From the NCBI GenBank assembly GCA_045542535.1, contig JAZQLF010000027.1, positions 14,793 to 78,792 of the forward strand: a stretch of 64,000 bases of DNA, written 5' to 3'. This stretch comes from Acutalibacteraceae bacterium (GTDB taxonomy: Bacteria; Bacillota; Clostridia; Oscillospirales; Acutalibacteraceae). Position 1 is the first letter of the stretch. The number at the start of each line of letters is the position of its first letter. Positions 1 to 64,000 of this stretch are shown piece by piece. Made by a program: the position numbers and the translations under genes. The notes under the pieces were generated by a model. The model did not search any database. It saw only the letters and a program-made list of their open reading frames with translations, and had not been told where the DNA came from.

Positions 1-833
1 TCATCGAAACCGGTGTAGATGTGCCAAACGCAAACACCTTGATAATTGAAAACGCAGACCATCTCGGACTTGCACAGCTCCATCAGATAAGAGGTCGAGT
101 TGGCCGTTCTGCAAGGCGTGGCTTTGCTTACCTTACCTTTAACCGAAACCGAGAATTAACGGAAATTGCTCAGAAGCGACTTACTGCAATCCGCGAATAT
201 ACCGAATTCGGTTCAGGATTTAAAATTGCTATGCGTGACCTTGAAATTCGCGGTGCAGGTAACCTTTTAGGTTCGGAGCAGCATGGTCATATGGAAGCTG
301 TTGGCTACGATATGTATATGAAGCTTCTTTCCGAAGCAGTTATTGAGGAAAAAGGCGAAGAGGTTAAGACCAATCAGAAGGAATGTCTTATTGACATTCG
401 TATTGACGCTCATATTCCCGAAAACTATATTGAAAGCCTTCCTCAAAGACTTTCAATTTACAAGCGTATTGCAGACATTAAAACTGATGAAGATGCTTCG
501 GATGTTCTTGACGAGCTTATCGACCGTTTCGGCGAACCACCTGCAGGCGTTGAGGGTCTTGTTAAGGTTGCTCTTTTGAGAAATACTGCCGCATCTCTGG
601 GTATTTACGAAATCGGGCAAAACAACAATAGTCTGCTTTTATATGTGGATGAAATTGACATGCAGAAGGTTGCTGTTCTTGTTAAAGGTATGCGCGGAAG
701 AATTCTTGTTTCAAGAGGTCCTAAACCATATATAACAGTAAAAAAATCAAGCGGTCAGTCACCACTTGATACATTAGAAGAAGCATTTGGCTTACTAAAA
801 AGCGAAAGCGAGGAAAACAAAAATGACATTTGA
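1..833 (+). CDS. mfd: Transcription-repair coupling factor Mfd, C-terminal fragment (5' end outside window)
   Basis: Frame is open from the window edge. Helicase motif VI QLHQIRGRVGRS is followed by a TRCF-type C-terminal domain (EIRGAGNLLGSEQHGH). Confidence 0.9.
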   Translation, partial: IETGVDVPNANTLIIENADHLGLAQLHQIRGRVGRSARRGFAYLTFNRNRELTEIAQKRLTAIREYTEFGSGFKIAMRDLEIRGAGNLLGSEQHGHMEAVGYDMYMKLLSEAVIEEKGEEVKTNQKECLIDIRIDAHIPENYIESLPQRLSIYKRIADIKTDEDASDVLDELIDRFGEPPAGVEGLVKVALLRNTAASLGIYEIGQNNNSLLLYVDEIDMQKVAVLVKGMRGRILVSRGPKPYITVKKSSGQSPLDTLEEAFGLLKSESEENKNDI

Positions 834-1071
834 ATATAAACCTCAAGGTGTTTGTTCAAGAAATCTCACCTTTGATATTGAAGACGGAATAGTAAAAAAT
901 GTAGTATTCCAAGGCGGTTGCCACGGCAATCTCCAGGGTATTGCCGCGCTTTGCGAGGGCAAACCCGTAGAAGAAATTATCAATGCCGTTTCAGGTATTC
1001 GTTGCGGCTTCAAATCCACATCCTGCCCCGACCAATTAGCAAAAGCGCTTGAAAAAGCAAAAGGAGAATAA
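823..1071 (+). CDS. TSCPD-domain small protein (TIGR03905-like)
   Basis: 82 aa with C..GGCHGN..RCG.KSTSCPDQ motifs. It overlaps the mfd stop by 11 nt. Confidence 0.75.
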   Translation: MTFEYKPQGVCSRNLTFDIEDGIVKNVVFQGGCHGNLQGIAALCEGKPVEEIINAVSGIRCGFKSTSCPDQLAKALEKAKGE

Positions 1072-1073
1072 CA

Positions 1074-1751
1074 ATGAAATATCTTATTTTAATTGCAGAT
1101 ATTGATGAATTTAACCCTTGCAAAGCAAGCCTTGGTGAGCTTGTAAAAAAAGAATACAAAATCAAGCATATGCCTGCTTTCGATTTTTCTTATAATAACC
1201 ACGATTGCACTGTAGTTTGCTTCGGTATAGGCAAGGTTAACGCGGCTATGGGTGCGGCACTTGCGCTCAACTACGATAATTTTGATGGCGTTATAAATAC
1301 CGGATGGAGCGGTGCAGTTTCGGGAGTTTTCAAGGGTGACATAATCGTTTCTGATTCCTGTGTTGAATGTGATTTTGACTTAACTCCCATCGGCAGACTT
1401 CCCGGTCAGAAGCCAGGCCAGGAGGATTACATATATAAATGTGATAACTCTCTTTATAAAGCTGCTTGTTCTGTTGAAGGCTTCAAGCACGGCAATCTCG
1501 GTACAGGTGATTTCTTCCTTACCAATAAAGAACTTGGCGAAAAATACAAGGAAATATTTAATATAAATGCTTTCGATATGGAAAGCGGTGCTTTAGGTGC
1601 AGTTTGCTACCTTTTGAATGTGCCCTTTGTAAGTATCAGAAAAATTTCCGATAATGCAGACGATGTTTCCGTTTCCGAATACACAAATTCAGTTGTTTCA
1701 GATGTAACTGCATTTTCTGATATTGTATTGAAAATACTCGAAAAGTTATAA
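1074..1751 (+). CDS. mtnN: 5'-methylthioadenosine/S-adenosylhomocysteine nucleosidase family protein (PNP_UDP_1)
   Basis: Motifs GIGKVNAAMG, FDMESGALG and SIRKISDNAD, at the typical ~225 aa length. Confidence 0.7.
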   Translation: MKYLILIADIDEFNPCKASLGELVKKEYKIKHMPAFDFSYNNHDCTVVCFGIGKVNAAMGAALALNYDNFDGVINTGWSGAVSGVFKGDIIVSDSCVECDFDLTPIGRLPGQKPGQEDYIYKCDNSLYKAACSVEGFKHGNLGTGDFFLTNKELGEKYKEIFNINAFDMESGALGAVCYLLNVPFVSIRKISDNADDVSVSEYTNSVVSDVTAFSDIVLKILEKL

Positions 1752-1764
1752 AACCATAAAATTT

Positions 1765-1798
1765 ACCGCCTACGATTTTTTCGCAGGCGGTTATTTTT
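1765..1798 (+). terminator. Rho-independent terminator after the nucleosidase gene
   Basis: ACCGCCTACGA/TCGCAGGCGGT stem (1 mismatch) followed by TTATTTTT. Confidence 0.7.
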
Positions 1799-1853
1799 AG
1801 CACAGATTTTTCAGGCTATTCATGGACGACAAAAACTTTTCCCGTCGCCACCT

Positions 1854-1910
1854 GAAAAAACACCGCTGACGGCATAGTGCTTGTTTACCTCATACTATGC
1901 AAGTCAGCGG
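1854..1910 (-). terminator. Rho-independent terminator of the amino-acid ABC operon
   Basis: Long hairpin CCGCTGAC-GCATAGT / ACTATGC-GTCAGCGG. It is preceded on the plus strand by AAAAAA, which is a T-run on the minus strand. Confidence 0.65.
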
Positions 1911-1917
1911 ATTTATG

Positions 1918-2697
1918 TTAATCATCAAATTTTGATATGAAAGCGCGTGTTCTTTCTGATTTCGGATTATCGAAAACCTCTTCGGGTGTACCCTCTTCAG
2001 CAATAACACCATCGTCCATAAAGATAACCTTTGTGGAAACTGCTTTTGCAAAGGACATTTCGTGGGTAACGATTACCATTGTGGTTTTCTCTTCTGCAAG
2101 TCCTTTTATAACCTTGAGAATTTCTCCTGTAAGCTCGGGGTCAAGAGCGGATGTAGGCTCATCGAAGAAGAGAACCTTTGGCTCAAGCATCAATGCTCTC
2201 GCAATAGAAACTCGTTGCTTCTGACCGCCTGAAAGCTCGCAAGGGTAATTTCCCAATTTATCTGAAAGACCAACTTTAGCTAAAATCTCTTTTGCTTTAG
2301 CTTCAATTTCTTCGTGGATTTGTTTTTTATTCTGTTTATAATCCTCTCGCTCTTCTGCTAAAAGCTCAGGTGCAAGAGTAACATTTTTAAGCACGTTATA
2401 CTGTGGGAAAAGGTGAAAATCCTGAAAAACAAGGCCAACAAGAAGCTGGCGTCTTCTACGTTCTTCATCGCTTTCCTTTTCTGCTTTTCCGTTGAAGAAA
2501 ACTTCACCCGCAACAGATATGTAACCTAAATCGGGTGTTTCAAGCTGATTAACACAACGAAGAATTGTTGTTTTACCGCTACCGGAAGAGCCGATAATGC
2601 TTAAAACCTCTCCCTCTTCAACTGTAAAGCTGACACCCTTTAAAACCTGAGTTTTCCCGAAATTCTTTTTTAAATCTTTAACTTCTAAAATTGCCAT
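1918..2697 (-). CDS. Polar amino-acid ABC transporter ATP-binding protein
   Basis: Walker [10 protein letters not shown], signature LSGGQKQR and Walker [12 protein letters not shown], in a GlnQ/HisP-like layout. Confidence 0.9.
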
Positions 2698-2700
2698 AGC

Positions 2701-3396
2701 TTAACTCCTGAAATAACTCAGTTTCTTTTCTCCCTTACCAAGAATGATAGTGAGCAATCCAACAAACAACAAATAGAATAAGCCCGTATAGAATAAAGGC
2801 CAAATCATTGCCTTTGTTGCGGCAAGTTCTTTTGCCTGCTTGATAACTTCGGAAACCATAATGCAGTTTGCAAGAGCAGTATCTTTAATAAGGGTTATAA
2901 TTTCATTGGACATTGGTGGAACGATTCTCTGAACAACCTGTTTAAGAATGATTTTCTTGAAAATCTGGGATTTGGTCATACCAAGAACAATACCTGCTTC
3001 ATACTGCCCCTTTGATATACTTTCAATACCGCCTCTGTAAATTTCAGAGAAATAACAAGCATAATTGACAGTAAACGCGATCAATACTGCCATAATTCTA
3101 CCGGCATCCATAATTCCGTATTCAATTAAAAAGAATCTGTCAACCTGTCCGAAAAGTTGGAAATTAAACAACAATCCGGGAAGATAATAGATTATGAATA
3201 TCTGGAGCATCAAGGGAATTCCTCGAACAATCCAGACAATAACTTTAAACAAATATTTGACGGGTTTAAACTTGCTCATTGAACCAAAGGCTATAGGCAA
3301 CCCAAGGGGTGCCCCTAATAATAGAGTCACCCCAAAGATTAATAATGAAATTTTAAAGCCGTCAAGTAAGAAAGATGTAACTTCTAAAAAAGACAT
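2701..3396 (-). CDS. Amino-acid ABC transporter permease (His/Glu/Gln/Arg/opine family)
   Basis: Polytopic membrane protein with the EAA-like loop YEAGIVLGMTKSQIFKKIILKQ. Its stop lies 3 nt before the ATPase start. Confidence 0.85.
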   Translation of the reverse strand: MSFLEVTSFLLDGFKISLLIFGVTLLLGAPLGLPIAFGSMSKFKPVKYLFKVIVWIVRGIPLMLQIFIIYYLPGLLFNFQLFGQVDRFFLIEYGIMDAGRIMAVLIAFTVNYACYFSEIYRGGIESISKGQYEAGIVLGMTKSQIFKKIILKQVVQRIVPPMSNEIITLIKDTALANCIMVSEVIKQAKELAATKAMIWPLFYTGLFYLLFVGLLTIILGKGEKKLSYFRS

Positions 3397-3421
3397 ACTT
3401 TAACTCCGAATGGATTATTTT

Positions 3422-4213
3422 TTATTTCTGGTCTGAGAAATCTTTGATTGCTGTGTTTTCAACACCGTATTTCTTTGCAAGAGCTTCGATTGTGCCGTCT
3501 GCACCTAATGCTTCAAGCTGTTCGTTAACTTTTGCAGTAAGTTCGCCACCTTTTTTGAAACCGATTGCATAGTATTCAACATCACTTGAAAGTGCATCAA
3601 CAATCATAAGGTCTTTGTAATCGCCGTTGCCAACATAGCTCTTTGCAAGCTGAGCGTCAACTACTGCGAAATCTGCTGTATCTGCTACGATTTCAAGTAA
3701 GCAATCTGTCTGCTTTGTGAAACCTTTATATTTTGCGCCTTCAAAGTCTTTTGCATAAGCTTCGCCTGCTGAACCGCTTTCAGCAATACCTAATTTGCCT
3801 TTAAGGTCTTTTGCAGATTTGATGCCTGAATCTTTAGCAACAACAACTACCTGACGGTTTTCCATATAGTTATATGAGAAATCAACTTTTTCTGAACGAA
3901 GAACGCCGTCATCATCTGCTGTGTTAGCTGTGAAGCCGTTCCATACGCAGTCGATTGTGCCTGAATCAAGGTCTGTGTATTTGCTTTCCCACTGAATTTC
4001 AGTGAAGATAACTTCATAACCAAGGTTTTCGAAAACTGCTTTTGCAAGCTCTGTATCGAAACCAACAAGTTCATTGTTTTCATCAAGGTAGTTCATGGGT
4101 TCGTAAATTGTGTAACCAACAACGATAGAATCTTTGCCGCCGCAGGATGCGAATGCGCAAACGATACCGAGAACGAGAACTACGCTCATTACGATAGCTA
4201 ATACTTTTTTCAT
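3422..4213 (-). CDS. Amino-acid ABC transporter substrate-binding lipoprotein
   Basis: Signal peptide with lipobox FASC and SBP_bac_3-like sequence. I chose the ATG at 4213, which has GGAGGA 8 nt upstream. The track ORF start at 4240 is probably too long. Confidence 0.85.
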   Translation of the reverse strand: MKKVLAIVMSVVLVLGIVCAFASCGGKDSIVVGYTIYEPMNYLDENNELVGFDTELAKAVFENLGYEVIFTEIQWESKYTDLDSGTIDCVWNGFTANTADDDGVLRSEKVDFSYNYMENRQVVVVAKDSGIKSAKDLKGKLGIAESGSAGEAYAKDFEGAKYKGFTKQTDCLLEIVADTADFAVVDAQLAKSYVGNGDYKDLMIVDALSSDVEYYAIGFKKGGELTAKVNEQLEALGADGTIEALAKKYGVENTAIKDFSDQK

Positions 4214-4478
4214 AATAATTTCCTCCATAGGTGTAATCACCTTTTTTATTGTGGGGTTATTTTAGCACTTTAGCGCGATAAAGTAAAGGGGTTTTTGATA
4301 AATTCTTTTATTTTGTAAACTTTGTCATACCGCATTTACCTAAATGCTGTTATTTTATGCAACTTTACCACTTTAACGCACTAAAGCGGTTGGTTTTATC
4401 GAAATTGGTCATATATTCTCATTGTAAAAAGCATTGTATCGTGTTAAAATGTTCTCATAAAACATACGAGGTCGAAAT

Positions 4479-5243
4479 ATGAACAACTTTCTTTCCCCTA
4501 TAAACATAAGCTCTGTAATCACAGAACTTGATTTTATATTAAGCAAAAACGACTATTCCTCTGCCTGCGATTTTTTAGAAAAATGGGTTTCTCTTGCTGA
4601 AAATCAAAAGGACAACAAGGCACTTTTCTCTCTATGCAATGAATGTATAGGTATTTACAGAAAAGTCGGAAACAAGGAAAATTGCTATAAATATTGCGAA
4701 AAAGTTTTAACATTAGTAAATGTAATAGGGCTTGAAAATGCCATTTCAGGCGCAACCGCTTTTATAAACTGCGGTACTGCCTTCAAGGCTTTCGGCGAGG
4801 CAGATAAAAGCATCATTTATTTTGAAAAAGCTTTGGCTTTATATGAAAAACTTTTGCCCGAAAATGACCGCCGACTTGCAGGGTTATACAACAACTTTGC
4901 CCTTTCACTTGTTGATTTAAAAGAATATAAAAAAGCACTTACTCTGTATGATAAAGCAATAAAAGTGTTAGACAAAAATCCTGATTTCAATTTAGAACAA
5001 GCGGTAACTTATCTTAATATAGCAAATGCAGTGGAATATCAGAAAGGCCTTGAAAACGCTTGTGAAGAGATAGATATTTTATTAGATAAAGCAGAAAAAG
5101 TCCTTAACGAAAATTTTTCCAAAACAGACGGAAACTATGCTTTCGTTTGCGAAAAATGTGCCCCCACATTCAGTTATTACGGAAGATTTTTATACGAAAA
5201 AGAATTAAAAGAAAGAGCGAGGGTAATTTATGAAAGGTCTTGA
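4479..5243 (+). CDS. Tetratricopeptide-repeat protein
   Basis: Repeated TPR-like A..Y/F..AL..Y helices (ALALYEKL, ALTLYDKAIKV). GAGGT RBS. Confidence 0.7.
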   Translation: MNNFLSPINISSVITELDFILSKNDYSSACDFLEKWVSLAENQKDNKALFSLCNECIGIYRKVGNKENCYKYCEKVLTLVNVIGLENAISGATAFINCGTAFKAFGEADKSIIYFEKALALYEKLLPENDRRLAGLYNNFALSLVDLKEYKKALTLYDKAIKVLDKNPDFNLEQAVTYLNIANAVEYQKGLENACEEIDILLDKAEKVLNENFSKTDGNYAFVCEKCAPTFSYYGRFLYEKELKERARVIYERS

Positions 5244-6171
5244 GCTTTCGAGAAAATATTATGAAGAATTCGGCAAACCAATGCTCCAAGAACAATTCCC
5301 TGAATATGAAAATTTAATTGCAGTTGGTCTTGTTGGCAGCGGTTCAGACTGCTATGGCTACGATGATGATATTTCCCACGACCACGATTTTGAACCGGGT
5401 TTTTGCATGTTTCTTCCTGATGAAAACTTTATTGATGATAAAGTATTTTTCAATCTGGAAAGAGCATACAGTAAACTCCCGAAAGAATTTTGCGGTTACA
5501 AACGAAGCCTTGTAAAGCCCGTTGGTGGAAGCAGAAACGGCGTTTTCAGAACAAGAGATTTTTACAATAAAAAAATCGGCTCACCAAATGGTGAACTGAC
5601 ACTTCAACAATGGTTTTCTCTTCCTGATTATGCTTTGGCAGAAGCTACAAATGGGGAAATATTCAAGGATGATTTGGGTGAATTTACAGAAATCCGCAAC
5701 AAGCTCCTTAATATTCCTCAAGAAATTTTTCTGAAAAAACTTGCAGGAAATCTTCTTATTATGGCGCAAAGCGGACAATATAATTACCCTCGCATTTTAA
5801 ATCGTGGCGAAACCGCTTCCGCACAGCTTTCTCTTTTTGAATTTTCAAACGCGGCTATGAAATGCTATTTCCTTTTAAATAATGAATATATGCCATATTA
5901 CAAATGGCAGTTCAGAGCTTTAAGAGAGCTTTCGGGCGGTCAATTTATTGCTGATTCTCTTGAGTTCCTTATTTCAACAGATAATTCAATGGAAAATGCA
6001 TCTATAAAAAATGAAATAATCAATAGCGTTGCGGAAGAAATAATTAAATTACTAAAAGAAAAAGAAATCACAAAAGCAACTTGCAATGACTTAGAAAAAC
6101 ACGCCTATTCCGTCAATGATTTTATCAAAGATGGTGATTTGAGAAATACTCACATTCTTTTCGGAGTATAA
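5230..6171 (+). CDS. DUF4037-like protein with N-terminal nucleotidyltransferase-fold motif
   Basis: GLVGSGSDCYGYDDDISHDHD (GS..DxD NTase-type motif). It overlaps the TPR gene by 14 nt. Confidence 0.55.
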   Translation: MKGLELSRKYYEEFGKPMLQEQFPEYENLIAVGLVGSGSDCYGYDDDISHDHDFEPGFCMFLPDENFIDDKVFFNLERAYSKLPKEFCGYKRSLVKPVGGSRNGVFRTRDFYNKKIGSPNGELTLQQWFSLPDYALAEATNGEIFKDDLGEFTEIRNKLLNIPQEIFLKKLAGNLLIMAQSGQYNYPRILNRGETASAQLSLFEFSNAAMKCYFLLNNEYMPYYKWQFRALRELSGGQFIADSLEFLISTDNSMENASIKNEIINSVAEEIIKLLKEKEITKATCNDLEKHAYSVNDFIKDGDLRNTHILFGV

Positions 6172-6216
6172 AAAATGGTTTGGATTCAAAATCGAATCCA
6201 AACCATTTCATTTTTT
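6172..6216. terminator. Bidirectional terminator between convergent genes
   Basis: AATGGTTTGGATTC / GAATCCAAACCATT stem flanked by an A-run and a T-run. Confidence 0.8.
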
Positions 6217-6217
6217 A

Positions 6218-7378
6218 TTAAAGGCCTTTAAAGAAATAAACGAAGAAATTGTAAATTGCAGAGAAGATTTTTTCGAATGTGTAGAAGAAATCATAGTTGT
6301 TTCTTCCGCCCACTTCATCAAGCTTGGAGTCATCTCTCTGTGCAAGTTCGTTTGATGTAAGGTTATATGTTTCGTATGTAGTAAGGTCAGCCTCGTTAAG
6401 TTCAATAACTCTCGCACCCTGGAACATATTGGTATAATATGAATTATATGTGCAACCGGGAGTCTGAATAAGGTCCATACCGCCACAATGTGCAACGAAA
6501 TTATTCTGATGGTCGTGACCTACAACAAGACCGAGTACATCGCCACCTGCAACCATTGCATCCCATTGACCATCGTTACCATAGCTGGGGCAACTTTTTT
6601 CAAAGATTAAGCCATCGTATTTTGTGATATCGGGAATAGGTGTATAAACTGTACCATCAGAGAAATTGATAGTTGCTTCACCGAGAGCAATTGCGCCCTC
6701 ATAGAAAATCATTTCAACAGGTTCCTGAGGAATAATGTGCTGGAATGCCATAGCAGGAACAACTTCACCGCCGTTTTCAGCTGTCATTGCATCACGAGTT
6801 GTATTGTACCATTCAATCTGGTCAGCATGAACATGGTCATAACCGAGCCATGTGCCATTTTCATCACGAACGCTTCCGCCGCTGTCAAAGCACCATACAT
6901 TGAACGCAACCTTAGTTCCATCACTTGAAAGAATGGGAACATTGTGTGTTGCACAACCATGAAGGTCGGGGTCTGCATCATATGCCATACATTCAGAATA
7001 TTTCTGATATGCTGCAAGCTGATCTTCCTTAACCATACCGCCTTCATCATCGTGGTTACCGAAAACAAATGTAAAGGGAATATTTCTCTCATCGAGAGGT
7101 GCAATCATTTCATCAATTGCTCTTATATCTTCACCAACAACATTGTCACCTACAAAAACAACAAGGTCGGGTGCACAGAAATCAAGAGCTTCACTGATGA
7201 ACTGAAGAACTGCAGGTTCCATAGGATAATCATCCTGAACGTCTGCAAGGCAAAGAATTTTGAATTTGCCGTTTGCATTAAACTGAAGCTTTGCTTCATC
7301 CTTGTAGCCTGCAAAACTCATTGTTACAAGTGAGAAAAGCATACAAACTGCAAGAACAACAGAAATAACTTTTTTCAT
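6218..7378 (-). CDS. Secreted calcineurin-like metallophosphoesterase
   Basis: Signal peptide, then motifs VFVGDNV, FGNHDDE and VVGHDHQNNF. Confidence 0.8.
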   Translation of the reverse strand: MKKVISVVLAVCMLFSLVTMSFAGYKDEAKLQFNANGKFKILCLADVQDDYPMEPAVLQFISEALDFCAPDLVVFVGDNVVGEDIRAIDEMIAPLDERNIPFTFVFGNHDDEGGMVKEDQLAAYQKYSECMAYDADPDLHGCATHNVPILSSDGTKVAFNVWCFDSGGSVRDENGTWLGYDHVHADQIEWYNTTRDAMTAENGGEVVPAMAFQHIIPQEPVEMIFYEGAIALGEATINFSDGTVYTPIPDITKYDGLIFEKSCPSYGNDGQWDAMVAGGDVLGLVVGHDHQNNFVAHCGGMDLIQTPGCTYNSYYTNMFQGARVIELNEADLTTYETYNLTSNELAQRDDSKLDEVGGRNNYDFFYTFEKIFSAIYNFFVYFFKGL

Positions 7379-7428
7379 TTTATTATCTCCTTTTTCGTTT
7401 TATGAATATATAGTATATTCCTAATCAT

Positions 7429-8739
7429 TCAATTTGTCAAATTTTGGATTTGAGCTTTATAGTGTTTTCCTTTTTCTTCAAAGTTTTTGTAGTAATTATA
7501 GCTTGCTGCTGCAGGTGAAAACAAGCAGCTTTTACCCTTTTCGGTTATTTCTGCGCATTTTTTAACTGCATCTTCCATATTTTCGGCGCAAACTAAATTC
7601 TTTTTTACACCTTTTTCCTTAAGAGTATTTATTATGTTATGACCTGTTTCGGGAAGACCTACAAGATTTGAAATATTACACTCCGACAAAAACTCTATAA
7701 AGTCGGTATAATCAATTCCTCTGTCAAGACCGCCGAAAAGAAGGGTATCTACATTACCCAACGCCTTTACCGCACCCATAACTGCAGTAGGAATTGTTGC
7801 GATGCTGTCATTGTACCAGGAAATGCCGTTGACAACTCCAACATATTCCATTCGGTGCTCAATTCCGCCAAATGACTTAATTGCATTTCTTACCGCATCA
7901 TCGCTGACACCAAAAATTCTTGCAACTGCTAAAGCATAGGCTATATCCTGGCGATTATGTTCACCTTTAAGATGCTCTGTAGAATTCCAGAGTTCGTTAA
8001 CAAAAGCATCCTGCTTTGCGTCTGTAAAAGTTACAGGTCTGCCGTTGCTTTTAAGAACTTTCTCCCAATCAACAACGCCCTCAAGGTCTTGTTCAGGATT
8101 ATATATCAGATAATCCTCATCCTTTTGATGAACGGCAATATTAAGTTTTGCTTCAACATAACCTTTAAAGCCTGTTTTATAGTGGTCAAGATGCTCCTGA
8201 TAAATATTCACAAGAACTGCCACATGGGGAGATGCCTTCGTAAACTCCAGCTGATGGGAAGACATTTCAATTACTGCCACAAGGCTTTCGTCTTCATCTG
8301 CTTTCTCAAAAACGGGAACACCGATATTTCCTATAAGGCAGGTGTTAAGCCCCCCTGCTTTAAGCATTTCGTATATAAGGGTTGATGTTGTTGTTTTTCC
8401 TTTTGAGCCTGTAATCCCCACAACAGTAGGCTTACAAAAACGCAGAAACATATCTGTCTGGCAGGTTATTTCTGTTGACTCGGGGTAAACAACATCATCT
8501 AAAAATGCAATACCCGGACTTTTGAAAACTATATCAAAATCACCAAGGGAATTTAAATAGTTTTCACCAGAAATAACGGTTATATTTTCATCGTCGCTTT
8601 GAAAACCGTTTTTATCTGCTATTGTTAAGTGCTTTTGAGGCAGATGTTTTCTTATATATGAAAGAGTGGATTTACCCTCTCTGCCCATACCCAGAATAAG
8701 CACTTTTTTATCTTCTATATATTGAATTATTCGGGACAT
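7429..8739 (-). CDS. murD: UDP-N-acetylmuramoylalanine--D-glutamate ligase
   Basis: GITGSKGKTTTSTL P-loop in a Mur ligase layout, 436 aa. Confidence 0.9.
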   Translation of the reverse strand: MSRIIQYIEDKKVLILGMGREGKSTLSYIRKHLPQKHLTIADKNGFQSDDENITVISGENYLNSLGDFDIVFKSPGIAFLDDVVYPESTEITCQTDMFLRFCKPTVVGITGSKGKTTTSTLIYEMLKAGGLNTCLIGNIGVPVFEKADEDESLVAVIEMSSHQLEFTKASPHVAVLVNIYQEHLDHYKTGFKGYVEAKLNIAVHQKDEDYLIYNPEQDLEGVVDWEKVLKSNGRPVTFTDAKQDAFVNELWNSTEHLKGEHNRQDIAYALAVARIFGVSDDAVRNAIKSFGGIEHRMEYVGVVNGISWYNDSIATIPTAVMGAVKALGNVDTLLFGGLDRGIDYTDFIEFLSECNISNLVGLPETGHNIINTLKEKGVKKNLVCAENMEDAVKKCAEITEKGKSCLFSPAAASYNYYKNFEEKGKHYKAQIQNLTN

Positions 8740-8751
8740 AGCTGTATTTAA

Positions 8752-10068
8752 TCACCCAATCTCATCAATAAACGCAAAATTCTTTTTACCATGCTTTTTC
8801 ACATAGTACATAGCCTTATCTGCTTTTTCATAAAGCTCTGTGTATGTTTTTCCGTCAAAGGGGAATCTTGCAATACCTATACTGCAGGAAAACTCTTTTT
8901 CGGGAGCAGCATCAAGACGAATGCTGTTGCAGATGCTTTGAATTTGCGCTGCTTTTTCCTCTAAGTAATGCCTGTTGTCACCAACACCGCTCAAATACAG
9001 AACAAATTCTTCTCCACCGACTCTTCCCAAAACGTCTGTCGTACGGAAAGAGAGAGAAAGTTTGCTTGTTAATTCCTTTAAGAAGATATCTCCGACGCGA
9101 TGGCCGTAAGTATCGTTGAGCTTTTTGAAATCATCAATATCGAAAATGAAAAATGCACCTTGTTCATCATCTTCTCTTATAAGCTCATTAACCTTCAATG
9201 TTGTTGAAAGTTTATTAAGGAAACCTGTAAGCTGATCTGTTTCTGCCTGAGCTATCAAACGATTTTTTTCTTTCTTTTCCTTATCAACATCAGTTAAATT
9301 ACCAACGAACTGAACTGCATTATCATTTTCATCAAATATAACAAAGAATTTGATTCTATGCCAGATAGCATCACCGCGATTGTTAATAATACGCGCATCA
9401 AAGGTATTTTTCTTTTGACCTGAAAGAGCGTTACTTAAAGCACCGATAAATGCAGGAACATCTCTATGGTCAAGAATATCTCCGTATGTCATATTTTCAA
9501 TGGCGTTTTCGATTCTTGTTCTCGTACCCATTGAGCGAAGAATTTTAGAAGAAGCTTCAAAAACGTCGTTTGCAACATCGTATGTAAAAAAGATATTATC
9601 AGAAAGCTCTTCCATAATCTGATAACGGTTTTTCTCATGTTCATATTGCAGTTGAATTTTTTTCATGGAAGTTATATCAACAATACTGCAAATAAAATTC
9701 TGTTCGCCCTGGTTAGCATTACGGGGTTTTCGGGTAGAAATAAGACCCCAAGCCTGTTCGCCACCTTTTTTGTTAATTCTGCATTCAAATTGCAAAACTT
9801 CTCCGGGTGCATAATCTGTATTTATCTTTGTAACAATATTCATGAAATCTCTTTCATGAAAGAGGTTCAGACGAACATCCTCTCCAAGACCTTCATATTC
9901 CTCTCTTGTATAGCCGAATATTTCAAAAAAGCCATTGTTGGTATAATCAAGTCGGACTCCGTCAGGATGAGGGGAAACAAGTGCAATTCCCGCAACAGTT
10001 TCCTGAAGTATGCTTTCAAGTTCCTCTCTTGACAAACTCTCTTCATATTCTCCGCCTATTCTTCTCAT
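8752..10068 (-). CDS. PAS-domain diguanylate cyclase (GGDEF)
   Basis: GGEEF active site with an RTTD I-site 5 residues upstream. Two PAS-like segments lie N-terminal. I chose the ATG at 10068 (RBS AGAGGGA). The track start at 10110 is a TTG. Confidence 0.8.
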   Translation of the reverse strand: MRRIGGEYEESLSREELESILQETVAGIALVSPHPDGVRLDYTNNGFFEIFGYTREEYEGLGEDVRLNLFHERDFMNIVTKINTDYAPGEVLQFECRINKKGGEQAWGLISTRKPRNANQGEQNFICSIVDITSMKKIQLQYEHEKNRYQIMEELSDNIFFTYDVANDVFEASSKILRSMGTRTRIENAIENMTYGDILDHRDVPAFIGALSNALSGQKKNTFDARIINNRGDAIWHRIKFFVIFDENDNAVQFVGNLTDVDKEKKEKNRLIAQAETDQLTGFLNKLSTTLKVNELIREDDEQGAFFIFDIDDFKKLNDTYGHRVGDIFLKELTSKLSLSFRTTDVLGRVGGEEFVLYLSGVGDNRHYLEEKAAQIQSICNSIRLDAAPEKEFSCSIGIARFPFDGKTYTELYEKADKAMYYVKKHGKKNFAFIDEIG

Positions 10069-10235
10069 ATTATCCCTCTTTCGTAAAAAAGTATAGATTT
10101 CCTGATACAACTATAACATAAACAATTATAATTAACAAGGATTTTTCAAAAAGACTTGAATAAAGACCCAAAATTGTATATAATTCATAATTGATAAATT
10201 ATGTTATTATATTACTACAACTTTCGGAGAAAATT

Positions 10236-10952
10236 ATGCTGGAATTAAAAAACATTTCATTTAATGTGTCGGATGATTTGGGAGAGAAAGAAATTCTCAC
10301 AGACGTTTCTCTCACCCTTGAAGACGGAAAATTTCTTGTAATAACAGGTCCCAATGGTGGCGGTAAATCTACTCTTGCCAAAATTATTATGGGAATTCAG
10401 AAGCCCACCGGGGGTCAGATACTTTGGAACGGTATTGATATTACTGATATGTCCATAACCGAACGCGCAAAATTAGGTATCGGTTACGCATTTCAGCAAC
10501 CGCCCCGTTTCAAAGGTCTTTCCGTGCGCGATCTTTTAAGCCTTGCCCACGGTGAAACTTTACCCGAAGACCAATGCTGCGCATACCTTACCAACGTAGG
10601 ACTTTGCTCAAAGGACTATCTTAACCGTGAGGTTGATGCTTCTCTTTCAGGCGGTGAAATAAAGAGAATTGAAATTGCTACTCTTATGGCAAGAGATTTG
10701 CAGCTTGCAATTTATGACGAGCCTGAAGCAGGTATTGACCTTTGGAGTTTTAATATGCTTGTTGAAAGCTTCAAAGGCATTTCTAAAAAACGCAAGGAAA
10801 GTATGATAATCATTTCCCACCAGGAAAGAATCATGAAAATAGCGGACGAAATTGCAGTTGTGGCTAATGGTGTTGTATCTAAAAAAGGTCCTGCGGAAGA
10901 AATATTCCCCCAGCTTATGTCACAGTTTGACAACACTTGCACATTCAGATAA
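10236..10952 (+). CDS. sufC: SufC-like Fe-S assembly ABC ATPase
   Basis: Walker A GPNGGGKST, LSGGEIKR and IYDEPEAGID. ATG at 10236 follows GGAGA. Confidence 0.7.
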   Translation: MLELKNISFNVSDDLGEKEILTDVSLTLEDGKFLVITGPNGGGKSTLAKIIMGIQKPTGGQILWNGIDITDMSITERAKLGIGYAFQQPPRFKGLSVRDLLSLAHGETLPEDQCCAYLTNVGLCSKDYLNREVDASLSGGEIKRIEIATLMARDLQLAIYDEPEAGIDLWSFNMLVESFKGISKKRKESMIIISHQERIMKIADEIAVVANGVVSKKGPAEEIFPQLMSQFDNTCTFR

Positions 10953-10967
10953 AGGATTAGTAAATTT

Positions 10968-11885
10968 ATGAATAATACAGAAAAAAGAATGCTTGAAGCA
11001 GTTGCTGATTTGCACGAAATTCCTCAGGGTGCTTTCAGTTTAAGGAAAAACGGCGAAAGCGCCGAAAGACGTTCAAGCGCAAATATTATAATTGAACCTA
11101 AAAAAGACAAGCCCGGTATCGATATAACCGTAAAGGCAGGAACAAAGAACGAAAGCGTTCATATTCCCGTAATTATCACCGAGGCAGGCGTTAATGACCT
11201 TGTCTATAACGATTTTTATATCGAAGATGATGCGGACGTTTTAATTGTTGCCGGTTGCGGAATTCATAATTCCGGAGACCATAGCAGTGAACACGATGGT
11301 ATTCACCGTTTCCATATCGGCAAAAATGCACGTATCAAATATGTTGAAAAGCATTACGGCGAGGGTGACGGCAAGGGCGAAAGAATACTTAATCCCACCA
11401 CAGAAATTTTCATGGAAGAAAATTCTTTCTGTGAAATGGAAAGTGTTCAGATTAAAGGTGTTGACTCCACAAAACGAGATACAGTTGCTAAATTAAAAGC
11501 AGGTGCTCGTCTTGTTATACTTGAAAAGCTTATGACTCACGGTAATCAGATTGCCCATTCTGATATGGTTATTGAGCTTAACGGCGAAGGTGCATCTTCC
11601 CAGATTATCTCACGTTCCGTTGCGAAGGATAATTCCGAACAGGTTTTCTATCCCCGCGCAGTAGGTAACGCAGAATGTAAAGCTCACGTTCAGTGCGACT
11701 CCATTATTATGGGCAATGCTCATATCCGTTCAATTCCCGAAATTGCGGCAAATCATTGCGAAGCAAATATTGTTCACGAAGCTGCAATCGGCAGAATCAA
11801 TAACGACCAGCTCTTAAAGCTTCAGACCCTCGGCAAAACAGAGGAAGAAGCGGAAGAGATTATTATTAACTGTTTCTTAAGGTGA
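10968..11885 (+). CDS. SufB/SufD-family protein
   Basis: C-terminal HEAAIGRINNDQLLKLQTLGKTEEEAEEIII, typical of the SufBD beta-helix family. Confidence 0.7.
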   Translation: MNNTEKRMLEAVADLHEIPQGAFSLRKNGESAERRSSANIIIEPKKDKPGIDITVKAGTKNESVHIPVIITEAGVNDLVYNDFYIEDDADVLIVAGCGIHNSGDHSSEHDGIHRFHIGKNARIKYVEKHYGEGDGKGERILNPTTEIFMEENSFCEMESVQIKGVDSTKRDTVAKLKAGARLVILEKLMTHGNQIAHSDMVIELNGEGASSQIISRSVAKDNSEQVFYPRAVGNAECKAHVQCDSIIMGNAHIRSIPEIAANHCEANIVHEAAIGRINNDQLLKLQTLGKTEEEAEEIIINCFLR

Positions 11886-11890
11886 TTAGT

Positions 11891-13357
11891 ATGAAAAGAG
11901 TTCTTGCATTTGACTTCGGCGCATCAAGCGGAAGAGCCATTCTCGGTATTTTTGACGGTGAAAAAATCGAGCTTAAAGAAGTTCATCGTTTTTCTAATGA
12001 CCCCGTTAAAATCAATGGCACTGTTTATTGGGATGTTCAAAGACTTTTCTTTGAAATAAAGCAAGGTATTCTCAAGGCTAAAGAAGAGGGCGGATTTGAC
12101 TCCATCGGTATTGATACCTGGGGTGTTGACTTCGGACTTCTCCGTAAAGACGGCACTTTAGTTGAAAACCCTGTTCATTACCGCGACGCCCGTAACGACG
12201 GTATGGTTGAGAGGGCGCAAAAATATATGTCCAAAGAAAGAATGTACGATATTACGGGAATTCAGTTTATGGATTTCAACACAATTTTCCAGCTTCTTTC
12301 TCTTAAAGAAAACCGTCCGTACATATTAGAAGAGGCAGACACACTTCTGTTTATGCCCGACCTTCTCAACTATATGCTTTCAGGGGTAAAATCTACCGAA
12401 TATTCAATTGCTACCACCTCTCAGATGGTAGATTTGCAATCTAAAGATTGGTCGGATGAAATCCTTGATACTTTTGGTATTGATAAAAATCTCTTAACCT
12501 CTATTGCTCCTACAGGCGCAGTTATAGGCCAACTTTCAGACGAAATCTGCGAGGAGCTTGGCGTTCCCAAGGCAGATATTGTAAGTGTTGCGGCTCACGA
12601 TACTCAAAGCGCTATTACTGCTGCACCTTGCGAATATGACGATTTTGCATTTATCAGCTGCGGAACCTGGTCCTTATTCGGAACAGAGGTTAAAGAGCCT
12701 ATTATAAACGAAGCCTCTAAAAAACTTAATGTTACAAACGAAGGTGGCTACGACTACACAACCGCATTCCTTAAAAATATCTGCGGTCTCTGGCTTATTC
12801 AGGAAAGTCGCCGTCAATGGATTCGCGAGGGTACTGAATATTCTTATGCAGAGCTTGAAAAGCTTGCATTGGAATGCGAACCCTTTAAATGCTTTATTGA
12901 CCCCGATGCTCCCGAATTTGCACCTATGGGAAATCTTCCACGTCGCGTTAAGGAATACTGCGAAAAAACAGGTCAGTATGTTCCTCAGACAGTTGGCGAA
13001 ATTATGCGTTGCATCTATGAAAGTCTTGCGCTCAAATACCGCTATACCTTTGACGGAATCAAAGAATGCACAGGCAAGGATTATGACAGAATTCACGTTA
13101 TGGGCGGCGGAACAAAGGACAAATTGCTTCTTCAGATGACCGCTCAAAGCTGTAATGTAAATGTTTACGGCGGTCCTATTGAAGCTACTGCTTTAGGTAA
13201 TGTTGCTGTTCAGCTTATGTCAACAGGCGCAATTAAAGACATTAAAGAAGCAAGAAAAATAATTGCTAAAGGCGAAAACCTCAAGCTCTACAAGCCTCAG
13301 GACAATGCCCAATGGGAAAAGGCATACGAAGATTTCAAAGCCATTATAAATAAATAA
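11891..13357 (+). CDS. FGGY-family sugar kinase, rhamnulokinase-like
   Basis: N-terminus AFDFGASSGRAILG...EVHRFSN...WD is typical of RhaB. ATG at 11891 follows AAGGTGA. Confidence 0.75.
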   Translation: MKRVLAFDFGASSGRAILGIFDGEKIELKEVHRFSNDPVKINGTVYWDVQRLFFEIKQGILKAKEEGGFDSIGIDTWGVDFGLLRKDGTLVENPVHYRDARNDGMVERAQKYMSKERMYDITGIQFMDFNTIFQLLSLKENRPYILEEADTLLFMPDLLNYMLSGVKSTEYSIATTSQMVDLQSKDWSDEILDTFGIDKNLLTSIAPTGAVIGQLSDEICEELGVPKADIVSVAAHDTQSAITAAPCEYDDFAFISCGTWSLFGTEVKEPIINEASKKLNVTNEGGYDYTTAFLKNICGLWLIQESRRQWIREGTEYSYAELEKLALECEPFKCFIDPDAPEFAPMGNLPRRVKEYCEKTGQYVPQTVGEIMRCIYESLALKYRYTFDGIKECTGKDYDRIHVMGGGTKDKLLLQMTAQSCNVNVYGGPIEATALGNVAVQLMSTGAIKDIKEARKIIAKGENLKLYKPQDNAQWEKAYEDFKAIINK

Positions 13358-13373
13358 TTTGGGAGTCTTATAT

Positions 13374-14588
13374 ATGACTGCTTCACCAAATTTGGAATCA
13401 AAAAATGTTGAATATGTTCTTGATACGGCAGAGCTTGTTCTCAACTCTTCAAGAGAGCGAAGAGCAGGTTCTTCCGGCGAAGAACAGGTGCAACATATTT
13501 TTATGAATGAACTTAAAAAGTTCTGTGACGAAACTCATCAGGAGCAATTCAAAACTCATCCCGGAGCGGGTACATTAGCTGAAAAGCTACTGTGCGCGCT
13601 TTTGGTTATTTGCGTAATTCTTTTTTCGGATGCGGTTAATACCGGTTCTGTCCTTAAATCTGCTCTTTCCCTTTTAATGAGTTTGGTTATATTCTGCATT
13701 TTTTCTTACAAATTCATATTTGACGGAAAAAAGTTGGATTTCATTACCCCGACAAAATTCAGCAAAAACCTTTTAGGCGTTAGATACAGTCGGGGAGAAA
13801 CCCTCAGAAGAGTTGTTCTCGTTGCCCGTTCAGATGCTCCCCAAAGTATGCGCGCACATCTTTTCGGAAACCGTTCTCCTTTTATTTTGAGTATGTGCTC
13901 TCTTATAGGAAACACCGTGCTTTTTTGCAGCGGTCTTTTATTCTTGTTTTTAGGCGCTCCGGAAAAATCTCCGTTATTCTACTTTTTGACGATTATCTGT
14001 ATCGGATTTGTACCATTCTATATAATATCGGCTTTTCTTATAAACAACAGAAAAGTCGCTTCGGGTATAAGTTCAAGTATCATCCCCTCTTCCATACTCT
14101 TAAGCATTATTAAACAACTGCACGACAATTCTTTCAGATATGAAAAAACGGAAATTTGTTGCCTTATTGTAGGTAGTGAATATTCTTCCCGGTCTGGTTC
14201 TTATCATTTCGCAAAAAAACACAAGCGACTTTATACAGATGTTCCTACAGTATTCATACCCATTGAGGAAATAACCACTTCCAGAAAGCTCTCGGTATTT
14301 TTCAAGGACGGAAGCGGTACAAAAGGTAGCTCGGAAGTTGCTTCTGTTATAGGCGAAGCGGCTGAAAACTTAAATATCGAAATAAAAAAGGAAACCTCTC
14401 TTTTGGGAACAAGCTCTTACACCCCGTTCTCAAAAAATGATTTCCCCGCTTGTTCTTTAGGAACATCAAAAAAACATATTTCAAAAACAATTTCCGCAAA
14501 CTCTGACAAATTACAAACTGTCAGCAGAAAAGCAATTGCAGACGTTGGCGGACTTATTATAGAAACATTAAACTACTATGACGGATGA
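13374..14588 (+). CDS. Polytopic membrane protein, possibly a degenerate M28-peptidase-like protein
   Basis: RRAGSSGEEQ is M28-like, but the expected His-Asp metal-ligand position reads VLVARSDAP. Several hydrophobic helices sit in the middle. GGGAG RBS. Confidence 0.5.
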   Translation: MTASPNLESKNVEYVLDTAELVLNSSRERRAGSSGEEQVQHIFMNELKKFCDETHQEQFKTHPGAGTLAEKLLCALLVICVILFSDAVNTGSVLKSALSLLMSLVIFCIFSYKFIFDGKKLDFITPTKFSKNLLGVRYSRGETLRRVVLVARSDAPQSMRAHLFGNRSPFILSMCSLIGNTVLFCSGLLFLFLGAPEKSPLFYFLTIICIGFVPFYIISAFLINNRKVASGISSSIIPSSILLSIIKQLHDNSFRYEKTEICCLIVGSEYSSRSGSYHFAKKHKRLYTDVPTVFIPIEEITTSRKLSVFFKDGSGTKGSSEVASVIGEAAENLNIEIKKETSLLGTSSYTPFSKNDFPACSLGTSKKHISKTISANSDKLQTVSRKAIADVGGLIIETLNYYDG

Positions 14589-14597
14589 GGTGCTATT

Positions 14598-15548
14598 ATG
14601 GCAAAAATTTTGAATTCAACTGTAAAAAACATTCCCTGGCAGGACAAACCCCAAAATTGCACAGACCCTGTTTGGAGATACACAGAAAACCCCATTATTG
14701 ACCGTTCTTTTGTGAAAGAAGCAAACAGTATTTTTAACTCTGCAGTTGTTCCCTACGGCAACGGCTTTGCAGGTGTTTTCCGTATGGACGACATTACCCG
14801 CGAACAATATCTTGTTACAGGCTTCAGCGATGACGGTATTCATTGGAATTTAAACGATGAAAAAATCTTCCGCGGTTATGACCCTCGTCTTTGCGAAATT
14901 GACGGCAAATACTATCTCTCCTGGGTTTGCCACACAGACAGAGGTACTTCCATCGGTATTGCCGCAACAACTGATTTTGAATCCTGGGAAAGATATGAAA
15001 ACGCCGTTCTTCCCGTTTCAAGAAATGGTGTTCTTTTCCCCAGAAAAGTTAACGGCGAATATATGATTTTCACTCGTCCTTGTGACAAAGGTCACACACC
15101 TTATGGTGATATATTCTTAAGCCACAGTCCCGACCTTACCTATTGGGGTAAACATCGCTTTGTTATCAAACCCGAACAGAATTGGGAAATGACAAAGGTT
15201 GGCGCAGGTCCTACACCCATTGAAACAGATGAAGGTTGGCTTTGCTTCTATCACGGCGTTATTACAAGCTGTAATGGTTTTTCATACAGTATGGGCGCAA
15301 TGATTACAGATATCAACGAGCCCTGGAAAGTGCTCCACAGAGCAGACTCTTATCTCCTCTCCCCTCGCGAGACCTATGAATTTGTTGGGGATGTTCCCAA
15401 TGTTGTTTTCCCCTGCGCAGCTCTTGCTGACGCTGAAAGCGGCAAAATTGCTATTTACTACGGCGGTGCAGATACTGTTGTAGGCCTTGCATTTACAACA
15501 GTTGATGAAACAATCAAATTTATCAAGGAACACGATTTAATTAAATAA
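14598..15548 (+). CDS. Glycoside hydrolase family 130 protein (beta-mannoside phosphorylase-like)
   Basis: Short-form GH130 pattern, 316 aa: NPIIDR, FNSAVVP, GYDPRL, GAGPTPIETDEGWL, YYGGADT. Confidence 0.75.
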   Translation: MAKILNSTVKNIPWQDKPQNCTDPVWRYTENPIIDRSFVKEANSIFNSAVVPYGNGFAGVFRMDDITREQYLVTGFSDDGIHWNLNDEKIFRGYDPRLCEIDGKYYLSWVCHTDRGTSIGIAATTDFESWERYENAVLPVSRNGVLFPRKVNGEYMIFTRPCDKGHTPYGDIFLSHSPDLTYWGKHRFVIKPEQNWEMTKVGAGPTPIETDEGWLCFYHGVITSCNGFSYSMGAMITDINEPWKVLHRADSYLLSPRETYEFVGDVPNVVFPCAALADAESGKIAIYYGGADTVVGLAFTTVDETIKFIKEHDLIK

Positions 15549-15549
15549 A

Positions 15550-16938
15550 ATGTCTATTTTCAAAAAATTTGTCGGGGACAAGGCTTTTTACAAAATGACT
15601 CTTACAGTTGCAGTCCCCATTATGATTCAAAATTTCATAACAAACTTTGTCAGTATGCTTGACAATTTGATGGTTGGTTCTCTCGGCACCGAACAGATGT
15701 CGGGAGTTTCAATTGTCAACCAATTACTTTTTATATTCAATCTTGCTATTTTCGGTGCATTAAGCGGTGCAGGAATTTTCACTGCACAGTTTTACGGAAA
15801 AAATGATAACGACGGTATAAGATATACACTGCGTTATAAACTGATAGCTTCAGTTTTACTTTTGGCGGTGGCAATGGTTATTTTCATTGTTTTAGACGAT
15901 ACTCTGATAAATCTTTATCTCCATGAAAGTGATGGCTCAGGCGATATTGCACTTACTTTAAGCTATGCTAAAAAATATCTGAAAGTTATTCTTTGGGGGC
16001 TTGTTCCTTTTTGTATCACACAGATTTTTTCAAGCACTCTCCGTGAAACAGGTGAAACTGTTGCGCCAATGGTTGCAGGCTTCATTGCCGTCTTAACAAA
16101 CTGCGCTTTTAACTGGGTGCTGATTTTCGGTAAATTAGGCTTCCCTCCTTTAGGTGTTGTGGGTGCAGCAACTGCTACGGTTATCTCACGCTATGTTGAA
16201 TGCGTGGTAATTATCATCTACATTATCAAAAAGAAACATCGTTTCCCCTACTTTAAGGGAGCTTTCAGAAGCTTTTCAATACCCCAAAAGGTGTTTAAAG
16301 ACATTACATTTAAAGGTATGCCATTGTTGTTCAATGAATTCTTCTGGTCCTTGGGAATGTCACTTTTAAGCATGGCGTACAGTCTTTACGGTATTTCTGT
16401 TGTGGCAGGTTACAGTATTTCTTCAACAGTTATGAACCTTGCAAGTATTGCTTTCATTTCTTTAGGAAACAGTATCGGCATCATAATCGGCAAACAGCTG
16501 GGAGCAAATAAATTCAAAGAGGCCGTTGACACAGACCGCAAGTTAATTGCCTTCTCCGCCTTTTTAAGCGCAGTTATTGGTGTTGTAGTCTTCCTTGTGG
16601 GTGACAAAATCCCTCTGCTTTATAACACCACCGAGGAGTCAAAAGAACTGGCCGGTTATTTCATTCGGGTTTGCGCTATGTTTATTCCTGTTCATGCCTT
16701 TGCAAACGCTACCTATTTCACCATAAGAAGCGGTGGTAAAACTCTTGTCACCTTCCTTATGGACAGCGTATTTATAATGTGCGTAAGCGTTCCCATCGCC
16801 TTTTCACTTTATTATGTATTCAAACTTCCTATCTGGTACACATTCCCAATTGTCCAATGTATCGATATTATCAAAGTTATAATCGGTATCATTCTTGTGA
16901 AAAAGAAAGTTTGGTTGAATAATATAGTAGCAAATTGA
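15550..16938 (+). CDS. MATE-family efflux transporter
   Basis: 12-TM protein with an N-terminal P.MIQNF....V.M.D..MVG pattern. Confidence 0.85.
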   Translation: MSIFKKFVGDKAFYKMTLTVAVPIMIQNFITNFVSMLDNLMVGSLGTEQMSGVSIVNQLLFIFNLAIFGALSGAGIFTAQFYGKNDNDGIRYTLRYKLIASVLLLAVAMVIFIVLDDTLINLYLHESDGSGDIALTLSYAKKYLKVILWGLVPFCITQIFSSTLRETGETVAPMVAGFIAVLTNCAFNWVLIFGKLGFPPLGVVGAATATVISRYVECVVIIIYIIKKKHRFPYFKGAFRSFSIPQKVFKDITFKGMPLLFNEFFWSLGMSLLSMAYSLYGISVVAGYSISSTVMNLASIAFISLGNSIGIIIGKQLGANKFKEAVDTDRKLIAFSAFLSAVIGVVVFLVGDKIPLLYNTTEESKELAGYFIRVCAMFIPVHAFANATYFTIRSGGKTLVTFLMDSVFIMCVSVPIAFSLYYVFKLPIWYTFPIVQCIDIIKVIIGIILVKKKVWLNNIVAN

Positions 16939-16950
16939 TTATAAAAACTG

Positions 16951-16990
16951 AAAACCACCCTTGAATCCAAAAGATTCAAGGGTGGTTTAA
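16951..16990. terminator. Bidirectional terminator (MATE / hup)
   Basis: AAACCACCCTTGAATC / GATTCAAGGGTGGTTT, a 16-bp stem. Confidence 0.8.
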
Positions 16991-17007
16991 CAATTGTAAA
17001 AATTATC

Positions 17008-17277
17008 TTATTTTACGGCATCCTTAAGAGCTGCGCCTGCTTTGAAAGCGGGAACTTTAGAAGCAGCGATTGTGATCTTTTCGCCTGTTTTGGGGTTGCG
17101 GCCTTCTTTAGCTGCTCTTTCGCGAACTTCGAATGTACCGAAGCCGATAAGCTGAACTTTGTCACCTTTCTTGAGAGCATCTTCGATTGCACCGAAAACT
17201 GCTGCTACCGCTTTGTCTGCATCTTTCTTTGTGAAACCTGCAGCTGCAACTGCATTTACGAGATCTGTCTTATTCAT
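17008..17277 (-). CDS. hup: DNA-binding protein HU
   Basis: [11 protein letters not shown]...[25 protein letters not shown] at 17277 has a GGAGGA RBS. Confidence 0.95.
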
Positions 17278-17342
17278 TTTAAAATCCTCCAAAAATAAAT
17301 TTTTGTATTTCCAAACCTTTTTACAGGTTCAATTTGGACAAA

Positions 17343-18143
17343 TTAATTTTGCTTTTTGGCTTCGTCCCAAAGCTCATCAAGAACCTCTATGGAAGCCACT
17401 TTCATATCAATACCTTTTTCTGCCGCAAGCTTTTCAGTAACAGTGAAACGCTTCATAAACTTCTGCGTTGCTTTTTCAAGGGCAGTTTCTGCATCACAGC
17501 CACAGAAACGAGCGGTATTAACTACCGAGAAGAAAAGGTCGCCTAATTCATCTTCAATTTTCTCTTTATCGCCTGTTGCAAGAACCTCTTGAAGCTCCTT
17601 GCTCTCTTCAGCAATTTTATCAAAAGCACCTTGAGAATCGCGCCAGTCGAAACCTGCTTTTTTAGCTTTTTCCTGAACCTTCTGGGCTTTCATAAGAGCA
17701 GGGTAAGTGGCAGGGATTGCCGCCATTGCTTCGCTCTGTGTTTTTTGCTTTTTGGTCTGACGTTTTATATCATCCCAATTTTTAAGAACCTCACCGGTGG
17801 AGTTTACGGAAATATCACCGAAAACGTGGGGGTGTCTTACAATAAGCTTCTGACAGATATCATTGGCAACATCGTCAATAGTAAACCAACCGTCTGTCCG
17901 AGCCATATCGGAATGCATAAGCACCTGCAAAAGCACATCGCCTAATTCTTCTTGCATAAGCTCTTTGTTGTTTGTATCTATTGCCTCAATGACTTCATAA
18001 GTCTCTTCGAGAAAATTCTCTCGGATAGACTGATGAGTCTGCTCCATATCCCAAGGACAACCGCCGGGTTCACGAAGAATTCTCACTATTTCAACAAGGT
18101 CATTGAACTGATATCTATCTTTAAACGTAAAACTAACTGCCAT
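17343..18143 (-). CDS. mazG: Nucleoside triphosphate pyrophosphohydrolase MazG
   Basis: Tandem MazG domains: EETYEVIEAI/ELGDVLLQ and ELGDLFFSVVN. Confidence 0.9.
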   Translation of the reverse strand: MAVSFTFKDRYQFNDLVEIVRILREPGGCPWDMEQTHQSIRENFLEETYEVIEAIDTNNKELMQEELGDVLLQVLMHSDMARTDGWFTIDDVANDICQKLIVRHPHVFGDISVNSTGEVLKNWDDIKRQTKKQKTQSEAMAAIPATYPALMKAQKVQEKAKKAGFDWRDSQGAFDKIAEESKELQEVLATGDKEKIEDELGDLFFSVVNTARFCGCDAETALEKATQKFMKRFTVTEKLAAEKGIDMKVASIEVLDELWDEAKKQN

Positions 18144-18160
18144 AATTTACATCCTCTATT

Positions 18161-19942
18161 TTAACCTATAAGCTTATATTTTTCAAGTATTTTTGCCAAT
18201 TTTTCTCCTTTTGGAAGCATTAAAATGTCATCTTTTACCAAAGTTTTCATTAAAAGCACGGAAATTGCATACACAAGCACCGCAACACCGATAGAAATCA
18301 AGCAAGAAAGGGATTGACCGTTAAGTCTGCTGCTCATATCACCGAATGTGAGAACCTTACATAAAACCACATAAGAGCCGTATGCCGCGCCGCCGCAGAG
18401 CACCGCTGCAATAAGCGGTTTTACAATAACTGTCTTAATATCAATTCTTACGCCCGTTTCTTTTCTCAATACTGCATAGTTATAGAAAATGCAGAGAAGA
18501 TAGAAGAATGCTGTACCGAAAACCGCACCTTTAACATTGATTTCGGGAATTCCAATAAGAATGTAGTTAAGACCGATTTTGAAAACACAACCGAGAGCAA
18601 GAGCTTTTGCAGGAACATCTGCTCTGCCGATTGCCTGGAGAATATTGGTCAAAGGTGATGAAAGGGTGAGAATTGCCATCATAAGACCGTAAAGACCTAA
18701 AACAGGAGCAGCAATAGCAATACCTGCTTCGTTTTCCGTTCCCTTATAAAGCAAATTCATAATGGGCTCTGAAAGGGCGAAGAAGCCTGCACCTGCAGGA
18801 AGAGCAATAAGCATTGTGATTCTGAAAACAGTATTAACTGTTCCGTTAACTGTTTTAAAATCCTTCTTTGCAACTGCAGCAGAGATAATGGGGATTGCGC
18901 TTACACCCAAGGTCATCATAACCGTAGGAACAAGGTTTCTGAAGTCGAGAGTTGTGTCATAAGCACCATAAAGGAAAGTATGAATATTTTCCTTTGCAAT
19001 GTTCGCTGAATTTATAGATGCGCCGTAAATGCCCATTATAGTATCGTAATTGTTTGCAACAACACTTTCCAAGCGGCTCTGAATCATAAATGTGTCAATA
19101 AAGTTTGTAATATTAAGCACCAACGAGCTTGCCGCAGTAGGAACTGCAATAGCAACAATTTCTTTTATAGTAGTTTTTCTGGGAGAAGCAAGAGGGGAAT
19201 TAATAAGCTTTTCCTTGCTTATTCCGTCTTTTCTTATTTTATGGCGCAAAATAGTATATATAGCACCGAAAACAGTACCCAGAGTAACACCTAAAATCGC
19301 ACCTGCCGCCGCAAGAGCGTAAGCAATTGCGCCATCTGCTTCAGTTTCTACTTTATAACCGAAAACAGAGCCTGTAAGTGCAATCTGCTGATTAGCGTAA
19401 TCTAACATTGCATAGGAGAAAACAAGACCGAAAACCAATTTTCCCAAAGATTCAATAACCTGGGAAATTGCCGTCGGGTACATATTACTCAAGCCCTCAT
19501 AATAGCCACGATATGTACTCATAATGCAACAGAAAAGAATCGAGGGTGCAATAGCAAAAACGCTGTAAATTGCAAGAGGTGAGCCTACAGAGTCAACGTA
19601 TGGCTTTGCCGCAAGCATAAGTGCCGCTGTGCCCACAAGGCCTAATCCCAGGAAAAGAGGGAAAGTAAGCTTTAAAACCTGTTTTACGTCACGGTATTTT
19701 CCCAAAGCGGCGTTTCTTGAAACGATTGTTGAAACCGCAACGGGAAGACCTGCCATTGAAATAGCATAAACGGGAGTATAGATATTATAAGCAGAAGCAA
19801 AATAGCCCCTACCCAAAGAGCCGATTATACTTGTAAGAGGAATTTTATAAACCGCGCCTATAATTTTCACAAGAGCAGTTGCTACAACAAGCACCATTGC
19901 TCCGTTTAAAACATTTTGCTTTTTTACTGATTTATCGGACAT
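18161..19942 (-). CDS. MOP-superfamily flippase (MurJ/SpoVB/YabM-like polysaccharide biosynthesis protein)
   Basis: ~14-TM protein of 593 aa. It lies directly upstream of mazG, as yabM-yabN does in Bacillus. Confidence 0.75.
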   Translation of the reverse strand: MSDKSVKKQNVLNGAMVLVVATALVKIIGAVYKIPLTSIIGSLGRGYFASAYNIYTPVYAISMAGLPVAVSTIVSRNAALGKYRDVKQVLKLTFPLFLGLGLVGTAALMLAAKPYVDSVGSPLAIYSVFAIAPSILFCCIMSTYRGYYEGLSNMYPTAISQVIESLGKLVFGLVFSYAMLDYANQQIALTGSVFGYKVETEADGAIAYALAAAGAILGVTLGTVFGAIYTILRHKIRKDGISKEKLINSPLASPRKTTIKEIVAIAVPTAASSLVLNITNFIDTFMIQSRLESVVANNYDTIMGIYGASINSANIAKENIHTFLYGAYDTTLDFRNLVPTVMMTLGVSAIPIISAAVAKKDFKTVNGTVNTVFRITMLIALPAGAGFFALSEPIMNLLYKGTENEAGIAIAAPVLGLYGLMMAILTLSSPLTNILQAIGRADVPAKALALGCVFKIGLNYILIGIPEINVKGAVFGTAFFYLLCIFYNYAVLRKETGVRIDIKTVIVKPLIAAVLCGGAAYGSYVVLCKVLTFGDMSSRLNGQSLSCLISIGVAVLVYAISVLLMKTLVKDDILMLPKGEKLAKILEKYKLIG

Positions 19943-19945
19943 TTC

Positions 19946-20872
19946 TTACTCCTTTCCAATGAATTCTCTTAAAAGAGAATCTTCGGGTACATATGACGAA
20001 TCAATTTTCGGGAATTTATATAAAGAACGAATAAGTCGTTGAGATTCCTTATAAAACTCCGAATCCTTGCTTACCTGCATCAACAAATCTGCCGCCAAAT
20101 CTTTTAAAACGCAAGTTTCATAAAGATGAATAGTGTTAATTTTTATATCTGCATTGTCTTTAAAGGGAAAAAGATAAGCATCTTCACCGTAACGAACGGT
20201 AATCCACATTTTAAAGGTTTCTTCAACAGAATTTCCTCTGAATTTATAATCTCTCACCATACGGCGGATGAATCTTATATTACGTTTATTGAGAACAATA
20301 TTCTGCTTTTTATCATAAATTCTTGAAGAAACGCTGATATATATTTTTAAAAGTCTGTCTTTGGGAAGATGCTCAGTTATTACGGGATTAAGAGCGTGAA
20401 GCCCCTCAACAATAATAACATCGTTCTTGCCAAGTTTCAGTTCATTATATTTTTCTTTACGTCTGCCCGTCAAGAAATCAAACTCGGGCATTAAAGCACA
20501 ACCCGTATCAATCAGAGTTGCCATAGTTTTTTCAAAGCAAGGTATATCTAAGGCTTCTACCGTTTCATAATCGGGTGTGCCATCAGGGAACCTGGGTGAA
20601 TCGCAATTATTAAGATAAAAATCATCAAGTGAAACTGTATGGCTTTTTACACCTAAATCGGAAAGTGCCTGACAAAGCTTTTTGGCAGTTGTGGTTTTGC
20701 CTGATGAACTGGGTCCTGCAAGCATTACAATTTCCGTTTTTTCGCTTTTGGCAATATCGTTTGCTATTTTATTTATTTTGTTATTATATTTTTCTTCGCA
20801 TTGCAAAACGAAGCTTTCGGGATTAACCACGTTTTCAACAATATATTCAAGTGTGTTATTTACGTTAGCCAT
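19946..20872 (-). CDS. Uridine kinase/phosphoribulokinase-family P-loop kinase
   Basis: P-loop LAGPSSSGKTTTAKKL, then VIIVEGLHALN. Confidence 0.6.
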   Translation of the reverse strand: MANVNNTLEYIVENVVNPESFVLQCEEKYNNKINKIANDIAKSEKTEIVMLAGPSSSGKTTTAKKLCQALSDLGVKSHTVSLDDFYLNNCDSPRFPDGTPDYETVEALDIPCFEKTMATLIDTGCALMPEFDFLTGRRKEKYNELKLGKNDVIIVEGLHALNPVITEHLPKDRLLKIYISVSSRIYDKKQNIVLNKRNIRFIRRMVRDYKFRGNSVEETFKMWITVRYGEDAYLFPFKDNADIKINTIHLYETCVLKDLAADLLMQVSKDSEFYKESQRLIRSLYKFPKIDSSYVPEDSLLREFIGKE

Positions 20873-20924
20873 TATTTCACCGCCCTTTATATATTATTTA
20901 CTGATTTTTTAGTTATTCGTCGTT

Positions 20925-21037
20925 AAAGTGGCAAGTTGAAAGTGGAAAGTGGAAAGTTTTGGGTCTGCGACGCAATTATAATGTTTGGAAGCGAAGCTTC
21001 CCCTAACCTCTTCACTCTTCACTTTTCACTCTTCACT
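20925..21037. repeat. Imperfect purine/pyrimidine inverted repeat around a GGAAGC-GAA-GCTTCC hairpin
   Basis: Left arm is AAAGTGGCAAGTTGAAAGTGGAAAGTGGAAAGT and right arm is CCTCTTCACTCTTCACTTTTCACTCTTCACT, about 21/31 complementary. The right arm overlaps the last codons of hemZ. Confidence 0.5.
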
Positions 21038-22486
21038 ATAAAATGTCTTCATTCTCTCTTTCTTCTCCAATATCTCTTCAAATCGAGATATGTATTCAAA
21101 TGGGTATTTGAAATTGAAAATTCTTTCGATAACGCTTCCGTCCTCTGTACGAAGCTTTGTAACCGCACCTGCACCAACGGAAAAAATGCTCTGATATTCT
21201 TCCATCATAAGAACATTATAAAAGCATTCTTTATCTTTTTTGCACCAACCTACATTTTCGAGATTACCTAAAGATTTGCTCTGGCGGTACATATAGTAAG
21301 GGTAATAGCCATTTTCGGTAAGAGTTTTTCCCGCATAGTCAAGCATTGCCCAGATATCTTTATCGGAAACAGAATCGCTTTCATTTTCTGTAACAATAGT
21401 TGACGAGCGTTTAAGGGCTAAAGTGTGGACTGTTATATTATCTGCCCCTAATTCAACTGCTCTGTCAATGCTCTTTTTAAAGCTTTCAACAGTATCTGTG
21501 GGAAGTCCTGCAATCAAATCCATATTAATTGCGTCAAAACCCACTTCACGGGCAAGGAGATATTTTTCCTCTGTCTGTGCCGTTGTATGACGCCTGCCGA
21601 TTGCGTTCAAAACGCTGTCGGAAAAAGTCTGGGGATTTATACTTATTCTTCCCACATTATGTTTTTTAAGAACTTCCAGTTTTTCTTTTGTAACTGTATC
21701 GGGCCTACCTGCTTCAACTGTGTATTCAAGGCAACCTGATAAATCAAAAACATTTTCTATATGAGTAAGAATTAAATCCAACTCTTCTTTTTCTAAGGTT
21801 GTGGGAGTGCCTCCGCCCCAATAAACGCTTGTAAGTCGCAAATTATTCTGCTTTGCCATCCGGGCAGTAAAGGTAAGTTCTTCTAAAAGTTTTTCAATGT
21901 AATCAGGAATAAGGTTTTTTGCCTTTTCTGAATTTATTGAATGGGAAACAAAAGAACAATAACTGCACCTTGTTGGGCAAAAAGGAATACTGATATACAA
22001 GCTAAAGGAGTTCTCCCCTGCTTTTTCGATGATCTTAAGTTCGGTTTTTGCTACATTTATTGCAAGCTCTGTTTTTTCCGGAGATACCTTATAGGTATTG
22101 AGAAACCAATCTCTTGCATTGTCCTCACCGTAGAGAGAAAGACGTTTTACAATAAGCTTTGAGGGTCTTACACCTGTAAGTATTCCCCATTTAGGTGTAA
22201 AACCGCACATTTCACAGAGCAAATCGAATGCCAAAAGCAATAACTCAAGTTCCAGATCATCGCATTCGTCTTTTTTAACTGTTTTCGTTTTTCTCTGAGT
22301 TTCACCTTTAAGAGAAAGCTCCGCAGTTAATGCAAGAAAATCCTCCCCATCAATACGAGTGAGAAGATAATCTTCCCTGTCTTCAGAAAACTCTGTGTAT
22401 TCAATTATTTTTTCAAGAGGGAAAAACAATCTTAAAAGCTTTTCCGCCTCATATCTGTAATTATGATTAATGTAATATAAATTCAT
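21026..22486 (-). CDS. hemZ: Radical-SAM coproporphyrinogen dehydrogenase-like protein HemZ
   Basis: CPTRCSYCSF (CxxxCxxC) with a long N-terminal extension typical of HemZ. Confidence 0.8.
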   Translation of the reverse strand: MNLYYINHNYRYEAEKLLRLFFPLEKIIEYTEFSEDREDYLLTRIDGEDFLALTAELSLKGETQRKTKTVKKDECDDLELELLLLAFDLLCEMCGFTPKWGILTGVRPSKLIVKRLSLYGEDNARDWFLNTYKVSPEKTELAINVAKTELKIIEKAGENSFSLYISIPFCPTRCSYCSFVSHSINSEKAKNLIPDYIEKLLEELTFTARMAKQNNLRLTSVYWGGGTPTTLEKEELDLILTHIENVFDLSGCLEYTVEAGRPDTVTKEKLEVLKKHNVGRISINPQTFSDSVLNAIGRRHTTAQTEEKYLLAREVGFDAINMDLIAGLPTDTVESFKKSIDRAVELGADNITVHTLALKRSSTIVTENESDSVSDKDIWAMLDYAGKTLTENGYYPYYMYRQSKSLGNLENVGWCKKDKECFYNVLMMEEYQSIFSVGAGAVTKLRTEDGSVIERIFNFKYPFEYISRFEEILEKKERMKTFYSEE

Positions 22487-23127
22487 CTTAAAAACATATT
22501 GGTTCTTTTTTCGTAGCCTATTGTGGAGCTTTCGCCGTGACCTGTGTGAATAACGTAATCATCCGGAAATTCTTTCATCATTTTAAGAGTTCTCAGAAGA
22601 GCGAAAGCGTCACCGCCTTTAAAAGTAGTTCTGCCCACACTTCCGCAGAAGAGTGTATCTCCTGTGAAAATTATTTTTTCGTCTTTCAGAACGTACAAAA
22701 CACCACCGGGAGTGTGACCGGGAGCAGAATGAATTTCAATATTTATATTGCCTATTGAAAACCTATCACCCTGAGAAAATCTCACATCGGGAACACAGGG
22801 CTCAAAATCCGCTTTGAAAATTGTTGCGAGAGAAAGCAATCCGTTTTCAAGGTATGGGGTATCTTCCTCGCCGATGCCGATTTTAGCATTGGGGTATTCT
22901 TTTTTCATTTTAGCAACGCCGCAAATATGGTCAAAATGACCGTGAGTGCAGAGAATATATTTAAGTTCAGTCATTCCCGAACGTTCAATGGCATTTTTAA
23001 CTTCTCCTGTATATTCACCGGGGTCGATAACTGCACCGATTTTCGTTTCTTCATCACAAAGAATAAAGCAGTTTGCCTCAAGCTCGCCTACACTCACACA
23101 TTCAAGAATCATTTCTTTCCACTCCAA
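22483..23127 (-). CDS. MBL-fold metallo-hydrolase (glyoxalase II-like)
   Basis: THGHFDH motif and GHTPG. An alternative ATG lies at 23112. Confidence 0.8.
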   Translation of the reverse strand: MEWKEMILECVSVGELEANCFILCDEETKIGAVIDPGEYTGEVKNAIERSGMTELKYILCTHGHFDHICGVAKMKKEYPNAKIGIGEEDTPYLENGLLSLATIFKADFEPCVPDVRFSQGDRFSIGNINIEIHSAPGHTPGGVLYVLKDEKIIFTGDTLFCGSVGRTTFKGGDAFALLRTLKMMKEFPDDYVIHTGHGESSTIGYEKRTNMFLR

Positions 23128-23570
23128 ATATCTGTATCAAAGCATATTGTTACGGGTCCGTCATTTACAAGAGAAACCTTCATATCTGCCGCGAAAATGC
23201 CTTTTTCAACTTTTTTTACACCGTTCTTTTTAAGTTCATCGCAATAAAGCTCATAAAGTCGGTTTGCATTCTGGGGATCTTCGCTATCTGTAAAAGAAGG
23301 TCTGTTGCCTTTTTTGCAATCGGCACAAAGAGTAAATTGAGAAATTGCAAGAATTTCACCGTCTATATCAAGAACAGATTTATTCATTTTTCCGTTTTCA
23401 TCCTCAAACACTCTTAAAGATGCAGTTTTTCTTGCAAGAAGTTCTGCTTCTTTTTCGGTATCGCCTTTAACAACACCTAAAAGAATCATATAACCCTTGC
23501 CCGATTGACCTACAATTTTTCCGTCAACTGCAACTGAGCTTTCAAGAACTCTCTGTATTACGGCTCTCAT
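23109..23570 (-). CDS. dtd: D-aminoacyl-tRNA deacylase
   Basis: MRAVIQRV...ISQFTL...SF...A, 153 aa. Confidence 0.9.
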   Translation of the reverse strand: MRAVIQRVLESSVAVDGKIVGQSGKGYMILLGVVKGDTEKEAELLARKTASLRVFEDENGKMNKSVLDIDGEILAISQFTLCADCKKGNRPSFTDSEDPQNANRLYELYCDELKKNGVKKVEKGIFAADMKVSLVNDGPVTICFDTDIWSGKK

Positions 23571-25774
23571 TAGTTTTTGCTCCTTGTAACATTTTCAACA
23601 CCGCTGATTCCCTTTAATTTTGAAATAACGATGTTAAGAGTATCAGTACTTTTAACTGTAATAGTAAGATAAATAAATGTATTTCCGTTTTTAGCATCTC
23701 TTGTGTTAATGGCGTTTATCATAACGCGCATATCTGCAAGAATATTGGCAACGTCCGCCATCATTGCCACACGGGATTCACATTCAATAGCAAGACTTGC
23801 TTTAAACTCTTTAGTCTCTGTTCCGCTTTGCCAACGAGCGCTGAGCCATCTGTTAGGTTCTTCGCAATTTGTTATATCAACGGGAACATTGGTGCAATCC
23901 CTTTTATGAACGGAAACGCCGTGACCGCGGGTTATAAATCCGATAATTTCGTCACCGGGAATGGGAGCGCAACAACGGGAAAGCTTAATAAGGCAGTTAT
24001 CAATTCCGTCAACAATTACGCCCTCACCTGCGGAATGCTTAGTGTTTTTATTATCTTCGCTGATTTTTATTTTTTCAGGTTGGCGGGATGTAACGATACG
24101 ATGATACTCGTCTCTTACAAAAGGAATAACTCTTGATATAGGAATTCCGCCGTAACCGAGAGCAGCATAAAAATCATCAACTGTGGCACAATGCTGACGC
24201 TCCGCAAGAGTTTTCACAAGACCTTCAAATTCTTCGTCAGTAAAACGAATTTTGTTTCGTCTTATTTCTCTTTCAAGCTCCGCTTTACCCTCAACAATAT
24301 TTTCTTCTCTGCGCTCTTTTTTGAACCAGGCGCGGATTTTCGTTTTTGCAGAGCTTGTTTTAACAATATTGAGCCAATCTCGGGATGGACCTTTGCCCTG
24401 CTGAGAAGAGGTAAGCACCTCAACAATTTCACCGGTTTGAACTTTATAATCAAGAGGAACAATTCTTCCGCCTACCTTTGCACCTACCATTTTTGTACCA
24501 ACGGCAGAGTGAATAGCATAGGCAAAGTCAATAACTGTTGCCCCCATAGGAAGATTTATAACATCACCTTTGGGAGTGAAAACGAAAACTTCTTCGGGAA
24601 CAAGGTCACTTTTTATGGTTGTAACAATGTCTTTTACATCGTCTGCTTCTTTTTGAGTTTCAAGAAGCTGACGAATCCAGGCAAGACGTTCTTCAAATCT
24701 TTGAGTACCGTTAAGACCTAATTTATATTTCCAGTGAGCCGCGATACCGAATTCTGCAGTATGATGCATATCCCAGGTTCTGATCTGAACCTCAAAGGGA
24801 ATACCTGCCTTGCCAAGAACTGTAGTATGAAGTGACTGATACATATTGGGCTTCGGAGTGGAAATATAATCCTTAAATCTTCCGGGAATTGGAGTAAACA
24901 TATCGTGGATTATACCAAGACAGTCATAACACTGAATGGTATTATCAACAATAATTCTTACAGCATATATATCATAAATCTCGTCAAAGTTTCTGTTTTG
25001 CATATACATTTTTCTGTATATACCGTGAACACTTTTGATTCTGCCTTCAAGCTTCGCTTCAGGAACAACCTCATGAACTCTGTCACAAATTTGCTTTTTT
25101 ATTGTTTCAAGAAATTCTTTATGAGATTTTCCCTGCTTGGAAAGAGCATCTTCAATTTCTTTATATGCAATAGGGTCGAGATAGCTTATAGCCTTATCTT
25201 CAAGCTCTTCTTTGATAGCTCTGATACCCAAGCGGTGAGCAATGGGCGCATAAATTTCCAGAGTTTCAACTGCTTTATCTCTGCGCTTCTGAGGAGGCAT
25301 AAAGTTAAGGGTTCTGATGTTATGAAGTCTGTCCGCAAGCTTAATGATAATAACCCTGATGTCTTCCGACATAGCAAGAAGCATTTTTCTAACATTTTCT
25401 GCTTGCTGCTCTTCTTTATCTTTAATATCAAGAGGAACTTTACCTAATTTTGTAAGTCCGTCAACCAAAGCGCAGATTTCTGCTCCAAACTCTTTTTTCA
25501 CATCTTCAAGAGTCATATCTGTATCTTCAACAGTATCATGAAGCATAGCCGCCGCAACAGACTGGCAGTCCATTCCGTATTCTAAAACTATTTTAGCAAC
25601 GGCGACAGGATGGATGATATAGGGCTCACCTGATGAACGCTTCTGACCCTCGTGACGAGCATTAGCAATTTCAAATGCCTTATCTATTATTTTTGCATCC
25701 TCAGGCCCGAAAACTGCAATAGCTTGTTCTTTGAGTTCGTCATACATAAGTTCTACTGACATATTTTCATCCAT
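23570..25774 (-). CDS. relA: Bifunctional (p)ppGpp synthetase/hydrolase
   Basis: HD domain HDTVEDT and synthetase YQSLHTTV, followed by TGS and ACT-like C-terminal regions. GGAGGTGA RBS. Confidence 0.95.
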   Translation of the reverse strand: MDENMSVELMYDELKEQAIAVFGPEDAKIIDKAFEIANARHEGQKRSSGEPYIIHPVAVAKIVLEYGMDCQSVAAAMLHDTVEDTDMTLEDVKKEFGAEICALVDGLTKLGKVPLDIKDKEEQQAENVRKMLLAMSEDIRVIIIKLADRLHNIRTLNFMPPQKRRDKAVETLEIYAPIAHRLGIRAIKEELEDKAISYLDPIAYKEIEDALSKQGKSHKEFLETIKKQICDRVHEVVPEAKLEGRIKSVHGIYRKMYMQNRNFDEIYDIYAVRIIVDNTIQCYDCLGIIHDMFTPIPGRFKDYISTPKPNMYQSLHTTVLGKAGIPFEVQIRTWDMHHTAEFGIAAHWKYKLGLNGTQRFEERLAWIRQLLETQKEADDVKDIVTTIKSDLVPEEVFVFTPKGDVINLPMGATVIDFAYAIHSAVGTKMVGAKVGGRIVPLDYKVQTGEIVEVLTSSQQGKGPSRDWLNIVKTSSAKTKIRAWFKKERREENIVEGKAELEREIRRNKIRFTDEEFEGLVKTLAERQHCATVDDFYAALGYGGIPISRVIPFVRDEYHRIVTSRQPEKIKISEDNKNTKHSAGEGVIVDGIDNCLIKLSRCCAPIPGDEIIGFITRGHGVSVHKRDCTNVPVDITNCEEPNRWLSARWQSGTETKEFKASLAIECESRVAMMADVANILADMRVMINAINTRDAKNGNTFIYLTITVKSTDTLNIVISKLKGISGVENVTRSKN

Positions 25775-25808
25775 TCAAGTCACCTCCTTTGTTTATATCT
25801 GTTTATTT

Positions 25809-27842
25809 TTATATATTCGCTTTTTTGAAAATCTTGCTGTTTTCAATGGGGTTTTTTACTGTTTCGGCAGGGATTTTATATTTGCCATCCTTGAAATTTA
25901 AGATTCCAAGCTCTGTTAATGCATCAAGAGAAATCTGACAAGCGGCAATTTTTTCCGCAGGAAGACCCAATCGGTAACAAAGGACCTCTGATGAAAAATT
26001 CCAACCGTCATTGCCTTTTACATACTTGTAAACATTACCGCAAAATTCTCTGCTTATACAAATTGTTTCCTTTTTTTCCTGAAAAAACTCAAGAGAAGCG
26101 CAAAAATCCTCATAATCACGAAGAGAAGAAATAACTTCATCATCGTCTGTATTACTGAGCTTTATTGCCTTTGCCTGAATACTGATCTGAGTTTTTCCCT
26201 GAAACTCGTTTTCGCTGAGTTTAACCGCCAGATCTACTGTATCTCCTACAACATAAGGGAAGTCCACAAGAGAAACGGAAAACATAATCACGGTTACATA
26301 GGCATTTTTTCTTTTTACGGTTATTCTCAAATGCTTTCCTGCACCGACGGGCTGAATAGCGGTAATTTCCATATTATAAAGCCCGAAAACAGGTTGAGGA
26401 TTTTCCGCACCAAAAGGCTCAAGAAGCTGAAGAGAAGATAACATATCACCCGTAATTGAAGAGGGATTCAACTTGCAGTCAATTTTAAGCACAGGAACAG
26501 CTGCTTCCTGATTCTGAGCATATTCGTTGATTTTATCTCTGAATTCTTCAATTTTGTCACTTTCGACAGTTAATCCTGCCGCAAGTACATGACCGCCGTA
26601 TTGAACAAGAATATCACTGCAATAAGAAAGGGCATCATAAAGACTGAAACCATCGATACTTCTGCCGCTACCCTTTGCAACATCACCATTTCTGGAAACC
26701 ACGATACAAGGCTTGCCGTACTTTTCCACAAGGCGCGATGCCACAATACCGATAACACCCTGATGCCAATCTTCGCCGTCAACTACAATAACTCTTCTGT
26801 ATTTAACCTTGGGATTAGCTTCTATATATTCAACTGCCGAAGCGGTAATCTGCGTTTCTATTGCCTGACGTTCTGTATTAGCGTTTGAAATTTCTTCCGC
26901 AATTTCTTTTGCCAGGGCTTTATCATCAGCCAAAAGAAGCTTTAACGCTCTCTCAGCTGAACCCATACGCCCTGCTGCATTAATACGGGGAGCAATTCTG
27001 TAAGCAACAGAAGAGGAATCCAAAGCACCGGTGGAACCGCTTGCATCCAGAAGAGCCTTTAAACCAAGTCTTAAAGCACCCTCTTCCAACGCCGCATTCA
27101 TAAATGCGATTCCGCTTCTTACTATTATTCTGTTTTCACCTTTAAGAGAAACAATATCTGCAACAGTACCTAATGCTACAATATCTCCATATTGCTCCAG
27201 AAGCTCATAGCCTTCGCTGTTGTCAAGAGCGCTGATAAATTTAAAAGCAACGCCAACACCTGCCCAGTCAGAAAATTCGCAAAGAGAATCTTCTCTGTGA
27301 GGATCAACAACTGCAACCGCATCGGGCAGCACCTCGCCCACCCGGTGATGGTCTGTTACCACAACATCAATACCGAGAGTTTTCGCGTAAGCCACTTCTT
27401 CTATGGCACTGATGCCGTTATCAACTGTAATAATTACATTTGTTCCTCTGCTTTTCAGAAGGTCAATTGCACCCAGATTCATTCCGTAACCCTCACCGGA
27501 GCGGTCAGGAATATAGAAATCTACATTTGCACCACGGGACGAAAGGTAGGAATATAAAAGAGCCGTCGATGTAACACCGTCGCAATCATAGTCACCGAAA
27601 ACAGTAATTCTTTCACCGTTTTCAAGGGCTAAGTTCACTCTTTCTACTGCCTTTTCCATATCGGGCAATGTGTAGGGGTCAATTAAATCCGTATCATATA
27701 AAAAGCTTTCGATTTCAAATTCGTCTGTCATTCCCCGAGAGCACAGAAGAAACGCTGCAAAAGGTTCAACTCCGCAGTTTTCTGCGATGGTTGCAGCCGC
27801 ATCTCTGTCGCAATGGGAAACGACCCATTTCTTTCGATTCAA
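25809..27842 (-). CDS. recJ: Single-stranded-DNA-specific exonuclease RecJ
   Basis: DHH motifs DYDCDGV, VVVTDHH and GGHVLAAG. TTG start follows AGGGTGA. Confidence 0.9.
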   Translation of the reverse strand: MNRKKWVVSHCDRDAAATIAENCGVEPFAAFLLCSRGMTDEFEIESFLYDTDLIDPYTLPDMEKAVERVNLALENGERITVFGDYDCDGVTSTALLYSYLSSRGANVDFYIPDRSGEGYGMNLGAIDLLKSRGTNVIITVDNGISAIEEVAYAKTLGIDVVVTDHHRVGEVLPDAVAVVDPHREDSLCEFSDWAGVGVAFKFISALDNSEGYELLEQYGDIVALGTVADIVSLKGENRIIVRSGIAFMNAALEEGALRLGLKALLDASGSTGALDSSSVAYRIAPRINAAGRMGSAERALKLLLADDKALAKEIAEEISNANTERQAIETQITASAVEYIEANPKVKYRRVIVVDGEDWHQGVIGIVASRLVEKYGKPCIVVSRNGDVAKGSGRSIDGFSLYDALSYCSDILVQYGGHVLAAGLTVESDKIEEFRDKINEYAQNQEAAVPVLKIDCKLNPSSITGDMLSSLQLLEPFGAENPQPVFGLYNMEITAIQPVGAGKHLRITVKRKNAYVTVIMFSVSLVDFPYVVGDTVDLAVKLSENEFQGKTQISIQAKAIKLSNTDDDEVISSLRDYEDFCASLEFFQEKKETICISREFCGNVYKYVKGNDGWNFSSEVLCYRLGLPAEKIAACQISLDALTELGILNFKDGKYKIPAETVKNPIENSKIFKKANI

Positions 27843-27870
27843 AAAATCACCCTATTATAATTTTACAGTT

Positions 27871-27900
27871 TATTGTAACACAAAAGGCGTTGTATTGCAA
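27871..27900 (-). promoter_or_regulatory. Putative sigma-A promoter of recJ
   Basis: On the minus strand: TTGCAA, 17 nt, TACAAT, about 25 nt upstream of the recJ RBS. Confidence 0.5.
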
Positions 27901-27923
27901 CGGAAAATGGCAAGATTTCTTAA

Positions 27924-27953
27924 GATGCCAGATGCCAGATCCCAGATGCCAGA
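27924..27953. repeat. Tandem heptamer array GATGCCA x4 (third unit GATCCCA)
   Basis: Read directly as GATGCCAGATGCCAGATCCCAGATGCCAGA. It is non-coding. Confidence 0.8.
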
Positions 27954-28018
27954 AAAATGCGGAATGTGGAGTGGGGAGTATGGAATGAGCTTCGCGAGGT
28001 GTAAAGAAAGAGCAATCC

Positions 28019-28057
28019 CTATCATCCCTGTTTGCCCTTGGCAAATAGGGATGATAG
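28019..28057. other. Strong 18-bp-stem hairpin with a 3-nt loop
   Basis: CTATCATCCCTGTTTGCC-CTT-GGCAAATAGGGATGATAG with one mismatch. No clear U-tract on either strand. Confidence 0.7.
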
Positions 28058-28100
28058 TATTCGCAAAATTAAAATAACACTTGAATTTTTAATATAAAAC

Positions 28101-28134
28101 AAAAAGTCGAAGCAACCAAACTGCTCCGACTTTT
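28101..28134 (-). terminator. Terminator of the alpha/beta hydrolase gene
   Basis: AAAAGTCGAAGCA / TGCTCCGACTTTT stem with flanking A/T runs. Confidence 0.7.
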
Positions 28135-28141
28135 ATCTGAT

Positions 28142-28888
28142 TTATATCACACCAAAAAACTTCTTCACAACAGGAAGTATAAGAAAATCTGTCTTTCTGA
28201 ATGCGGTGCTGTGTCCGCCATTGAGAACAATAACCTCTTCCGCGCCTTTAACTGCTTTGGTTATTTTTCTGGAATGTCTGCGTTTTATCATATCAAATTC
28301 ACCGAAAACATTGAGGAAAGGAACTTTAATTGCAGAAAGCTTTTTATAATTAAGCTTAGGTTGACCAACCATCATACCCTCAATTTCTCTTCTGCGTATC
28401 ATTTCCGGGTCTTTTGTAAGCGCAGCTTTAATTGCATATATTCTATGGTCCTTAATAATTCCCAACTGGTCTCCTGTTTTTGTTCCTCTTGTGTTAAGAT
28501 TCGAACCAAAAACTGCAAGGCGCTCTACATATTCAGGATATGCAACAGCAAAGCACATAGCGAGATTGCCACCATCGGAAAAACCGCAGAAGCCCGCTTT
28601 TTTCACCCCGAGATAATCAAGCAAGGCTTTTAAATCGTCGCAGAAAAGCTCAAATGTAAGCTTTTTATCGCCCAAGGGTGTATTTCCTGTTCCTCTTGTT
28701 GAAAAACGTATAATTTTAAAATATTCTGAAAGAGGTTTATATAAATCCCCCTCAAAGCAACGATAGTCACCGCCGTTACCATTAAGCATCACAAGCGGTT
28801 CTCCGTCGGGATTTCCGCTGACGTGGTATTCAAAATCCAAGCCGTCATGCTTGAAAAAGCCGTAATCCAAAACCTTTACTTCTTCCAT
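28142..28888 (-). CDS. Alpha/beta-fold hydrolase
   Basis: Nucleophile elbow GFSDGG, a C-terminal GGH, 248 aa. Confidence 0.75.
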   Translation of the reverse strand: MEEVKVLDYGFFKHDGLDFEYHVSGNPDGEPLVMLNGNGGDYRCFEGDLYKPLSEYFKIIRFSTRGTGNTPLGDKKLTFELFCDDLKALLDYLGVKKAGFCGFSDGGNLAMCFAVAYPEYVERLAVFGSNLNTRGTKTGDQLGIIKDHRIYAIKAALTKDPEMIRRREIEGMMVGQPKLNYKKLSAIKVPFLNVFGEFDMIKRRHSRKITKAVKGAEEVIVLNGGHSTAFRKTDFLILPVVKKFFGVI

Positions 28889-29009
28889 AATATACCTCCA
28901 CAGACTTTATAGAACAATAATACTCCATTTTTTTTAAAACTTCAACAGGTTGACGAAAAAGAAAGAATTTAGTACAATAATTTTCATATTTTTATTATCG
29001 AGGTTAAAG

Positions 29010-30380
29010 ATGGAACTTAAAACATACTTCGCTTCCCTTTGCAGAGAATTAGGCATTCATTTAAAAAATGAAGGTCCTGCAATAAAAGCTTTGGTTAGCG
29101 GTAAAAACGGCAAAAATAAAAACGGTTCAGTTGCCCGTTATAATTTCGGCGAGTTTTTTATGGACATTTATTATATCGAGAATTTAAAAGGTGCCGGTGT
29201 TCAGCAGGTAATCTGGCTTTCTTTCTTCTTTGACAGAGAGCCCTCCATAACCTTTTCCCTCTATGATATTTTATCGGTAACAGAACCCGAAAACTTCAAC
29301 TGCTACACCTATTCTTACGTGGACTCAAAAGAGCTTATGAAGGATTGCTTCCAAGAAATTGATGAGCTTTTACAAAGGGTTTTACCTGAATTTTCGAAAT
29401 TAGCGGAAAACGGTGTAGAAAAAAACAGACTTATTGATAAGCAAAAGCAAAAGGTTAACCAATATTTCGGGGACAATGTTATTGAAGCAAGTAATCTTTT
29501 GAAAGATTCGGGAGATAAAATTCTTTCAATGATGTTTTATAATTTCTTTCAATATCAGATTGATACTTTTGTTGTTGGCTCTCCTGCCCACTTTTTCAAA
29601 GGCAAGGAAGAAAAATCCTTGAAATCATTGAGAAAAGCTAAATATCGTTCCATTTATGAAGACAATCTTTTAGCCTATCTTGAAAACGGCGGTAAAGCTC
29701 CGGAACTTTCACAAACTGCAAAAGCTGCATCCGCAGAAAAGGGCACATCACGCCAGGGAACAGATGCAAAAGGCTCTTTGAAGCTCCTTTTATATACACT
29801 TCTTTTTGCTGTTCCCCTTTCGGCGCTTATGGCAGGTCTGTTCCTTCTTCTGACATATATAACCGCAACAGACTCCTCTTTTATTTACGGTATAAAGGAA
29901 AATTTGATTTTTATACCCTGCTTCTCTTTCTTCCCTGCAACCGCTGTTGCATTGAACATACATGCAAGGAAGAATAACAAAAACAAAGATATTCACAAAC
30001 CCGAAACCCCTAAAAAAGCAAAAACAATTTTAAAATATTTCACAATTCTCTCGGAAAGTATTGCTTTAATTTTTCTTTTTTCTTGTGTCAACTCCACATT
30101 GGTGCTTCGTGACAATAACTTTCTTTATTCAACCGAAGAATTACCGTTATCAAGAACAGTTTGCGAATACAGTTCAATTGACTATGCAGCCGTTGTAGAG
30201 GGTTATACCTATGAGGGCAAATTTCAAGAAGATAAGCATATTGTTTTTGTCACCAAAAGCGGTACTGTAATTGATACTTACAATTCCACTTTCTTCTCCG
30301 CCGAAGAATTTGAAAAAGAAGCTGCAAGTTTTTTAGAAGAAAAAGGAATTGAAATTAAACATCTTAAAACAATAGATTAA
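29010..30380 (+). CDS. Hypothetical membrane protein
   Basis: Soluble N-terminal half and 3-4 hydrophobic helices in the C-terminal half. I recognised no family. I chose the ATG at 29010 after GAGGT. Confidence 0.6.
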   Translation: MELKTYFASLCRELGIHLKNEGPAIKALVSGKNGKNKNGSVARYNFGEFFMDIYYIENLKGAGVQQVIWLSFFFDREPSITFSLYDILSVTEPENFNCYTYSYVDSKELMKDCFQEIDELLQRVLPEFSKLAENGVEKNRLIDKQKQKVNQYFGDNVIEASNLLKDSGDKILSMMFYNFFQYQIDTFVVGSPAHFFKGKEEKSLKSLRKAKYRSIYEDNLLAYLENGGKAPELSQTAKAASAEKGTSRQGTDAKGSLKLLLYTLLFAVPLSALMAGLFLLLTYITATDSSFIYGIKENLIFIPCFSFFPATAVALNIHARKNNKNKDIHKPETPKKAKTILKYFTILSESIALIFLFSCVNSTLVLRDNNFLYSTEELPLSRTVCEYSSIDYAAVVEGYTYEGKFQEDKHIVFVTKSGTVIDTYNSTFFSAEEFEKEAASFLEEKGIEIKHLKTID

Positions 30381-30384
30381 AATA

Positions 30385-30424
30385 AAAAGCTCCCCATTGA
30401 TAAATCAATGGGGAGTAACTTTTA
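30385..30424. terminator. Bidirectional terminator
   Basis: CTCCCCATTGA-TAAA-TCAATGGGGAG. Confidence 0.75.
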
Positions 30425-33400
30425 TGCGTTAACGGAATCGAGATATTTTTCGATATATTCCCAAAGGAGCTGTTCTGCAAGTGCCACATTCTCTGCATCC
30501 AACTCCAAGCCGTGACCCGAGGTAGGATAGGAATTGAGCACGTGCTCTACTCCGTATTCAGTCAGCTTCGCGTCTAAATCAACGGCGTTTCTGTACGGGA
30601 CAATATTATCCATAACACCATGGTTTATAATGGTAGGAACCGTATTTTCATCTACATAGTAAATAGGTGAAACAAATTTCAAGGCATCCTTTGCTTGGGC
30701 ACGTGTTGCGTAGGTATGAGGGAAACCACTTGCATACCCGAGAACCTCAGCAACAAATTCTTCATCACCAAGTCCGTTATTAGCCTGAAGATCTTCATTG
30801 TAATAATAATATTCATCTGCTAAATCTGCAGGACCGCAATAGCTTGCAACTGCTTTCGGCGGAATTGGTGAGGAATCTGCACGGGAATAGGCATAATGGA
30901 GAGATAAATGACCACCTGCAGAGCCACCTGTGGAAAGGAAGCCTGAAATTTCAACACCGTGAGATTCGCCAATTTCCTTTACAAGAGTCATTGCCTGTTC
31001 AATATCATCCATTAAATCATCAAGGTTAACATTTTCATCAATGTATCGGTACCTTACTGCCACACCTGCATAGCCCGCCTCGGCAACCTGCTCGAGTCTG
31101 CCTGCAAATTCATTTTCGTCACCAAACATCCATGCGCCACCGTGAAGCATAAGGACTATGCCCACTATCTTTTTATCCTTAGGAATGTATAAATCAAAGT
31201 AATGTCTTTCGTTATCGCCGTATTTTTTGTCAAAATACACATAATTATCTAAGGCAGAAATATCAAACGCTTCTTCTAAATCGTAGTCATCTGCATTGCC
31301 GTCGCCATTAAAATCGCAAGCCATTAACGCAGATTTGCCTACATAGATTTTATTGGTTATGGCTTGTTTTATTTTGGTTGTGTCTTCATTTGTGCAAACA
31401 CCATCACCATTGAAATCCCCTGCACCATACACATCCAATGTTTGATAACCAAAATAGAGATTCCAAGCTTGGGTTACATCTAAAACATCCACTACCATAT
31501 CGCCATCAATATCTGCTCTGGCAAAGGTTACACTATCTTCAGCAGTTGCTTTCGTGTTATGTTCACCTAAAGCCATATTGACAAAAATCTGATAATCTGC
31601 GGTGCCGATACTCTTGTCGCTATTCAAATCACAGATACTGCCGACAGAATAACCTATTTCTGACTCATACTTTGCAACTGCATGCATCGGTTTACTTGAT
31701 ATTACGGGAAGTGCACCATATATATTGCTCTTTTGTCCCCAGATACGATAACCATTACCGGACTCAAGCAAGTAAGCAACCTCACCACTACTGAACTGAT
31801 CGAGAGTTTTAACTTCTGTAATTCCTGCGCTATCGGTTGAAGTGAGCCACATTGATGCACCAATACCGGTTTGAGCAGTGCCGTCTGCAGTTACAGAACC
31901 ACTTAAATAATAACAATTTGAAATTGTTTCATTGTTATCACCGCATATAGCGCCAACATAATATGCGGGATTCAAATAATCATTTGTTCCTGTTCCGGTG
32001 ACACCACCTGCAGAATAACAATTATTTATTGTACCTTCATTCTGAGCTGCAATACCGCCTACATATCTTGTTCCGCCAACGGCGCTATTACTGCAGGAAT
32101 TCTGAATTGTACCTTCGTTAAGAGCAACAAGCCCGGCAACATATTTTCCGCCTTTAAAATATGATGAACTGATATTTGTATTTCTTACTATGCCCTCACT
32201 ACCCAGGTAGCCTATCAAAGCTGTGTAATCCTCTTCATCAGCATTATAGAAATTCCTGAGAGTATAGCCGCAACCGTCAAAGACTCCATTAAACTCAACG
32301 CTATTACTGCTTAAAGTTGCTTTAATACCGATAGGGGTCCAAGCACGGAAATTATCAGGTTTAAGAGCGCCGGTGGAATCATAAATATCTATATTATCAC
32401 TTATATCATCGTAGAGTCTGCAGTTAATAGTATTGTTACCATCGTTTACCTGCTGACAGAACCAATAAAGATTACCTGCATTTTCTATTTTGTAAAATCC
32501 GCTTTCATCTTTAAAGGGAACGTCATAATGGCTGGTATCAGTAAGGCAGAAGCCGTTAGACAATGTACCGCCGCAGGTTTTACAGGCATTAAGCTTTGCA
32601 ACAAGGCTTGGACGGGTTGCCCAGGTATAATCAGGGCCTATTTCACGGGCAAGCCAGGATTTTACAACCTTAACAAAATAGAAATCTGCGCTTTTTTGAT
32701 AACCATAAGTACCTGTTGACTGGTCGTAGCCAAAAACTGTTATAAGCTTGGCATTACCGCAAAGACTTTCTTCAAAATATGCTGTGCAGGTTTCCACATC
32801 ATCATAATGGGCATAGCCCTCTGCATTAACATACTCATTTCTGCCATTTTCGCCAAGCTCTTTTTCAAGCTGTGCCAAATTGTAATTACAGGTTTTGGGA
32901 CTCATTGTCCAACCGGGAGTGCAATAATCGTTAATGCACACATCTGTCGGGGGATATTCTGTTGAACAACCACCTAAATATGACGAAACAGATACTATAT
33001 GAGAAAATATTTTAGATTTTTCTATACCTGCATCATAAAACATTTTGCAGGTGAATTCTATATAATCTGCAATAACCTCATAGAGAAGCTCTCTTATAAC
33101 CTCAGCATCGCTACGCATACGGATTACCGCTTCTTCATGAATAGATTGAGCATCGTAGCCGAGATTATGTAAAGCATGCATTCCGTATTGAGCTTTTTCA
33201 AACTCCTCGAGAGAGTCATAAGTTTTATCTGTGTAATCGGGTATCTGTGTTTCCCAACCGGTGTTGATACCTGCAAGAAGGTATGATTTTCCTTCTCCTT
33301 TAAGTCTTTCATAATTTTCAAGCAATGGTTCTATAAAGCCCTCAGTTACCTGCTTTTCGTACCAAGCAAGATATTTGGGGGAGTTAAAGCAAGGAAAACC

Positions 33401-33967
33401 ACCTGCAGTAGCAAAGGGAGTTCCGCTCCAGTTACAATGCCATCTGGGGAGCATACCATATTTTTGACCGCCCCACTCTTCACCTTCTTCAGGGAAAGCA
33501 ATCCATTCACACATTTCAGGGTCGTCATAAAATTTATTACCCTCTTCATCAATGGTGGCATCGTCGCCAAAATTAGTGGCATAGTTAGTGCAATCGTCCA
33601 TTTGAAAGAATACAGGTACATTATATTTTTCTGCAAGGGCAAAAACAGTATTAACCTCTTCATTCATCTGCTCAATAGACTGTGTAAGGCACATAGGTCC
33701 TACAACACCGAATGCATACATTCTGTCAGAAGAAGAATCTATTTCACCATGAAGCTTTACCATTTCAGAAACATAAGGCTCCAAGCTATTATAGTGTATA
33801 TTTGTGACCATAAATACTACATACTGAATTCCGTCTTCAGAGGTAGCAGTTATTGTCCCATCCGCCGCTACCGAAATACCGCTTTCAATATTATCCGCAC
33901 TGAAAGCCGGTACAACCATACAGGAAGCCGTCAACAATATTGCAAGAATTAAACTTAAAATTTTCAT
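30422..33967 (-). CDS. Secreted multidomain protein: unknown N-domain, GLUG repeats, two dockerin-like modules, C-terminal esterase
   Basis: - Signal peptide MKILSLILAILLTASCMVVPAFSA.
- GLUG-type repeats: YVAGLVALNEGTIQNS, YVGGIAAQNEGTINNCY, YVGAICGDNNETISNCYY.
- Dockerin-like Ca loops: DLNSDKSIGTADY, DIDGDMVVDVLD, DFNGDGVCTNED, DFNGDGNADDYD.
- Esterase motifs HGGAW, GGSAGG and a late GHG.
- ATG at 33967 has a GAGGGGA RBS. Confidence 0.75.
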   Translation of the reverse strand: MKILSLILAILLTASCMVVPAFSADNIESGISVAADGTITATSEDGIQYVVFMVTNIHYNSLEPYVSEMVKLHGEIDSSSDRMYAFGVVGPMCLTQSIEQMNEEVNTVFALAEKYNVPVFFQMDDCTNYATNFGDDATIDEEGNKFYDDPEMCEWIAFPEEGEEWGGQKYGMLPRWHCNWSGTPFATAGGFPCFNSPKYLAWYEKQVTEGFIEPLLENYERLKGEGKSYLLAGINTGWETQIPDYTDKTYDSLEEFEKAQYGMHALHNLGYDAQSIHEEAVIRMRSDAEVIRELLYEVIADYIEFTCKMFYDAGIEKSKIFSHIVSVSSYLGGCSTEYPPTDVCINDYCTPGWTMSPKTCNYNLAQLEKELGENGRNEYVNAEGYAHYDDVETCTAYFEESLCGNAKLITVFGYDQSTGTYGYQKSADFYFVKVVKSWLAREIGPDYTWATRPSLVAKLNACKTCGGTLSNGFCLTDTSHYDVPFKDESGFYKIENAGNLYWFCQQVNDGNNTINCRLYDDISDNIDIYDSTGALKPDNFRAWTPIGIKATLSSNSVEFNGVFDGCGYTLRNFYNADEEDYTALIGYLGSEGIVRNTNISSSYFKGGKYVAGLVALNEGTIQNSCSNSAVGGTRYVGGIAAQNEGTINNCYSAGGVTGTGTNDYLNPAYYVGAICGDNNETISNCYYLSGSVTADGTAQTGIGASMWLTSTDSAGITEVKTLDQFSSGEVAYLLESGNGYRIWGQKSNIYGALPVISSKPMHAVAKYESEIGYSVGSICDLNSDKSIGTADYQIFVNMALGEHNTKATAEDSVTFARADIDGDMVVDVLDVTQAWNLYFGYQTLDVYGAGDFNGDGVCTNEDTTKIKQAITNKIYVGKSALMACDFNGDGNADDYDLEEAFDISALDNYVYFDKKYGDNERHYFDLYIPKDKKIVGIVLMLHGGAWMFGDENEFAGRLEQVAEAGYAGVAVRYRYIDENVNLDDLMDDIEQAMTLVKEIGESHGVEISGFLSTGGSAGGHLSLHYAYSRADSSPIPPKAVASYCGPADLADEYYYYNEDLQANNGLGDEEFVAEVLGYASGFPHTYATRAQAKDALKFVSPIYYVDENTVPTIINHGVMDNIVPYRNAVDLDAKLTEYGVEHVLNSYPTSGHGLELDAENVALAEQLLWEYIEKYLDSVNA

Positions 33968-34055
33968 AATTCCCCTCATTTTCATAAAGTCTAATATTTT
34001 TTGCACATACGCCTTATTTTAACATCTTAAATTCTTCTTTTCAAGATTTAAATTA

Positions 34056-34096
34056 TAAAAAACCTTGTGAACAAAACGCTCACAAGGTTAATTTTA
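34056..34096. terminator. Terminator downstream of the lipase-like gene
   Basis: AACCTTGTGA / TCACAAGGTT stem flanked by A/T runs. Confidence 0.7.
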
Positions 34097-34115
34097 AGGT
34101 ACTATTTGTTATTTT

Positions 34116-35921
34116 TTAAAACACATAAGAGAAAACGAAGTTTACGCCTTCATTCAAGCCTTGCATAACAGATGTTATTGCATTTTCGCTTGCTGTGGGG
34201 TCTGTGTTCTCCATCAAACCTGCGCTGATAAGTGCAACGCGAAGCTCTTCTTCAGCTTCTTTCCATTTTTCTGTACTAACAATTGTTTCGGAAAGCTGTT
34301 TGTTAATTTCGTCAACTGCCTTCTGAACAGAAGCAATATCATTTTCGGAAAGCTGGGATTTATCTGCATTTTCCCAGATTTCAAGATATTCTTTTACCTT
34401 GTTTGTAAGTCTGCCTTCGTTATATTGAGGATAAACTTCAGGTACGCTATAAACATCAACGATGTTGTCATCGGTCATAATGTCAAATGCCATTTTGAGA
34501 GCAACGTCGTTATGAGGAAGCTTTTCATGGTCCTGATTTTTAATGTACCAGGTTGTGCAAGGAAGAAGACCTGTTGTGGGGTCAACTGTTCTGTCAGGAG
34601 AAATGTGGTCGTGAGCAGGGTTATTACAATATGTACCTGCTGCAACATAATCCTCGGGGAGAGTTTCGCCAACATTTGCAAAGGTTGCACCCATAGAAGC
34701 GGATGTTGAATGAACAATACCGTCACCGTTGGTTACATTATAATCCTTGCAAAGAGGGAACATTCCGCCGCCATAGCAAACGATGTCAAATACCTCTGTG
34801 CCGTTTTCCATAAGCTTGTAGAGGTTATCGCCAAAGTTGGCTCTCGCCTGCATATAGTAATCAACTTTTTCTCTTACTAATGCATATTCATCATCGGAAA
34901 GCCATTTTTCTCTTGCTTCTTCGTAATAATCGGTGGGACAAAGAGCCCAGATAATTGTTGTAGAGCGGACACCTGCTTCGACAACGCCTTCCACAAGTCC
35001 GCCTAACGCACTTTTGAGAACATCATCGGGCAAAATGCGAAGAACGATATTAAGGAAATATGATAAACCGCTTTCGCCTAAAAGAGAGGGAAGGAATTTG
35101 CTGTAAAGCATTTCATCATCGTGAAGAACGCTGACGTTGTTTGTAAGAAGGTCACCGATAATGTCGGAGCCGTCAATAGCAGGAATAACAAACAACATTC
35201 TCTTAATTAAGAAATAATCTTCGGGGTAGGTTTCAAGATAGTTAACACCGATTGTTCCGCCCAAGCTGATGTTGCAAAGACGAACCTGCTCTGCACCGCT
35301 CTGGGGTAAAACAACATCGTGAATATAGTGGTGAAGCTTCTCGGTTTCGCCGATAACATCGCCGAATGAGTCGTAACCGAAATAATAGATATTCTCTTCG
35401 CCAACGATTTCAGCCAAGCCCTGAAGAGGAAGAATATTATAGTAATATTCTTTAATCTCATCGGTCATTTCACTCATAGGAAATTCGTAGCAGGGAACTT
35501 CAACGGGAGTAAGATAATTACCCTCTGCATCCTTATGAATTGCATAAAGAGCTTCGTAAGCACCTTTTCTCATAGCATCTGTAAGACCTGCGTCACTTCT
35601 TGAAATCACAGATGCAATAAGTGGAACAAGAGCTTCCTTGAGAAGACCCATAACATCAATTTCAAGGGGCCAACCTGTAACATAGTCACCGTTTTTATCA
35701 GTCATTCTGCTACCGTCTTCGTTAAGAAGATAGGTATCATTCTGGCTCATACCGTGAACGATAATCACAGGAGTATCTCTGTCATAATCCGCAGTATAGT
35801 TTGATGCTGCTAAAATGGTTGCTGAACCTGTTGCCTTTTCTTTAGCAGAAACGGGAACAAGCATTACAGAACAAACCATAACAAGCGCAACTATCAAGCT
35901 GATGGTTCTTTTAATTTTCAT
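34116..35921 (-). CDS. Secreted alpha/beta-hydrolase (lipase-like) protein
   Basis: Signal peptide, PVIIVHGM near the N-terminus, and a possible nucleophile elbow NISLGG (non-canonical first residue). Confidence 0.5.
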   Translation of the reverse strand: MKIKRTISLIVALVMVCSVMLVPVSAKEKATGSATILAASNYTADYDRDTPVIIVHGMSQNDTYLLNEDGSRMTDKNGDYVTGWPLEIDVMGLLKEALVPLIASVISRSDAGLTDAMRKGAYEALYAIHKDAEGNYLTPVEVPCYEFPMSEMTDEIKEYYYNILPLQGLAEIVGEENIYYFGYDSFGDVIGETEKLHHYIHDVVLPQSGAEQVRLCNISLGGTIGVNYLETYPEDYFLIKRMLFVIPAIDGSDIIGDLLTNNVSVLHDDEMLYSKFLPSLLGESGLSYFLNIVLRILPDDVLKSALGGLVEGVVEAGVRSTTIIWALCPTDYYEEAREKWLSDDEYALVREKVDYYMQARANFGDNLYKLMENGTEVFDIVCYGGGMFPLCKDYNVTNGDGIVHSTSASMGATFANVGETLPEDYVAAGTYCNNPAHDHISPDRTVDPTTGLLPCTTWYIKNQDHEKLPHNDVALKMAFDIMTDDNIVDVYSVPEVYPQYNEGRLTNKVKEYLEIWENADKSQLSENDIASVQKAVDEINKQLSETIVSTEKWKEAEEELRVALISAGLMENTDPTASENAITSVMQGLNEGVNFVFSYVF

Positions 35922-36057
35922 AAACCCACCTCATTAATAAAATGTTAACTAAATTTTAACATATAGGAATCACATTAACAATAAATGCATTGCACAACTT
36001 TTTATGGAAAAACTTGTAAAAAACCACAAAATACCCGTGATTTTTTCTTGAATAAGG

Positions 36058-36086
36058 TTGTAGTTTGGAGTTTTAAATGGTATAAT
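36058..36086 (+). promoter_or_regulatory. Putative promoter of the PqqD-like gene
   Basis: TTGTAG, 17 nt, then TGG TATAAT (extended -10). It lies about 45 nt upstream of the ATG. Confidence 0.5.
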
Positions 36087-36129
36087 TTTAAAAGATCAGG
36101 ACAACTTTTTCACCTTAGGAAGTGATTAA

Positions 36130-36408
36130 ATGGAAGAGAAACTTTTCAGCATCAAAGGCTCTTATGTTCTCCGCCAGATTGCCGGGGAATATTTAGCCGT
36201 ACCTATAAGCAACGAAGCAGGTGACGATGCTAATATTGTAATACTTAATCCTGTTAGCCAGGTTATTTGGGGCAAGCTTGAAACCGGCGCCACATTTGAT
36301 GAAATCCTCGATGTTGTTACAACAGAGTTTGATGTTTCAAAAGAAGACGCCTCTGCCGATATCAAAGAATTTTTAGATGGGCTTGAAGAAGCGAATCTGT
36401 TGAAATAA
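36130..36408 (+). CDS. PqqD-family protein (stand-alone RiPP-recognition-element-like peptide chaperone)
   Basis: 92 aa. Pattern YVLRQIAGEYLAVP......ILNPVSQVIWGKLETGATFDEILDVVTTEFDVSKEDASADIKEFLDGLEEANLL matches the PqqD winged-helix family. Confidence 0.75.
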   Translation: MEEKLFSIKGSYVLRQIAGEYLAVPISNEAGDDANIVILNPVSQVIWGKLETGATFDEILDVVTTEFDVSKEDASADIKEFLDGLEEANLLK

Positions 36409-36418
36409 TAAATATTTA

Positions 36419-36455
36419 ACCGCGTAATTGAATGGCACCATTCAATTACGCGGTT
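36419..36455. terminator. Bidirectional terminator shared by the PqqD-like and NTase genes
   Basis: ACCGCGTAATTGAATGG-CA-CCATTCAATTACGCGGT, a 17-bp perfect stem. The right arm abuts the NTase stop codon. Confidence 0.8.
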
Positions 36456-37675
36456 TATTCTTTTTCAAACAATTTCAAACTATCAAAAAGCTCTGTCCTC
36501 TGCTTTGCTTCGGAAACGAAACTGTTAACCTTTATTTTAGGTCTTTCCCCTTTTAATGAACGAAAAACATATCTTCCACCGAAATAAACCCAACCAACAG
36601 GCAAAAGTATTTTATTTTTCTCTGCGCGTTTCCAATTATTTTTAACGGATTGATTCACATACTCAATGAATCTGCCGATTTGGCTTTTATCTCTATGCTC
36701 TTCGTCTCCGTATTTAGGAAGAATCATACTTTCGTGGCTTCTGTCGTCACTTTTCTGACCTAAATTTCCACCTTTGAAAATATCTTGCGCCAATGCATCA
36801 ACAATTTTTTCATCGACCTGACCTACCCATTTTTTCGCAGGGCAGGAAAGATATTTTTCGCAAACTTTTGTTAAAACACAAGCAAAATTCCAAAGGCCAA
36901 TATTTTTGAATTTTGCTTGAAATAAATCAATAAATTCATTTTCGGGAACGGAATTCACAAAAACTGCCCAGTCGCAAAGGTGACGAAGACCCACACCGGA
37001 GCTTGTAAGGTGGTGGCAGGTATGAAGCAGTATAATCAATCCGTGGTGAAAAGGTGACGGAACTGAAATCCCACCAAAAAGGGTATTTCGATTTTCCGCT
37101 TTCTCCAAAATATCCGCTAAATAAGTTTTAACCAACGCCCCTGCTTCACCCTTAGGCATACCTGCAGGAGCGGTGTGAAGCTCATATCTGCAAACTCCGT
37201 CTGTAAAAACCAAATGGTCGCCGTGGGATTTTTCTGATACCACAAAGCCGTTTTGCTCTAACGCTTGGCAAGTCTTTTTCAAATCACTTTCATTAACAAG
37301 AAAATCCACATCACCCATTGACCGCAAAAGAAAATCAGGGTAATAAAGAGCAGAAGCCAGACCTTTTAAAATAACATAAGAAATACCTGAATCAGTAAGA
37401 ATCTTATGAATTTTAAAATGACTTTTATTTACCGTAAGGTTATCTGACATTCGGCTTTGAAGATTTTTTCTTATATTGGAAAAATCTGCAGCTAAAGTCA
37501 GATCCTCGGAAAAATCTGAAAAGGCTATAAGAGAAACTGCCTGCATATAGGCCTCATACCAAACCAAGCGCCAATCCAAAGAAACGCCATCAATGGACTT
37601 ACCTGCACCAAATAAATTGTTTGCAAGCAAATCCAGAAGAACCTGTTCATTTTTATTCAAAACGCTTTCGGTCAT
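36455..37675 (-). CDS. Uncharacterised nucleotidyltransferase-family protein (NTP_transf_5-like)
   Basis: NTase-fold motif SMGDVDFLV, then HTCHH...GLRHLCDW typical of that family as I recall it. Last gene of the glycan operon, 34 nt after wzt. Confidence 0.6.
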   Translation of the reverse strand: MTESVLNKNEQVLLDLLANNLFGAGKSIDGVSLDWRLVWYEAYMQAVSLIAFSDFSEDLTLAADFSNIRKNLQSRMSDNLTVNKSHFKIHKILTDSGISYVILKGLASALYYPDFLLRSMGDVDFLVNESDLKKTCQALEQNGFVVSEKSHGDHLVFTDGVCRYELHTAPAGMPKGEAGALVKTYLADILEKAENRNTLFGGISVPSPFHHGLIILLHTCHHLTSSGVGLRHLCDWAVFVNSVPENEFIDLFQAKFKNIGLWNFACVLTKVCEKYLSCPAKKWVGQVDEKIVDALAQDIFKGGNLGQKSDDRSHESMILPKYGDEEHRDKSQIGRFIEYVNQSVKNNWKRAEKNKILLPVGWVYFGGRYVFRSLKGERPKIKVNSFVSEAKQRTELFDSLKLFEKE

Positions 37676-37709
37676 TTATACGTATCTCCGATTTTTAATT
37701 AATAATTAT

Positions 37710-38978
37710 TTATTCACTTTCAATTTGCTCAACACAAGGAATAACCGCATTACCCCAGTCCTTGAACCAGTGCTTGAGGTGAACCGAATTATCACAATGT
37801 TCAATTCCAATTTTCATACAGATATATCGATCATAATACTCAATATTTCCAATTTCATCCTCGATATAAAAAACATGCTCTATTGCATACTTACCGGGAA
37901 CTAAAAAAGACGTATTCAATTCAAAATCACAAAAATTCTCGCCTTCTTTAAAATCAACATCGCCTACTAAACAAAGACCAACAGGAGTAAGGTCGACACC
38001 CTTAATTATAAACTTTAAAAGCAGTCTTCCGGCATCTATTTGACTAAACCAATTCATACGAAAACGAACAACATCGCCATAATTAAAAATATTATTATCT
38101 GCACCCAGAAGTTCAACACTATTTAGTTTGTGTTTAGCATTACACTTAGGAGAACGTTTAAACTCAGTCAAATCAAAAAATGCTGTATTATCAAGTTTTT
38201 CATCTTGAACATATACCGCTATACTCTCTTGAACTGAACCAACAAAAGCAACCTTGCCTTGTTTTAATACAACACACCTATCACAAAGACTTTTTACCGT
38301 CGCCATATTGTGACTTACATATAAAACTGTTCTTCCTTCTTCTGAAGCAACCTTTTTCATTCTTTCGATGCACTTATTCTGAAAATTAACATCTCCAACA
38401 GCAAGAACCTCATCCATAATCATAATTTCAGAATTAAGATGAGATGCTACAGCAAAGCCCAATTTAACCCGCATGCCACTTGAATAGCGTTTAACAGGAG
38501 TATCTATAAACTGTCCCACTTCAGAAAACTCTACAATTTCATCAAACTTTTCGTCTATTTCCGATTTACTCATACCGAGAATTGCACCATTGAGATACAC
38601 ATTCTCTCGACCTGTCAGTTCTTCATGGAAGCCTGTTCCAACTTCTAACATAGAGGTTATTCTACCGTTAATAAAAATCTTGCCTCTTGTGGGTGCAGTA
38701 ACACGACAAATCAGTTTCAACAAAGTTGATTTACCAGCTCCATTATGTCCGATGATACCAATCGCTTCACCTTTTTTTATCTCCAATGATATATCGTTAA
38801 GAGCAAGAAATTTTTCGTTTTTATCGTAAGACTTTTCACCAATTTTAAGATTGGGGTCTTCTTTTTTTCGGATTTTTGCCAATTTTGATTGCAACTCCGC
38901 TTTCAGTGTTCCGCCACCTATAGTTCCTAATCTGTATTCTTTAGAAACATTTTCTATTTTTATTGCTAACTCTTCCAT
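37710..38978 (-). CDS. Glycan-export ABC transporter ATP-binding protein (Wzt/TagH-like) with C-terminal extension
   Basis: GHNGAGKST, YSSGMRVKL and IMDEVLAVGD, plus a ~170-aa C-terminal beta-rich domain. Confidence 0.85.
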   Translation of the reverse strand: MEELAIKIENVSKEYRLGTIGGGTLKAELQSKLAKIRKKEDPNLKIGEKSYDKNEKFLALNDISLEIKKGEAIGIIGHNGAGKSTLLKLICRVTAPTRGKIFINGRITSMLEVGTGFHEELTGRENVYLNGAILGMSKSEIDEKFDEIVEFSEVGQFIDTPVKRYSSGMRVKLGFAVASHLNSEIMIMDEVLAVGDVNFQNKCIERMKKVASEEGRTVLYVSHNMATVKSLCDRCVVLKQGKVAFVGSVQESIAVYVQDEKLDNTAFFDLTEFKRSPKCNAKHKLNSVELLGADNNIFNYGDVVRFRMNWFSQIDAGRLLLKFIIKGVDLTPVGLCLVGDVDFKEGENFCDFELNTSFLVPGKYAIEHVFYIEDEIGNIEYYDRYICMKIGIEHCDNSVHLKHWFKDWGNAVIPCVEQIESE

Positions 38979-38990
38979 AATGTACCTCTG

Positions 38991-39848
38991 TTAAATCGTA
39001 TCAAGGAATGTTTTTTCTACTTTTGCAAAAACACGAACAGCTAAACCAACAACTATAATTGTAATAATCCAGCTAATGCCATAATAAAGCCAATCTATTT
39101 CTCCTATACCCAAAAAAGCATATCTAAAAACATTAATAATAGGTGTTACTGGATTGAGCATGTAAATATTATACAACATGCTTCCGGGCATAAGTTGCGA
39201 ACGGCTGAACATATCGTAAGCCACAGGGGAACAGTAACTCCAGAGACTTATTCCAAAACCCACGACCATCTGTAAATCCCTATATTTAGTAGTTAAAGAC
39301 GATACTATTACACCTATTCCCATTCCGAGTGCTGCAAGCTGAACGAGTAACACCGGCAACATCAAAACATACATGTTGGATGAAACGCCTGAATCTGTTG
39401 CAGTATAATAAACAAGAAAACACAACATAAAAATAAACTGAATTGTAAAGTTTATAAACTGTGAAATTGCAGTTGAAATTGGCATTACCAACCTTGGGAA
39501 ATAAACTTTTGAAAAAATATGCTTGTTGGTAATGAAAGTATTCGCATTCTGATTAAGACTTCCTGAGAAAACACTCCAAGCAATATTACCGCACAAATAA
39601 AATATAAAATTAGGAACGCCCTCAGCACCTAAACCTGCAATATTACCAAAAAAAACAGAGTACACCACAGTAGTAAAAAATGGCTGAATAATAGCCCACG
39701 CCGGCCCTAATATAGTCTGCTTATATTTCGAAACAAAATTTCTTCTAACCCAAAGAAAAATCAAATCCTTGCTTTTGATAATTTCCTTTATATCAACTTT
39801 GGTTTTACTGCCACTGTCTACAATAACAGTCCAGTTTTGTTCAGACAT
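38991..39848 (-). CDS. ABC-2-type glycan-export permease (Wzm/TagG-like)
   Basis: 6-TM protein whose N-terminus FVSKYKQTILGPAWAIIQP is typical of ABC-2 permeases. Confidence 0.85.
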   Translation of the reverse strand: MSEQNWTVIVDSGSKTKVDIKEIIKSKDLIFLWVRRNFVSKYKQTILGPAWAIIQPFFTTVVYSVFFGNIAGLGAEGVPNFIFYLCGNIAWSVFSGSLNQNANTFITNKHIFSKVYFPRLVMPISTAISQFINFTIQFIFMLCFLVYYTATDSGVSSNMYVLMLPVLLVQLAALGMGIGVIVSSLTTKYRDLQMVVGFGISLWSYCSPVAYDMFSRSQLMPGSMLYNIYMLNPVTPIINVFRYAFLGIGEIDWLYYGISWIITIIVVGLAVRVFAKVEKTFLDTI

Positions 39849-39862
39849 GATTAAACCACCTT

Positions 39863-41086
39863 TTACAAAGACTCAATAACATTTAGCCATTGATTTACAA
39901 TATTCTCAACAGAAAGTTCTTCCCTGACTTTATAAGCGTTTTTACCGCATCTTTCTGCCAGACCTTCTTCTGATGCCATTCTGCACATAGCCTTATATAA
40001 AGCATCCACATCTTTTACAGGAACAAGCAGACCATTTTCACCGTCAGTTATCATTTCTCTTGCTCCGCCACCCAAACAATCGGTACAAATACAAGGGAGC
40101 CCCATTGCCATTGCTTCAATCATTGAGTTTGAAAGGCCTTCGGAGTCGGATGAGGAAACGAACATTCCGTAATCCTCTATTTGTTGGTGAATATTTGTAA
40201 CAGCTTCAAAAATTTCAACTTTTTCACTAATACCCAAATCGTTAATATGCTTAATAACTTCAGCTTTGTAATTCTCCGCGATTCGAGTAGATGTCGCTCC
40301 ATATATGTGAAGTACATAGTCAGGAAAATCAACCGAAAACCGACTAAATGCATCTACTAATAAAATCAAGTTTTTAACCGGATGAGTACGACAAAAATTA
40401 ACAATTGTATGTTGTCTTTCACCGGAGAAAAATGGTGACAATTGTGTAGTTAGGGGGTTTTTTATAACTTTACTATTACGTTTCACACATTTTCCGTAGT
40501 ACTCTTTTTGTTTAGTCGTTTGGAAAACACAATAATCACCTTTTTTCAAAAGCTTTAATAGCACCTTATTATAAAGACGCATGTTCTCTTTATTATCCTT
40601 GAAGTCAGGTGAACTCGCATCTGTAAAAATAATTTTGCAATTCAAGCCTTGTATAGCATAATATATTTTCTCATAGATACCAATACCAAAACAGATAAAT
40701 ATTGCCTCTCGTTTACATAAAGCGAAAGCCCTCAGAAAAGCTATCCCCTCAAGATTATTTTTTTGCCTTTTCACCTTTAAATCATCATACCCACACAATT
40801 TTGCAAGTCTGTGCAAAATATGCAAATATTTAAATTTTTTGTCTCGCCATACAGTCGCCTGTTTTTTCTCTTTTAGCGCAACAGAATCCCTTGCAAAATC
40901 CGCCATACAGATAAGTTCAACCCCATCTGCTAATTCATACACCACATCAGAATATATTTTTTCCAACACTAAATATGTAACATCGTAACCTTTCTCCGCA
41001 AAGCTATTGGCAAGTACCGTCGCCCGTCTTTCTGTTCCTCCATTGACAAAATTTTTAGTAACAATAACAATATGTTTTTTTTGCAT
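39863..41086 (-). CDS. Glycosyltransferase family 4 (paralogue group A)
   Basis: NGGTERR N-terminus. C-terminus FVSSSDSEGLSNSMIEAMAMGLPCICTDCLGGGAREMITDGENGLLVP. Confidence 0.85.
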   Translation of the reverse strand: MQKKHIVIVTKNFVNGGTERRATVLANSFAEKGYDVTYLVLEKIYSDVVYELADGVELICMADFARDSVALKEKKQATVWRDKKFKYLHILHRLAKLCGYDDLKVKRQKNNLEGIAFLRAFALCKREAIFICFGIGIYEKIYYAIQGLNCKIIFTDASSPDFKDNKENMRLYNKVLLKLLKKGDYCVFQTTKQKEYYGKCVKRNSKVIKNPLTTQLSPFFSGERQHTIVNFCRTHPVKNLILLVDAFSRFSVDFPDYVLHIYGATSTRIAENYKAEVIKHINDLGISEKVEIFEAVTNIHQQIEDYGMFVSSSDSEGLSNSMIEAMAMGLPCICTDCLGGGAREMITDGENGLLVPVKDVDALYKAMCRMASEEGLAERCGKNAYKVREELSVENIVNQWLNVIESL

Positions 41087-41106
41087 GCAAACGCAATCTC
41101 CTTATT

Positions 41107-42081
41107 TCAGCGCAATATGCGTTTCTTTTTTGGTAGCTCTATATACTCACCAAATGTATAGTTCCATTCAGATGGATTAAGGTTAGCAAATCCACCCGTT
41201 GGGAAAAATGTTATCTCACCAAAATATATATTGCCCTGAATGTTATATAAATCAACCCTGGAATATGGCAGTGATTGAGATAATTGCCCCGCTATATCTT
41301 TCATTTCTTTGAAATTCTTCGGAATCTGAACAGAACTATTTGCCGGCAAGTTCGGATACACCTCATGTATTATAGGCAAATGATTATAACCCATATCAAA
41401 ATAATCCAAATATTTTTCACCATTTTCAGCAGAAAGAACATATAATATTTGGGGAGAACCATTAAAACAATGAAACTTATAATCCGTAAGGGTATCATTA
41501 ACACCGTCACTCATATACTTTTCACATATTATCTTTCTTTTTATATGCTTATACGGCCATTCTCTGCTAGCTTTATAAAAGTTTATTTCTAACCTTCTTT
41601 TAAGAAAAGTTTTAACATCATCGATATCGTTTAGTGATCTTTTTTTGCACATAAAATCATTGTTTTTTTTGTCCCGACAAATAACAACCTCCGAATCATG
41701 GTTGCATTTCAGAACAAACGCATTTGGAAGGGCATCAAAATCAATTTCTTCTACCTTATCGTACACCCCAAGAAGAGGAACCAGATATTCTTCACCAATT
41801 TTTCCTTTGATATATTCACGAACACGATATTTATCTACCATCATGGTATATTCAGGTTTTCTATTATAAAGCTTTAACCAATTTAATTTCTCATTAAAGG
41901 TCACAGGATTTTTCAAATTTAGTTCTTGTCCGGTACGCTTTTTATACAATTTCTTTAAATAAATCTTATCTGGTAGCAGAGAAGTATAGGAACCCTCTAC
42001 TGTAAAATAAGCTTTATAAAAACCTTTTATATTCTTTAAAATACGTTTTTTAAATTCATATAATTTCTCAATTAGCATCAT
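41107..42081 (-). CDS. TupA-like ATP-grasp amidoligase-family protein
   Basis: NLKNPVTFNEKLNWLKLYNRKPEYTMMVDKYRVREYI, with C-terminal DLY...IYFGEITFFP. Confidence 0.7.
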   Translation of the reverse strand: MMLIEKLYEFKKRILKNIKGFYKAYFTVEGSYTSLLPDKIYLKKLYKKRTGQELNLKNPVTFNEKLNWLKLYNRKPEYTMMVDKYRVREYIKGKIGEEYLVPLLGVYDKVEEIDFDALPNAFVLKCNHDSEVVICRDKKNNDFMCKKRSLNDIDDVKTFLKRRLEINFYKASREWPYKHIKRKIICEKYMSDGVNDTLTDYKFHCFNGSPQILYVLSAENGEKYLDYFDMGYNHLPIIHEVYPNLPANSSVQIPKNFKEMKDIAGQLSQSLPYSRVDLYNIQGNIYFGEITFFPTGGFANLNPSEWNYTFGEYIELPKKKRILR

Positions 42082-42131
42082 TTCAATACTCCTTGAATAC
42101 CAAATTATTCTTCACCCAACAAACAAGATGA

Positions 42132-43349
42132 TTAGATTCTTTCTATAAAATCCAACCATTTTTCGGCTATTGTTGTTACAGAAAGATCTTCTCTTTTCTT
42201 CTCGGCATTTATTGAGCATCTTTCTGCCAATTCATGATCTTCAATAAATCTTTTCATAGCACGATACAAACTTTCAGAATCATTCATTGGTACAAGCAAG
42301 CCATTTTTGCCATCAGTTAACATTTCTCTTGCACCGCCGCCTAAACAATCGGTACAAACGCAAGGCATACCCATAGCCATAGCTTCTATCATTGAATTTG
42401 AAAGCCCTTCAAAATCAGAAGAAGAAACAAACATTGCACAATCGTTAACAAGCTTATGAACATCTTTTGATGGTGGCAAAAGTTTTATATAACTTTCTGC
42501 ATTTATTGTTTTGAGCAAATTCTTATATTCTTCTAAAAGCTCTTCCTCATGCTTTTCAACTGTATTTCCGTAAATTTCTAAAACATATTGAGGATAATGT
42601 TCGTGAAGTTTTTTCATTGCCTCAAACAAAAGAGGAAGATTTTTCTGCTTTGAAATGCGGCAAAAGTTTACTATTACTTCTCTTCTCTCTCCCTTAAACC
42701 TTTCGGGTAAATCTGCTTTTACAGGGTTATTTATAACCGCGGCATTTTTCAATTTATCCCCATAAAACTCCAATTCGTTTTCGGTTTGCAAAACAACTCC
42801 ATCAGCTTTCTCAACAAGCTCAATCAATCTTTTTCTTTCACTTGCATCTTTTGGAAATTCAACTTCCGATGCATTTCTTTCTGCATATATAATTTTAGAA
42901 CCAAAAGGCTTGATTGCAGAAAATGTTTTTTCAAAGCAAGCAATTCCAAACGGTACATAAATACTTTCCTGATTTTTTAATGCAAAAGCACTTAATTCTT
43001 GGCTCCTGCGTATACTTTTGATTTTTTCAGCCAAGGTTGAATCAAAATTTTTAAAAAAACGAGTTGCATATCTAACCAATTTTATAATTCGAATTTTTAA
43101 TTGCTGCTTTTTTTGATAATTAATGACTTTTTTATCACATTTATGCTCTTTGGTATACTCGGAAAGCGAAACAATCTGAACATTCTCGTGCTGCTTAAAA
43201 TAAACGTCATCAGAAATTGAACCCGTAATAAGAATAGTTGAGCTATATCCCTTTTCAGCAAAGGCGTTAGCAAGATTTGTTGAACGCATGGCAACACCGC
43301 CATTTTTATAATTACCTATAACAAAAACGATGTGTCTCATGCGTTTCAC
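42132..43349 (-). CDS. Glycosyltransferase family 4 (paralogue group A)
   Basis: FVSSSDFEGLSNSMIEAMAMGMPCVCTDCLGGGAREMLTDGKNGLLVP. Confidence 0.85.
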   Translation of the reverse strand: MKRMRHIVFVIGNYKNGGVAMRSTNLANAFAEKGYSSTILITGSISDDVYFKQHENVQIVSLSEYTKEHKCDKKVINYQKKQQLKIRIIKLVRYATRFFKNFDSTLAEKIKSIRRSQELSAFALKNQESIYVPFGIACFEKTFSAIKPFGSKIIYAERNASEVEFPKDASERKRLIELVEKADGVVLQTENELEFYGDKLKNAAVINNPVKADLPERFKGERREVIVNFCRISKQKNLPLLFEAMKKLHEHYPQYVLEIYGNTVEKHEEELLEEYKNLLKTINAESYIKLLPPSKDVHKLVNDCAMFVSSSDFEGLSNSMIEAMAMGMPCVCTDCLGGGAREMLTDGKNGLLVPMNDSESLYRAMKRFIEDHELAERCSINAEKKREDLSVTTIAEKWLDFIERI

Positions 43350-43404
43350 CTCTACTTCTTTTTATATCAAAGACCTGATTTTTTTACTCCGATTATATTT
43401 TTGC

Positions 43405-43653
43405 TCAATTTTCGTCCGCAAATTTTCTTATGCCTTTTTCAACCTTTGACTGAGCCAAATAAAGCTCGTCAGCAGAAAGGCGGAACGGAATCTGAAAATC
43501 TTTAAAACTCCCGTTACCGCTTCGCACGTTGACGCAAAAATTATAATGCTCTCCGCCGTCACGGGTGTCAAAGCAGGAATCGGGTATAGAATAAAGATAT
43601 TTTCTGCCCTTATATTCATAAGAGAAAATCTCCATATCATCTCTTTGTTTCAT
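43405..43653 (-). CDS. Small hypothetical protein
   Basis: 82-aa ORF (possibly 76 aa from MEIF) with no family recognised. It is flanked by 55- and 66-nt gaps inside the operon. Confidence 0.45.
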   Translation of the reverse strand: MKQRDDMEIFSYEYKGRKYLYSIPDSCFDTRDGGEHYNFCVNVRSGNGSFKDFQIPFRLSADELYLAQSKVEKGIRKFADEN

Positions 43654-43719
43654 TAGTCTTTACCTCTAATTTTATTTTCAATACACTTTCAATTTAATTT
43701 TACAATATAGAAAAATCCC

Positions 43720-44979
43720 CTATTTTTTGTTATAAAATAAACTTAAAGTATTTATAATAGGTTTGTTTCTCTTTATCAATTTATTAAGTTCATCGATTTG
43801 TGCTTTATTGACTATCGTAGGCATATCAACATTAGTTTTTTCTCTTGACATAAATACATTATCTTGATTAATATTTTCAACCAGACCACATTTCCTTAAG
43901 AAGCCTTCAAAAGCATCAAATTTTTGGGGGAAATTTTCATTAAATTTACTGTAGTCTGTTTCTAAATACCAATCATATAAACCCTTCTTTTTTAAGTCTT
44001 TGGAAGGTTTAATGTGCGGTATGTCAAAGAATTCTGTCATCTCTCTTGTTCGGGCATCCATAGTATAACACAATGATGGTACACCTGATAGAACCGGCAT
44101 AATAGTTCCATGAATTCGGCTACCGAAAGAAAAAGCCACCTTGTTTTGAACATAATAACTCATCCATTGCTGTGTATCTGCAAACAACTTTATCCTATTA
44201 TCTGCAAGCGCTTGAACAAAATCACAATCGCCACGCTTTACATATTTTAAAACTCGCCTTAATGCAAAAGGATTATTCTTAATAAATTCAGGGTCATAAA
44301 GGAATTTACCATACTTATCCTGACAAATAAAATGAGATGTTTTTATATTTTTATGGCTTACCGGGAGTTTAAATGTTCCGTTTATAGTTGCTGTAAAATC
44401 CTTCTGTGACACTTTATCGTTTGATATTAACAAATTTCTCCCCATTTGATAAAGCGAGGGGCAACCTGTAACAACTGCCTCCTTGAATCCTAAACGATGA
44501 AAAAACTCTTCAGTAAAATATCCTCTCAGAGCAAACTGCCCACCGGTATTATAAACTGACTTTATAAATCTTGTAGCGGGTTCTTTTAATGTTACAACAA
44601 GGTCATCAATTTCATCATATGAATTTGCTTGAATACCACAAGCAATAACATAAACAGGAATCTTTAATTTTTCTATATAAGTTACTCTTTTTTCAAGATA
44701 TTGTATCCAACCTTTGTGAAAGCAATTTGCTAATGGTAACAAAACACAATCAAAATTACTATTTATGTAGTCCGCTGTCAAATCCTCATATCCATATTCA
44801 TATGTATTTTCGGGAACACTTATCGCGGATATTATGCCTTGTAACCAAACCTTGTTACCAAAATTCGGAATTTTACCATCCAACTCTTTTCGAGCTCTTT
44901 CTGCAAGAGTGCTGTAATCAGTTGGCCTGAAATCGCTCATACCTAATTTGTTTGGCGGATAAAAAATCAAAATTCTCAT
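43720..44979 (-). CDS. Polysaccharide pyruvyl transferase-family protein
   Basis: NFGNKVW near the N-terminus and a late GSRIHG motif, resembling the CsaB/WcaK-type pattern. Confidence 0.55.
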   Translation of the reverse strand: MRILIFYPPNKLGMSDFRPTDYSTLAERARKELDGKIPNFGNKVWLQGIISAISVPENTYEYGYEDLTADYINSNFDCVLLPLANCFHKGWIQYLEKRVTYIEKLKIPVYVIACGIQANSYDEIDDLVVTLKEPATRFIKSVYNTGGQFALRGYFTEEFFHRLGFKEAVVTGCPSLYQMGRNLLISNDKVSQKDFTATINGTFKLPVSHKNIKTSHFICQDKYGKFLYDPEFIKNNPFALRRVLKYVKRGDCDFVQALADNRIKLFADTQQWMSYYVQNKVAFSFGSRIHGTIMPVLSGVPSLCYTMDARTREMTEFFDIPHIKPSKDLKKKGLYDWYLETDYSKFNENFPQKFDAFEGFLRKCGLVENINQDNVFMSREKTNVDMPTIVNKAQIDELNKLIKRNKPIINTLSLFYNKK

Positions 44980-46094
44980 TTTGTTCTCCTAAATACAAGC
45001 TTATATACTCTCCCCACAACCGCACTTTCAGTGAGGAAATGCATAATTTCGCCTTTCGTTTGTTTTTTCTTTTCCAATTGTTTTCTGTATCGAGGGATAT
45101 AATCCACTATTTTCTCTGCATCTTTCTTTAAGATTAATTCGTAATATTTTTTATATACGGCACTGAGCTTTTCCAAAGGAATCTGACCATAAAATCTTTC
45201 ACATAACGGATGGTTAACAATTTCCTTTACAAGTTCAATCTTTTTTTCTCTGCTATTGGGGCAAAGAAGCTTGAATTCATTATCAATACACTCTGTTACA
45301 AAGAAAAAGTTTCTTAAATGCATCTGAGGCATTAAATCAAGCTCTTTGAATTCTTCCGTATCCTTATAAAGTCTTTCTATAAGAGGGACATATAAGGGCC
45401 ACATATTTTTAGTGTAACCCCTCGACAAAGAATCTCCAACAACTCTGTTATGGTAGAGATAATCGTCACCAAGGTAATAAAAATTTTCTGCCACAAGCAT
45501 GGCTTCATAGGTTAACTGCAAATCCTGGCTTCTTCTGAAGCGGCGGTCAAATCTTATATTGTTTTTTTTGAGAGTTTCTGTTTTATAAATTCTCAGGCAA
45601 TTAGACCATCTAATCGCTCTTTTTCCTCCATTTTTGTCGATATAAGCGAGGGTTCGGGGAAGGATTTCTTTTTTTATTTTTTCTCTGTCATATGGTCCGC
45701 TTTCCATTTCGGGAGTAAAACGATGACCGTTTTCATTTTCAATGCAGTTGCAAAAAGCTACATCGGAATTGTTGCTTTTTGCGGCTTCATACATTTTTTC
45801 ATACATATTAAGCTCAAGCCAATCGTCTGAATCCACAAAGCCTATATATTCACCTGTTGCTCTCACCATTCCGTCATCACGTGCAGCGGCAAGACCTTCA
45901 TTTTCTTTATAGTAATATGAAACTCTTTCGTCAGTGAGATATTTTTTGCAAATCTCTGCGCTGCCATCTGTTGAGCCATCGTCAATGAGAATTATTTCAA
46001 TATCTTTAATGGTTTGGTTAACAATGCTATCAAGGCATTGCGGGAGATATCTCTCCGCATTATATATTGGAACAATAACGCTTACCTTAACCAT
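44976..46094 (-). CDS. Glycosyltransferase family 2
   Basis: VSVIVPIYNAERYL...DDGSTD...DSDD. Confidence 0.85.
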   Translation of the reverse strand: MVKVSVIVPIYNAERYLPQCLDSIVNQTIKDIEIILIDDGSTDGSAEICKKYLTDERVSYYYKENEGLAAARDDGMVRATGEYIGFVDSDDWLELNMYEKMYEAAKSNNSDVAFCNCIENENGHRFTPEMESGPYDREKIKKEILPRTLAYIDKNGGKRAIRWSNCLRIYKTETLKKNNIRFDRRFRRSQDLQLTYEAMLVAENFYYLGDDYLYHNRVVGDSLSRGYTKNMWPLYVPLIERLYKDTEEFKELDLMPQMHLRNFFFVTECIDNEFKLLCPNSREKKIELVKEIVNHPLCERFYGQIPLEKLSAVYKKYYELILKKDAEKIVDYIPRYRKQLEKKKQTKGEIMHFLTESAVVGRVYKLVFRRTK

Positions 46095-47295
46095 TGATAA
46101 TCTCCATCCATTTTTCGATGATTTTTTCTAAAGACTGATTTTCTCTTACTGCTACAGCATTTCGAGAAAGCTTTTCTGCCAAAGCCTCGTCTTCTGTAAT
46201 TCTTTTCATTGCGAGATATAATTTTTCTGAATCCCCAACAGGAACGAGAAGACCATTTTCCCCGCCTTTAATAACCGCTCTCGCACCGCCTGCAGGACAA
46301 TCCGTACAAACACAGGGTAAACCCAATGCCATTGCTTCAAGCATTGAATTAGACATCCCTTCAAAATCTGAAGAGGACACAAACATTTTGTAATCCTTGA
46401 TTTCTTCGTGAATATCTCTGCGAGAAGGTAAAAGAAAAATTTTGTCTTTACAAGGCGTTTTTTCTATTCTTTCTTTAACCAAATCTATATACCCTTGGGC
46501 ATCGTTCCCCACAGGGTCGCCAATAATATATAATTCATATTCCGGAAAATCCGTATAAAACTTTTCAAATGCCTCCACAAGCAAAACGAGATTTTTTTGT
46601 GCTGAAATGCGGCAGAAGTTGACAATTTTCTTTTGCCTTTCTCCATGATAACTTTCGGGCAAATCTGCTTTTATGGGGTTAAAAATTACAGTACCTTTAA
46701 CAGATGTATTTTCTTTATACCATTTCTGCGCATCAGGAGACTGAAAAACAAAAGCATCCGCTTTTTGAAATTCGTTTTTCAAAAATGCCATTGTGGTTTT
46801 GCTGTTGGCAGATTGCCTTGGGTCGCCACGTTCTGAAACAATTAACTTATTTTTCTTGCCCTTGGAAAGTAAAGAAAGAAAAATCGAATCATAAAGAAAT
46901 GCTACTGCAGAAGAGGTTTTATGTTCTTTAAAATATTTTTTTAAATAGCAAACCTCTTTGAAATTACGAGAAAGATATTTTAGAACAGAAGATTTATATT
47001 TTGCTTTTTCTCCAAAAATGAAGCTCAACTTACCAATAAATCTTGCAACAAACATTATTACTTTCGGGCAAATTTTATTTGATTTTAAGTTTTTGGTTTC
47101 ATCTGGTAAAGAAATCACTTCAATATCAGGGTTTATATCGTTTAACAAGGCATCTTTTTCGCTTTGGTGAGTGAGAATAAGGGTGGTTTTAAAGCCTTTT
47201 TCGGCAACGGCTTTGCTGAGCAGCGAAACAACTCTTTCTGCTCCCCCGCCGTTCATAACCTTTATTAAAAAAACAATTTCCTTTTGTTTTTTCAT
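46087..47295 (-). CDS. Glycosyltransferase family 4 (paralogue group A)
   Basis: NGGGAERV, then FVSSSDFEGMSNSMLEAMALGLPCVCTDCPAGGARAVIKGGENGLLVP. Confidence 0.85.
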   Translation of the reverse strand: MKKQKEIVFLIKVMNGGGAERVVSLLSKAVAEKGFKTTLILTHQSEKDALLNDINPDIEVISLPDETKNLKSNKICPKVIMFVARFIGKLSFIFGEKAKYKSSVLKYLSRNFKEVCYLKKYFKEHKTSSAVAFLYDSIFLSLLSKGKKNKLIVSERGDPRQSANSKTTMAFLKNEFQKADAFVFQSPDAQKWYKENTSVKGTVIFNPIKADLPESYHGERQKKIVNFCRISAQKNLVLLVEAFEKFYTDFPEYELYIIGDPVGNDAQGYIDLVKERIEKTPCKDKIFLLPSRRDIHEEIKDYKMFVSSSDFEGMSNSMLEAMALGLPCVCTDCPAGGARAVIKGGENGLLVPVGDSEKLYLAMKRITEDEALAEKLSRNAVAVRENQSLEKIIEKWMEIING

Positions 47296-48344
47296 AACCC
47301 TTTAATTCTCGCTTTTATTTTCTTGTATTTTTTATAAATTGATTTTTTGAGGAAATGCAATCTCAAAAAGCCGTATTTTTTTTCTTTAATTTTTTTATAT
47401 AGTAAAACCGAATTTGGATTACTATCTTCTATTTCATTAATTGAAAAATCATCAGGCAAAAATGAATCCCAATCATAATCCACAACTGCTTTTCTCTCGG
47501 CATTATTTTTTGCATTCTCATAGAAATTTGAGAATGTATAAATAGTTTTATCCATCCAACATTTTTTTAATTTTCCCCTATAAGTTTTATCATCCATATT
47601 CCATCTTGGAAGATACCCTAAAAAATGTTTATAAACATGAATCATATTTTGTTTATTTATTTTTTCAACTGAAAAATTTTTTGAAATACTGCTTAGATTC
47701 GTTCTGTAATTATAAAGCACTTTATTGACACAAACTATACTATTAGATTCAGTAAAAATATTTATTGACCTAAATCTATCTTCTCCCATATCCTTACCAT
47801 AGTATTGTGAATAATCCGTAGGATCTTTTTTCAAAATTTCGGTTTTTATGGCTTTTATCCACAAAGCTGTAAAAACTGGTGAACAAATTAATTGCTCATA
47901 GAAAAATCTCTTCTCTTCTTTAGTAAAAACTTTATCAGGAACATCTACTTTTCTTTTTGTAATTTTTCCGTCATCATAATATTGAAAAGAATATATTACC
48001 ATATCAGGATTATTGTTCTTTTCAATTTCTTCATTTACAACCTGCAACAGATTATTTTCTGCAAAATCGTCAGAGTCAACAAACAAACAATACTTACCTT
48101 TAGCCTTTTCTATTCCAGTATCTCTCGCAGAAATAAGGCCTTGATTTGCCTTATGAACAACCTTGATTTTTTCAGGAAACTTTGATGCATATTTGTCACA
48201 AATTTTTCCTGAGTTATCCGTTGAACCGTCATCCACAAGAATTATTTCATAATCGCCCTCATAGGTTTGGAAAAGCAATGAATCAACACATTGTTCGAGA
48301 TATTTTTCAACATTATATACCGGAACAAGTATGCTGAACTTCAT
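47292..48344 (-). CDS. Glycosyltransferase family 2
   Basis: MKFSILVPVYNVEKYL...DDGSTD...DSDD. I chose the ATG at 48344 after GGAG. The track start at 48374 would overlap the upstream gene by 25 nt. Confidence 0.8.
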   Translation of the reverse strand: MKFSILVPVYNVEKYLEQCVDSLLFQTYEGDYEIILVDDGSTDNSGKICDKYASKFPEKIKVVHKANQGLISARDTGIEKAKGKYCLFVDSDDFAENNLLQVVNEEIEKNNNPDMVIYSFQYYDDGKITKRKVDVPDKVFTKEEKRFFYEQLICSPVFTALWIKAIKTEILKKDPTDYSQYYGKDMGEDRFRSINIFTESNSIVCVNKVLYNYRTNLSSISKNFSVEKINKQNMIHVYKHFLGYLPRWNMDDKTYRGKLKKCWMDKTIYTFSNFYENAKNNAERKAVVDYDWDSFLPDDFSINEIEDSNPNSVLLYKKIKEKKYGFLRLHFLKKSIYKKYKKIKARIKGL

Positions 48345-48349
48345 TTCTT

Positions 48350-49537
48350 TCACTCCTCTAAAAGATTTTGCCATTGGGTTTTATATATTTCTAATTCTTC
48401 GGAATAATCAATATTTTTCAGATTTTGCTCAATACTACTTCGAAGCTTCGGGTTGTTTAAAATAGTCTCTATGCTCTGTGCTATCCCTTCTGAAGAAATC
48501 GAACACACAAGTCCATTTATATTAGGCTCAACAAGTTTTTTTCCCCCAAGTGTTGCAGTAGTTATAACAGGCTTATAAAGTTTATGGGCCTCAACAATAG
48601 TATTTCCCAAAGACTCTGCATAAGAAGGCTGAACATACACATCGCAAGCATTCATATAAGGGTATGGATTTTTCTGCATACCGGTTATTATAATCTCTTC
48701 TTGCAGATTATATTTTTCTATAAGCTTATCAATATTTTCTCTCTCGGGTCCGTCACCAACAAAATACCAAAGAAAAGAAATGTCTTTTCCTTTTAAAATT
48801 TTTGCCGCTTCAACCGCCAAATCAAAACCCTTAACCTTGGCGAGCCTACCACAAGAACACAAAACAAGTTTTTCTTTAGGTTTTTCAACAATATACTCTT
48901 TGCTTTGCGCTGTTATAAAATCTTTATCTGTATAATTCTCAATGATATAAATCCTATTCTTAATGCTAGGATACCATGTTCCTATTAATTCTTTTTGATT
49001 GTTATGAAGTGCCAATACCTTATCAAAATTATCAATTATAGGTACATGAATATTATGGAAATCATCTGTACTACTACGGAAAAAGAAATACTTTTTATTG
49101 GCATTTATACATTCACTAGTAAATAAAACTGTATATCCTTCTAAGTATGATATAGCTATATCATACTTTTCGGAACTGAAAAAGCGTTTTCTTTCATATT
49201 CCATTGACCACTTTACAATAGAATCAGAAAGCTTTTTATTAAATTTTTCTGTCTTCTCCTTTTTGCCCAAAAGCTTGAAAAGCAAAATTAACATCTGCAG
49301 AATAACCGCATAGGGCTTTCTGTAATAATGGTGATTATCATCATTGATTATTACATTAACTCTTTCATCAACCAAAGAAAGCAAATCCGTTCGGTTTTTG
49401 CGAAGATAGAGAGTTACGTCAAATTTTTCGTAATCAATGGCCTTCAAGGCAGAAATTAAAGATTTCTGCACACCGCCGATGGTCAGATGATGGGCTACTA
49501 TGAGTAATTTCTTTTTATTCACATTAACTCCATCCAT
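48350..49537 (-). CDS. Glycosyltransferase (GT-B, GT4/GT1-like)
   Basis: HLTIGGVQKSL N-terminus and C-terminal YVQPSYAESLGNTIVEAHKLYKPVITT. Confidence 0.75.
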   Translation of the reverse strand: MDGVNVNKKKLLIVAHHLTIGGVQKSLISALKAIDYEKFDVTLYLRKNRTDLLSLVDERVNVIINDDNHHYYRKPYAVILQMLILLFKLLGKKEKTEKFNKKLSDSIVKWSMEYERKRFFSSEKYDIAISYLEGYTVLFTSECINANKKYFFFRSSTDDFHNIHVPIIDNFDKVLALHNNQKELIGTWYPSIKNRIYIIENYTDKDFITAQSKEYIVEKPKEKLVLCSCGRLAKVKGFDLAVEAAKILKGKDISFLWYFVGDGPERENIDKLIEKYNLQEEIIITGMQKNPYPYMNACDVYVQPSYAESLGNTIVEAHKLYKPVITTATLGGKKLVEPNINGLVCSISSEGIAQSIETILNNPKLRSSIEQNLKNIDYSEELEIYKTQWQNLLEE

Positions 49538-50718
49538 TTCCTTGCAATATTTGAAAGAGAAAGTTCTTCCTTTATTTTAACGGCATTTCCTGAAAGCTTT
49601 GCGGATAACTCTTTATCGGAAATAACGCTTTTAATTGCCTCTGCCAAGCCCTCGGCGTCGCCAACATCCGTAAGCAATCCGTTTTCACCATTTTTAATAA
49701 CAGCACTTGCACCACCTATGGGGCAATCTGTGCAGACAACGGGCATACCAATTGCCATTGCTTCAAGCATAGCATTGGACATTCCCTCATAATCGGAAGA
49801 ATTCACATAAACTGCATCTTCAATTATTTTCTCGTGAACATTAAGTGAAAACGGTTCAAAGTCTACAAAATTATTTAAGTTTAACTTTTCGATTAAATCT
49901 TCCGTTTCTCCCAAAGCTTTTTCATCATCTGCGTTTTGAGTGTTTCCGATTATACGGAGTTTGTAGTCCTCAAAATCCTTATGAACCTCTGAAAAAGCTT
50001 TAACAAGAACGGGTAAATTCTTCTGATAGGAAATTCTGCAGAATGTGGTTATATTCTTGTTTCTTTCCCCCTCATATTTTTGGGGGAGATTTTCTTTTAT
50101 GGGGTTGAAAATTACAACACCCTTTGAAGCAATATTTTCGGGATATGCGTTTTTGGCGTCCTCGGTCTGAAAAACAGCCTTATCCGCTCTTTCGTAATAT
50201 TTTTTCACGAAATTATATCCGTAACGGTGCTTCATTTGTCTTTTAGGGTCGCCACGCTCAGAAATAATAATTCTGTTTTTTGTTTTTCTACCTGCCAAAA
50301 GCACCAATGGAATTGAGGGCTGTAAGAAGGTTACAACAGTAGCATCTGGTCTTTTTTTCAATAATTCTTTAAGTGCTTGGATTTCTTTATGGTAATTTGC
50401 AATGAAAGAAAGATATGAAAATGCAATGGGCACAGATTTTTTTGCTTTTTCAAAAGGCTTACAAAGCAAAGAGGTTACAAATCTTAAAAGCTTATAAATA
50501 ATATCAGTAAAAGATTTTTTAAAATTTTCCCTCAATATTATCACGGGAATATCTTCATCCAAATCTCTGCTTATGACCTCGTTTTTATTGCAGGAGGTTA
50601 AAAGAAATTCGCAAGTATAACCGTTTTTATGAAATTCATTTGTAAGAATGGAAGCAACTCTTTCTGCCCCACCGCCCTTTAAAACAGGCATAACCATTAA
50701 AACTTTCTTTCTGTTCAT
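49519..50718 (-). CDS. Glycosyltransferase family 4 (paralogue group A)
   Basis: KGGGAERV, then VNSSDYEGMSNAMLEAMAIGMPVVCTDCPIGGASAVIKNGENGLL. Confidence 0.85.
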   Translation of the reverse strand: MNRKKVLMVMPVLKGGGAERVASILTNEFHKNGYTCEFLLTSCNKNEVISRDLDEDIPVIILRENFKKSFTDIIYKLLRFVTSLLCKPFEKAKKSVPIAFSYLSFIANYHKEIQALKELLKKRPDATVVTFLQPSIPLVLLAGRKTKNRIIISERGDPKRQMKHRYGYNFVKKYYERADKAVFQTEDAKNAYPENIASKGVVIFNPIKENLPQKYEGERNKNITTFCRISYQKNLPVLVKAFSEVHKDFEDYKLRIIGNTQNADDEKALGETEDLIEKLNLNNFVDFEPFSLNVHEKIIEDAVYVNSSDYEGMSNAMLEAMAIGMPVVCTDCPIGGASAVIKNGENGLLTDVGDAEGLAEAIKSVISDKELSAKLSGNAVKIKEELSLSNIARKWMELM

Positions 50719-51707
50719 ACAAATAATCTTCCTACTGTTTTTTCAAAAACTTTATATATAAACCAGAAGGCTTTGCCGTAGCAACGCATTTTAAGCGCTT
50801 TGTCACCGTATGCGTTGTCTTTTAAAATAGCTTTTTTTAATGATAGGTATTCACTTCTGTGATTATTTTTATCTTCTTTCGAAATTTTTAAATAAGTATC
50901 AAGAGCATTGAAAGCGCATCTTATTATAAAAGAACGTGCAGTATCATCTTCTGATTTCCCTATATTTATAGAAAAATCCCTTATTTGTTCATATACTGCT
51001 TTACAGCTTAAAAAATGTCTGAAAGTCTTTCTTGATGTCACTATTGAATTCTTTCTATATCTTCTGTAGTACAATCTTTCAGAACATTGGGCAACCCTTT
51101 GAGCAACGCAGAAAAGTTGATATGTGAAAAGCATATCTTCGGAGCAGTATATGTTTTCATTGATTAATAAACCACTTTTATCCAAAAAGGCTTTGCGCAC
51201 AAACAGAAGCGGTATAGAACAATGAAAATCCTTATTTTTATTAAGCTCAGTTAAAACATTGTACCCGGTATCAGCTTTATATTTATTTTTTCTTAAATAG
51301 CCTTGTTTCACATCAAATGCATCTTTCGGATCAGCAAATGAACAGGCATCAAAAAACACCATATCTGCCTCTTGACTCTTGGCAACACGTATGAGCTTTT
51401 CAAATGCAGTTTCGTCAAGATAATCATCACTGTCAAGAAAATAAATATATTCGCCTTTTGCTACATCTAACCCAATATTCCGTGTTTTTGAGGGACCGCT
51501 ATTTTCTTTGTGAACAACAGTTATTTTATGGTATTTATCAGTATATTCATCACAAATACTTCCCGAGCCATCTGTTGAACCATCATTAACGAGAATTATC
51601 TCATAATTCTCGTAGGTCTGCTTGAGAACGCTATCAACACATTCTTTAAGATATTTTTCAACATTGTAAACAGGTATAATTACGCTGATTAAACCACTGT
51701 TTTCCAT
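50715..51707 (-). CDS. Glycosyltransferase family 2
   Basis: ISVIIPVYNVEKYL...NDGSTD...DSDD. Confidence 0.85.
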   Translation of the reverse strand: MENSGLISVIIPVYNVEKYLKECVDSVLKQTYENYEIILVNDGSTDGSGSICDEYTDKYHKITVVHKENSGPSKTRNIGLDVAKGEYIYFLDSDDYLDETAFEKLIRVAKSQEADMVFFDACSFADPKDAFDVKQGYLRKNKYKADTGYNVLTELNKNKDFHCSIPLLFVRKAFLDKSGLLINENIYCSEDMLFTYQLFCVAQRVAQCSERLYYRRYRKNSIVTSRKTFRHFLSCKAVYEQIRDFSINIGKSEDDTARSFIIRCAFNALDTYLKISKEDKNNHRSEYLSLKKAILKDNAYGDKALKMRCYGKAFWFIYKVFEKTVGRLFV

Positions 51708-51711
51708 ACAC

Positions 51712-52644
51712 TCAACCTTTTATTTTACACTTTAACACTATTAATGTCGTTGCAATAAGCTTTTTAAAATCCGAAACAAAACCATAGGAATAATGCTTCT
51801 TCATTGTTTTTTGAATCTTTTTATTTAATTCAACTTTTGTGATTTTTGGCTCTTTTATGGCTTTTTCTAAATCTACTGACATTTTCTCGGCATCCTCACT
51901 TTTACTGTGAACACCGGATTCATCGCAACCGATATTTTTTATATAAGAATATTTAGGGTAAACAGTCAACAAATCGTTTTTTACTAAATGAGCACCGAAA
52001 CGCACCGACCAGGAGCTACCATTGCCCTTTGTCTGGCGGTAAAGTCGCATAAACCTGTCATTACCATTGGAATTAAGTTTTTTTATAAGCTTTGGATTTT
52101 TACAGAACTCTGCAAAATCTTTTAATTCCCAATCAGCACCGTTCCAACAGTCTGCCCAGGTTCCCCAAGAACAACTGCAAGAACGATATGCGGTGAAAAC
52201 ATCTCCATTATAGTCCGGCGGAAAACCTATTGCAGGTGCATAACCTGAAATTGAACCGATGTTTTTATTGTTTTCATAATAATTTAAGCACTTGTTCATG
52301 TAGCTTAAGAAATACGGCGAACAAACACAGTCATCTTCTAAAATTATAATCTTTCCGTATTCGTTTATTACCCTTGTAACGCCTTCAATAATAGACTTTG
52401 CCAGTCCCTTGTTTACAGGGTTTTCTATTATTTTAACAGTATTAAACTCTTTTCTATCTTTTATTTCTTTGGCGAAAGCACGAACTTGATTTACAGCCTC
52501 TTGAGTTTTTTCATTTTTAGCACCATCGGAAAAAACTATTAAATCCGTATATTTTGACTCTTCGCACTTTGCAAGAGCCTCATAGGTTTCTTTAAAATGG
52601 TCTGCTCTATTGTAAACAAACATTGCAACCGGAGCATAATTCAT
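51712..52644 (-). CDS. GT-A-fold glycosyltransferase (GNT-I-like)
   Basis: VAMFVYNRADH...SDG...ILEDD (EDD in the DxD position). Confidence 0.6.
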   Translation of the reverse strand: MNYAPVAMFVYNRADHFKETYEALAKCEESKYTDLIVFSDGAKNEKTQEAVNQVRAFAKEIKDRKEFNTVKIIENPVNKGLAKSIIEGVTRVINEYGKIIILEDDCVCSPYFLSYMNKCLNYYENNKNIGSISGYAPAIGFPPDYNGDVFTAYRSCSCSWGTWADCWNGADWELKDFAEFCKNPKLIKKLNSNGNDRFMRLYRQTKGNGSSWSVRFGAHLVKNDLLTVYPKYSYIKNIGCDESGVHSKSEDAEKMSVDLEKAIKEPKITKVELNKKIQKTMKKHYSYGFVSDFKKLIATTLIVLKCKIKG

Positions 52645-52662
52645 ACTTTCACCTACCTATAA

Positions 52663-53913
52663 TCAAATTTTTAATATATCCTTATAAGCGTTTACAAGAT
52701 CCTCTGCATTTTTTTGAGGATTATGGGTAACCAGTGCCCGTTTTTGAGCATTTTTTGAAAGTTCAAGAGCTAACTCATCGCTATCAAAAATCTTCTTGAT
52801 GTTCCACGCTAAAAGAGCTGAATCATCATTTCTGTAGAAAAGAGCATCTTTTCCGTCCTCCGCCATGTCGGAAACGCCTCCAACATAAGCGCTGATGCAT
52901 GGTGTTCCTATAATCATAGCCTCGCCCAATGTATTGGGACTGTTTTCAACTGTTGAACAAAGCACGTAAGTATTCACTTGAGCCAATTTTTCTGCTACCT
53001 GCGGAGCTTTCAATGGGCCGGTAAAAACAATATGGTCTTTCACACCCAAATCATCAATTAATTTTTTCAAGTATGCTCCATAGCCTTTTTTGAAAAAAGA
53101 ACGATGGTCATTATCCGTATAAGGCTTGTGCCCTGCTACGTAAACTTTTATATCGGGGTATTCCTTTATTAACTGAGGCAAAGCCTCAACCACAAAATGA
53201 AAACCCTTTAAAGCATTATAACCATTACCCACGTATATTGAATGTCTTTCAATTTCATCAATATTCCATTTCGCTGTATAAAATGGGGTGCGCAACACTC
53301 TGTTGCAAGAATAATATTTTGCATTTGGGTTTATTGAATATGAATGGGCTCTGTCCCAGGTCGTTCTGCCTAATATGTATTCAGAATTTTCTATAACTTT
53401 TCTTTCGTGGCTCAGGCGTTTTTTATACCATCTTGTTTTTCTGAAATGTAATAGTAGTCCTGCCATAATATTTCTTGAGAAAATCAAATCATCCATCTGA
53501 AGATGACCGCATTGATAATTGTAATACCCCTTTAAAATCCCTTGCATGGATGTAACTGTTGGAATGTTGTGGTTTTTTCCAACATGAAGTGCCGCTTCGG
53601 AATGTAAAAACTCTGTACCTTCAATATGTATTAAGTCAGGCTTAAAATCTTCTATAATTTCAGTAAAACGATTTTCAATCACTTCAGTAGATGTTTTAGG
53701 AGTGTATGCTACGCTGTAATATTTAATTCCATCTACGATTTCTTCAAAATATTCTCCATTTTCGCACTTACATGCAATTGCTAAATTAATTCCCTCAAAA
53801 TTTTCGAGTTCTTTCGCCATTGACTCAACCCAGCCGCCTAAAACATCGGAAGAAACGCCAATTCTTGAAGCCACATTAGCAGGTGTTAAATTAACCGTCC
53901 AAAGTATTCTCAT
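52663..53913 (-). CDS. Glycosyltransferase family 4
   Basis: C-terminal STVENSPNTLGEAMIIGTPCISAYVGGVSDM...G (E-x7-E type). Confidence 0.8.
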   Translation of the reverse strand: MRILWTVNLTPANVASRIGVSSDVLGGWVESMAKELENFEGINLAIACKCENGEYFEEIVDGIKYYSVAYTPKTSTEVIENRFTEIIEDFKPDLIHIEGTEFLHSEAALHVGKNHNIPTVTSMQGILKGYYNYQCGHLQMDDLIFSRNIMAGLLLHFRKTRWYKKRLSHERKVIENSEYILGRTTWDRAHSYSINPNAKYYSCNRVLRTPFYTAKWNIDEIERHSIYVGNGYNALKGFHFVVEALPQLIKEYPDIKVYVAGHKPYTDNDHRSFFKKGYGAYLKKLIDDLGVKDHIVFTGPLKAPQVAEKLAQVNTYVLCSTVENSPNTLGEAMIIGTPCISAYVGGVSDMAEDGKDALFYRNDDSALLAWNIKKIFDSDELALELSKNAQKRALVTHNPQKNAEDLVNAYKDILKI

Positions 53914-55129
53914 CTTTTATTCCTTCCCATCTTATAACATCCTCAAAAAATAAAGGTAAAACAAGCAAAACCGTACAATATATTGAATATGTAACTGAAT
54001 TCAACAATGATACTATCAGCAGAGAAACAAGAACAGCATTTCCCATTCTCCTGATTTGAAGATTATCATACTTTTCTTTGTAATAATTGGGAACAGAATA
54101 AAAGGCTTTTATAAAAAACCATCCGCCCCATAAACCATATTTTGCTAAAGTATCAAGGAAACCGGAGTGACCACCGCCGCTACCTCTCCACAATGCACCG
54201 ATGATTGGATATTTTGACATAAGCTCTAAGCTATTCATATAGCGAATAATACGGGCTTGAATAGATCCCTCTGCGGCACCGGTCTCGCTTGTTGCCACAA
54301 GGTCATTAATTTTCTTTGCAACCGCAGTACCGTCGAAGCTCTCCAAAAGCCACTCTCTGAAGCCATCCCAATAAACAATAGAGAACATAATCGAAGCCAA
54401 AATCACACCCGCTACCACAAAGGCTTTAATACCGCTTTTTCCGTTATAAAAAAACAATATTATCGCTCCGACAGCGCTTGTAAAAATAGCTATAGAATAA
54501 CCCGCTTTTGAAATAAGCTGAACAAAGCTTATTGCCCAAACAACACCTATGGCAAAGTAAATCTTATTGTATTTAAATGATTTTATTATCCACATTAATA
54601 TAGCCGAAAACATACAAACCTGAGGATAAATAAGACTATAACCACCTACACCCTGCCTTAAATATTCATATGTAGTTTCATCATCGCGAACTATCTTACG
54701 GGCAATGGTCGGGTCAATGATCAGTGCTTGTACAGTTTTGTAATTCCAAATTATAAACAAAACCAAAACTATAGGTATAAGCCACTTGAGTTCTTCCCAA
54801 TGTTTCTTATAAAAGCTATTCATAATAAAGCAAACAACTAACATAAAAAACGCAATTTGCTTTAAAATTCCTCTGAAATCACCATTATCTATGAAGGTTA
54901 CACCTATAACGGTGAAAAGGAAAAGTATGGAAAGCAACTGATTTTTGTCGAGAACAACGGGATTTTCTCTTATTAACCAAACGCCTGCCCAAATGGCAAG
55001 TGCCCCCAGCACAATTATTCTGTAAATTAAATCAATTTCCAAGGGAGGCGATATAGACCATATAACAAGGTATGCTACGGCAAATGATTGAATTGTTCCG
55101 TAATTGAAACCTTTTTTCACCATAGCCAC
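53891..55129 (-). CDS. Wzy_C/O-antigen-ligase-family polytopic membrane protein (polymerase, ligase or O-oligosaccharyltransferase)
   Basis: About 10-12 TM segments and a late exoplasmic loop ending GGGHSGFLDTLAKYGLWGG, similar to the H-N/S-x-F/Y-L....G Wzy_C signature. Confidence 0.7.
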   Translation of the reverse strand: MAMVKKGFNYGTIQSFAVAYLVIWSISPPLEIDLIYRIIVLGALAIWAGVWLIRENPVVLDKNQLLSILFLFTVIGVTFIDNGDFRGILKQIAFFMLVVCFIMNSFYKKHWEELKWLIPIVLVLFIIWNYKTVQALIIDPTIARKIVRDDETTYEYLRQGVGGYSLIYPQVCMFSAILMWIIKSFKYNKIYFAIGVVWAISFVQLISKAGYSIAIFTSAVGAIILFFYNGKSGIKAFVVAGVILASIMFSIVYWDGFREWLLESFDGTAVAKKINDLVATSETGAAEGSIQARIIRYMNSLELMSKYPIIGALWRGSGGGHSGFLDTLAKYGLWGGWFFIKAFYSVPNYYKEKYDNLQIRRMGNAVLVSLLIVSLLNSVTYSIYCTVLLVLPLFFEDVIRWEGIKDENTLDG

Positions 55130-55139
55130 CTCCTATTTT

Positions 55140-56258
55140 TTATTCAAGCCAAGTTTTTGCGCTATCACGATATTCTTTGTAATCAAACGTGGTTTTCAAG
55201 TCCGGAATTGCTTCCGTTTTCCCTTTTTCCAAAACACGCTGCATTGCAAGATAAACACTTTCTACTGTTGTGTTTTCGAGCAATATACTGTCAGAACTGT
55301 TTTTAGCATATTCTTTTATATCACTTACGTCAGTGGTTATTACAGGAACCCCGCACGTATAACTTTCAACAAACTTTGTGGGAAAACCTGCATTATTTCT
55401 CCTATCTGACAGCCGTATAAATATATAACAATCGCAACCTTTGATTTCTTTTATTGTTTGCTTATGTGTTTGTTTTCCAAGAAAACGAATTTGATTTTTT
55501 CGCTGTTCTTTGATTTTTATTTGTGGGTATAAGCAATTAAATTCATCTCGGGTAATTCCTACAACATTCAGTTGTATGTCAGTATGGTCAAGAAGTTGAA
55601 ATGCTTCTACAACTTTATCTAAACTATCTTTGTTGCCGTCAGGAAATCCGGCAAAGCAAAATGTAAAGTTATCGGTATTTTTTTCAACCTTTTGATGCCA
55701 GATTCCATCATCAATATCTACGAGTGGTGGCAAACGCAAAACATTTTGGTTTTTTTTGTATGACTCTTCCATGGTTTTGCTGATAACTATGACTTTATCT
55801 GCAATCTTGTGGACAAGGCTTCTAACAAAAAACTCATCAATATATTTAAATGCCTTTTTCAAAAAAGAGCCTTCCGTAAACTGAGTCCATTCGGTGCAAT
55901 CGTACGCTACTGCAATCCCCTTTTTTGAAAAATATTTTTTAGCTAAAACAAGGGTGATAAAAGGAACATTATAAAGCAACACCATTTTAAGATTTTCATA
56001 TTCATCCGCAAGTTTTTTGAGGTTAGAAAAGTTTAAAATCTGCTTTAGCCATTCCTTTGAAGTTTCCGGATGCGGTTCTTCAAACATATTTTCAGAAATC
56101 TGCCACATTCCTGAAAGTGTACCATCGTAGCAAGCACCTAAAAAAACTGCTTTATAGCCTAAAGAATCAAATAACTTTCCGTTGGAAACCACTCGATTCG
56201 CTGCAGCGTTTTTATCAGGGAGAGCAAATCCGCCGTAGTAAATTATTGTGCCCTTCAA
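55140..56258 (-). CDS. Glycosyltransferase (GT-B fold)
   Basis: C-terminal IFIRLSDRRNNAGFPTKFVESYTCGVPVITTD. The only in-frame start at the 5' end is a TTG. Confidence 0.7.
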   Translation of the reverse strand: MKGTIIYYGGFALPDKNAAANRVVSNGKLFDSLGYKAVFLGACYDGTLSGMWQISENMFEEPHPETSKEWLKQILNFSNLKKLADEYENLKMVLLYNVPFITLVLAKKYFSKKGIAVAYDCTEWTQFTEGSFLKKAFKYIDEFFVRSLVHKIADKVIVISKTMEESYKKNQNVLRLPPLVDIDDGIWHQKVEKNTDNFTFCFAGFPDGNKDSLDKVVEAFQLLDHTDIQLNVVGITRDEFNCLYPQIKIKEQRKNQIRFLGKQTHKQTIKEIKGCDCYIFIRLSDRRNNAGFPTKFVESYTCGVPVITTDVSDIKEYAKNSSDSILLENTTVESVYLAMQRVLEKGKTEAIPDLKTTFDYKEYRDSAKTWLE

Positions 56259-56353
56259 GACAAAATCTCCTTATACAATTCAATAGTAGCGGTTGTCTTT
56301 GTAATAATCCAATCAAGATTAGCAAGAAACATATCAAAGTTTTTATAACTCAT
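56255..56353 (-). pseudogene. 32-codon ORF resembling a glycosyltransferase C-terminal tail (possible gene remnant)
   Basis: My translation is MSYKNFDMFLANLDWIITKTTATIELYKEILS. Its TGA overlaps the TTG start of the next gene. It has no obvious RBS. Confidence 0.25.
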
Positions 56354-56385
56354 AGCTACATCTAAAACTTTTTATTAACTAAAAA

Positions 56386-57522
56386 CTAAAGTAGTTCGTT
56401 TATTTTTTTCATATATGCATCAATAACTATATCTCGTGAAAAATTCGTATTGATATACTCTCTGCCTTTTTCACCCATCATTTTTCTTTCTTCGTTGGGC
56501 AAAGCAAGGAATTTTTCTATTTTCTCGCACAATTCATTAACATTTCCGCCGTGATACATAAAACCGGTTTCTCCGTCAATAAAAGTTTCCATACAGCCAG
56601 GATTATCCGTTGAAATTATCGGTCTTCCGGAAGACGCACTTTCAAGAAGAACATTGCTCATACCCTCACCGTAGGTAGAAGGATGAATAATAGCATGAGA
56701 TTTTCTGATAAATGGTTTCGTATCCTTTTGGCTTCCATGAAATTTAATAATACCTTTATTTTGAAGCTTTTCTAAATCCTCGTAATAATGTGATTCTGTC
56801 TCTTCCACAAAACCCAACATATTAAACTCGGTATTAGGATATTTCTTTTTTATTCTTTTAGCCGCTTCTATGTAATCCTCCACGCCTTTATCCTTCAGAA
56901 TTCTTCCCACATAGTTAAAAACGATTTTTTCTCCCTCTATACCATTTCCACCTTCGGGATACTCTTGCAAAGGAAAACGTTTTGTATTCACCCCCGAGCC
57001 GGGAATGAGCTTGATTTTGCCTTTAACCATACCATTCTCTAATGCTATTTTCATATTTGTTTCATTTTGGAACATAACGCATTGTGCACGTCTGTAAGAA
57101 AATTTAAAAAGCTTCATTACAAATTTTTGTACAAAACTACCCTTTTTTAAAACACTACCGAAGCCGGTAACATTTGAGATGACCGGTATTTTAAACAGAT
57201 GTGCTGCCATGGCACCATAAACATTGGGTTTGGCTGTATAAGTTAAAACAATATCAGGTCGATATCGTTTAATAAGTGAGTAATAATGACAAAACAATTT
57301 TATGTCTGCAATAATGTTTGTACCCCGTCTGTCTATGGCAGGGTTATCGTATATATATTCAATATGCTGCATTAATTCAAATTTTTCACCATACGGACAG
57401 GAGATTAAAACATCATACCCCTTTTCAACAGCAGCCTCAACAAGTTCTTTTCTGAAGCAATATATATCGTCATCATTGTTGGTAAAAATAGCAACGAGTT
57501 TTTTGTCGTTTTTTATCTTCAT
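56386..57522 (-). CDS. Glycosyltransferase family 4
   Basis: IHPSTYGEGMSNVLLESASSGRPIISTDNPGCMETFIDGETGF. ATG at 57522 gives MKIKNDKKLVAIF. Confidence 0.85.
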   Translation of the reverse strand: MKIKNDKKLVAIFTNNDDDIYCFRKELVEAAVEKGYDVLISCPYGEKFELMQHIEYIYDNPAIDRRGTNIIADIKLFCHYYSLIKRYRPDIVLTYTAKPNVYGAMAAHLFKIPVISNVTGFGSVLKKGSFVQKFVMKLFKFSYRRAQCVMFQNETNMKIALENGMVKGKIKLIPGSGVNTKRFPLQEYPEGGNGIEGEKIVFNYVGRILKDKGVEDYIEAAKRIKKKYPNTEFNMLGFVEETESHYYEDLEKLQNKGIIKFHGSQKDTKPFIRKSHAIIHPSTYGEGMSNVLLESASSGRPIISTDNPGCMETFIDGETGFMYHGGNVNELCEKIEKFLALPNEERKMMGEKGREYINTNFSRDIVIDAYMKKINELL

Positions 57523-57526
57523 AAAT

Positions 57527-58249
57527 TCACCGCGATTCCACAATATCCGGAATTTCTTTTGTTTTATCATTTAAAAAAACAGTTGTAACTGTTAAAAACA
57601 TTGTTTTTACTTCTTGTAACAAGCTAAAGTTTTCAACGGCATTTAAATTATGCACCATTTTAGCGGGTAACACCGTTTCAATATATGTTTTCTCAGGTTC
57701 AGCCGAATCATTAAGTATTTGTGTTTCATTACGATAAAACACACTCGCTTGAGATGTTATACCTGCAGGTAATAAAAGCGTAGCCTTCATTTCAGGGGAA
57801 TACTTGTTTACATATTCAGGAACCTCGGGACGAGTCCCCACAAAAGTCATAGTACCTCTTAAAACATCAAGCAACTGACTAAGCTCATCAATTTTATATT
57901 TTCTGATAAAACGTCCGACTTTTGTAATTCTTTCATCTTCACCTACAGTTAACTGAGAACCCTTATCTGCCCCTTCAACCATAGACCTGAATTTGAAAAT
58001 CCTGAACTTTTTTCCGTACCTTGTAACTCTTTCCTGTCTGTAAAAAACAGGACCTTTTGAATCAAATTTAATTGCAGCAGCAAGTATTAAGAAAAATGGT
58101 GACAATAATATAAGCAAGAAAAAAGACACTATAATATCAAACAATCTTTTTAAAAATAAGCTGAATCGTTTTTTGTTTAATATATCATAATATTTTTTTA
58201 CTTCCGGAATTTTAAGTTCTTCCGGTAAATCTTCCCACTTACAAAGCAC
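57527..58249 (-). CDS. Initiating undecaprenyl-phosphate sugar phosphotransferase (small bacterial sugar transferase, PF02397-type)
   Basis: KRLFDIIVSFFLLILLSP...PVFYRQERVTRYGKKFRIFKFRSM...GTRPE. GTG start follows GGAAAGGGGTGG. Confidence 0.85.
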   Translation of the reverse strand: MLCKWEDLPEELKIPEVKKYYDILNKKRFSLFLKRLFDIIVSFFLLILLSPFFLILAAAIKFDSKGPVFYRQERVTRYGKKFRIFKFRSMVEGADKGSQLTVGEDERITKVGRFIRKYKIDELSQLLDVLRGTMTFVGTRPEVPEYVNKYSPEMKATLLLPAGITSQASVFYRNETQILNDSAEPEKTYIETVLPAKMVHNLNAVENFSLLQEVKTMFLTVTTVFLNDKTKEIPDIVESR

Positions 58250-58268
58250 TTATGCCACCCCTTTCCTG

Positions 58269-59774
58269 TTATTCTTCATCTTCTTTTACTGTGTCAATAT
58301 CCTTTGGTCTGATTTTTTCATCTTCGTAACCATAGCCATATTTTTTATAGCCATAACCGTAACCCTTGTACCCATAGCCATAGCCATAATTCTTGTAGCC
58401 GTAGCCATAACCGTAACCACTTGTCCCGCCGATTGTTCCGTTAAGAACACAACCTAAAACTTTAATGTCGGTAGAAAGCAGGTTGTTAAGTGTGCTTTTG
58501 ATTTTTCCTATTCTGACTACATCTTGGTATATTATGTATATTGCTGCGTCTGCTGCCTGAGCAATAAACATCGCATCAGAAACCAGACCGCAAGGAGGTG
58601 TATCAACGAGTATATAATCAAACTTGTTTCTCAAATCGTCAAAAACACTTTTTGCAAAAGCAGTAGAAACATAACCATCCTTTTCATCATCTGAAAAAAC
58701 AAACCTTAAAAGTGAAATATTATATTTTTCTATATATGCAATTTCATATTTATCTGAAACAGTTTGATATTCAATCTCATCTACATCAATATCCAACAAT
58801 GGCGCAACACTCGGGTTTCTCAAATCTGCGTCCACAAGCAAAATGTTCTTTTTACGTTTCGCCATAGAAAGAGCAAGATTTGTTATTACCGTTGTTTTTC
58901 CTTCGCTGGGAGCGGTACTCGTAACAACCACAACTTTTTCATTATCTTCAAGACTGTTTATAACCACATTTCTGCAAACTCTGACAGATTCTGAAAAAGC
59001 CGAAGGAATTTTTTCATTTGTTATAAGCAAAGAGGTATCCGTTTTTTCTCCTATTTTTTTGAAGACAATTTTCGGAACAGTACCCAAAACTGTGTTGTTA
59101 AGTTCTGTTGTAATTTCGTCCTTTGTTCTGATAGTATTTCTGAATACTGCATATAAGAAAATCAAGACAACGCCAACCAACAAACCAAAAGTTGAACCGG
59201 TGATAAAATTCTTTTTAATTTCCTTGGAGTTTGAAGGATTTCTGGGAAAAACAGGAGCCGTAATCATATCCATTTTTATATTACCGATAACGTGCTTTGC
59301 AACGCTGGGGTAATTATCAATTACGGAAATCAGGGTATCGTAAGTCTTTTGGGGATCTTTTCCCACTGTGGTAAGTTTAAACATATTCGTCCCTTTAACC
59401 ACAGTTGCCGAAACAGAAGCCGGCATTCCTTCCACACCTAATTCGGTACAGACAATTTCCTGCAAAAGATTACTGCTGAGAATATGAGGAAAGGTGGAAG
59501 CAAGCTGTTCGGCAGTAGTTGTATCATAATGATAAGAATATTTAGAAAGCCCTGTATTTGCGCCGGAAACACTTTGCATACTAACAACAAAGGTTGCCGA
59601 AACACTGTATGTAGGACTGTAACTCAAAACACCCCTGACTGCAAGTCCGCCACCGAACAACACAGCCAAAGCTATACAAACCCACCAAAGCTTTTTTACA
59701 CCTTTGATAAAGTCGGTTAAATAAATTTTAAAATGAGCTTCAACCTTGTTTGAACTTTTTTGGTCTTTTACCAT
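58269..59774 (-). CDS. Fused Wzz-domain / BY-kinase (polysaccharide co-polymerase tyrosine autokinase), copy B
   Basis: Two TM segments flank an exoplasmic domain. Walker A is TSTAPSEGKTT, followed by DADLRNP and ILVDTPP. The tail has 14 Tyr. Confidence 0.85.
   Translation of the reverse strand: MVKDQKSSNKVEAHFKIYLTDFIKGVKKLWWVCIALAVLFGGGLAVRGVLSYSPTYSVSATFVVSMQSVSGANTGLSKYSYHYDTTTAEQLASTFPHILSSNLLQEIVCTELGVEGMPASVSATVVKGTNMFKLTTVGKDPQKTYDTLISVIDNYPSVAKHVIGNIKMDMITAPVFPRNPSNSKEIKKNFITGSTFGLLVGVVLIFLYAVFRNTIRTKDEITTELNNTVLGTVPKIVFKKIGEKTDTSLLITNEKIPSAFSESVRVCRNVVINSLEDNEKVVVVTSTAPSEGKTTVITNLALSMAKRKKNILLVDADLRNPSVAPLLDIDVDEIEYQTVSDKYEIAYIEKYNISLLRFVFSDDEKDGYVSTAFAKSVFDDLRNKFDYILVDTPPCGLVSDAMFIAQAADAAIYIIYQDVVRIGKIKSTLNNLLSTDIKVLGCVLNGTIGGTSGYGYGYGYKNYGYGYGYKGYGYGYKKYGYGYEDEKIRPKDIDTVKEDEE
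58323..58427 (-). repeat. Coding tandem repeat for the (GY)n-K tail
   Basis: It encodes GYGYGYGYKNYGYGYGYKGYGYGYKKYGYGY. The DNA shows reiterated GTAGCC/ATAGCC units. Confidence 0.85.
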
Positions 59775-59779
59775 AAAAC

Positions 59780-61267
59780 TTAATCCTCTGTTGTGTTTTT
59801 ATAATTTCCGTACTTACTGTATTTTGAATATTTACTGTACTTCCCATATTTACCGTATTTGTGGTAACCGTATTTATATCTTCCGTAGTGTCTGTAACCG
59901 CCTTCATCAATGCCCGACATACTGAAAAGAGTGAAATCAGGATAAACATCATTAAGAATACATCCAAAAATTTTTCCGCCTACATTGTTTATTGTTGTAA
60001 GTGTGTCATTAATAACAGCTGAAGAAACAACATCTGTACGAACAACAAGTATTGTTTCATCTGCAATTTCACTCATATCAGTAACAGTTGTATCTGCGGA
60101 AATGGGTGCAGTATCAATAATAACAAAATCCATACTCTCCCGAAGAAAGCCCATAAGCTTTTTGCATTTTTCGCCATGAAGCCACTCATGGTAATTTTTA
60201 TGGGGCATAGTATTAACGGCTAAATACAGTGAGCTTTTCTTAAAGCGTTTAATTTTCAATTCATTCGCAGATTCGTCTTTAAAATAATTTCCAAGTTCTG
60301 TTTGTTCGTTATATTTAACGCCGAAAATTTTATAAAGAGCAGGTTTTTTACCATCAAAATCGATAAGAGCTACCTTATGACCTCTTTCTGCAAGAGAAAC
60401 AGCAATATTAGAAGCAACTGTTGATTTACCTTCGTTTTCCGCAACGCTTGTAACTGCAAAAACTTTGCTTCTGTTGTTATGCTTTTCTCTCTCAAGCTTT
60501 GCAGCGATTGTGTGGAACTGCTCTGAAAATTTAAGACTTATAAACGCATTCCCTACTATAAGCAAAGATTTTTTCTTTTTGTTAAGTCGGTCTTCTATTG
60601 TCATTCTTTTATTTTCGTGAGGAACAACGCCCAAAAGCTTCGCGTCAATTCGATCTTCAAACGCCGCTACATTTTTCACAGTATCTCTTAAAACAGATAA
60701 AACCAAAATCGCAAATATCACAACAACCGCAATGGCGGAAATGATAATGTTTGTATTAGTACTTGAAACCGCATTAGTTGCATTTTTAGGAACCGTAGGC
60801 GGAGTCAGCACATTAATAACCGCATTTTCAAAAATATTATCTGAAATTTCGGGATAAACCACCAACACGGATTTCAAAAGGTCGTAGGCTGCCTGAGGAT
60901 CTCCGCTCGTAACGCTTATTCTCAAAAAGTTTGTTGATTCGAGAACACTTGCTGAAATTCTTCCGTTAAAATAATCATAGCCTGCGTGAGCTGCAGCACG
61001 TTCTTTCATAGCAGGTTCAATAAACACATTTGTGTAAATATCTGCCATTTCAGAAGAAGTTGAGAAATACGAAAAAGCACTATTTCCCGAACCCTTTGTG
61101 CTGACAACCAAGGTCGCGCTTGAAGTATATTCCGGCTCGTAAACAATGGTATCAACAATGTAAATTCCCATATAGCCAATGAGAACGCTGAGAACAACAA
61201 CCCAAAGATTTTTTATTAAATCTTTTAAAATACTGTGCCATTCAATTATAATTTTATTTCTATCCAT
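59780..61267 (-). CDS. Fused Wzz-domain / BY-kinase-like protein, copy A
   Basis: Same architecture as copy B. Walker A is TSVAENEGKST, followed by LIDFDGKKP and VIIDTAP. The tail has 12 Tyr. Confidence 0.8.
   Translation of the reverse strand: MDRNKIIIEWHSILKDLIKNLWVVVLSVLIGYMGIYIVDTIVYEPEYTSSATLVVSTKGSGNSAFSYFSTSSEMADIYTNVFIEPAMKERAAAHAGYDYFNGRISASVLESTNFLRISVTSGDPQAAYDLLKSVLVVYPEISDNIFENAVINVLTPPTVPKNATNAVSSTNTNIIISAIAVVVIFAILVLSVLRDTVKNVAAFEDRIDAKLLGVVPHENKRMTIEDRLNKKKKSLLIVGNAFISLKFSEQFHTIAAKLEREKHNNRSKVFAVTSVAENEGKSTVASNIAVSLAERGHKVALIDFDGKKPALYKIFGVKYNEQTELGNYFKDESANELKIKRFKKSSLYLAVNTMPHKNYHEWLHGEKCKKLMGFLRESMDFVIIDTAPISADTTVTDMSEIADETILVVRTDVVSSAVINDTLTTINNVGGKIFGCILNDVYPDFTLFSMSGIDEGGYRHYGRYKYGYHKYGKYGKYSKYSKYSKYGNYKNTTED
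59798..59896 (-). repeat. Coding tandem repeat for the K/Y-rich tail
   Basis: It encodes YRHYGRYKYGYHKYGKYGKYSKYSKYSKYGNYK. Confidence 0.85.
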
Positions 61268-61273
61268 AATTAA

Positions 61274-62089
61274 TTACCCAACAACCACAATAAGAACAGT
61301 GTGACCTTTGTTATCATTACGGTCTTCTGCGTAATAATGAACAAGGTAGGTACCCTCTTTTTTCATGTTAATTTTTGTTTCGATTGTTACATCGTCAGTA
61401 ATATCTCTTTCTTCGCTGTCAGTAGCGCTTACTAAATAATCTTCGAAATCTAATTTTTCGCCTTTATCGGCATAAATTAAATACTTCTTCAGCTTGATTT
61501 CAGGGGCTGCCTCGCTTCTGTCCTCAACAATAAGCGGAATGTCCAAAACAGCGGTATCGCCTTTTTCGGTGGTAACTCTTGCATTAATAGTGAAAACGCC
61601 TGTTACAGATTTTGTGTAGTCATCGCTGGTTAAAATCATATCGGATGTAATATCACCCACAATACTGTCTTTAACACTTATGGCCTTTTTTAGGTTCGGG
61701 GTTTCATATACAGAGTAGCAAAGAGCTTCACTCAATGAAAAACGGGGTGATTCATAATCCTTGTATCTTATTTTTCGGGTGGCGGTTGCAATATTGTTAT
61801 CATTATCGCAAACAGCATATGTAACTCGGCTTACACCCGGTTCAATAAATCTTGAAACAGATTCAATGATAATTTCACTTGTCAGGTCACCGTCTTTTTC
61901 GTCAAAGGCGGTGATGCCTTTTAAAAGCTCTTCATCTGTAGCTTTAAGGCTCACTTCAATTATTTCGCCTTCAACAGTTATTTGAGGAATAGTTGTGTCA
62001 GTTGTGATTTTTTCCCTGATAAAAATGAGAGAGAAGGCAATAAACGTAATTACAAAAAGCGTAAGAACACTACCACGCAAAATTCGCAT
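61274..62089 (-). CDS. N-terminally anchored protein with three Ig-like (DUF5011-like) repeats; first gene of the glycan operon
   Basis: A TM helix is followed by repeats carrying FDEKDGDLTSEI, VKDSIVGDITSDM and ATDSEERDITDDV. I chose the ATG at 62089 after AAAGAGG. The track start at 62119 is a TTG. Confidence 0.6.
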   Translation of the reverse strand: MRILRGSVLTLFVITFIAFSLIFIREKITTDTTIPQITVEGEIIEVSLKATDEELLKGITAFDEKDGDLTSEIIIESVSRFIEPGVSRVTYAVCDNDNNIATATRKIRYKDYESPRFSLSEALCYSVYETPNLKKAISVKDSIVGDITSDMILTSDDYTKSVTGVFTINARVTTEKGDTAVLDIPLIVEDRSEAAPEIKLKKYLIYADKGEKLDFEDYLVSATDSEERDITDDVTIETKINMKKEGTYLVHYYAEDRNDNKGHTVLIVVVG

Positions 62090-62301
62090 ATCCGAAACCT
62101 CTTTAGACTTTATATTCAATGGCAGTTTTTCCCTTAAAATAAGATAAAACTACCGCATTATTAACCATATTATATAATACTATAATATAGCAAAAAAATC
62201 AACAAATTACGACAAATTCGTCGCTTTGTGAAAACAAATAAAAAACATATTTTTACATTCTGTAAAATCATTCATATTTCTCGCATACAAGCACAAACAA
62301 A

Positions 62302-62331
62302 CCCCCGACTTGATTCGTTCAAGTCAGGGGT
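62302..62331 (-). terminator. Terminator after the small-peptide gene
   Basis: CCCCGACTTGA-TTCGT-TCAAGTCAGGGG stem (one internal mismatch), followed by a T-rich run on the minus strand. Confidence 0.7.
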
Positions 62332-62348
62332 TGTTATGCTTTATTTAA

Positions 62349-62582
62349 TTAAGAAAGGAAAGCTTTTTTTGCGCCCAAATCGACTGATGTGAACTTACAA
62401 AAAGATTCAACCCAAGGGTTACATCCTTCTTCACGGCCGAAATATTTTTGGATTTCTTCATTGGAAGCACCATCGAAAATAAGGTCTCTATCGTCTGCAG
62501 TAATTGCGCAACCGCTACCTGCAGCTAAAGCATTTACTCCTAAAGAGGCTACCATAAATGTGGGTTTTATATATTTATTCAT
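62349..62582 (-). CDS. Small exported Cys-containing protein (77 aa)
   Basis: Strong AAAGGAGGA RBS. The N-terminus MNKYIKPTFMVASLGVNALAAGSGC looks like a signal peptide. The predicted mature part has 3 Cys. Confidence 0.65.
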   Translation of the reverse strand: MNKYIKPTFMVASLGVNALAAGSGCAITADDRDLIFDGASNEEIQKYFGREEGCNPWVESFCKFTSVDLGAKKAFLS

Positions 62583-62595
62583 AATTAATCCTCCT

Positions 62596-64000
62596 TTAAG
62601 ATTTTACTGACACACCTAAAAGGTTGCTTATAAACTCAAACAACTTTTCAAGTAATGAGAATATAGATGTAATTCCATCCGGAACACCAGGATTTGTTGC
62701 GGTATTCTCAGCATTTTCTTTCTCAACATCTGTTTCAGATACAGATTCAGTTGCATCTTCAGTTGTATCATTTTCGTCAACCTCAGGTGTAACAGGTTCA
62801 ACAACATCCAGCACAGCGGCATTGTCGCCATAGATAATCTGATTGCTATTATTTATCTGGGCCGTAGATGTTAAAGTTCCGTTGATCAGTTTGAGGTTGT
62901 TAACTGCAAGAATACCCGTACCATCATTAGCAACTATAACGACTACTTCTCCCGTGGTACCAGAAACGGTTGCAGCAGAAGATACATCATAGTACATTTC
63001 CGTTGCACTTGATACAGTTTCAGACGATTCTTTAACAGTACCGTTTAATGTTGAGGTAATCGTTGCTTTTGCAGAACCTTGAACAGCCCTCATACCAAGC
63101 ATAATAGCGGCATCAGTACCGGCATATTTCGCATTGAATTTGAATGCAATTGCATCGCCTGATTTAAGGTAAATTTCACCTTTAGGACCACCCTGCTCGT
63201 TATAAGCATTAAAGTTCCATGCAGCATTAGCATAATCAAGCTTATTACCTTCAACATAAGCCATATTTTTATTGCTGTTTGCTGTATCCATTTCAAGTTC
63301 TTCGACGATATTATAATATGTCGGGTTCTGCTCAGCTTCGCTGTAATAACCATTACCACCATTTAAGGGGTTATAAATACGGATACCATCAATATAGTTA
63401 GTAAGAGTTGTAACTCCGCTTGAGAAATACTGTTTTGCAGATGCACTTGTTGCTGTGTTTTTGGTTTCTGTTGCTTTCGCACCTGAACCACCATTAAGAA
63501 TGGAATTGTCATCCATCCAGATTAATTTAACTTCGCAATCAACATCTTCAATACCAAGTTCTTCAAGCATAGCTGAATTTGCAACTGCAGAATTGGTTTG
63601 AACCTCTGTTCCATCTTCGGCAACAACAGAAGCGCTTGAGTTATAAACTTCAGCTGTTGCACTACTTTGCAATGCACCTGAACTATTGAGATAGAGGGCT
63701 GTTACTTCAACATAATATGTTCCGTAAGAATCTCTATGATTTAAAACAGGAACCTGATGAAGCAAGCCATTGGTCATAATACTTGTATCAGAAAAATATG
63801 TGTCAACTACATACATACCCATCAAAGTCTTTGTAGAACCTGATACACTGTATATTTTTACTCGCTGAACACCTGTGTTCGTACCGCAGGCAGAGATGAG
63901 GTCAAAGCCTGAACCAACGAACTCAAAGGTTGCAGTATCGCTCTTCTTGTTAGTTGAAGTAACATCTGCCTGAAGATATGTTCCGTTGGAGAAGCCTGTG
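62596..64000 (-). CDS. Large secreted/surface protein, C-terminal part (5' end outside window)
   Basis: I translated the frame by hand and it stays open to position 64000, so the track start at 63825 is an internal TTG. It is a T/S/N/A-rich beta-type sequence with an acidic linker and a C-terminal amphipathic/hydrophobic tail. Confidence 0.7.
   Translation of the reverse strand, partial: TGFSNGTYLQADVTSTNKKSDTATFEFVGSGFDLISACGTNTGVQRVKIYSVSGSTKTLMGMYVVDTYFSDTSIMTNGLLHQVPVLNHRDSYGTYYVEVTALYLNSSGALQSSATAEVYNSSASVVAEDGTEVQTNSAVANSAMLEELGIEDVDCEVKLIWMDDNSILNGGSGAKATETKNTATSASAKQYFSSGVTTLTNYIDGIRIYNPLNGGNGYYSEAEQNPTYYNIVEELEMDTANSNKNMAYVEGNKLDYANAAWNFNAYNEQGGPKGEIYLKSGDAIAFKFNAKYAGTDAAIMLGMRAVQGSAKATITSTLNGTVKESSETVSSATEMYYDVSSAATVSGTTGEVVVIVANDGTGILAVNNLKLINGTLTSTAQINNSNQIIYGDNAAVLDVVEPVTPEVDENDTTEDATESVSETDVEKENAENTATNPGVPDGITSIFSLLEKLFEFISNLLGVSVKS

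What the first reader, a model, noticed from the sequence alone, without database searches (positions are those of the whole stretch)
36130..37675. Orphan PqqD-like peptide chaperone convergent with an uncharacterised nucleotidyltransferase at the 3' end of a glycan-export operon
**Seen in the sequence**
- A 92-aa PqqD-family ORF has its own extended -10 promoter (TTGTAG-17-TGgTATAAT).
- It is convergent with a 406-aa NTase-fold protein (SMGDVDFLV; HTCHH; LRHLCDW).
- The two genes share one perfect 17-bp bidirectional terminator.
- The NTase is the last cistron of the 23-gene glycan operon, 34 nt after wzt.
- I see no radical-SAM enzyme, YcaO, lasso cyclase/peptidase, HprK-like kinase or obvious precursor-peptide ORF nearby.

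**Established**
- PqqD-like domains act as RiPP recognition elements that present a peptide to a modifying enzyme.
- PqqD plus this NTase family recur together in lasso-peptide-type and HprK-related-kinase neighbourhoods, where their function is still unknown.

**Inference**
- This may be a minimal two-component peptide- or protein-directed nucleotidylylation module wired to a glycan exporter, for example modifying a carrier, a cap or the exporter cargo.
- Alternatively it is the residue of a decayed RiPP cluster.

This is my best candidate for an undescribed system in the window.
Basis: partly seen in the sequence, partly recalled or inferred. Interest (0 to 1): 0.7.

Follow-up and report, generated by a model that had tools for sequence, protein, structure and literature searches.

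The report
Split peptide-modification cassette around glycan operon
The "orphan" PqqD chaperone and its neighbouring nucleotidyltransferase look like two pieces of a larger, uncharacterised peptide-modifying gene set whose other parts (a 77-residue cysteine peptide, a radical-SAM enzyme and a kinase-like protein) sit at the far end of the same surface-sugar operon.

Summary
A 92-aa PqqD gene (PF05402) converges on a 406-aa PF14907 nucleotidyltransferase. They share a 17-bp hairpin, and the NTase is the last cistron after Wzm/Wzt.

The PqqD is not an orphan.
- The window holds a conserved 77-aa peptide gene (62349-62582, minus strand). Its N-terminus, YIKPTF, fits the [Y/W]xxPx[LVIFA] motif bound by lasso/LPP-type PqqD chaperones. 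It has three conserved Cys and an invariant C-terminal Ser.
- This peptide gene directly follows a giant secreted-protein gene that runs off the window end.
- In two same-genus contigs, a radical-SAM gene lies just upstream of that giant gene.
- In other lineages the order PqqD, ScmC/HprK-like P-loop protein, radical-SAM/SPASM enzyme, giant protein, peptide is contiguous.

The closest described system is the LPP family (Popov et al. 2026). It combines a discrete PqqD, an HprK-like kinase and NTP_transf_5, and sits inside capsule loci. This locus differs in having a radical-SAM enzyme, a Cys peptide and a giant protein, and in being split across a 25-kb glycan operon.

I rate it a new variant of a known kind. 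The NTase's target, peptide or glycan, remains inferred.

The parts
36058..36086 (+). Candidate extended -10 promoter of the PqqD gene (TTGTAG, 17 nt, TGgTATAAT)
   Evidence: Read directly from the sequence. The consensus scan did not report it because the -35 hexamer matches only 3 of 6 bases. Function is untested.
36130..36408 (+). PqqD-family discrete RiPP recognition element (92 aa)
   Evidence: PF05402 at E=6e-12. A profile of the subfamily hits solved lasso/LPP RREs: TbiB1 5v1u at E=1.8e-8, LppB 9x8z_B and PbaB1 9x90_B. dN/dS is 0.06-0.14. Orthologues sit beside ScmC-like, radical-SAM and c34 genes elsewhere.
36418..36455 (.). Shared bidirectional terminator hairpin (17 bp stem, 4 nt loop)
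   Evidence: Terminator scan, both strands. Hairpins of different sequence occupy the same position in relatives.
36455..37675 (-). NTP_transf_5 (PF14907) nucleotidyltransferase-fold enzyme, 406 aa, last cistron of the glycan operon
   Evidence: PF14907 at E=2.9e-31. The AF2 model has pLDDT 79.5. Foldseek hits are MenT1, ANT(2''), LnuA and FKRP, all NTase folds. GDVD and a downstream Glu are invariant in 21 orthologues. This is the same Pfam family as LppN of LPP clusters.
37710..39848 (-). Wzt (ABC ATPase, 37710-38978) and Wzm (ABC-2 permease, 38991-39848) glycan exporter
   Evidence: PF00005 and PF01061. Orthologues carry a weak Wzt_C hit.
39863..62119 (-). Glycan biosynthesis operon. It encodes an Ig-like membrane protein c18 (61274-62119), two CpsC/D-like Wzz+kinase genes (58269-61267), a Bac_transf initiating transferase (57527-58249), many GT1/GT2 glycosyltransferases, a pyruvyl transferase (43720-44979) and a TupA-like ATP-grasp enzyme (41107-42081).
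   Evidence: Pfam scans and cluster labels.
62174..62202 (-). Promoter-like site in front of the glycan operon
   Evidence: TTGATT, 17 nt, TATTAT. Consensus match only.
62300..62332 (-). Terminator hairpin after the c34 gene (14 bp stem followed by a T-rich tail)
   Evidence: Terminator scan.
62349..62582 (-). c34: 77-aa candidate precursor peptide. Features are YIKPTF at residues 4-9, Cys25/54/62, a CKFTS motif and an invariant C-terminal Ser.
   Evidence: ORF with an AAAGGAGG ribosome-binding site. The family has about 25 representative clusters of 73-87 aa. It sits 4 bp from PqqD in L106/L107 and is part of the contiguous cassette in L125-127. AF2 pLDDT is 50, so no stable fold is predicted.
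62596..64000 (-). C-terminal ~467 codons of a giant secreted protein (c33). The reading frame is open to the window end.
   Evidence: 33-39% identical to the last ~400 residues of 1441-2940-aa proteins that always precede c34.

Best explanation
The PqqD protein is the free-standing peptide-recognition subunit (RRE) of a RiPP-type cassette. That cassette is split around, and embedded in, a cell-surface glycan locus.

**Proposed parts**
1. c34, a 77-aa peptide encoded at 62349-62582. Its N-terminal Y-x-K-P-x-hydrophobic motif is the handle that the PqqD binds.
2. A radical-SAM/SPASM enzyme with no RRE domain of its own. It therefore needs the PqqD. It most likely cross-links the three conserved cysteines as thioethers.
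3. A ScmC/HprK-like P-loop protein, a candidate kinase.
4. The PF14907 nucleotidyltransferase. By analogy with PsmN and LppN, it would decorate a phosphorylated serine, most plausibly the invariant C-terminal Ser of c34, with a sugar or sugar-phosphate.
5. A giant secreted protein that always precedes c34.

In this genome the peptide and the giant protein sit at the 5' end of the glycan operon. The radical-SAM and P-loop genes are expected just beyond the window. The NTase is the operon's last cistron, and the PqqD faces it across a shared terminator.

**Shown**
- The family assignments.
- The existence and conservation of c34.
- The gene neighbourhoods.
- The absence of an RRE in the radical-SAM enzyme.
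- Purifying selection on PqqD.

**Inferred**
- PqqD binding to c34.
- Thioether chemistry.
- Phosphorylation of the C-terminal Ser.
- The NTase acting on the peptide rather than on the glycan.
For: **PqqD type**
- PF05402. The best NCBIfam hits are ScmD and lasso PqqD chaperones.
- The subfamily profile hits solved lasso/LPP RREs. These bind [Y/W]xxPx[L/V/I/F/A] (PMC13381572).

**c34**
- Residues 4-9 are YIKPTF, and 23 of 25 family representatives fit the motif.
- P7, C54, C62 and the terminal Ser77 are invariant. Y4, K6 and C25 are at least 90% conserved.
- It has a strong ribosome-binding site and its own terminator.

**Adjacency**
- c34 then PqqD, 4 bp apart, in L106/L107.
- PqqD, giant protein, c34, ScmC-like, radical-SAM in L110-113.
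- PqqD, ScmC-like, radical-SAM in L098 and L102.
- PqqD, ScmC, radical-SAM, giant protein, c34, CpsB in L125-127.

**Same-contig evidence**
- JAZNPT010000057.1 carries ScmC, radical-SAM, giant protein and c34 (L120). About 30 kb downstream it carries Wzm, Wzt, NTase, LCP and a convergent PqqD (L016).
- Same-genus contigs JAZQJD010000004.1 and JAZOXO010000008.1 carry radical-SAM, IVP, giant protein, c34 and c18 (L123, L124). On JAZQJD010000004.1 the NTase and convergent PqqD lie 24.7 kb downstream of c34 (L008), the same spacing as in the window. For JAZOXO010000008.1 co-residence of NTase and PqqD is inferred only from matching contig length (180,947 bp).

**Radical-SAM enzyme**
- CX3CX2C plus seven invariant C-terminal Cys.
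- The best solved relative is SkfB, aligned from SkfB residue 105. Alignments to AlbA and StsB also start near residue 100, so there is no N-terminal RRE.

**NTase link to c34 independent of PqqD**
- In six loci the order is giant protein, c34, CpsB, c18, CpsC/D x2, NTase. Five more show the CpsB-to-NTase part, with the upstream region cut off.

**Precedent**
- PsmK phosphorylates the C-terminal Ser, and PsmN is required for hexose on that phosphate (PMC6993621).
- LPP clusters combine PqqD, HprK-like kinase and NTP_transf_5 in capsule loci.

**Selection**
- PqqD dN/dS is 0.06-0.14.
Against: - The radical-SAM and ScmC-like genes were not seen in this genome. They are inferred from synteny, because the window ends inside the giant gene and look-ups for this contig failed.
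- ScmC-like hits to HprK_rel_A and ScmC are far below the curated cut-offs (21-28 bits against 125-200). No solved kinase matched beyond the P-loop.
- In most loci the PqqD is the last gene of an LCP, GalE-like epimerase, PqqD operon, not next to RiPP enzymes.
- About 46% of NTase loci with enough flank show no PqqD within 10 kb.
- One species keeps the NTase while its PqqD is a pseudogene.
- LppN showed no activity on its peptide in a heterologous host. No NTP_transf_5 enzyme has been shown to act in vitro.
- No binding or structure test of PqqD with c34 could be run.
- c34 might instead be a small partner of the giant protein.
Confidence: 0.6

Rival explanations
1. The PqqD serves the radical-SAM/c34 cassette, but the NTase has nothing to do with the peptide. 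It is a glycan-pathway enzyme. It could be a LicD/FKRP-like phosphotransferase that decorates the polymer, or an enzyme that caps the polymer so that Wzt can export it. Its position opposite PqqD is inherited gene order.
For: - The NTase is always inside polysaccharide operons. It follows Wzt, CapE/G/F or CpsC/D, and is often followed by an LCP ligase.
- Structural neighbours include FKRP, a ribitol-phosphate transferase.
- NTase clusters outnumber this PqqD subfamily about 3 to 1 (1826 against 632).
- In one species the NTase is kept while PqqD is a pseudogene.
- LppN had no effect on the peptide in a heterologous host.
Against: - NTP_transf_5 co-occurs with a discrete PqqD and an HprK-like kinase in 140 of about 150 LPP neighbourhoods.
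- PsmN is required for a peptide modification.
- The NTase sits five genes downstream of c34 in loci that have no Wzm/Wzt or glycosyltransferase genes nearby.
- c34 ends in an invariant Ser, as the PsmK/PsmN substrates do.
Confidence: 0.27
2. A minimal two-component PqqD+NTase module works without RiPP enzymes. It nucleotidylylates a carrier, a cap or a protein of the glycan exporter.
For: - The convergent adjacency with a shared terminator is conserved in the genus and in L017, L040 and L043.
- No maturase lies within the 64-kb window.
Against: - A motif-bearing peptide gene is in the window.
- PqqD orthologues sit beside radical-SAM, ScmC-like and c34 genes in several lineages, and the same genes are on the same contigs in close relatives.
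- The distance between PqqD and NTase varies from 19 bp to 7.3 kb, and PqqD is usually co-transcribed with other genes.
Confidence: 0.07
3. c34 is not a modified peptide. It is a small accessory subunit or secretion partner of the giant secreted protein. The PqqD and the radical-SAM enzyme act on some other substrate.
For: - c34 always follows the giant gene with 0-13 nt between them.
- At 73-87 aa it is long for a RiPP precursor.
- The conserved C-terminal half could be a small domain.
Against: - The N-terminal [Y/W]xxPx-hydrophobic motif fits the RRE type.
- The Cys residues are invariant, and the linker between motif and first Cys is rich in Gly, Ala and Ser.
- AF2 gives no confident fold.
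- c34 abuts PqqD directly in L106/L107.
- LPP precursors range from 35 to 200 aa.
Confidence: 0.05
4. The pair is the residue of a decayed RiPP cluster.
For: - No maturase lies next to PqqD in this window.
- A PqqD pseudogene exists in one related species.
Against: - PqqD dN/dS is 0.06-0.14, with 72-89% identity across about 100 clusters.
- c34 is intact with a strong ribosome-binding site.
- The radical-SAM gene is called as a 358-aa product in two same-genus contigs, although each fetched locus holds only its 3' part.
Confidence: 0.01

Closest known systems
LPP (linear polyphosphorylated peptide) gene clusters of Bacillota (Popov et al., Nat Commun 2026, PMC13381572)
   Same: - Discrete PqqD-family RRE.
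- NTP_transf_5 enzyme.
- HprK-type P-loop protein.
- Precursor with an N-terminal YxxPx-hydrophobic motif.
- Embedding in capsular-polysaccharide loci.
- Some relatives of this PqqD also sit beside an archaeal-type signal-peptidase-like gene and an MsbA-like exporter.
   Different: - The window has no SpI-like peptidase and no MsbA-like exporter.
- A radical-SAM/SPASM enzyme and a giant secreted protein are added.
- The precursor has three conserved Cys and a C-terminal Ser, and lacks the rest of the LPP leader consensus (VLxHQxIxFETxxS).
- The genes are split across a 25-kb Wzm/Wzt operon.
- The host is a rumen or gut Acutalibacteraceae, not a Bacillus or Paenibacillus.
Paeninodin/pseudomycoidin-type lasso tailoring (HprK-like PadeK/PsmK plus PsmN; PMC6993621, PMC8498205)
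   Same: - A kinase-type protein plus an uncharacterised NTase next to a PqqD-type RRE.
- A substrate peptide that ends in Ser.
- An NTase DxD motif (GDVD here; D134/D136 in PsmN).
   Different: - No lasso cyclase or B2 peptidase appears among the Pfam-annotated genes of related loci. The window itself was only partly scanned.
- The peptide is 77 aa with Cys residues.
- Whether the C-terminal Ser is phosphorylated here is unknown.
Radical-SAM/SPASM thioether peptide maturases (SkfB, AlbA, StsB, PapB) and the split PqqD/PqqE arrangement
   Same: - CX3CX2C plus a seven-Cys SPASM region.
- A Cys-containing peptide.
- The RRE supplied in trans, as in PqqD/PqqE.
   Different: - All hits are far below equivalog cut-offs.
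- The enzyme lacks the fused N-terminal RRE that SkfB, AlbA and StsB carry.
- The cassette carries a kinase-like protein and an NTase, which is not typical of sactipeptide or ranthipeptide clusters.
SynChlorMet (Scm) cassette of NCBIfam/TIGRFAMs (ScmC, ScmD, ScmE/F), itself uncharacterised
   Same: The same set of part types: a ScmC-like protein, a PqqD-like ScmD and a radical-SAM/SPASM ScmE. These models give the best NCBIfam hits for PqqD and for the P-loop protein.
   Different: - Scores are 23-77 bits against cut-offs of 100-400.
- There is one radical-SAM enzyme, not two.
- The taxonomy and context (capsule locus, giant protein, NTase) differ.

Membership tests
PqqD / discrete RiPP recognition element (PF05402) | Scores above the Pfam gathering threshold | tested here: met
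   46.2 bits against 23.4, E=6e-12.
PqqD / discrete RiPP recognition element (PF05402) | Sequence relationship to solved leader-binding RREs | tested here: met
   Profile hits to TbiB1 5v1u at 1.8e-8, LppB 9x8z_B at 3.9e-6, PbaB1 9x90_B at 1.4e-5 and TfuB1 at 7.6e-4.
PqqD / discrete RiPP recognition element (PF05402) | A cognate peptide carrying the [Y/W]xxPx[L/V/I/F/A] handle | tested here: met
   c34 residues 4-9 are YIKPTF, and 23 of 25 family representatives fit. The motif definition is from PMC13381572. Physical binding is not testable here.
PqqD / discrete RiPP recognition element (PF05402) | Membership of a named NCBIfam subfamily (ScmD, lasso PqqD, PqqD proper) | tested here: not met
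   Best scores are 30.9 against 100, 30 against 70 and 21.2 against 46 bits.
NTP_transf_5 (PF14907) | Pfam threshold, plus an NTase fold with an acidic metal-binding motif | tested here: met
   109.4 bits against 31.2. GDVD is invariant. The AF2 model matches NTase folds.
NTP_transf_5 (PF14907) | Catalytic activity and substrate | not testable with these tools
   No family member has a defined in-vitro reaction.
LPP biosynthetic cluster (Popov et al. 2026) | Discrete RRE plus NTP_transf_5 inside a capsule locus | tested here: met
LPP biosynthetic cluster (Popov et al. 2026) | HprK-like kinase | tested here: inconclusive
   None in the window. Syntenic relatives have a P-loop ScmC-like protein with a sub-threshold HprK_rel_A hit at E about 1e-4.
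LPP biosynthetic cluster (Popov et al. 2026) | Archaeal-type signal peptidase I (TIGR02228) as leader peptidase | tested here: not met
   No hit in the window. Sub-threshold TIGR02228 hits occur beside PqqD in L002-4 and L114 only.
LPP biosynthetic cluster (Popov et al. 2026) | MsbA-like exporter | tested here: not met
   The window shows only ATPase-domain similarity to other ABC proteins. An MsbA-like gene lies beside PqqD in L087 and L114.
LPP biosynthetic cluster (Popov et al. 2026) | Precursor leader consensus YxxPxVLxHQxIxFETxxS | tested here: not met
   Only the YxxPx-hydrophobic part is present in c34.
SynChlorMet cassette (TIGR04248-04251) | Equivalog scores for ScmC, ScmD and ScmE/F | tested here: not met
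   ScmD 30.9 against 100, ScmC 23-28 against 125, ScmE 73-77 against 400.
Radical-SAM/SPASM thioether RiPP (sactipeptide or ranthipeptide type) | Radical-SAM CX3CX2C plus a SPASM Cys set next to a Cys-bearing peptide | tested here: met
   Met in relatives L120, L121, L125, L098, L102 and L110. In this genome the gene lies off the window and was not seen.
Radical-SAM/SPASM thioether RiPP (sactipeptide or ranthipeptide type) | Thioether cross-links in the product | not testable with these tools
   Needs mass spectrometry or NMR of the modified peptide.
Lasso peptide cluster | Asn-synthetase-like cyclase and transglutaminase-like B2 peptidase | tested here: not met
   Neither appears among the Pfam-annotated genes of the related loci or among the window genes that were scanned. 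The window was only partly scanned.

The most novel reading that the evidence does not exclude
The cross-linked c34 peptide is the acceptor or anchor of the polysaccharide made by the operon it brackets. The ScmC/HprK-like protein phosphorylates the invariant C-terminal Ser. The NTase, which is co-transcribed with Wzm/Wzt, joins a sugar or the glycan chain to that phosphate. The product would be a ribosomal-peptide-polysaccharide conjugate that is exported and displayed, possibly together with the giant secreted protein.
Probability: 0.1. Interest if true: 0.9.

Novelty: new variant of a known kind. Interest (0 to 1): 0.6.

Why it matters
LPP-type and paeninodin-type systems (PqqD, HprK-like kinase and NTP_transf_5 in capsule loci) were described only in 2026. 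Their biological role and the reaction of the NTase are still open. LppN was inactive when taken out of its polysaccharide context.

Here the NTase is literally the last cistron of a Wzm/Wzt glycan operon. The cassette also gains a radical-SAM/SPASM enzyme, a new 3-Cys peptide family that no source has named, and an ever-present giant secreted protein.

This gives three things:
- A defined, testable set of genes for asking what NTP_transf_5 enzymes do.
- A way to ask whether these peptides are chemically tied to surface glycans.
- A candidate new family of radical-SAM-modified peptides in uncultured rumen and gut Clostridia.

Tried and rejected
1. **PqqD-c34 complex prediction.** I built a fused c34-linker-PqqD alignment from six genome-matched pairs.
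2. **c34 alone.** AF2 gave pLDDT 50. This is uninformative beyond showing no confident fold.
3. **Reading past base 64000 in the source contig.** Look-ups of the window's own c34 and CpsC/D proteins were not on record. The closest c34 relative lay on a 526-bp contig. The off-window genes therefore rest on synteny in same-genus contigs.
4. **PDB sequence searches.** The NTase profile, the ScmC-like profile, the 601-aa neighbour and the 82-aa ORF gave nothing, or only a P-loop match.
5. **c34 N-terminus as a Sec or lipoprotein signal.** Rejected. The segment before Cys25 is Gly/Ser/Thr-rich or charged in many members (for example L110), and no lipobox is conserved.
6. **The window's own radical-SAM gene (21026-22486) as the maturase.** Rejected. 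It is HemZ at 521 bits.
7. **GH4 protein c40 as a divergent PqqD at the EpiX-adjacent position.** Rejected from its sequence.
8. **Literature searches.** PF14907 gave only a passing mention in a phosphonate-biosynthesis survey. NTP_transf_5, SynChlorMet, ScmC, HprK-related kinase and PqqD+Wzt found nothing.
Full report
**1. The observation**

The features described are all in the sequence.
- The 92-aa ORF at 36130-36408 (+) is a PqqD-family protein. PF05402 scores E=6e-12, at 46.2 bits against a cut-off of 23.4.
- The convergent 406-aa ORF at 36455-37675 (-) is an NTP_transf_5 protein. PF14907 scores E=2.9e-31.
- Between their stop codons lies a perfect 17-bp hairpin (36418-36455). It scores as a terminator on both strands.
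- The NTase starts 34 nt after Wzt (37710-38978), which follows Wzm (38991-39848). Upstream runs a long same-strand series of glycosyltransferases, a Bac_transf initiating transferase, two CpsC/D-like genes, a pyruvyl transferase and a TupA-like ATP-grasp enzyme.
- The proposed promoter (TTGTAG, 17 nt, TGgTATAAT at 36058-36086) is present. It has only 3 of 6 matches in the -35 hexamer and is untested.
- The genome loci with the most similar NTase are from Acutalibacteraceae (Oscillospirales) assemblies, many from ruminant gut, so the window very probably is too.

**2. Is the pairing conserved?**

The NTase has more than 1800 relatives at 90% clustering. Full-length orthologues are 45-84% identical. 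430 stretches in species-representative genomes encode a relative.

I fetched 80 genome loci plus six from look-ups and called ORFs. I searched them with a profile of the PqqD subfamily and tabulated positions relative to the NTase.
- A PqqD orthologue (E between 1e-31 and 1e-50) lies downstream of the NTase in 42 of 87 sources.
- It is on the opposite strand in all 42, at 19 bp to 7.3 kb.
- Among loci with at least 9 kb of downstream sequence, 27 of 50 have it.

The neighbourhood is therefore conserved across about 45% protein identity, but it is not obligatory.

In most loci the PqqD is the last gene of an LCP, GalE-like epimerase, PqqD operon. That operon faces a Wzm, Wzt, CapE/G/F, NTase, LCP (plus S8 peptidase) operon. 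One species keeps the NTase while its PqqD is visibly degenerate. Within the window's genus the PqqD is under strong purifying selection, with dN/dS of 0.06-0.14. The intergenic hairpin is kept with different sequences.

**3. The missing peptide**

I scanned metagenome contigs with the PqqD profile, a search unbiased toward any partner.

In L106 and L107 a small ORF ends 4 bp before the PqqD start and follows a 1947-aa protein. A profile of that ORF found three more sets of members:
- Six NTase loci with the order giant protein, small ORF, CpsB, c18, CpsC/D x2, NTase.
- L110-113, with the order PqqD, giant protein, small ORF.
- The window itself at 62349-62582 (-).

The window copy, which I call c34, has the sequence MNKYIKPTFMVASLGVNALAAGSGCAITADDRDLIFDGASNEEIQKYFGREEGCNPWVESFCKFTSVDLGAKKAFLS.
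- It has an AAAGGAGG ribosome-binding site and its own strong terminator (62300-62332).
- It lies 13 nt after an ORF that is open to the window end. That ORF is 33-39% identical to the last ~400 residues of the giant proteins.

A search of 1.84 billion representative proteins found about 25 clusters of 73-87 aa. None carries a functional name in any source; one is labelled 'hypothetical protein'. In the alignment:
- P7, C54, C62 and the C-terminal Ser are invariant.
- Y4, K6, C25, F48, E52 and K63 are at least 90% conserved.
- The stretch between the N-terminal motif and Cys25 is Gly/Ala/Ser/Thr-rich. In some members it is charged, so it is not a conserved signal peptide.

AF2 gives no confident fold, with pLDDT 50.

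**4. The missing enzymes**

Look-ups of c34 family members showed what lies upstream of the giant gene.
- In L120 and L121 the order is ScmC-like protein (287-292 aa), Radical_SAM (361-364 aa), giant protein (2060-2224 aa), c34, CpsB, c18, CpsC/D x2.
- L120 is on the same contig as NTase locus L016. One 40-kb stretch therefore carries ScmC-like, radical-SAM, giant protein, c34, the glycan genes, Wzm, Wzt, NTase, LCP and a convergent PqqD.
- Two species of the window's own genus (NTase 81-82% identical) show Radical_SAM (358 aa), a 120-aa four-helix protein, giant protein (2882-2940 aa), c34, c18 and CpsC/D. On JAZQJD010000004.1 the NTase and PqqD lie 24.7 kb downstream of c34 (L008), the same spacing as in the window. 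For JAZOXO010000008.1 their co-residence is inferred only from matching contig length.
- In L125-127 everything is contiguous: CapF, CapG, PqqD (92 aa, 48% identical to the window's), ScmC-like, radical-SAM, giant protein, c34, CpsB.

A profile survey confirmed that PqqD abuts ScmC-like and/or radical-SAM genes in L097, L098, L101, L102, L105, L110-113, L115 and L116.

In the window the giant gene is cut at base 64000. By synteny, the maturase genes are expected about 7-9 kb further on. I could not read that part of the source contig. The window's only radical-SAM gene (21026-22486) is HemZ.

**5. What the parts look like**

*Radical-SAM enzyme.*
- It has CX3CX2C and seven invariant C-terminal Cys, a SPASM-type set.
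- Its best solved relative is the thioether synthase SkfB, aligned from SkfB residue 105.
- Alignments to AlbA and StsB also start near residue 100. It therefore lacks the N-terminal RRE that those enzymes carry.
- That explains the need for a free-standing PqqD, as in PqqD/PqqE.

*ScmC-like protein.*
- It has a Walker-A motif (SAPCGTGKST).
- It has weak, sub-threshold hits to ScmC and to HprK-related kinase A.
- A kinase role is inference only.

*PqqD profile.*
- It hits the solved lasso and LPP recognition elements TbiB1, LppB (9x8z), PbaB1 (9x90) and TfuB1.
- These bind leader motifs of the form [Y/W]xxPx[L/V/I/F/A], with Tyr and Pro essential (PMC13381572).
- c34 residues 4-9 (YIKPTF) fit, as do 23 of 25 family representatives.

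*NTase.*
- The AF2 model has pLDDT 79.5.
- It has an NTase core and is only distantly similar to MenT1, ANT(2''), LnuA and FKRP.
- GDVD is invariant.

**6. Comparison with what is known**

Popov et al. (2026) described LPP clusters in Bacillota.
[quoted passage not shown] The clusters are often embedded in capsule loci, and the precursors carry an N-terminal YxxP motif.
- Their supplementary table names the domains as PqqD, NTP_transf_5, TIGR02228 and TIGR02203.
- LppK polyphosphorylates a Ser. LppN had no detectable effect in a heterologous host, and the authors suspected a partner outside the core cluster.

In pseudomycoidin, PsmK phosphorylates the C-terminal Ser. PsmN, through its DxD motif, is required for hexose on that phosphate.

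Some relatives of the window's PqqD do sit beside a TIGR02228-like peptidase and an MsbA-like exporter: L114, L002-4 and L087. The window has neither.

The locus is therefore related to LPP and paeninodin-type systems, but it fails several defining LPP features. It adds a radical-SAM/SPASM enzyme, a 3-Cys peptide and a giant secreted protein. It also misses every NCBIfam cut-off for the SynChlorMet cassette, whose part list it resembles.

**7. Most likely mechanism**

- PqqD binds the YxKPx-hydrophobic handle of c34 and presents it to the RRE-less radical-SAM/SPASM enzyme. That enzyme cross-links the conserved Cys. The binding and the chemistry are inferred. The genomic association is shown.
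- The ScmC/HprK-like protein and the NTase would then act as in PsmK/PsmN, possibly on the invariant C-terminal Ser. This is inferred by analogy.
- The NTase's link to c34 does not rest on PqqD alone. In six loci it lies five genes downstream of c34, with no Wzm/Wzt or glycosyltransferase genes around. Five more loci show the same CpsB-to-NTase part, with the region upstream of CpsB cut off.
- The main rival is that the NTase serves the glycan, as a LicD/FKRP-like decoration or capping enzyme, and only the PqqD serves the peptide. I give the integrated model 0.6 and this rival about 0.27.

**8. Verdict**

- The PqqD is not an orphan, the pair is not a minimal module, and it is not a decayed remnant.
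- It is a new variant of a recently described kind. It brings a new peptide family and an unusual split architecture around a glycan operon.
- Interest is 0.6.

Noticed in passing
window 62596-64000 (-), runs off the window end: This is the C-terminal ~467 codons of a giant secreted protein. Relatives are 1441-2940 aa and carry a signal peptide and scattered PA14, VWA, Flg_new or GH43-related hits. They share a conserved C-terminal ~400-residue region ending in an amphipathic hydrophobic tail. The gene always lies immediately before c34. Its role is unknown.
   Followed up: partly
window 34116-35921 (-): A 601-aa secreted protein with no Pfam, NCBIfam or PDB match, transcribed divergently from PqqD. 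It is conserved next to PqqD in the genus. It also occurs near the NTase and the GalE-like epimerase in a different locus type (L034, L038, L067, L083).
   Followed up: partly
L002, L003, L004 (10206-10556, -) and L052 (14185-14535, -): The PqqD orthologue is a degenerate pseudogene in one species. That species keeps an intact NTase and an intact archaeal-type signal-peptidase-like gene two genes upstream, beyond the GalE-like epimerase.
   Followed up: partly
L087 117-2163; L114 533-2952: In L087 a PqqD 78% identical to the window's converges on an MsbA-like ABC exporter instead of the NTase. In L114 the order is PqqD, SpI-like peptidase, MsbA-like exporter, which is the LPP-type core.
   Followed up: partly
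window 30422-34006 (-): A 1194-aa protein with a type I dockerin and a C-terminal BD-FAE/alpha-beta-hydrolase esterase domain. It suggests a cellulosome-associated esterase in this organism.
   Followed up: no
window 41107-42081 (-) and 43720-44979 (-): A TupA-like ATP-grasp enzyme and a polysaccharide pyruvyl transferase lie inside the glycan operon. The polymer probably carries amino-acid or peptide substituents and pyruvate.
   Followed up: no
window 43405-43653 (-): An 82-aa ORF in a 370-nt gap of the glycan operon. It is conserved in one other locus and has no Pfam or PDB match.
   Followed up: partly
L123 819-1181; L124 602-982: A 120-126-aa 23S_rRNA_IVP-type four-helix-bundle protein sits between the radical-SAM gene and the giant gene in the window's genus.
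   Followed up: no
many NTase loci, e.g. L005 8204-10018, L050 12145-13806; L121 1-1154: An S8 subtilase with a Big_2 domain recurs. It is convergent on PqqD in about 15 loci and divergent from the ScmC-like gene in L121. It is a possible leader peptidase of the cassette.
   Followed up: partly
window 21026-22486 (-): The only radical-SAM gene in the window is HemZ (TIGR03994, 521 bits). It lies in a housekeeping block with RelA/SpoT and RecJ and is unrelated to the peptide cassette.
   Followed up: yes

Follow-up and report, generated by a model that had tools for sequence, protein, structure and literature searches.

A conserved glycan locus with Wzm/Wzt, a WaaL-like membrane protein and fused BY-kinases, and without Wzx, in an uncultured gut Clostridia bacterium

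Introduction

The combination of a PF02397-type initiating transferase (PGT), the ABC transporter Wzm/Wzt and a Wzy_C-domain transferase, without Wzx, is known in Gram-positive bacteria (PMC2943079). The closest described examples are the clusters for S-layer glycans (slg) of Geobacillus stearothermophilus NRS 2004/3a and Paenibacillus alvei (WsaP/WsfP, Wzm/Wzt, WsaB/WsfB), which are polycistronic and low in GC and have overlapping genes. In these clusters a PF02397 initiator is followed by cytoplasmic adaptor and chain assembly, Wzm/Wzt exports the glycan, Wzt being predicted to bind its terminal cap, and the Wzy_C-domain membrane enzymes WsaB/WsfB act as ligases after ABC export, as WaaL does (PMC2943079). 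The locus described here is like them in layout and in its proposed route. It differs in its small monotopic PGT (240 aa), which is not of the WbaP type, in having 12 glycosyltransferases (GTs) instead of about four, in lacking rml genes (this copy has lost its sugar-nucleotide genes), in a short Wzy_C-like protein (410 aa) that has no TPR and falls under the Pfam threshold, in the absence of any identified S-layer/SLH protein, and in a double BY-kinase frame, which the slg clusters do not have.

Three further groups of systems share parts of this layout. The ABC-dependent O-antigen systems (E. coli O9a; Aquifex aeolicus Wzm-Wzt, 7K2T/8DKU; WaaL, 7TPG) likewise have Wzm/Wzt with a C-terminal Wzt_C domain. 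The present host is a monoderm and therefore has no lipid A-core acceptor, and here the gene of the ligase-like protein is part of the glycan locus itself, initiation is of the PF02397 type and not by WecA, many single-linkage GTs are present and BY-kinases are attached. The Wzx/Wzy capsule loci of Firmicutes (pneumococcal cpsABCD-type; B. subtilis epsA-O) share PF02397 initiation, a Wzz-type modulator with a BY-kinase carrying a C-terminal tyrosine cluster, a Wzy-superfamily protein and, in some congeners of our host, a CpsB-type phosphatase at the head of the frame. In contrast to those loci, ours has Wzm/Wzt and neither Wzx nor LCP/CpsA, its modulator and kinase are fused and duplicated, and its Wzy-like protein is conserved rather than serotype-variable. 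The dual-chain rhamnose-rich wall polysaccharide loci (Lactococcus lactis cwps, Enterococcus faecalis epa; PMC9574508) also combine an ABC exporter, a Wzy-like polymerase and a Wzz-like protein, with conserved and variable parts, but they carry the Wzx-family protein WpsG, the second initiator WpsA/B, the GT-C linker WpsJ and rhamnose genes, all of which are absent here.

Results

The window, i.e. the whole 64,000-nt stretch of DNA that was analysed, belongs to a metagenome-assembled genome (MAG) of an uncultured gut Clostridia bacterium (G000). The comparison covered some 100 congeners and loci from 80 species, and all genomes in it are MAGs. Between positions 36455 and 62119 (25.7 kb) the ORF list gives 23 consecutive, tightly packed minus-strand ORFs. 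The initial annotation had described a 23-gene single-strand glycan locus with contents from an Ig-like protein through to a nucleotidyltransferase (NTase), and both the ORF list and the Pfam and NCBIfam annotation bear this out, with one 82-aa ORF in addition. The start/stop overlaps it listed (44976/44979, 46087/46094, 47292/47295, 49519/49537, 50715/50718 and 53891/53913) are present, their exact lengths varying with the start codon chosen. Since terminators were found only at the two ends, where they are strong hairpins, and none within the 36455-62119 run, and since the largest intergenic gap is 127 nt, the run is one operon-like unit, made up of two nested modules, a regulatory frame and a glycan cassette. 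The GC content is 32-36 % in the locus and 38-41 % in its flanks. The boundaries and the frame are as follows.

62300..62332, minus strand: terminator hairpin, 14-bp stem, at the end of the giant-surface-protein unit that lies upstream; bounds the operon on its 5' side
61274..62119, minus strand: Ig-like protein with an N-terminal anchor, opening the frame (PF16403; one transmembrane segment)
59780..61267, minus strand: BYK1, fused Wzz and BY-kinase, degenerate Walker A' (IDFDGKK), Tyr/Lys-rich tail
58269..59774, minus strand: BYK2, fused Wzz and BY-kinase, canonical Walker A, A' and B motifs, tyrosine tail GYGYGY...
36455..37675, minus strand: NTP_transf_5 nucleotidyltransferase (NTase), 406 aa, downstream edge of the frame (PF14907, E=2.9e-31)
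36418..36455, either strand: bidirectional terminator hairpin, 17-bp stem, 3' end of the operon
36130..36408, plus strand: PqqD-like ORF, 92 aa, convergent with NTase (PF05402, E=6e-12)

In the frame thus listed, the Ig-like protein, BYK1 and BYK2 precede the glycan cassette, and NTase and the PqqD-like gene follow it, the PqqD-like gene belonging to the conserved frame and lying outside the cassette. The PqqD-like ORF has syntenic counterparts of 75-82 % identity in G021 and G014, and it adjoins NTase/Ig/BYK modules also in G007 (contig C23) and G084. In relatives the Ig-like gene always lies 5' of BYK1, and NTase is 81 % identical in G078, G021 and G014. Four genomes (G007, G055, G054, G047) contain an empty frame, in which CpsB, Ig, BYK1, BYK2 and NTase are contiguous without glycan genes and NTase directly follows BYK2. 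A conserved type-I ABC exporter accompanies the frame in many genomes; the orthologue in our host lies 13 kb upstream.

The glycan cassette (20.5 kb, 37710-58249) extends from PGT to Wzt between BYK2 and NTase. Its 12 GTs comprise eight of family GT4 and four of family GT2 according to Pfam and NCBIfam.

57527..58249, minus strand: PGT, small monotopic polyprenyl-phosphate glycosylphosphotransferase of PglC size, 240 aa, 5' end of the cassette (PF02397, E=7e-54; TIGR03025; one transmembrane segment)
56386..57570, minus strand: GT4_h, first conserved GT after PGT
56259..56385, minus strand: deletion scar with the first codons (MSYKN) of a UDP-sugar epimerase, by comparison with the G021 and G014 epimerase N-termini
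55140..56258, minus strand: GT4_g, conserved proximal block
53891..55129, minus strand: polytopic membrane enzyme of the WaaL/Wzy superfamily, 410-412 aa, about 10-12 transmembrane segments, candidate post-export ligase or polymerase
49519..53913, minus strand: GT4_e, GT2_c, GT2_d and GT4_f, conserved proximal GT block
44976..49537, minus strand: GT2_a, GT4_c, GT2_b and GT4_d, semi-variable distal GT block
43720..44979, minus strand: polysaccharide pyruvyl-transferase-like protein (PS_pyruv_trans; PF04230, E=1.5e-12), candidate modifying or capping enzyme
43405..43653, minus strand: 82-aa ORF with a GAGGT ribosome-binding site, no function assigned
42132..43349, minus strand: GT4_b, distal variable block (PF00534)
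41107..42081, minus strand: TupA-like ATP-grasp protein (PF14305, E=2e-54), candidate modifying or capping enzyme
39863..41086, minus strand: GT4_a, distal variable block (PF00534)
38991..39848, minus strand: Wzm, ABC-2 permease (PF01061, E=1.3e-14; top NCBIfam match the galactan Wzm/RfbD permease model)
37710..38978, minus strand: Wzt, ABC ATPase (PF00005, residues ~1-257) with a C-terminal Wzt_C-type carbohydrate-binding domain (~258-422)

The locus divides into a conserved and a variable half. The four-gene proximal block from GT4_e to GT4_f is 57-85 % identical in congeners, with its order kept in 61-78 of the 80 species loci. Further downstream, the GT2_a to GT4_d genes differ between species in presence and in identity (41-88 %). 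Among the four loci compared in this part (G078, G021, G014, G012), the pyruvyl-transferase-like gene occurs in G014 only (84 %), the TupA-like gene has a counterpart of 76 % identity in G078 and a weak one of 40 % in G021 but none in G014 or G012, and GT4_a reaches 64 % identity in G078 and no more than 33-45 % in the other three. The 82-aa ORF has no transmembrane segment and no homologue in these four loci. The gap pointed out earlier at 56.26-56.39 kb is real but is no mere spacer: a UDP-sugar epimerase gene occupies this position in relatives, and its remnant start is left here. The host genome does have an intact pair of dehydrogenase and epimerase genes, in a locus on contig C24, with 88-92 % identity to the G014 pair.

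The locus does unite hallmarks of both textbook routes without a Wzx, and it is not alone in this: the order Ig-BYK1-BYK2-PGT-GTs-Wzy_C-like-GTs-Wzm-Wzt-NTase is found again in 11 or more congeners whose assemblies are contiguous, and also in further genera. The Wzy_C-like orthologue shares contig and strand with a long Wzt orthologue, which lies downstream of it, in G113, G021, G062, G014, G078, G101, G061, G065, G058, G077 and G082 and, outside the genus, in G114, G135 and G218. Wherever contigs permit the test it was never found apart from Wzm/Wzt, and the fusion point proposed at 43.4/43.7 kb, between an ABC part and a Wzy/BY-kinase part, was not seen in any genome. The separable units are instead the BY-kinase frame and the whole PGT-to-Wzt cassette. 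In genomes of the type studied here this block stands between BYK2 and NTase, and in most species the Wzz/BY-kinases are directly upstream of the cassette. A sister cassette, with PGT, an EpsG-family protein and Wzm/Wzt, stands alone in G007 and G009, and directly downstream of Ig-BYK1-BYK2 in G087, G079, G092 and G084. G074 has an EpsG cassette without Wzm/Wzt, so an unlinked flippase must exist at least in that genome.

None of the 23 ORFs is a MOP flippase, an LCP protein, a phosphatase or a sugar-nucleotide gene, in agreement with the absences (Wzx, nucleotide-sugar synthesis, CpsA/LytR, CpsB/tyrosine phosphatase) noticed at the outset. A mis-called MOP protein had been a concern; the only polytopic membrane proteins are Wzm and the Wzy_C-like protein. 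The MOP, LCP and CpsB genes of the host are all at other sites, including a dedicated Wzx on contig C24 and further MOP-like candidates elsewhere. Within 10 kb on either side of the Wzy_C-like gene no MOP-like gene occurs in any of the 80 species loci. The additional genes seen in relatives encode sugar-nucleotide enzymes.

The top PDB match of Wzt is full-length Aquifex Wzt (8DKU/7K2T, E=2.7e-63, residues 53-367 aligned). PF14524 is reported in most of the listed relatives of its C-terminal domain, including those 74-75 % identical; the Pfam scan of Wzt itself did not report it. Across relatives the ATPase domain is 81-92 % identical and the C-terminal domain 44-79 %, with 79 % in G078, which shares TupA, GT4_a and GT4_b, compared to 44-47 % in G021, G014 and G012. 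By these identities, the divergence of the Wzt_C domain tracks the variable distal gene set.

The initial annotation called the polytopic protein Wzy_C. Its Pfam support is weak (16.3 bits against a cut-off of 31.7; weak matches in 17 of 27 family members, a few of which also weakly match O-antigen polymerase families), and it is the WaaL fold and motif that support membership. For the AlphaFold2 model (pLDDT 84.7, pTM 0.87), WaaL (7TPG, E=5e-4, TM 0.51) was the sole significant Foldseek match in the PDB and WzxE gave none; WaaL was the only member of the fold matched, and such a search cannot separate ligase from polymerase. H319-S320-x9-G330-xx-G333, invariant in the 27-sequence alignment, corresponds to the WaaL motif H[NSQ]X9GXX[GTY] (bioRxiv 10.1101/2022.10.31.514599). 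The protein is 48-81 % identical across the 80 species, comparable to neighbouring GTs, and stays conserved while PGT type and distal GTs vary. This pattern suits a ligase of relaxed specificity better than a repeat-unit-specific Wzy. The view that Wzy_C implies the Wzx/Wzy pathway was too strong, as Wzy_C-domain enzymes also ligate after ABC export.

Discussion

We propose, with a probability of roughly one half, that the locus directs the synthesis of an undecaprenyl-diphosphate-linked (Und-PP-linked) glycan that depends on the ABC transporter for export and is then transferred by the WaaL-like enzyme, under the BY-kinase frame. The small PGT would prime undecaprenyl phosphate, and the six conserved GTs would make a conserved part proximal to the reducing end. 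The variable GTs, the pyruvyl transferase and the ATP-grasp protein would build, decorate or cap the distal part in the cytoplasm. The carbohydrate-binding domain of Wzt may read this distal or terminal structure, Wzm/Wzt would export the complete glycan, and the WaaL-fold enzyme would move it off Und-PP outside the membrane to an acceptor, which may be a protein, a wall polymer or a lipid. ABC-dependent O-antigen with WaaL and the Gram-positive slg clusters follow this scheme. The BY-kinase pair would modulate output without being an obligatory part of the cassette. Of the two options put forward earlier, the comparative data agree best with the second, a chain made in the cytoplasm that leaves through the ABC transporter and is then processed externally by the Wzy_C protein. 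Against the ligase reading stand the lack of an identified acceptor, of SLH domains in the genome and of a known adjacent S-layer gene. In addition, at least 12 GTs are far above the number typical of ABC-dependent homopolymer systems, and BY-kinase/Wzz proteins classically partner Wzy polymerases. The EpsG family, found in the sister cassette of congeners, is usually read as a Wzy-type polymerase, and a polymerase role is thus kept open.

A truly hybrid polymerisation, with Wzm/Wzt in the role of Wzx, flipping one large Und-PP-linked repeat unit at a time, with the Wzy_C-like protein as a true Wzy polymerase and with the Wzz/BY-kinases as co-polymerases regulating chain length, is conceivable but unlikely. 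It would agree with the lack of MOP proteins here and in all 80 related loci, with the Wzz/BY-kinases immediately upstream in most species, with the pairing of EpsG and Wzm/Wzt in the sister cassette and with the weak O-antigen polymerase matches, and the count of 12-14 GTs, one for each linkage, points to an oligosaccharide unit of defined structure rather than to a processive polymer. However, a classical Wzy co-varies with its repeat unit, unlike the conserved protein found here, which moreover has the WaaL motif; a Wzt carbohydrate-binding domain is typical where finished, capped chains are exported; the G007 and G009 cassettes have their BY-kinase frame elsewhere in the genome; and the G074 cassette implies an unlinked flippase there.

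We consider it improbable that the locus makes two chains or glycans, one from the proximal block and the Wzy_C-like protein, flipped by an unlinked MOP protein or by the type-I exporter beside the frame, and another from the distal block and Wzm/Wzt, independent or joined outside as in the lactococcal and enterococcal wall polysaccharides. Loci of Gram-positive bacteria in which an ABC exporter occurs together with a Wzy-like polymerase and a Wzz-like protein have been described (PMC9574508), and the conserved and variable halves, the type-I exporter and the MOP-like proteins encoded elsewhere in the host genome would suit such a scheme. Yet the locus has a single initiating transferase and lacks a flippase of the Wzx or GtrA type, a second GT-C transferase and a second initiator of the WpsA/B type together with its small membrane partner, the halves never occur apart, and the type-I exporter is near the Wzy_C-like gene in only 15 of the 80 loci, without a specific PglK-like signal.

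That two functionally unlinked loci, one of ABC type (36.4-43.4 kb) and one of Wzy/BY-kinase type (43.7-62.1 kb), were placed side by side by accident or by a chimeric assembly is highly improbable. The MAG origin could point to it, as could the stretch at 43.35-43.72 kb with its 66-nt gap, small ORF and promoter-like hexamer pair, but synteny already contradicts it, the gene order being the same in more than 14 independently assembled genomes of several genera. The proposed junction has no terminator and falls inside the variable GT block.

The mixed layout is real and conserved, yet mostly like that of the known S-layer-glycan clusters.

Results

Gene content and limits of the run

The initial annotation described 23 consecutive minus-strand genes, and the ORF listing contained 23 back-to-back ORFs, 36455-62119 (-), with all of the start/stop overlaps that had been described and a largest intergenic gap of 127 nt. 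Strong hairpin terminators were found at both ends of the run, and the terminator scan found no strong terminator inside it. The GC content was 32-36 % in the run compared to 38-41 % in the flanks. The consensus promoter scan was uninformative, giving no more matches than the shuffled expectation. All the gene classes that had been listed were recovered with Pfam and NCBIfam, except that the Wzy_C assignment of the membrane protein did not hold at the gathering score of PF04932 (16.3 bits, cut-off 31.7).

Features of the locus and its surroundings (window coordinates)
62300-62332: hairpin terminator at the 5' end
5' end, in order: N-terminally anchored Ig-like protein; two fused Wzz and BY-kinase proteins (BYK1, BYK2); PF02397 initiating transferase (PGT, 240 aa)
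Within the run: eight GT4 (GT4_a-h) and four GT2 (GT2_a-d) glycosyltransferases, by Pfam/NCBIfam
53891-55129 (-): polytopic protein with the sub-threshold Wzy_C match (Wzy_C-like protein)
Within the run: pyruvyl-transferase-like protein; TupA-type ATP-grasp protein
43405-43653 (-): 82-aa ORF
3' end: ABC-2 permease (Wzm); Wzt-type ATPase (422 aa); NTP_transf_5 protein (NTase)
36418-36455: hairpin terminator at the 3' end

The 82-aa ORF has a good GAGGT ribosome-binding site, and a promoter-like site, TTGACA-17-CATTAT, lies within it. No family match and no transmembrane segment were found for it, and the four closest loci lack a counterpart.

Frame and cassette

The synteny set consisted of 98 species genomes of the same genus, and about 20 loci were read in detail. 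The relatives compared were MAGs throughout (Acutalibacteraceae/Clostridia, many of them from the hindgut of goats, sheep, deer, cattle and buffalo); the genome carrying the window, G000, is 2.38 Mb in 37 contigs and 97 % complete. A division of the locus into an ABC part (36.4-43.4 kb) and a Wzy/BY-kinase part (43.7-62.1 kb), as had been suggested, was seen in none of the genomes examined. An orthologue of the Wzy_C-like protein (at least 52 % identity) was present in approximately 17 of the 98 congeneric species, and in every assembly contiguous enough its gene was located between BYK1 and a long Wzt orthologue on the same strand; G082 had the Wzy_C-Wzt pair only. Outside the genus, linkage of the Wzy_C-like gene to Wzt was found again in G114, G135 and G218, and linkage of a BY-kinase to the Wzy_C-like gene in G114, G312 and G349.

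The Ig-like protein, BYK1, BYK2 and NTase genes were directly contiguous behind a CpsB gene, without glycan genes between them, in four genomes, and in G007 C23, G043 and G020 the NTase gene was instead upstream of the Ig-like gene. The locus therefore combines two separate modules: a conserved frame, formed by the Ig/BYK/BYK genes and the NTase with a convergent PqqD gene, and a cassette inserted in it, the PGT-to-Wzt block, 37710-58249 (-). Judged from gene order, the BY-kinase module is a separable add-on. A non-orthologous sister cassette encodes a PGT, an aldo-keto reductase, a split transketolase, an acyltransferase-3, glycosyltransferases, an EpsG-family protein and a Stealth phosphotransferase, with Wzm/Wzt of 51-57 % identity. 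It was found directly downstream of Ig-BYK1-BYK2 in G087, G079, G092 and G084, and alone, far from any BY-kinase, in G007 and G009. A 759-772-aa ORF follows Wzt in G087 and G084, the G087 copy having Cys-rich ferredoxin-like motifs.

Loci of relatives (genome, contig or extracted locus)
BYK1, Wzy_C-like gene and Wzt contiguous: G113, G021, G062, G014, G078, G101, G061, G065, G058, G077
Frames without a cassette: G007 C10, G055 C23, G054 C20, G047 C11; loci L039-L044, L050-L051, L054
Sister cassette: G087, G079, G092, G084, G007, G009, G074; loci L022-L025, L029-L036, L055-L056

Directly upstream of the operon lies the gene of a surface protein of 2356 aa, of which a 409-aa ORF (62596-63825) is only the C-terminal part; it runs past the window (L015:1189-8259) and has Listeria-Bacteroides repeats and a Big_3 domain; homologues of this giant protein flank the frame in G021, G014 and G007. 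Just downstream of the frame, 30422-34006 encodes a 1194-aa secreted protein with dockerin type I and a C-terminal BD-FAE/esterase domain, syntenic and 86 % identical in G014.

Within the cassette, at least 60-78 of 80 species share a conserved proximal block, which consists of PGT, GT4_h, (dehydrogenase), (epimerase), GT4_g, Wzy_C-like protein, GT4_f, GT2_d, GT2_c and GT4_e. It is followed by a variable distal block, GT4_d, GT2_b, GT4_c, GT2_a, pyruvyl transferase, 82-aa ORF, GT4_b, ATP-grasp and GT4_a, and then by Wzm/Wzt. The gap at 56259-56385 opens with ATG AGT TAT AAA AAC (MSYKN), the first five codons of the epimerase that G021, G014 and G078 have at this position, and so the gap is the deletion scar of an epimerase gene. 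A dehydrogenase and epimerase pair with 88-92 % identity to the G014 pair is now found in G000 only in a Wzx-containing locus on contig C24, from which it presumably supplies precursors in trans. This locus (C24:28000-47999, L016) is of the classical type, with a PGT, GT4s, a 402-aa protein with nine TM segments, a pyruvyl transferase, sugar-nucleotide genes and a 477-aa Wzx (PF01943/PF13440).

The Wzm/Wzt exporter

The ABC-2 permease and the Wzt-type ATPase are encoded together (PF01061, PF00005), and the best NCBIfam matches of the pair were to TagH and galactan Wzt/Wzm models. The best PDB match of Wzt was the full-length O-antigen Wzt of Aquifex aeolicus (8DKU/7K2T), aligned to residue 367, followed by TagH and TarH. 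PF14524 (Wzt_C) was not reported in the Pfam scan of Wzt itself; a search with residues 258-422 gave 59 relatives, most of them with PF14524, including ones 74-75 % identical. On this evidence Wzt carries a C-terminal carbohydrate-binding domain of the Wzt_C type.

Within the genus the ATPase domain of Wzt was 81-92 % identical and the C-terminal domain 44-79 %. The highest value, 79 %, was that of G078, the sole genome sharing GT4_a, TupA and GT4_b with G000, and values of 44-47 % were obtained for G021, G014 and G012, in which the transporter-proximal genes differ. This divergence, following that of the distal genes, is the pattern to be expected of a binding domain that recognises a structure for which the variable distal genes are responsible. 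Such Wzt domains in characterised systems bind a cap at the non-reducing end of the glycan, and the pyruvyl transferase and the ATP-grasp protein are candidate cap enzymes in the locus. Binding of a terminal 2-O-methyl cap is stated for the Geobacillus Wzt in a review of S-layer-glycan (slg) clusters (PMC2943079).

A second, short ABC-2 exporter of the TagH/TagG type is encoded in G000 at C25:9896-11475 (L048). Its 253-aa ATPase lacks a carbohydrate-binding domain. Almost all congeners have this exporter, which is probably a housekeeping one for wall polymers.

The Wzy_C-like protein

Weak Wzy_C matches were obtained for 17 of the 27 family members, all at E>=9e-5. A family-profile search of PDB sequences gave no real match, and the relatives of the protein were hypothetical proteins throughout, without a precomputed Pfam domain. 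The AlphaFold2 model, built from a 27-sequence alignment, was confident, with a pLDDT of 84.7 and a pTM of 0.87. In the Foldseek search the only match below E=1 was WaaL (7TPG; E=5e-4, probability 1.00, TM 0.51/0.52), which was also the only structure of this fold matched, so that a ligase and a polymerase are not separable from this match. By its fold and the weak Pfam signal, the protein belongs to the WaaL/Wzy superfamily.

The WaaL motif H[NSQ]X9GXX[GTY], which begins at the catalytic His (bioRxiv 10.1101/2022.10.31.514599), is present in the protein as HSGFLDTLAKYGLWG (residues 321-335), and in H319-S320-x9-G330-xx-G333 neither the H and the S nor the two G vary among the 27 aligned sequences. 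Over 80 species the protein was 48-81 % identical (median 54 %), the adjacent conserved glycosyltransferases having medians of 52-72 %. In G078, G021 and G014, in which the distal glycosyltransferases are swapped, the Wzy_C-like protein was 76-81 % identical compared to 56-66 % for PGT, which dropped to this level with or without an adjoining aminotransferase. The genes of classical Wzy polymerases rank with the most variable ones in their loci, and ligases of the WaaL type tolerate varied glycans. On account of the motif and the high conservation, in addition to the fold, we lean towards a ligase-type role. The family appears to be a new one, uncharacterised and confined to a small number of genera of the Acutalibacteraceae (4 of 185 sampled).

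Flippase candidates

The reported absence of MOP/Wzx, nucleotide-sugar, LCP and CpsB phosphatase genes was correct for the locus itself; G000 has its MOP genes outside it, as well as the genes of four LCPs and of a single CpsB phosphatase. The initial annotation had also considered that a MOP flippase might be mis-called among the membrane ORFs. A TM check of every ORF gave Wzm and the Wzy_C-like protein as the only polytopic proteins, and the model of the latter matched WaaL, with WzxE at noise level. The MOP gene at 18161-19942 was considered as the missing Wzx, and we take it for a housekeeping gene and not for a dedicated Wzx, since it adjoins mazG and its product has MurJ, Polysacc_synt and MatE domains.

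In none of 80 species-representative loci was a MOP-like gene found up to 10 kb to the left or right of the Wzy_C-like gene, and only two of these had other proteins with at least six predicted TM segments near it. Extra genes in the relatives' loci, examined as possible hidden Wzx genes, instead encoded a UDP-sugar dehydrogenase, an epimerase, a DegT aminotransferase and a PglF-like dehydratase. Judged from synteny, the combination of PGT, Wzm/Wzt and a Wzy-superfamily membrane protein without MOP is systematic in the lineage. The EpsG-type cassette of G074 has no Wzm/Wzt, and so an unlinked transporter must serve the cassette at least there.

BY-kinases and the type-I ABC exporter

Each of the two fused proteins combines a Wzz domain with a P-loop kinase domain. 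In BYK2 the Walker motifs are canonical (APSEGKT, LLVDADLRNP, ILVDTPP), and the protein has a GYGYGY... tail. BYK1 has ENEGKS, IDFDGKKP, IIDTAP and a Tyr-rich tail; its Walker A' is degenerate, with Arg replaced by Lys, so that BYK1 may be a kinase of reduced activity or a pseudokinase. The stand-alone frames suggest a more general regulatory role of the BY-kinases. As no Wzz-domain gene was found on contig C24, this role may extend in trans from C27, the contig of the window, to the Wzx locus there.

A type-I (ABCB/MsbA-like) ABC exporter is encoded approximately 13 kb upstream, at C27:89556-91286 (L015:13357-15087); the genes beside it encode a UDP-glucose dehydrogenase, an epimerase and a PAP2 phosphatase. 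Orthologues of the exporter (52-79 %) are located directly beside Ig-BYK1-BYK2 in G043, G020, G114, G087 and G092. The exporter may be a PglK-like flippase for lipid-linked glycans; phmmer gave generic ABCB and Sav1866 matches only, with no PglK-specific signal.

Discussion

In textbooks the Wzx/Wzy and ABC-transporter routes are alternatives. The premise that the two gene sets strictly exclude each other was too strong, since both slg clusters and O-antigen biology already provide examples of their core combination. In G. stearothermophilus and P. alvei the slg clusters encode a PF02397 initiator together with Wzm/Wzt and a Wzy_C-domain transferase (WsaB/WsfB), and they lack Wzx, a combination which their authors themselves termed unexpected (PMC2943079) and which is shared by the present locus. 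The logic we propose is that of an ABC-dependent O-antigen with WaaL, with the slg clusters as the Gram-positive counterpart. No SLH domain was found anywhere in the genome, and a pyruvylated wall polymer for SLH anchoring was rejected for this reason; the adjacent 2356-aa repeat surface protein and the Ig-like protein would at most be hypothetical acceptors of an slg-type glycan. As in the Wzx/Wzy pathway, a PCP (Wzz) with a BY-kinase is present, whereas a Wzx of the MOP family is absent from the locus. No Gram-positive system with BY-kinases and Wzm/Wzt was described in the papers that were searched. New features would be an slg-like cassette nested in a double fused-BY-kinase frame in a monoderm, the modular plug-in behaviour of this cassette, and a Wzt binding domain that co-varies with the distal genes.

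We infer, with a probability of about 0.5, an ABC-dependent Und-PP-linked glycan (Und-PP, undecaprenyl diphosphate) with transfer after export by the WaaL-fold enzyme. The small PGT would start one Und-PP-linked glycan, which the conserved glycosyltransferases would lengthen and the variable glycosyltransferases and modifying enzymes would complete. The completed chain would be recognised by the Wzt binding domain and exported by Wzm/Wzt; it would be finished and terminated in the cytoplasm before this step. The WaaL-fold enzyme would then move the glycan from the lipid carrier onto an acceptor, and the BY-kinases would tune synthesis or transfer.

Unlikely, but the most probable of the other explanations, is that Wzm/Wzt stands in for Wzx and feeds a true Wzy polymerase under Wzz/BY-kinase control. 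The Wzz domains encoded upstream, the many single glycosyltransferases and the EpsG-family protein of the sister cassette are in its favour, but the WaaL motif and conservation pattern of the Wzy_C-like protein, the binding domain of Wzt and the existence of cassettes without adjacent kinases speak against it. A third, mixed route in monoderm gut Clostridia is unlikely: here a Wzm/Wzt guided by its binding domain would deliver large Und-PP units to a polymerase of the Wzy superfamily set by Wzz/BY-kinase.

We are similarly doubtful that two chains are made, by analogy with lactococcal and enterococcal wall polysaccharides. The locus does have a conserved and a variable half, and many genomes have a type-I ABC exporter alongside the frame, the G000 orthologue (52-79 % identical) being 13 kb upstream. 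However, only 15 of 80 loci had that exporter close to the Wzy_C-like gene, and the halves were never found apart. Dual-chain Rha-CWPS loci have a second initiator (WpsA/B), a Wzx-family flippase and a GT-C linker (PMC9574508), whereas the present locus has a single PGT without a small membrane partner, one polytopic protein that is not a transporter, no flippase and no second GT-C enzyme. Chance juxtaposition or an assembly chimera is very improbable, as the same synteny recurs in many independent assemblies.

The locus has consequences for how gene sets of this kind are annotated. The joint presence of Wzy_C and a BY-kinase does not automatically mean a Wzx/Wzy-dependent pathway, and the absence of Wzx from such loci can be genuine. 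A family of 410-aa membrane enzymes is brought forward that neither reaches the threshold of any Pfam family nor matches a PDB entry by sequence, together with a conserved module, (CpsB)-Ig-BYK-BYK-(type-I ABC)-NTase/PqqD. Dozens of uncultured Acutalibacteraceae species of the ruminant gut provide a conserved natural case in which one cassette holds both an ABC exporter and a WaaL/Wzy-fold enzyme and can plug into, or leave, a BY-kinase frame. The co-variation of the Wzt binding domain with the distal genes would offer a link from genotype to structure for the surface-glycan diversity of gut anaerobes.
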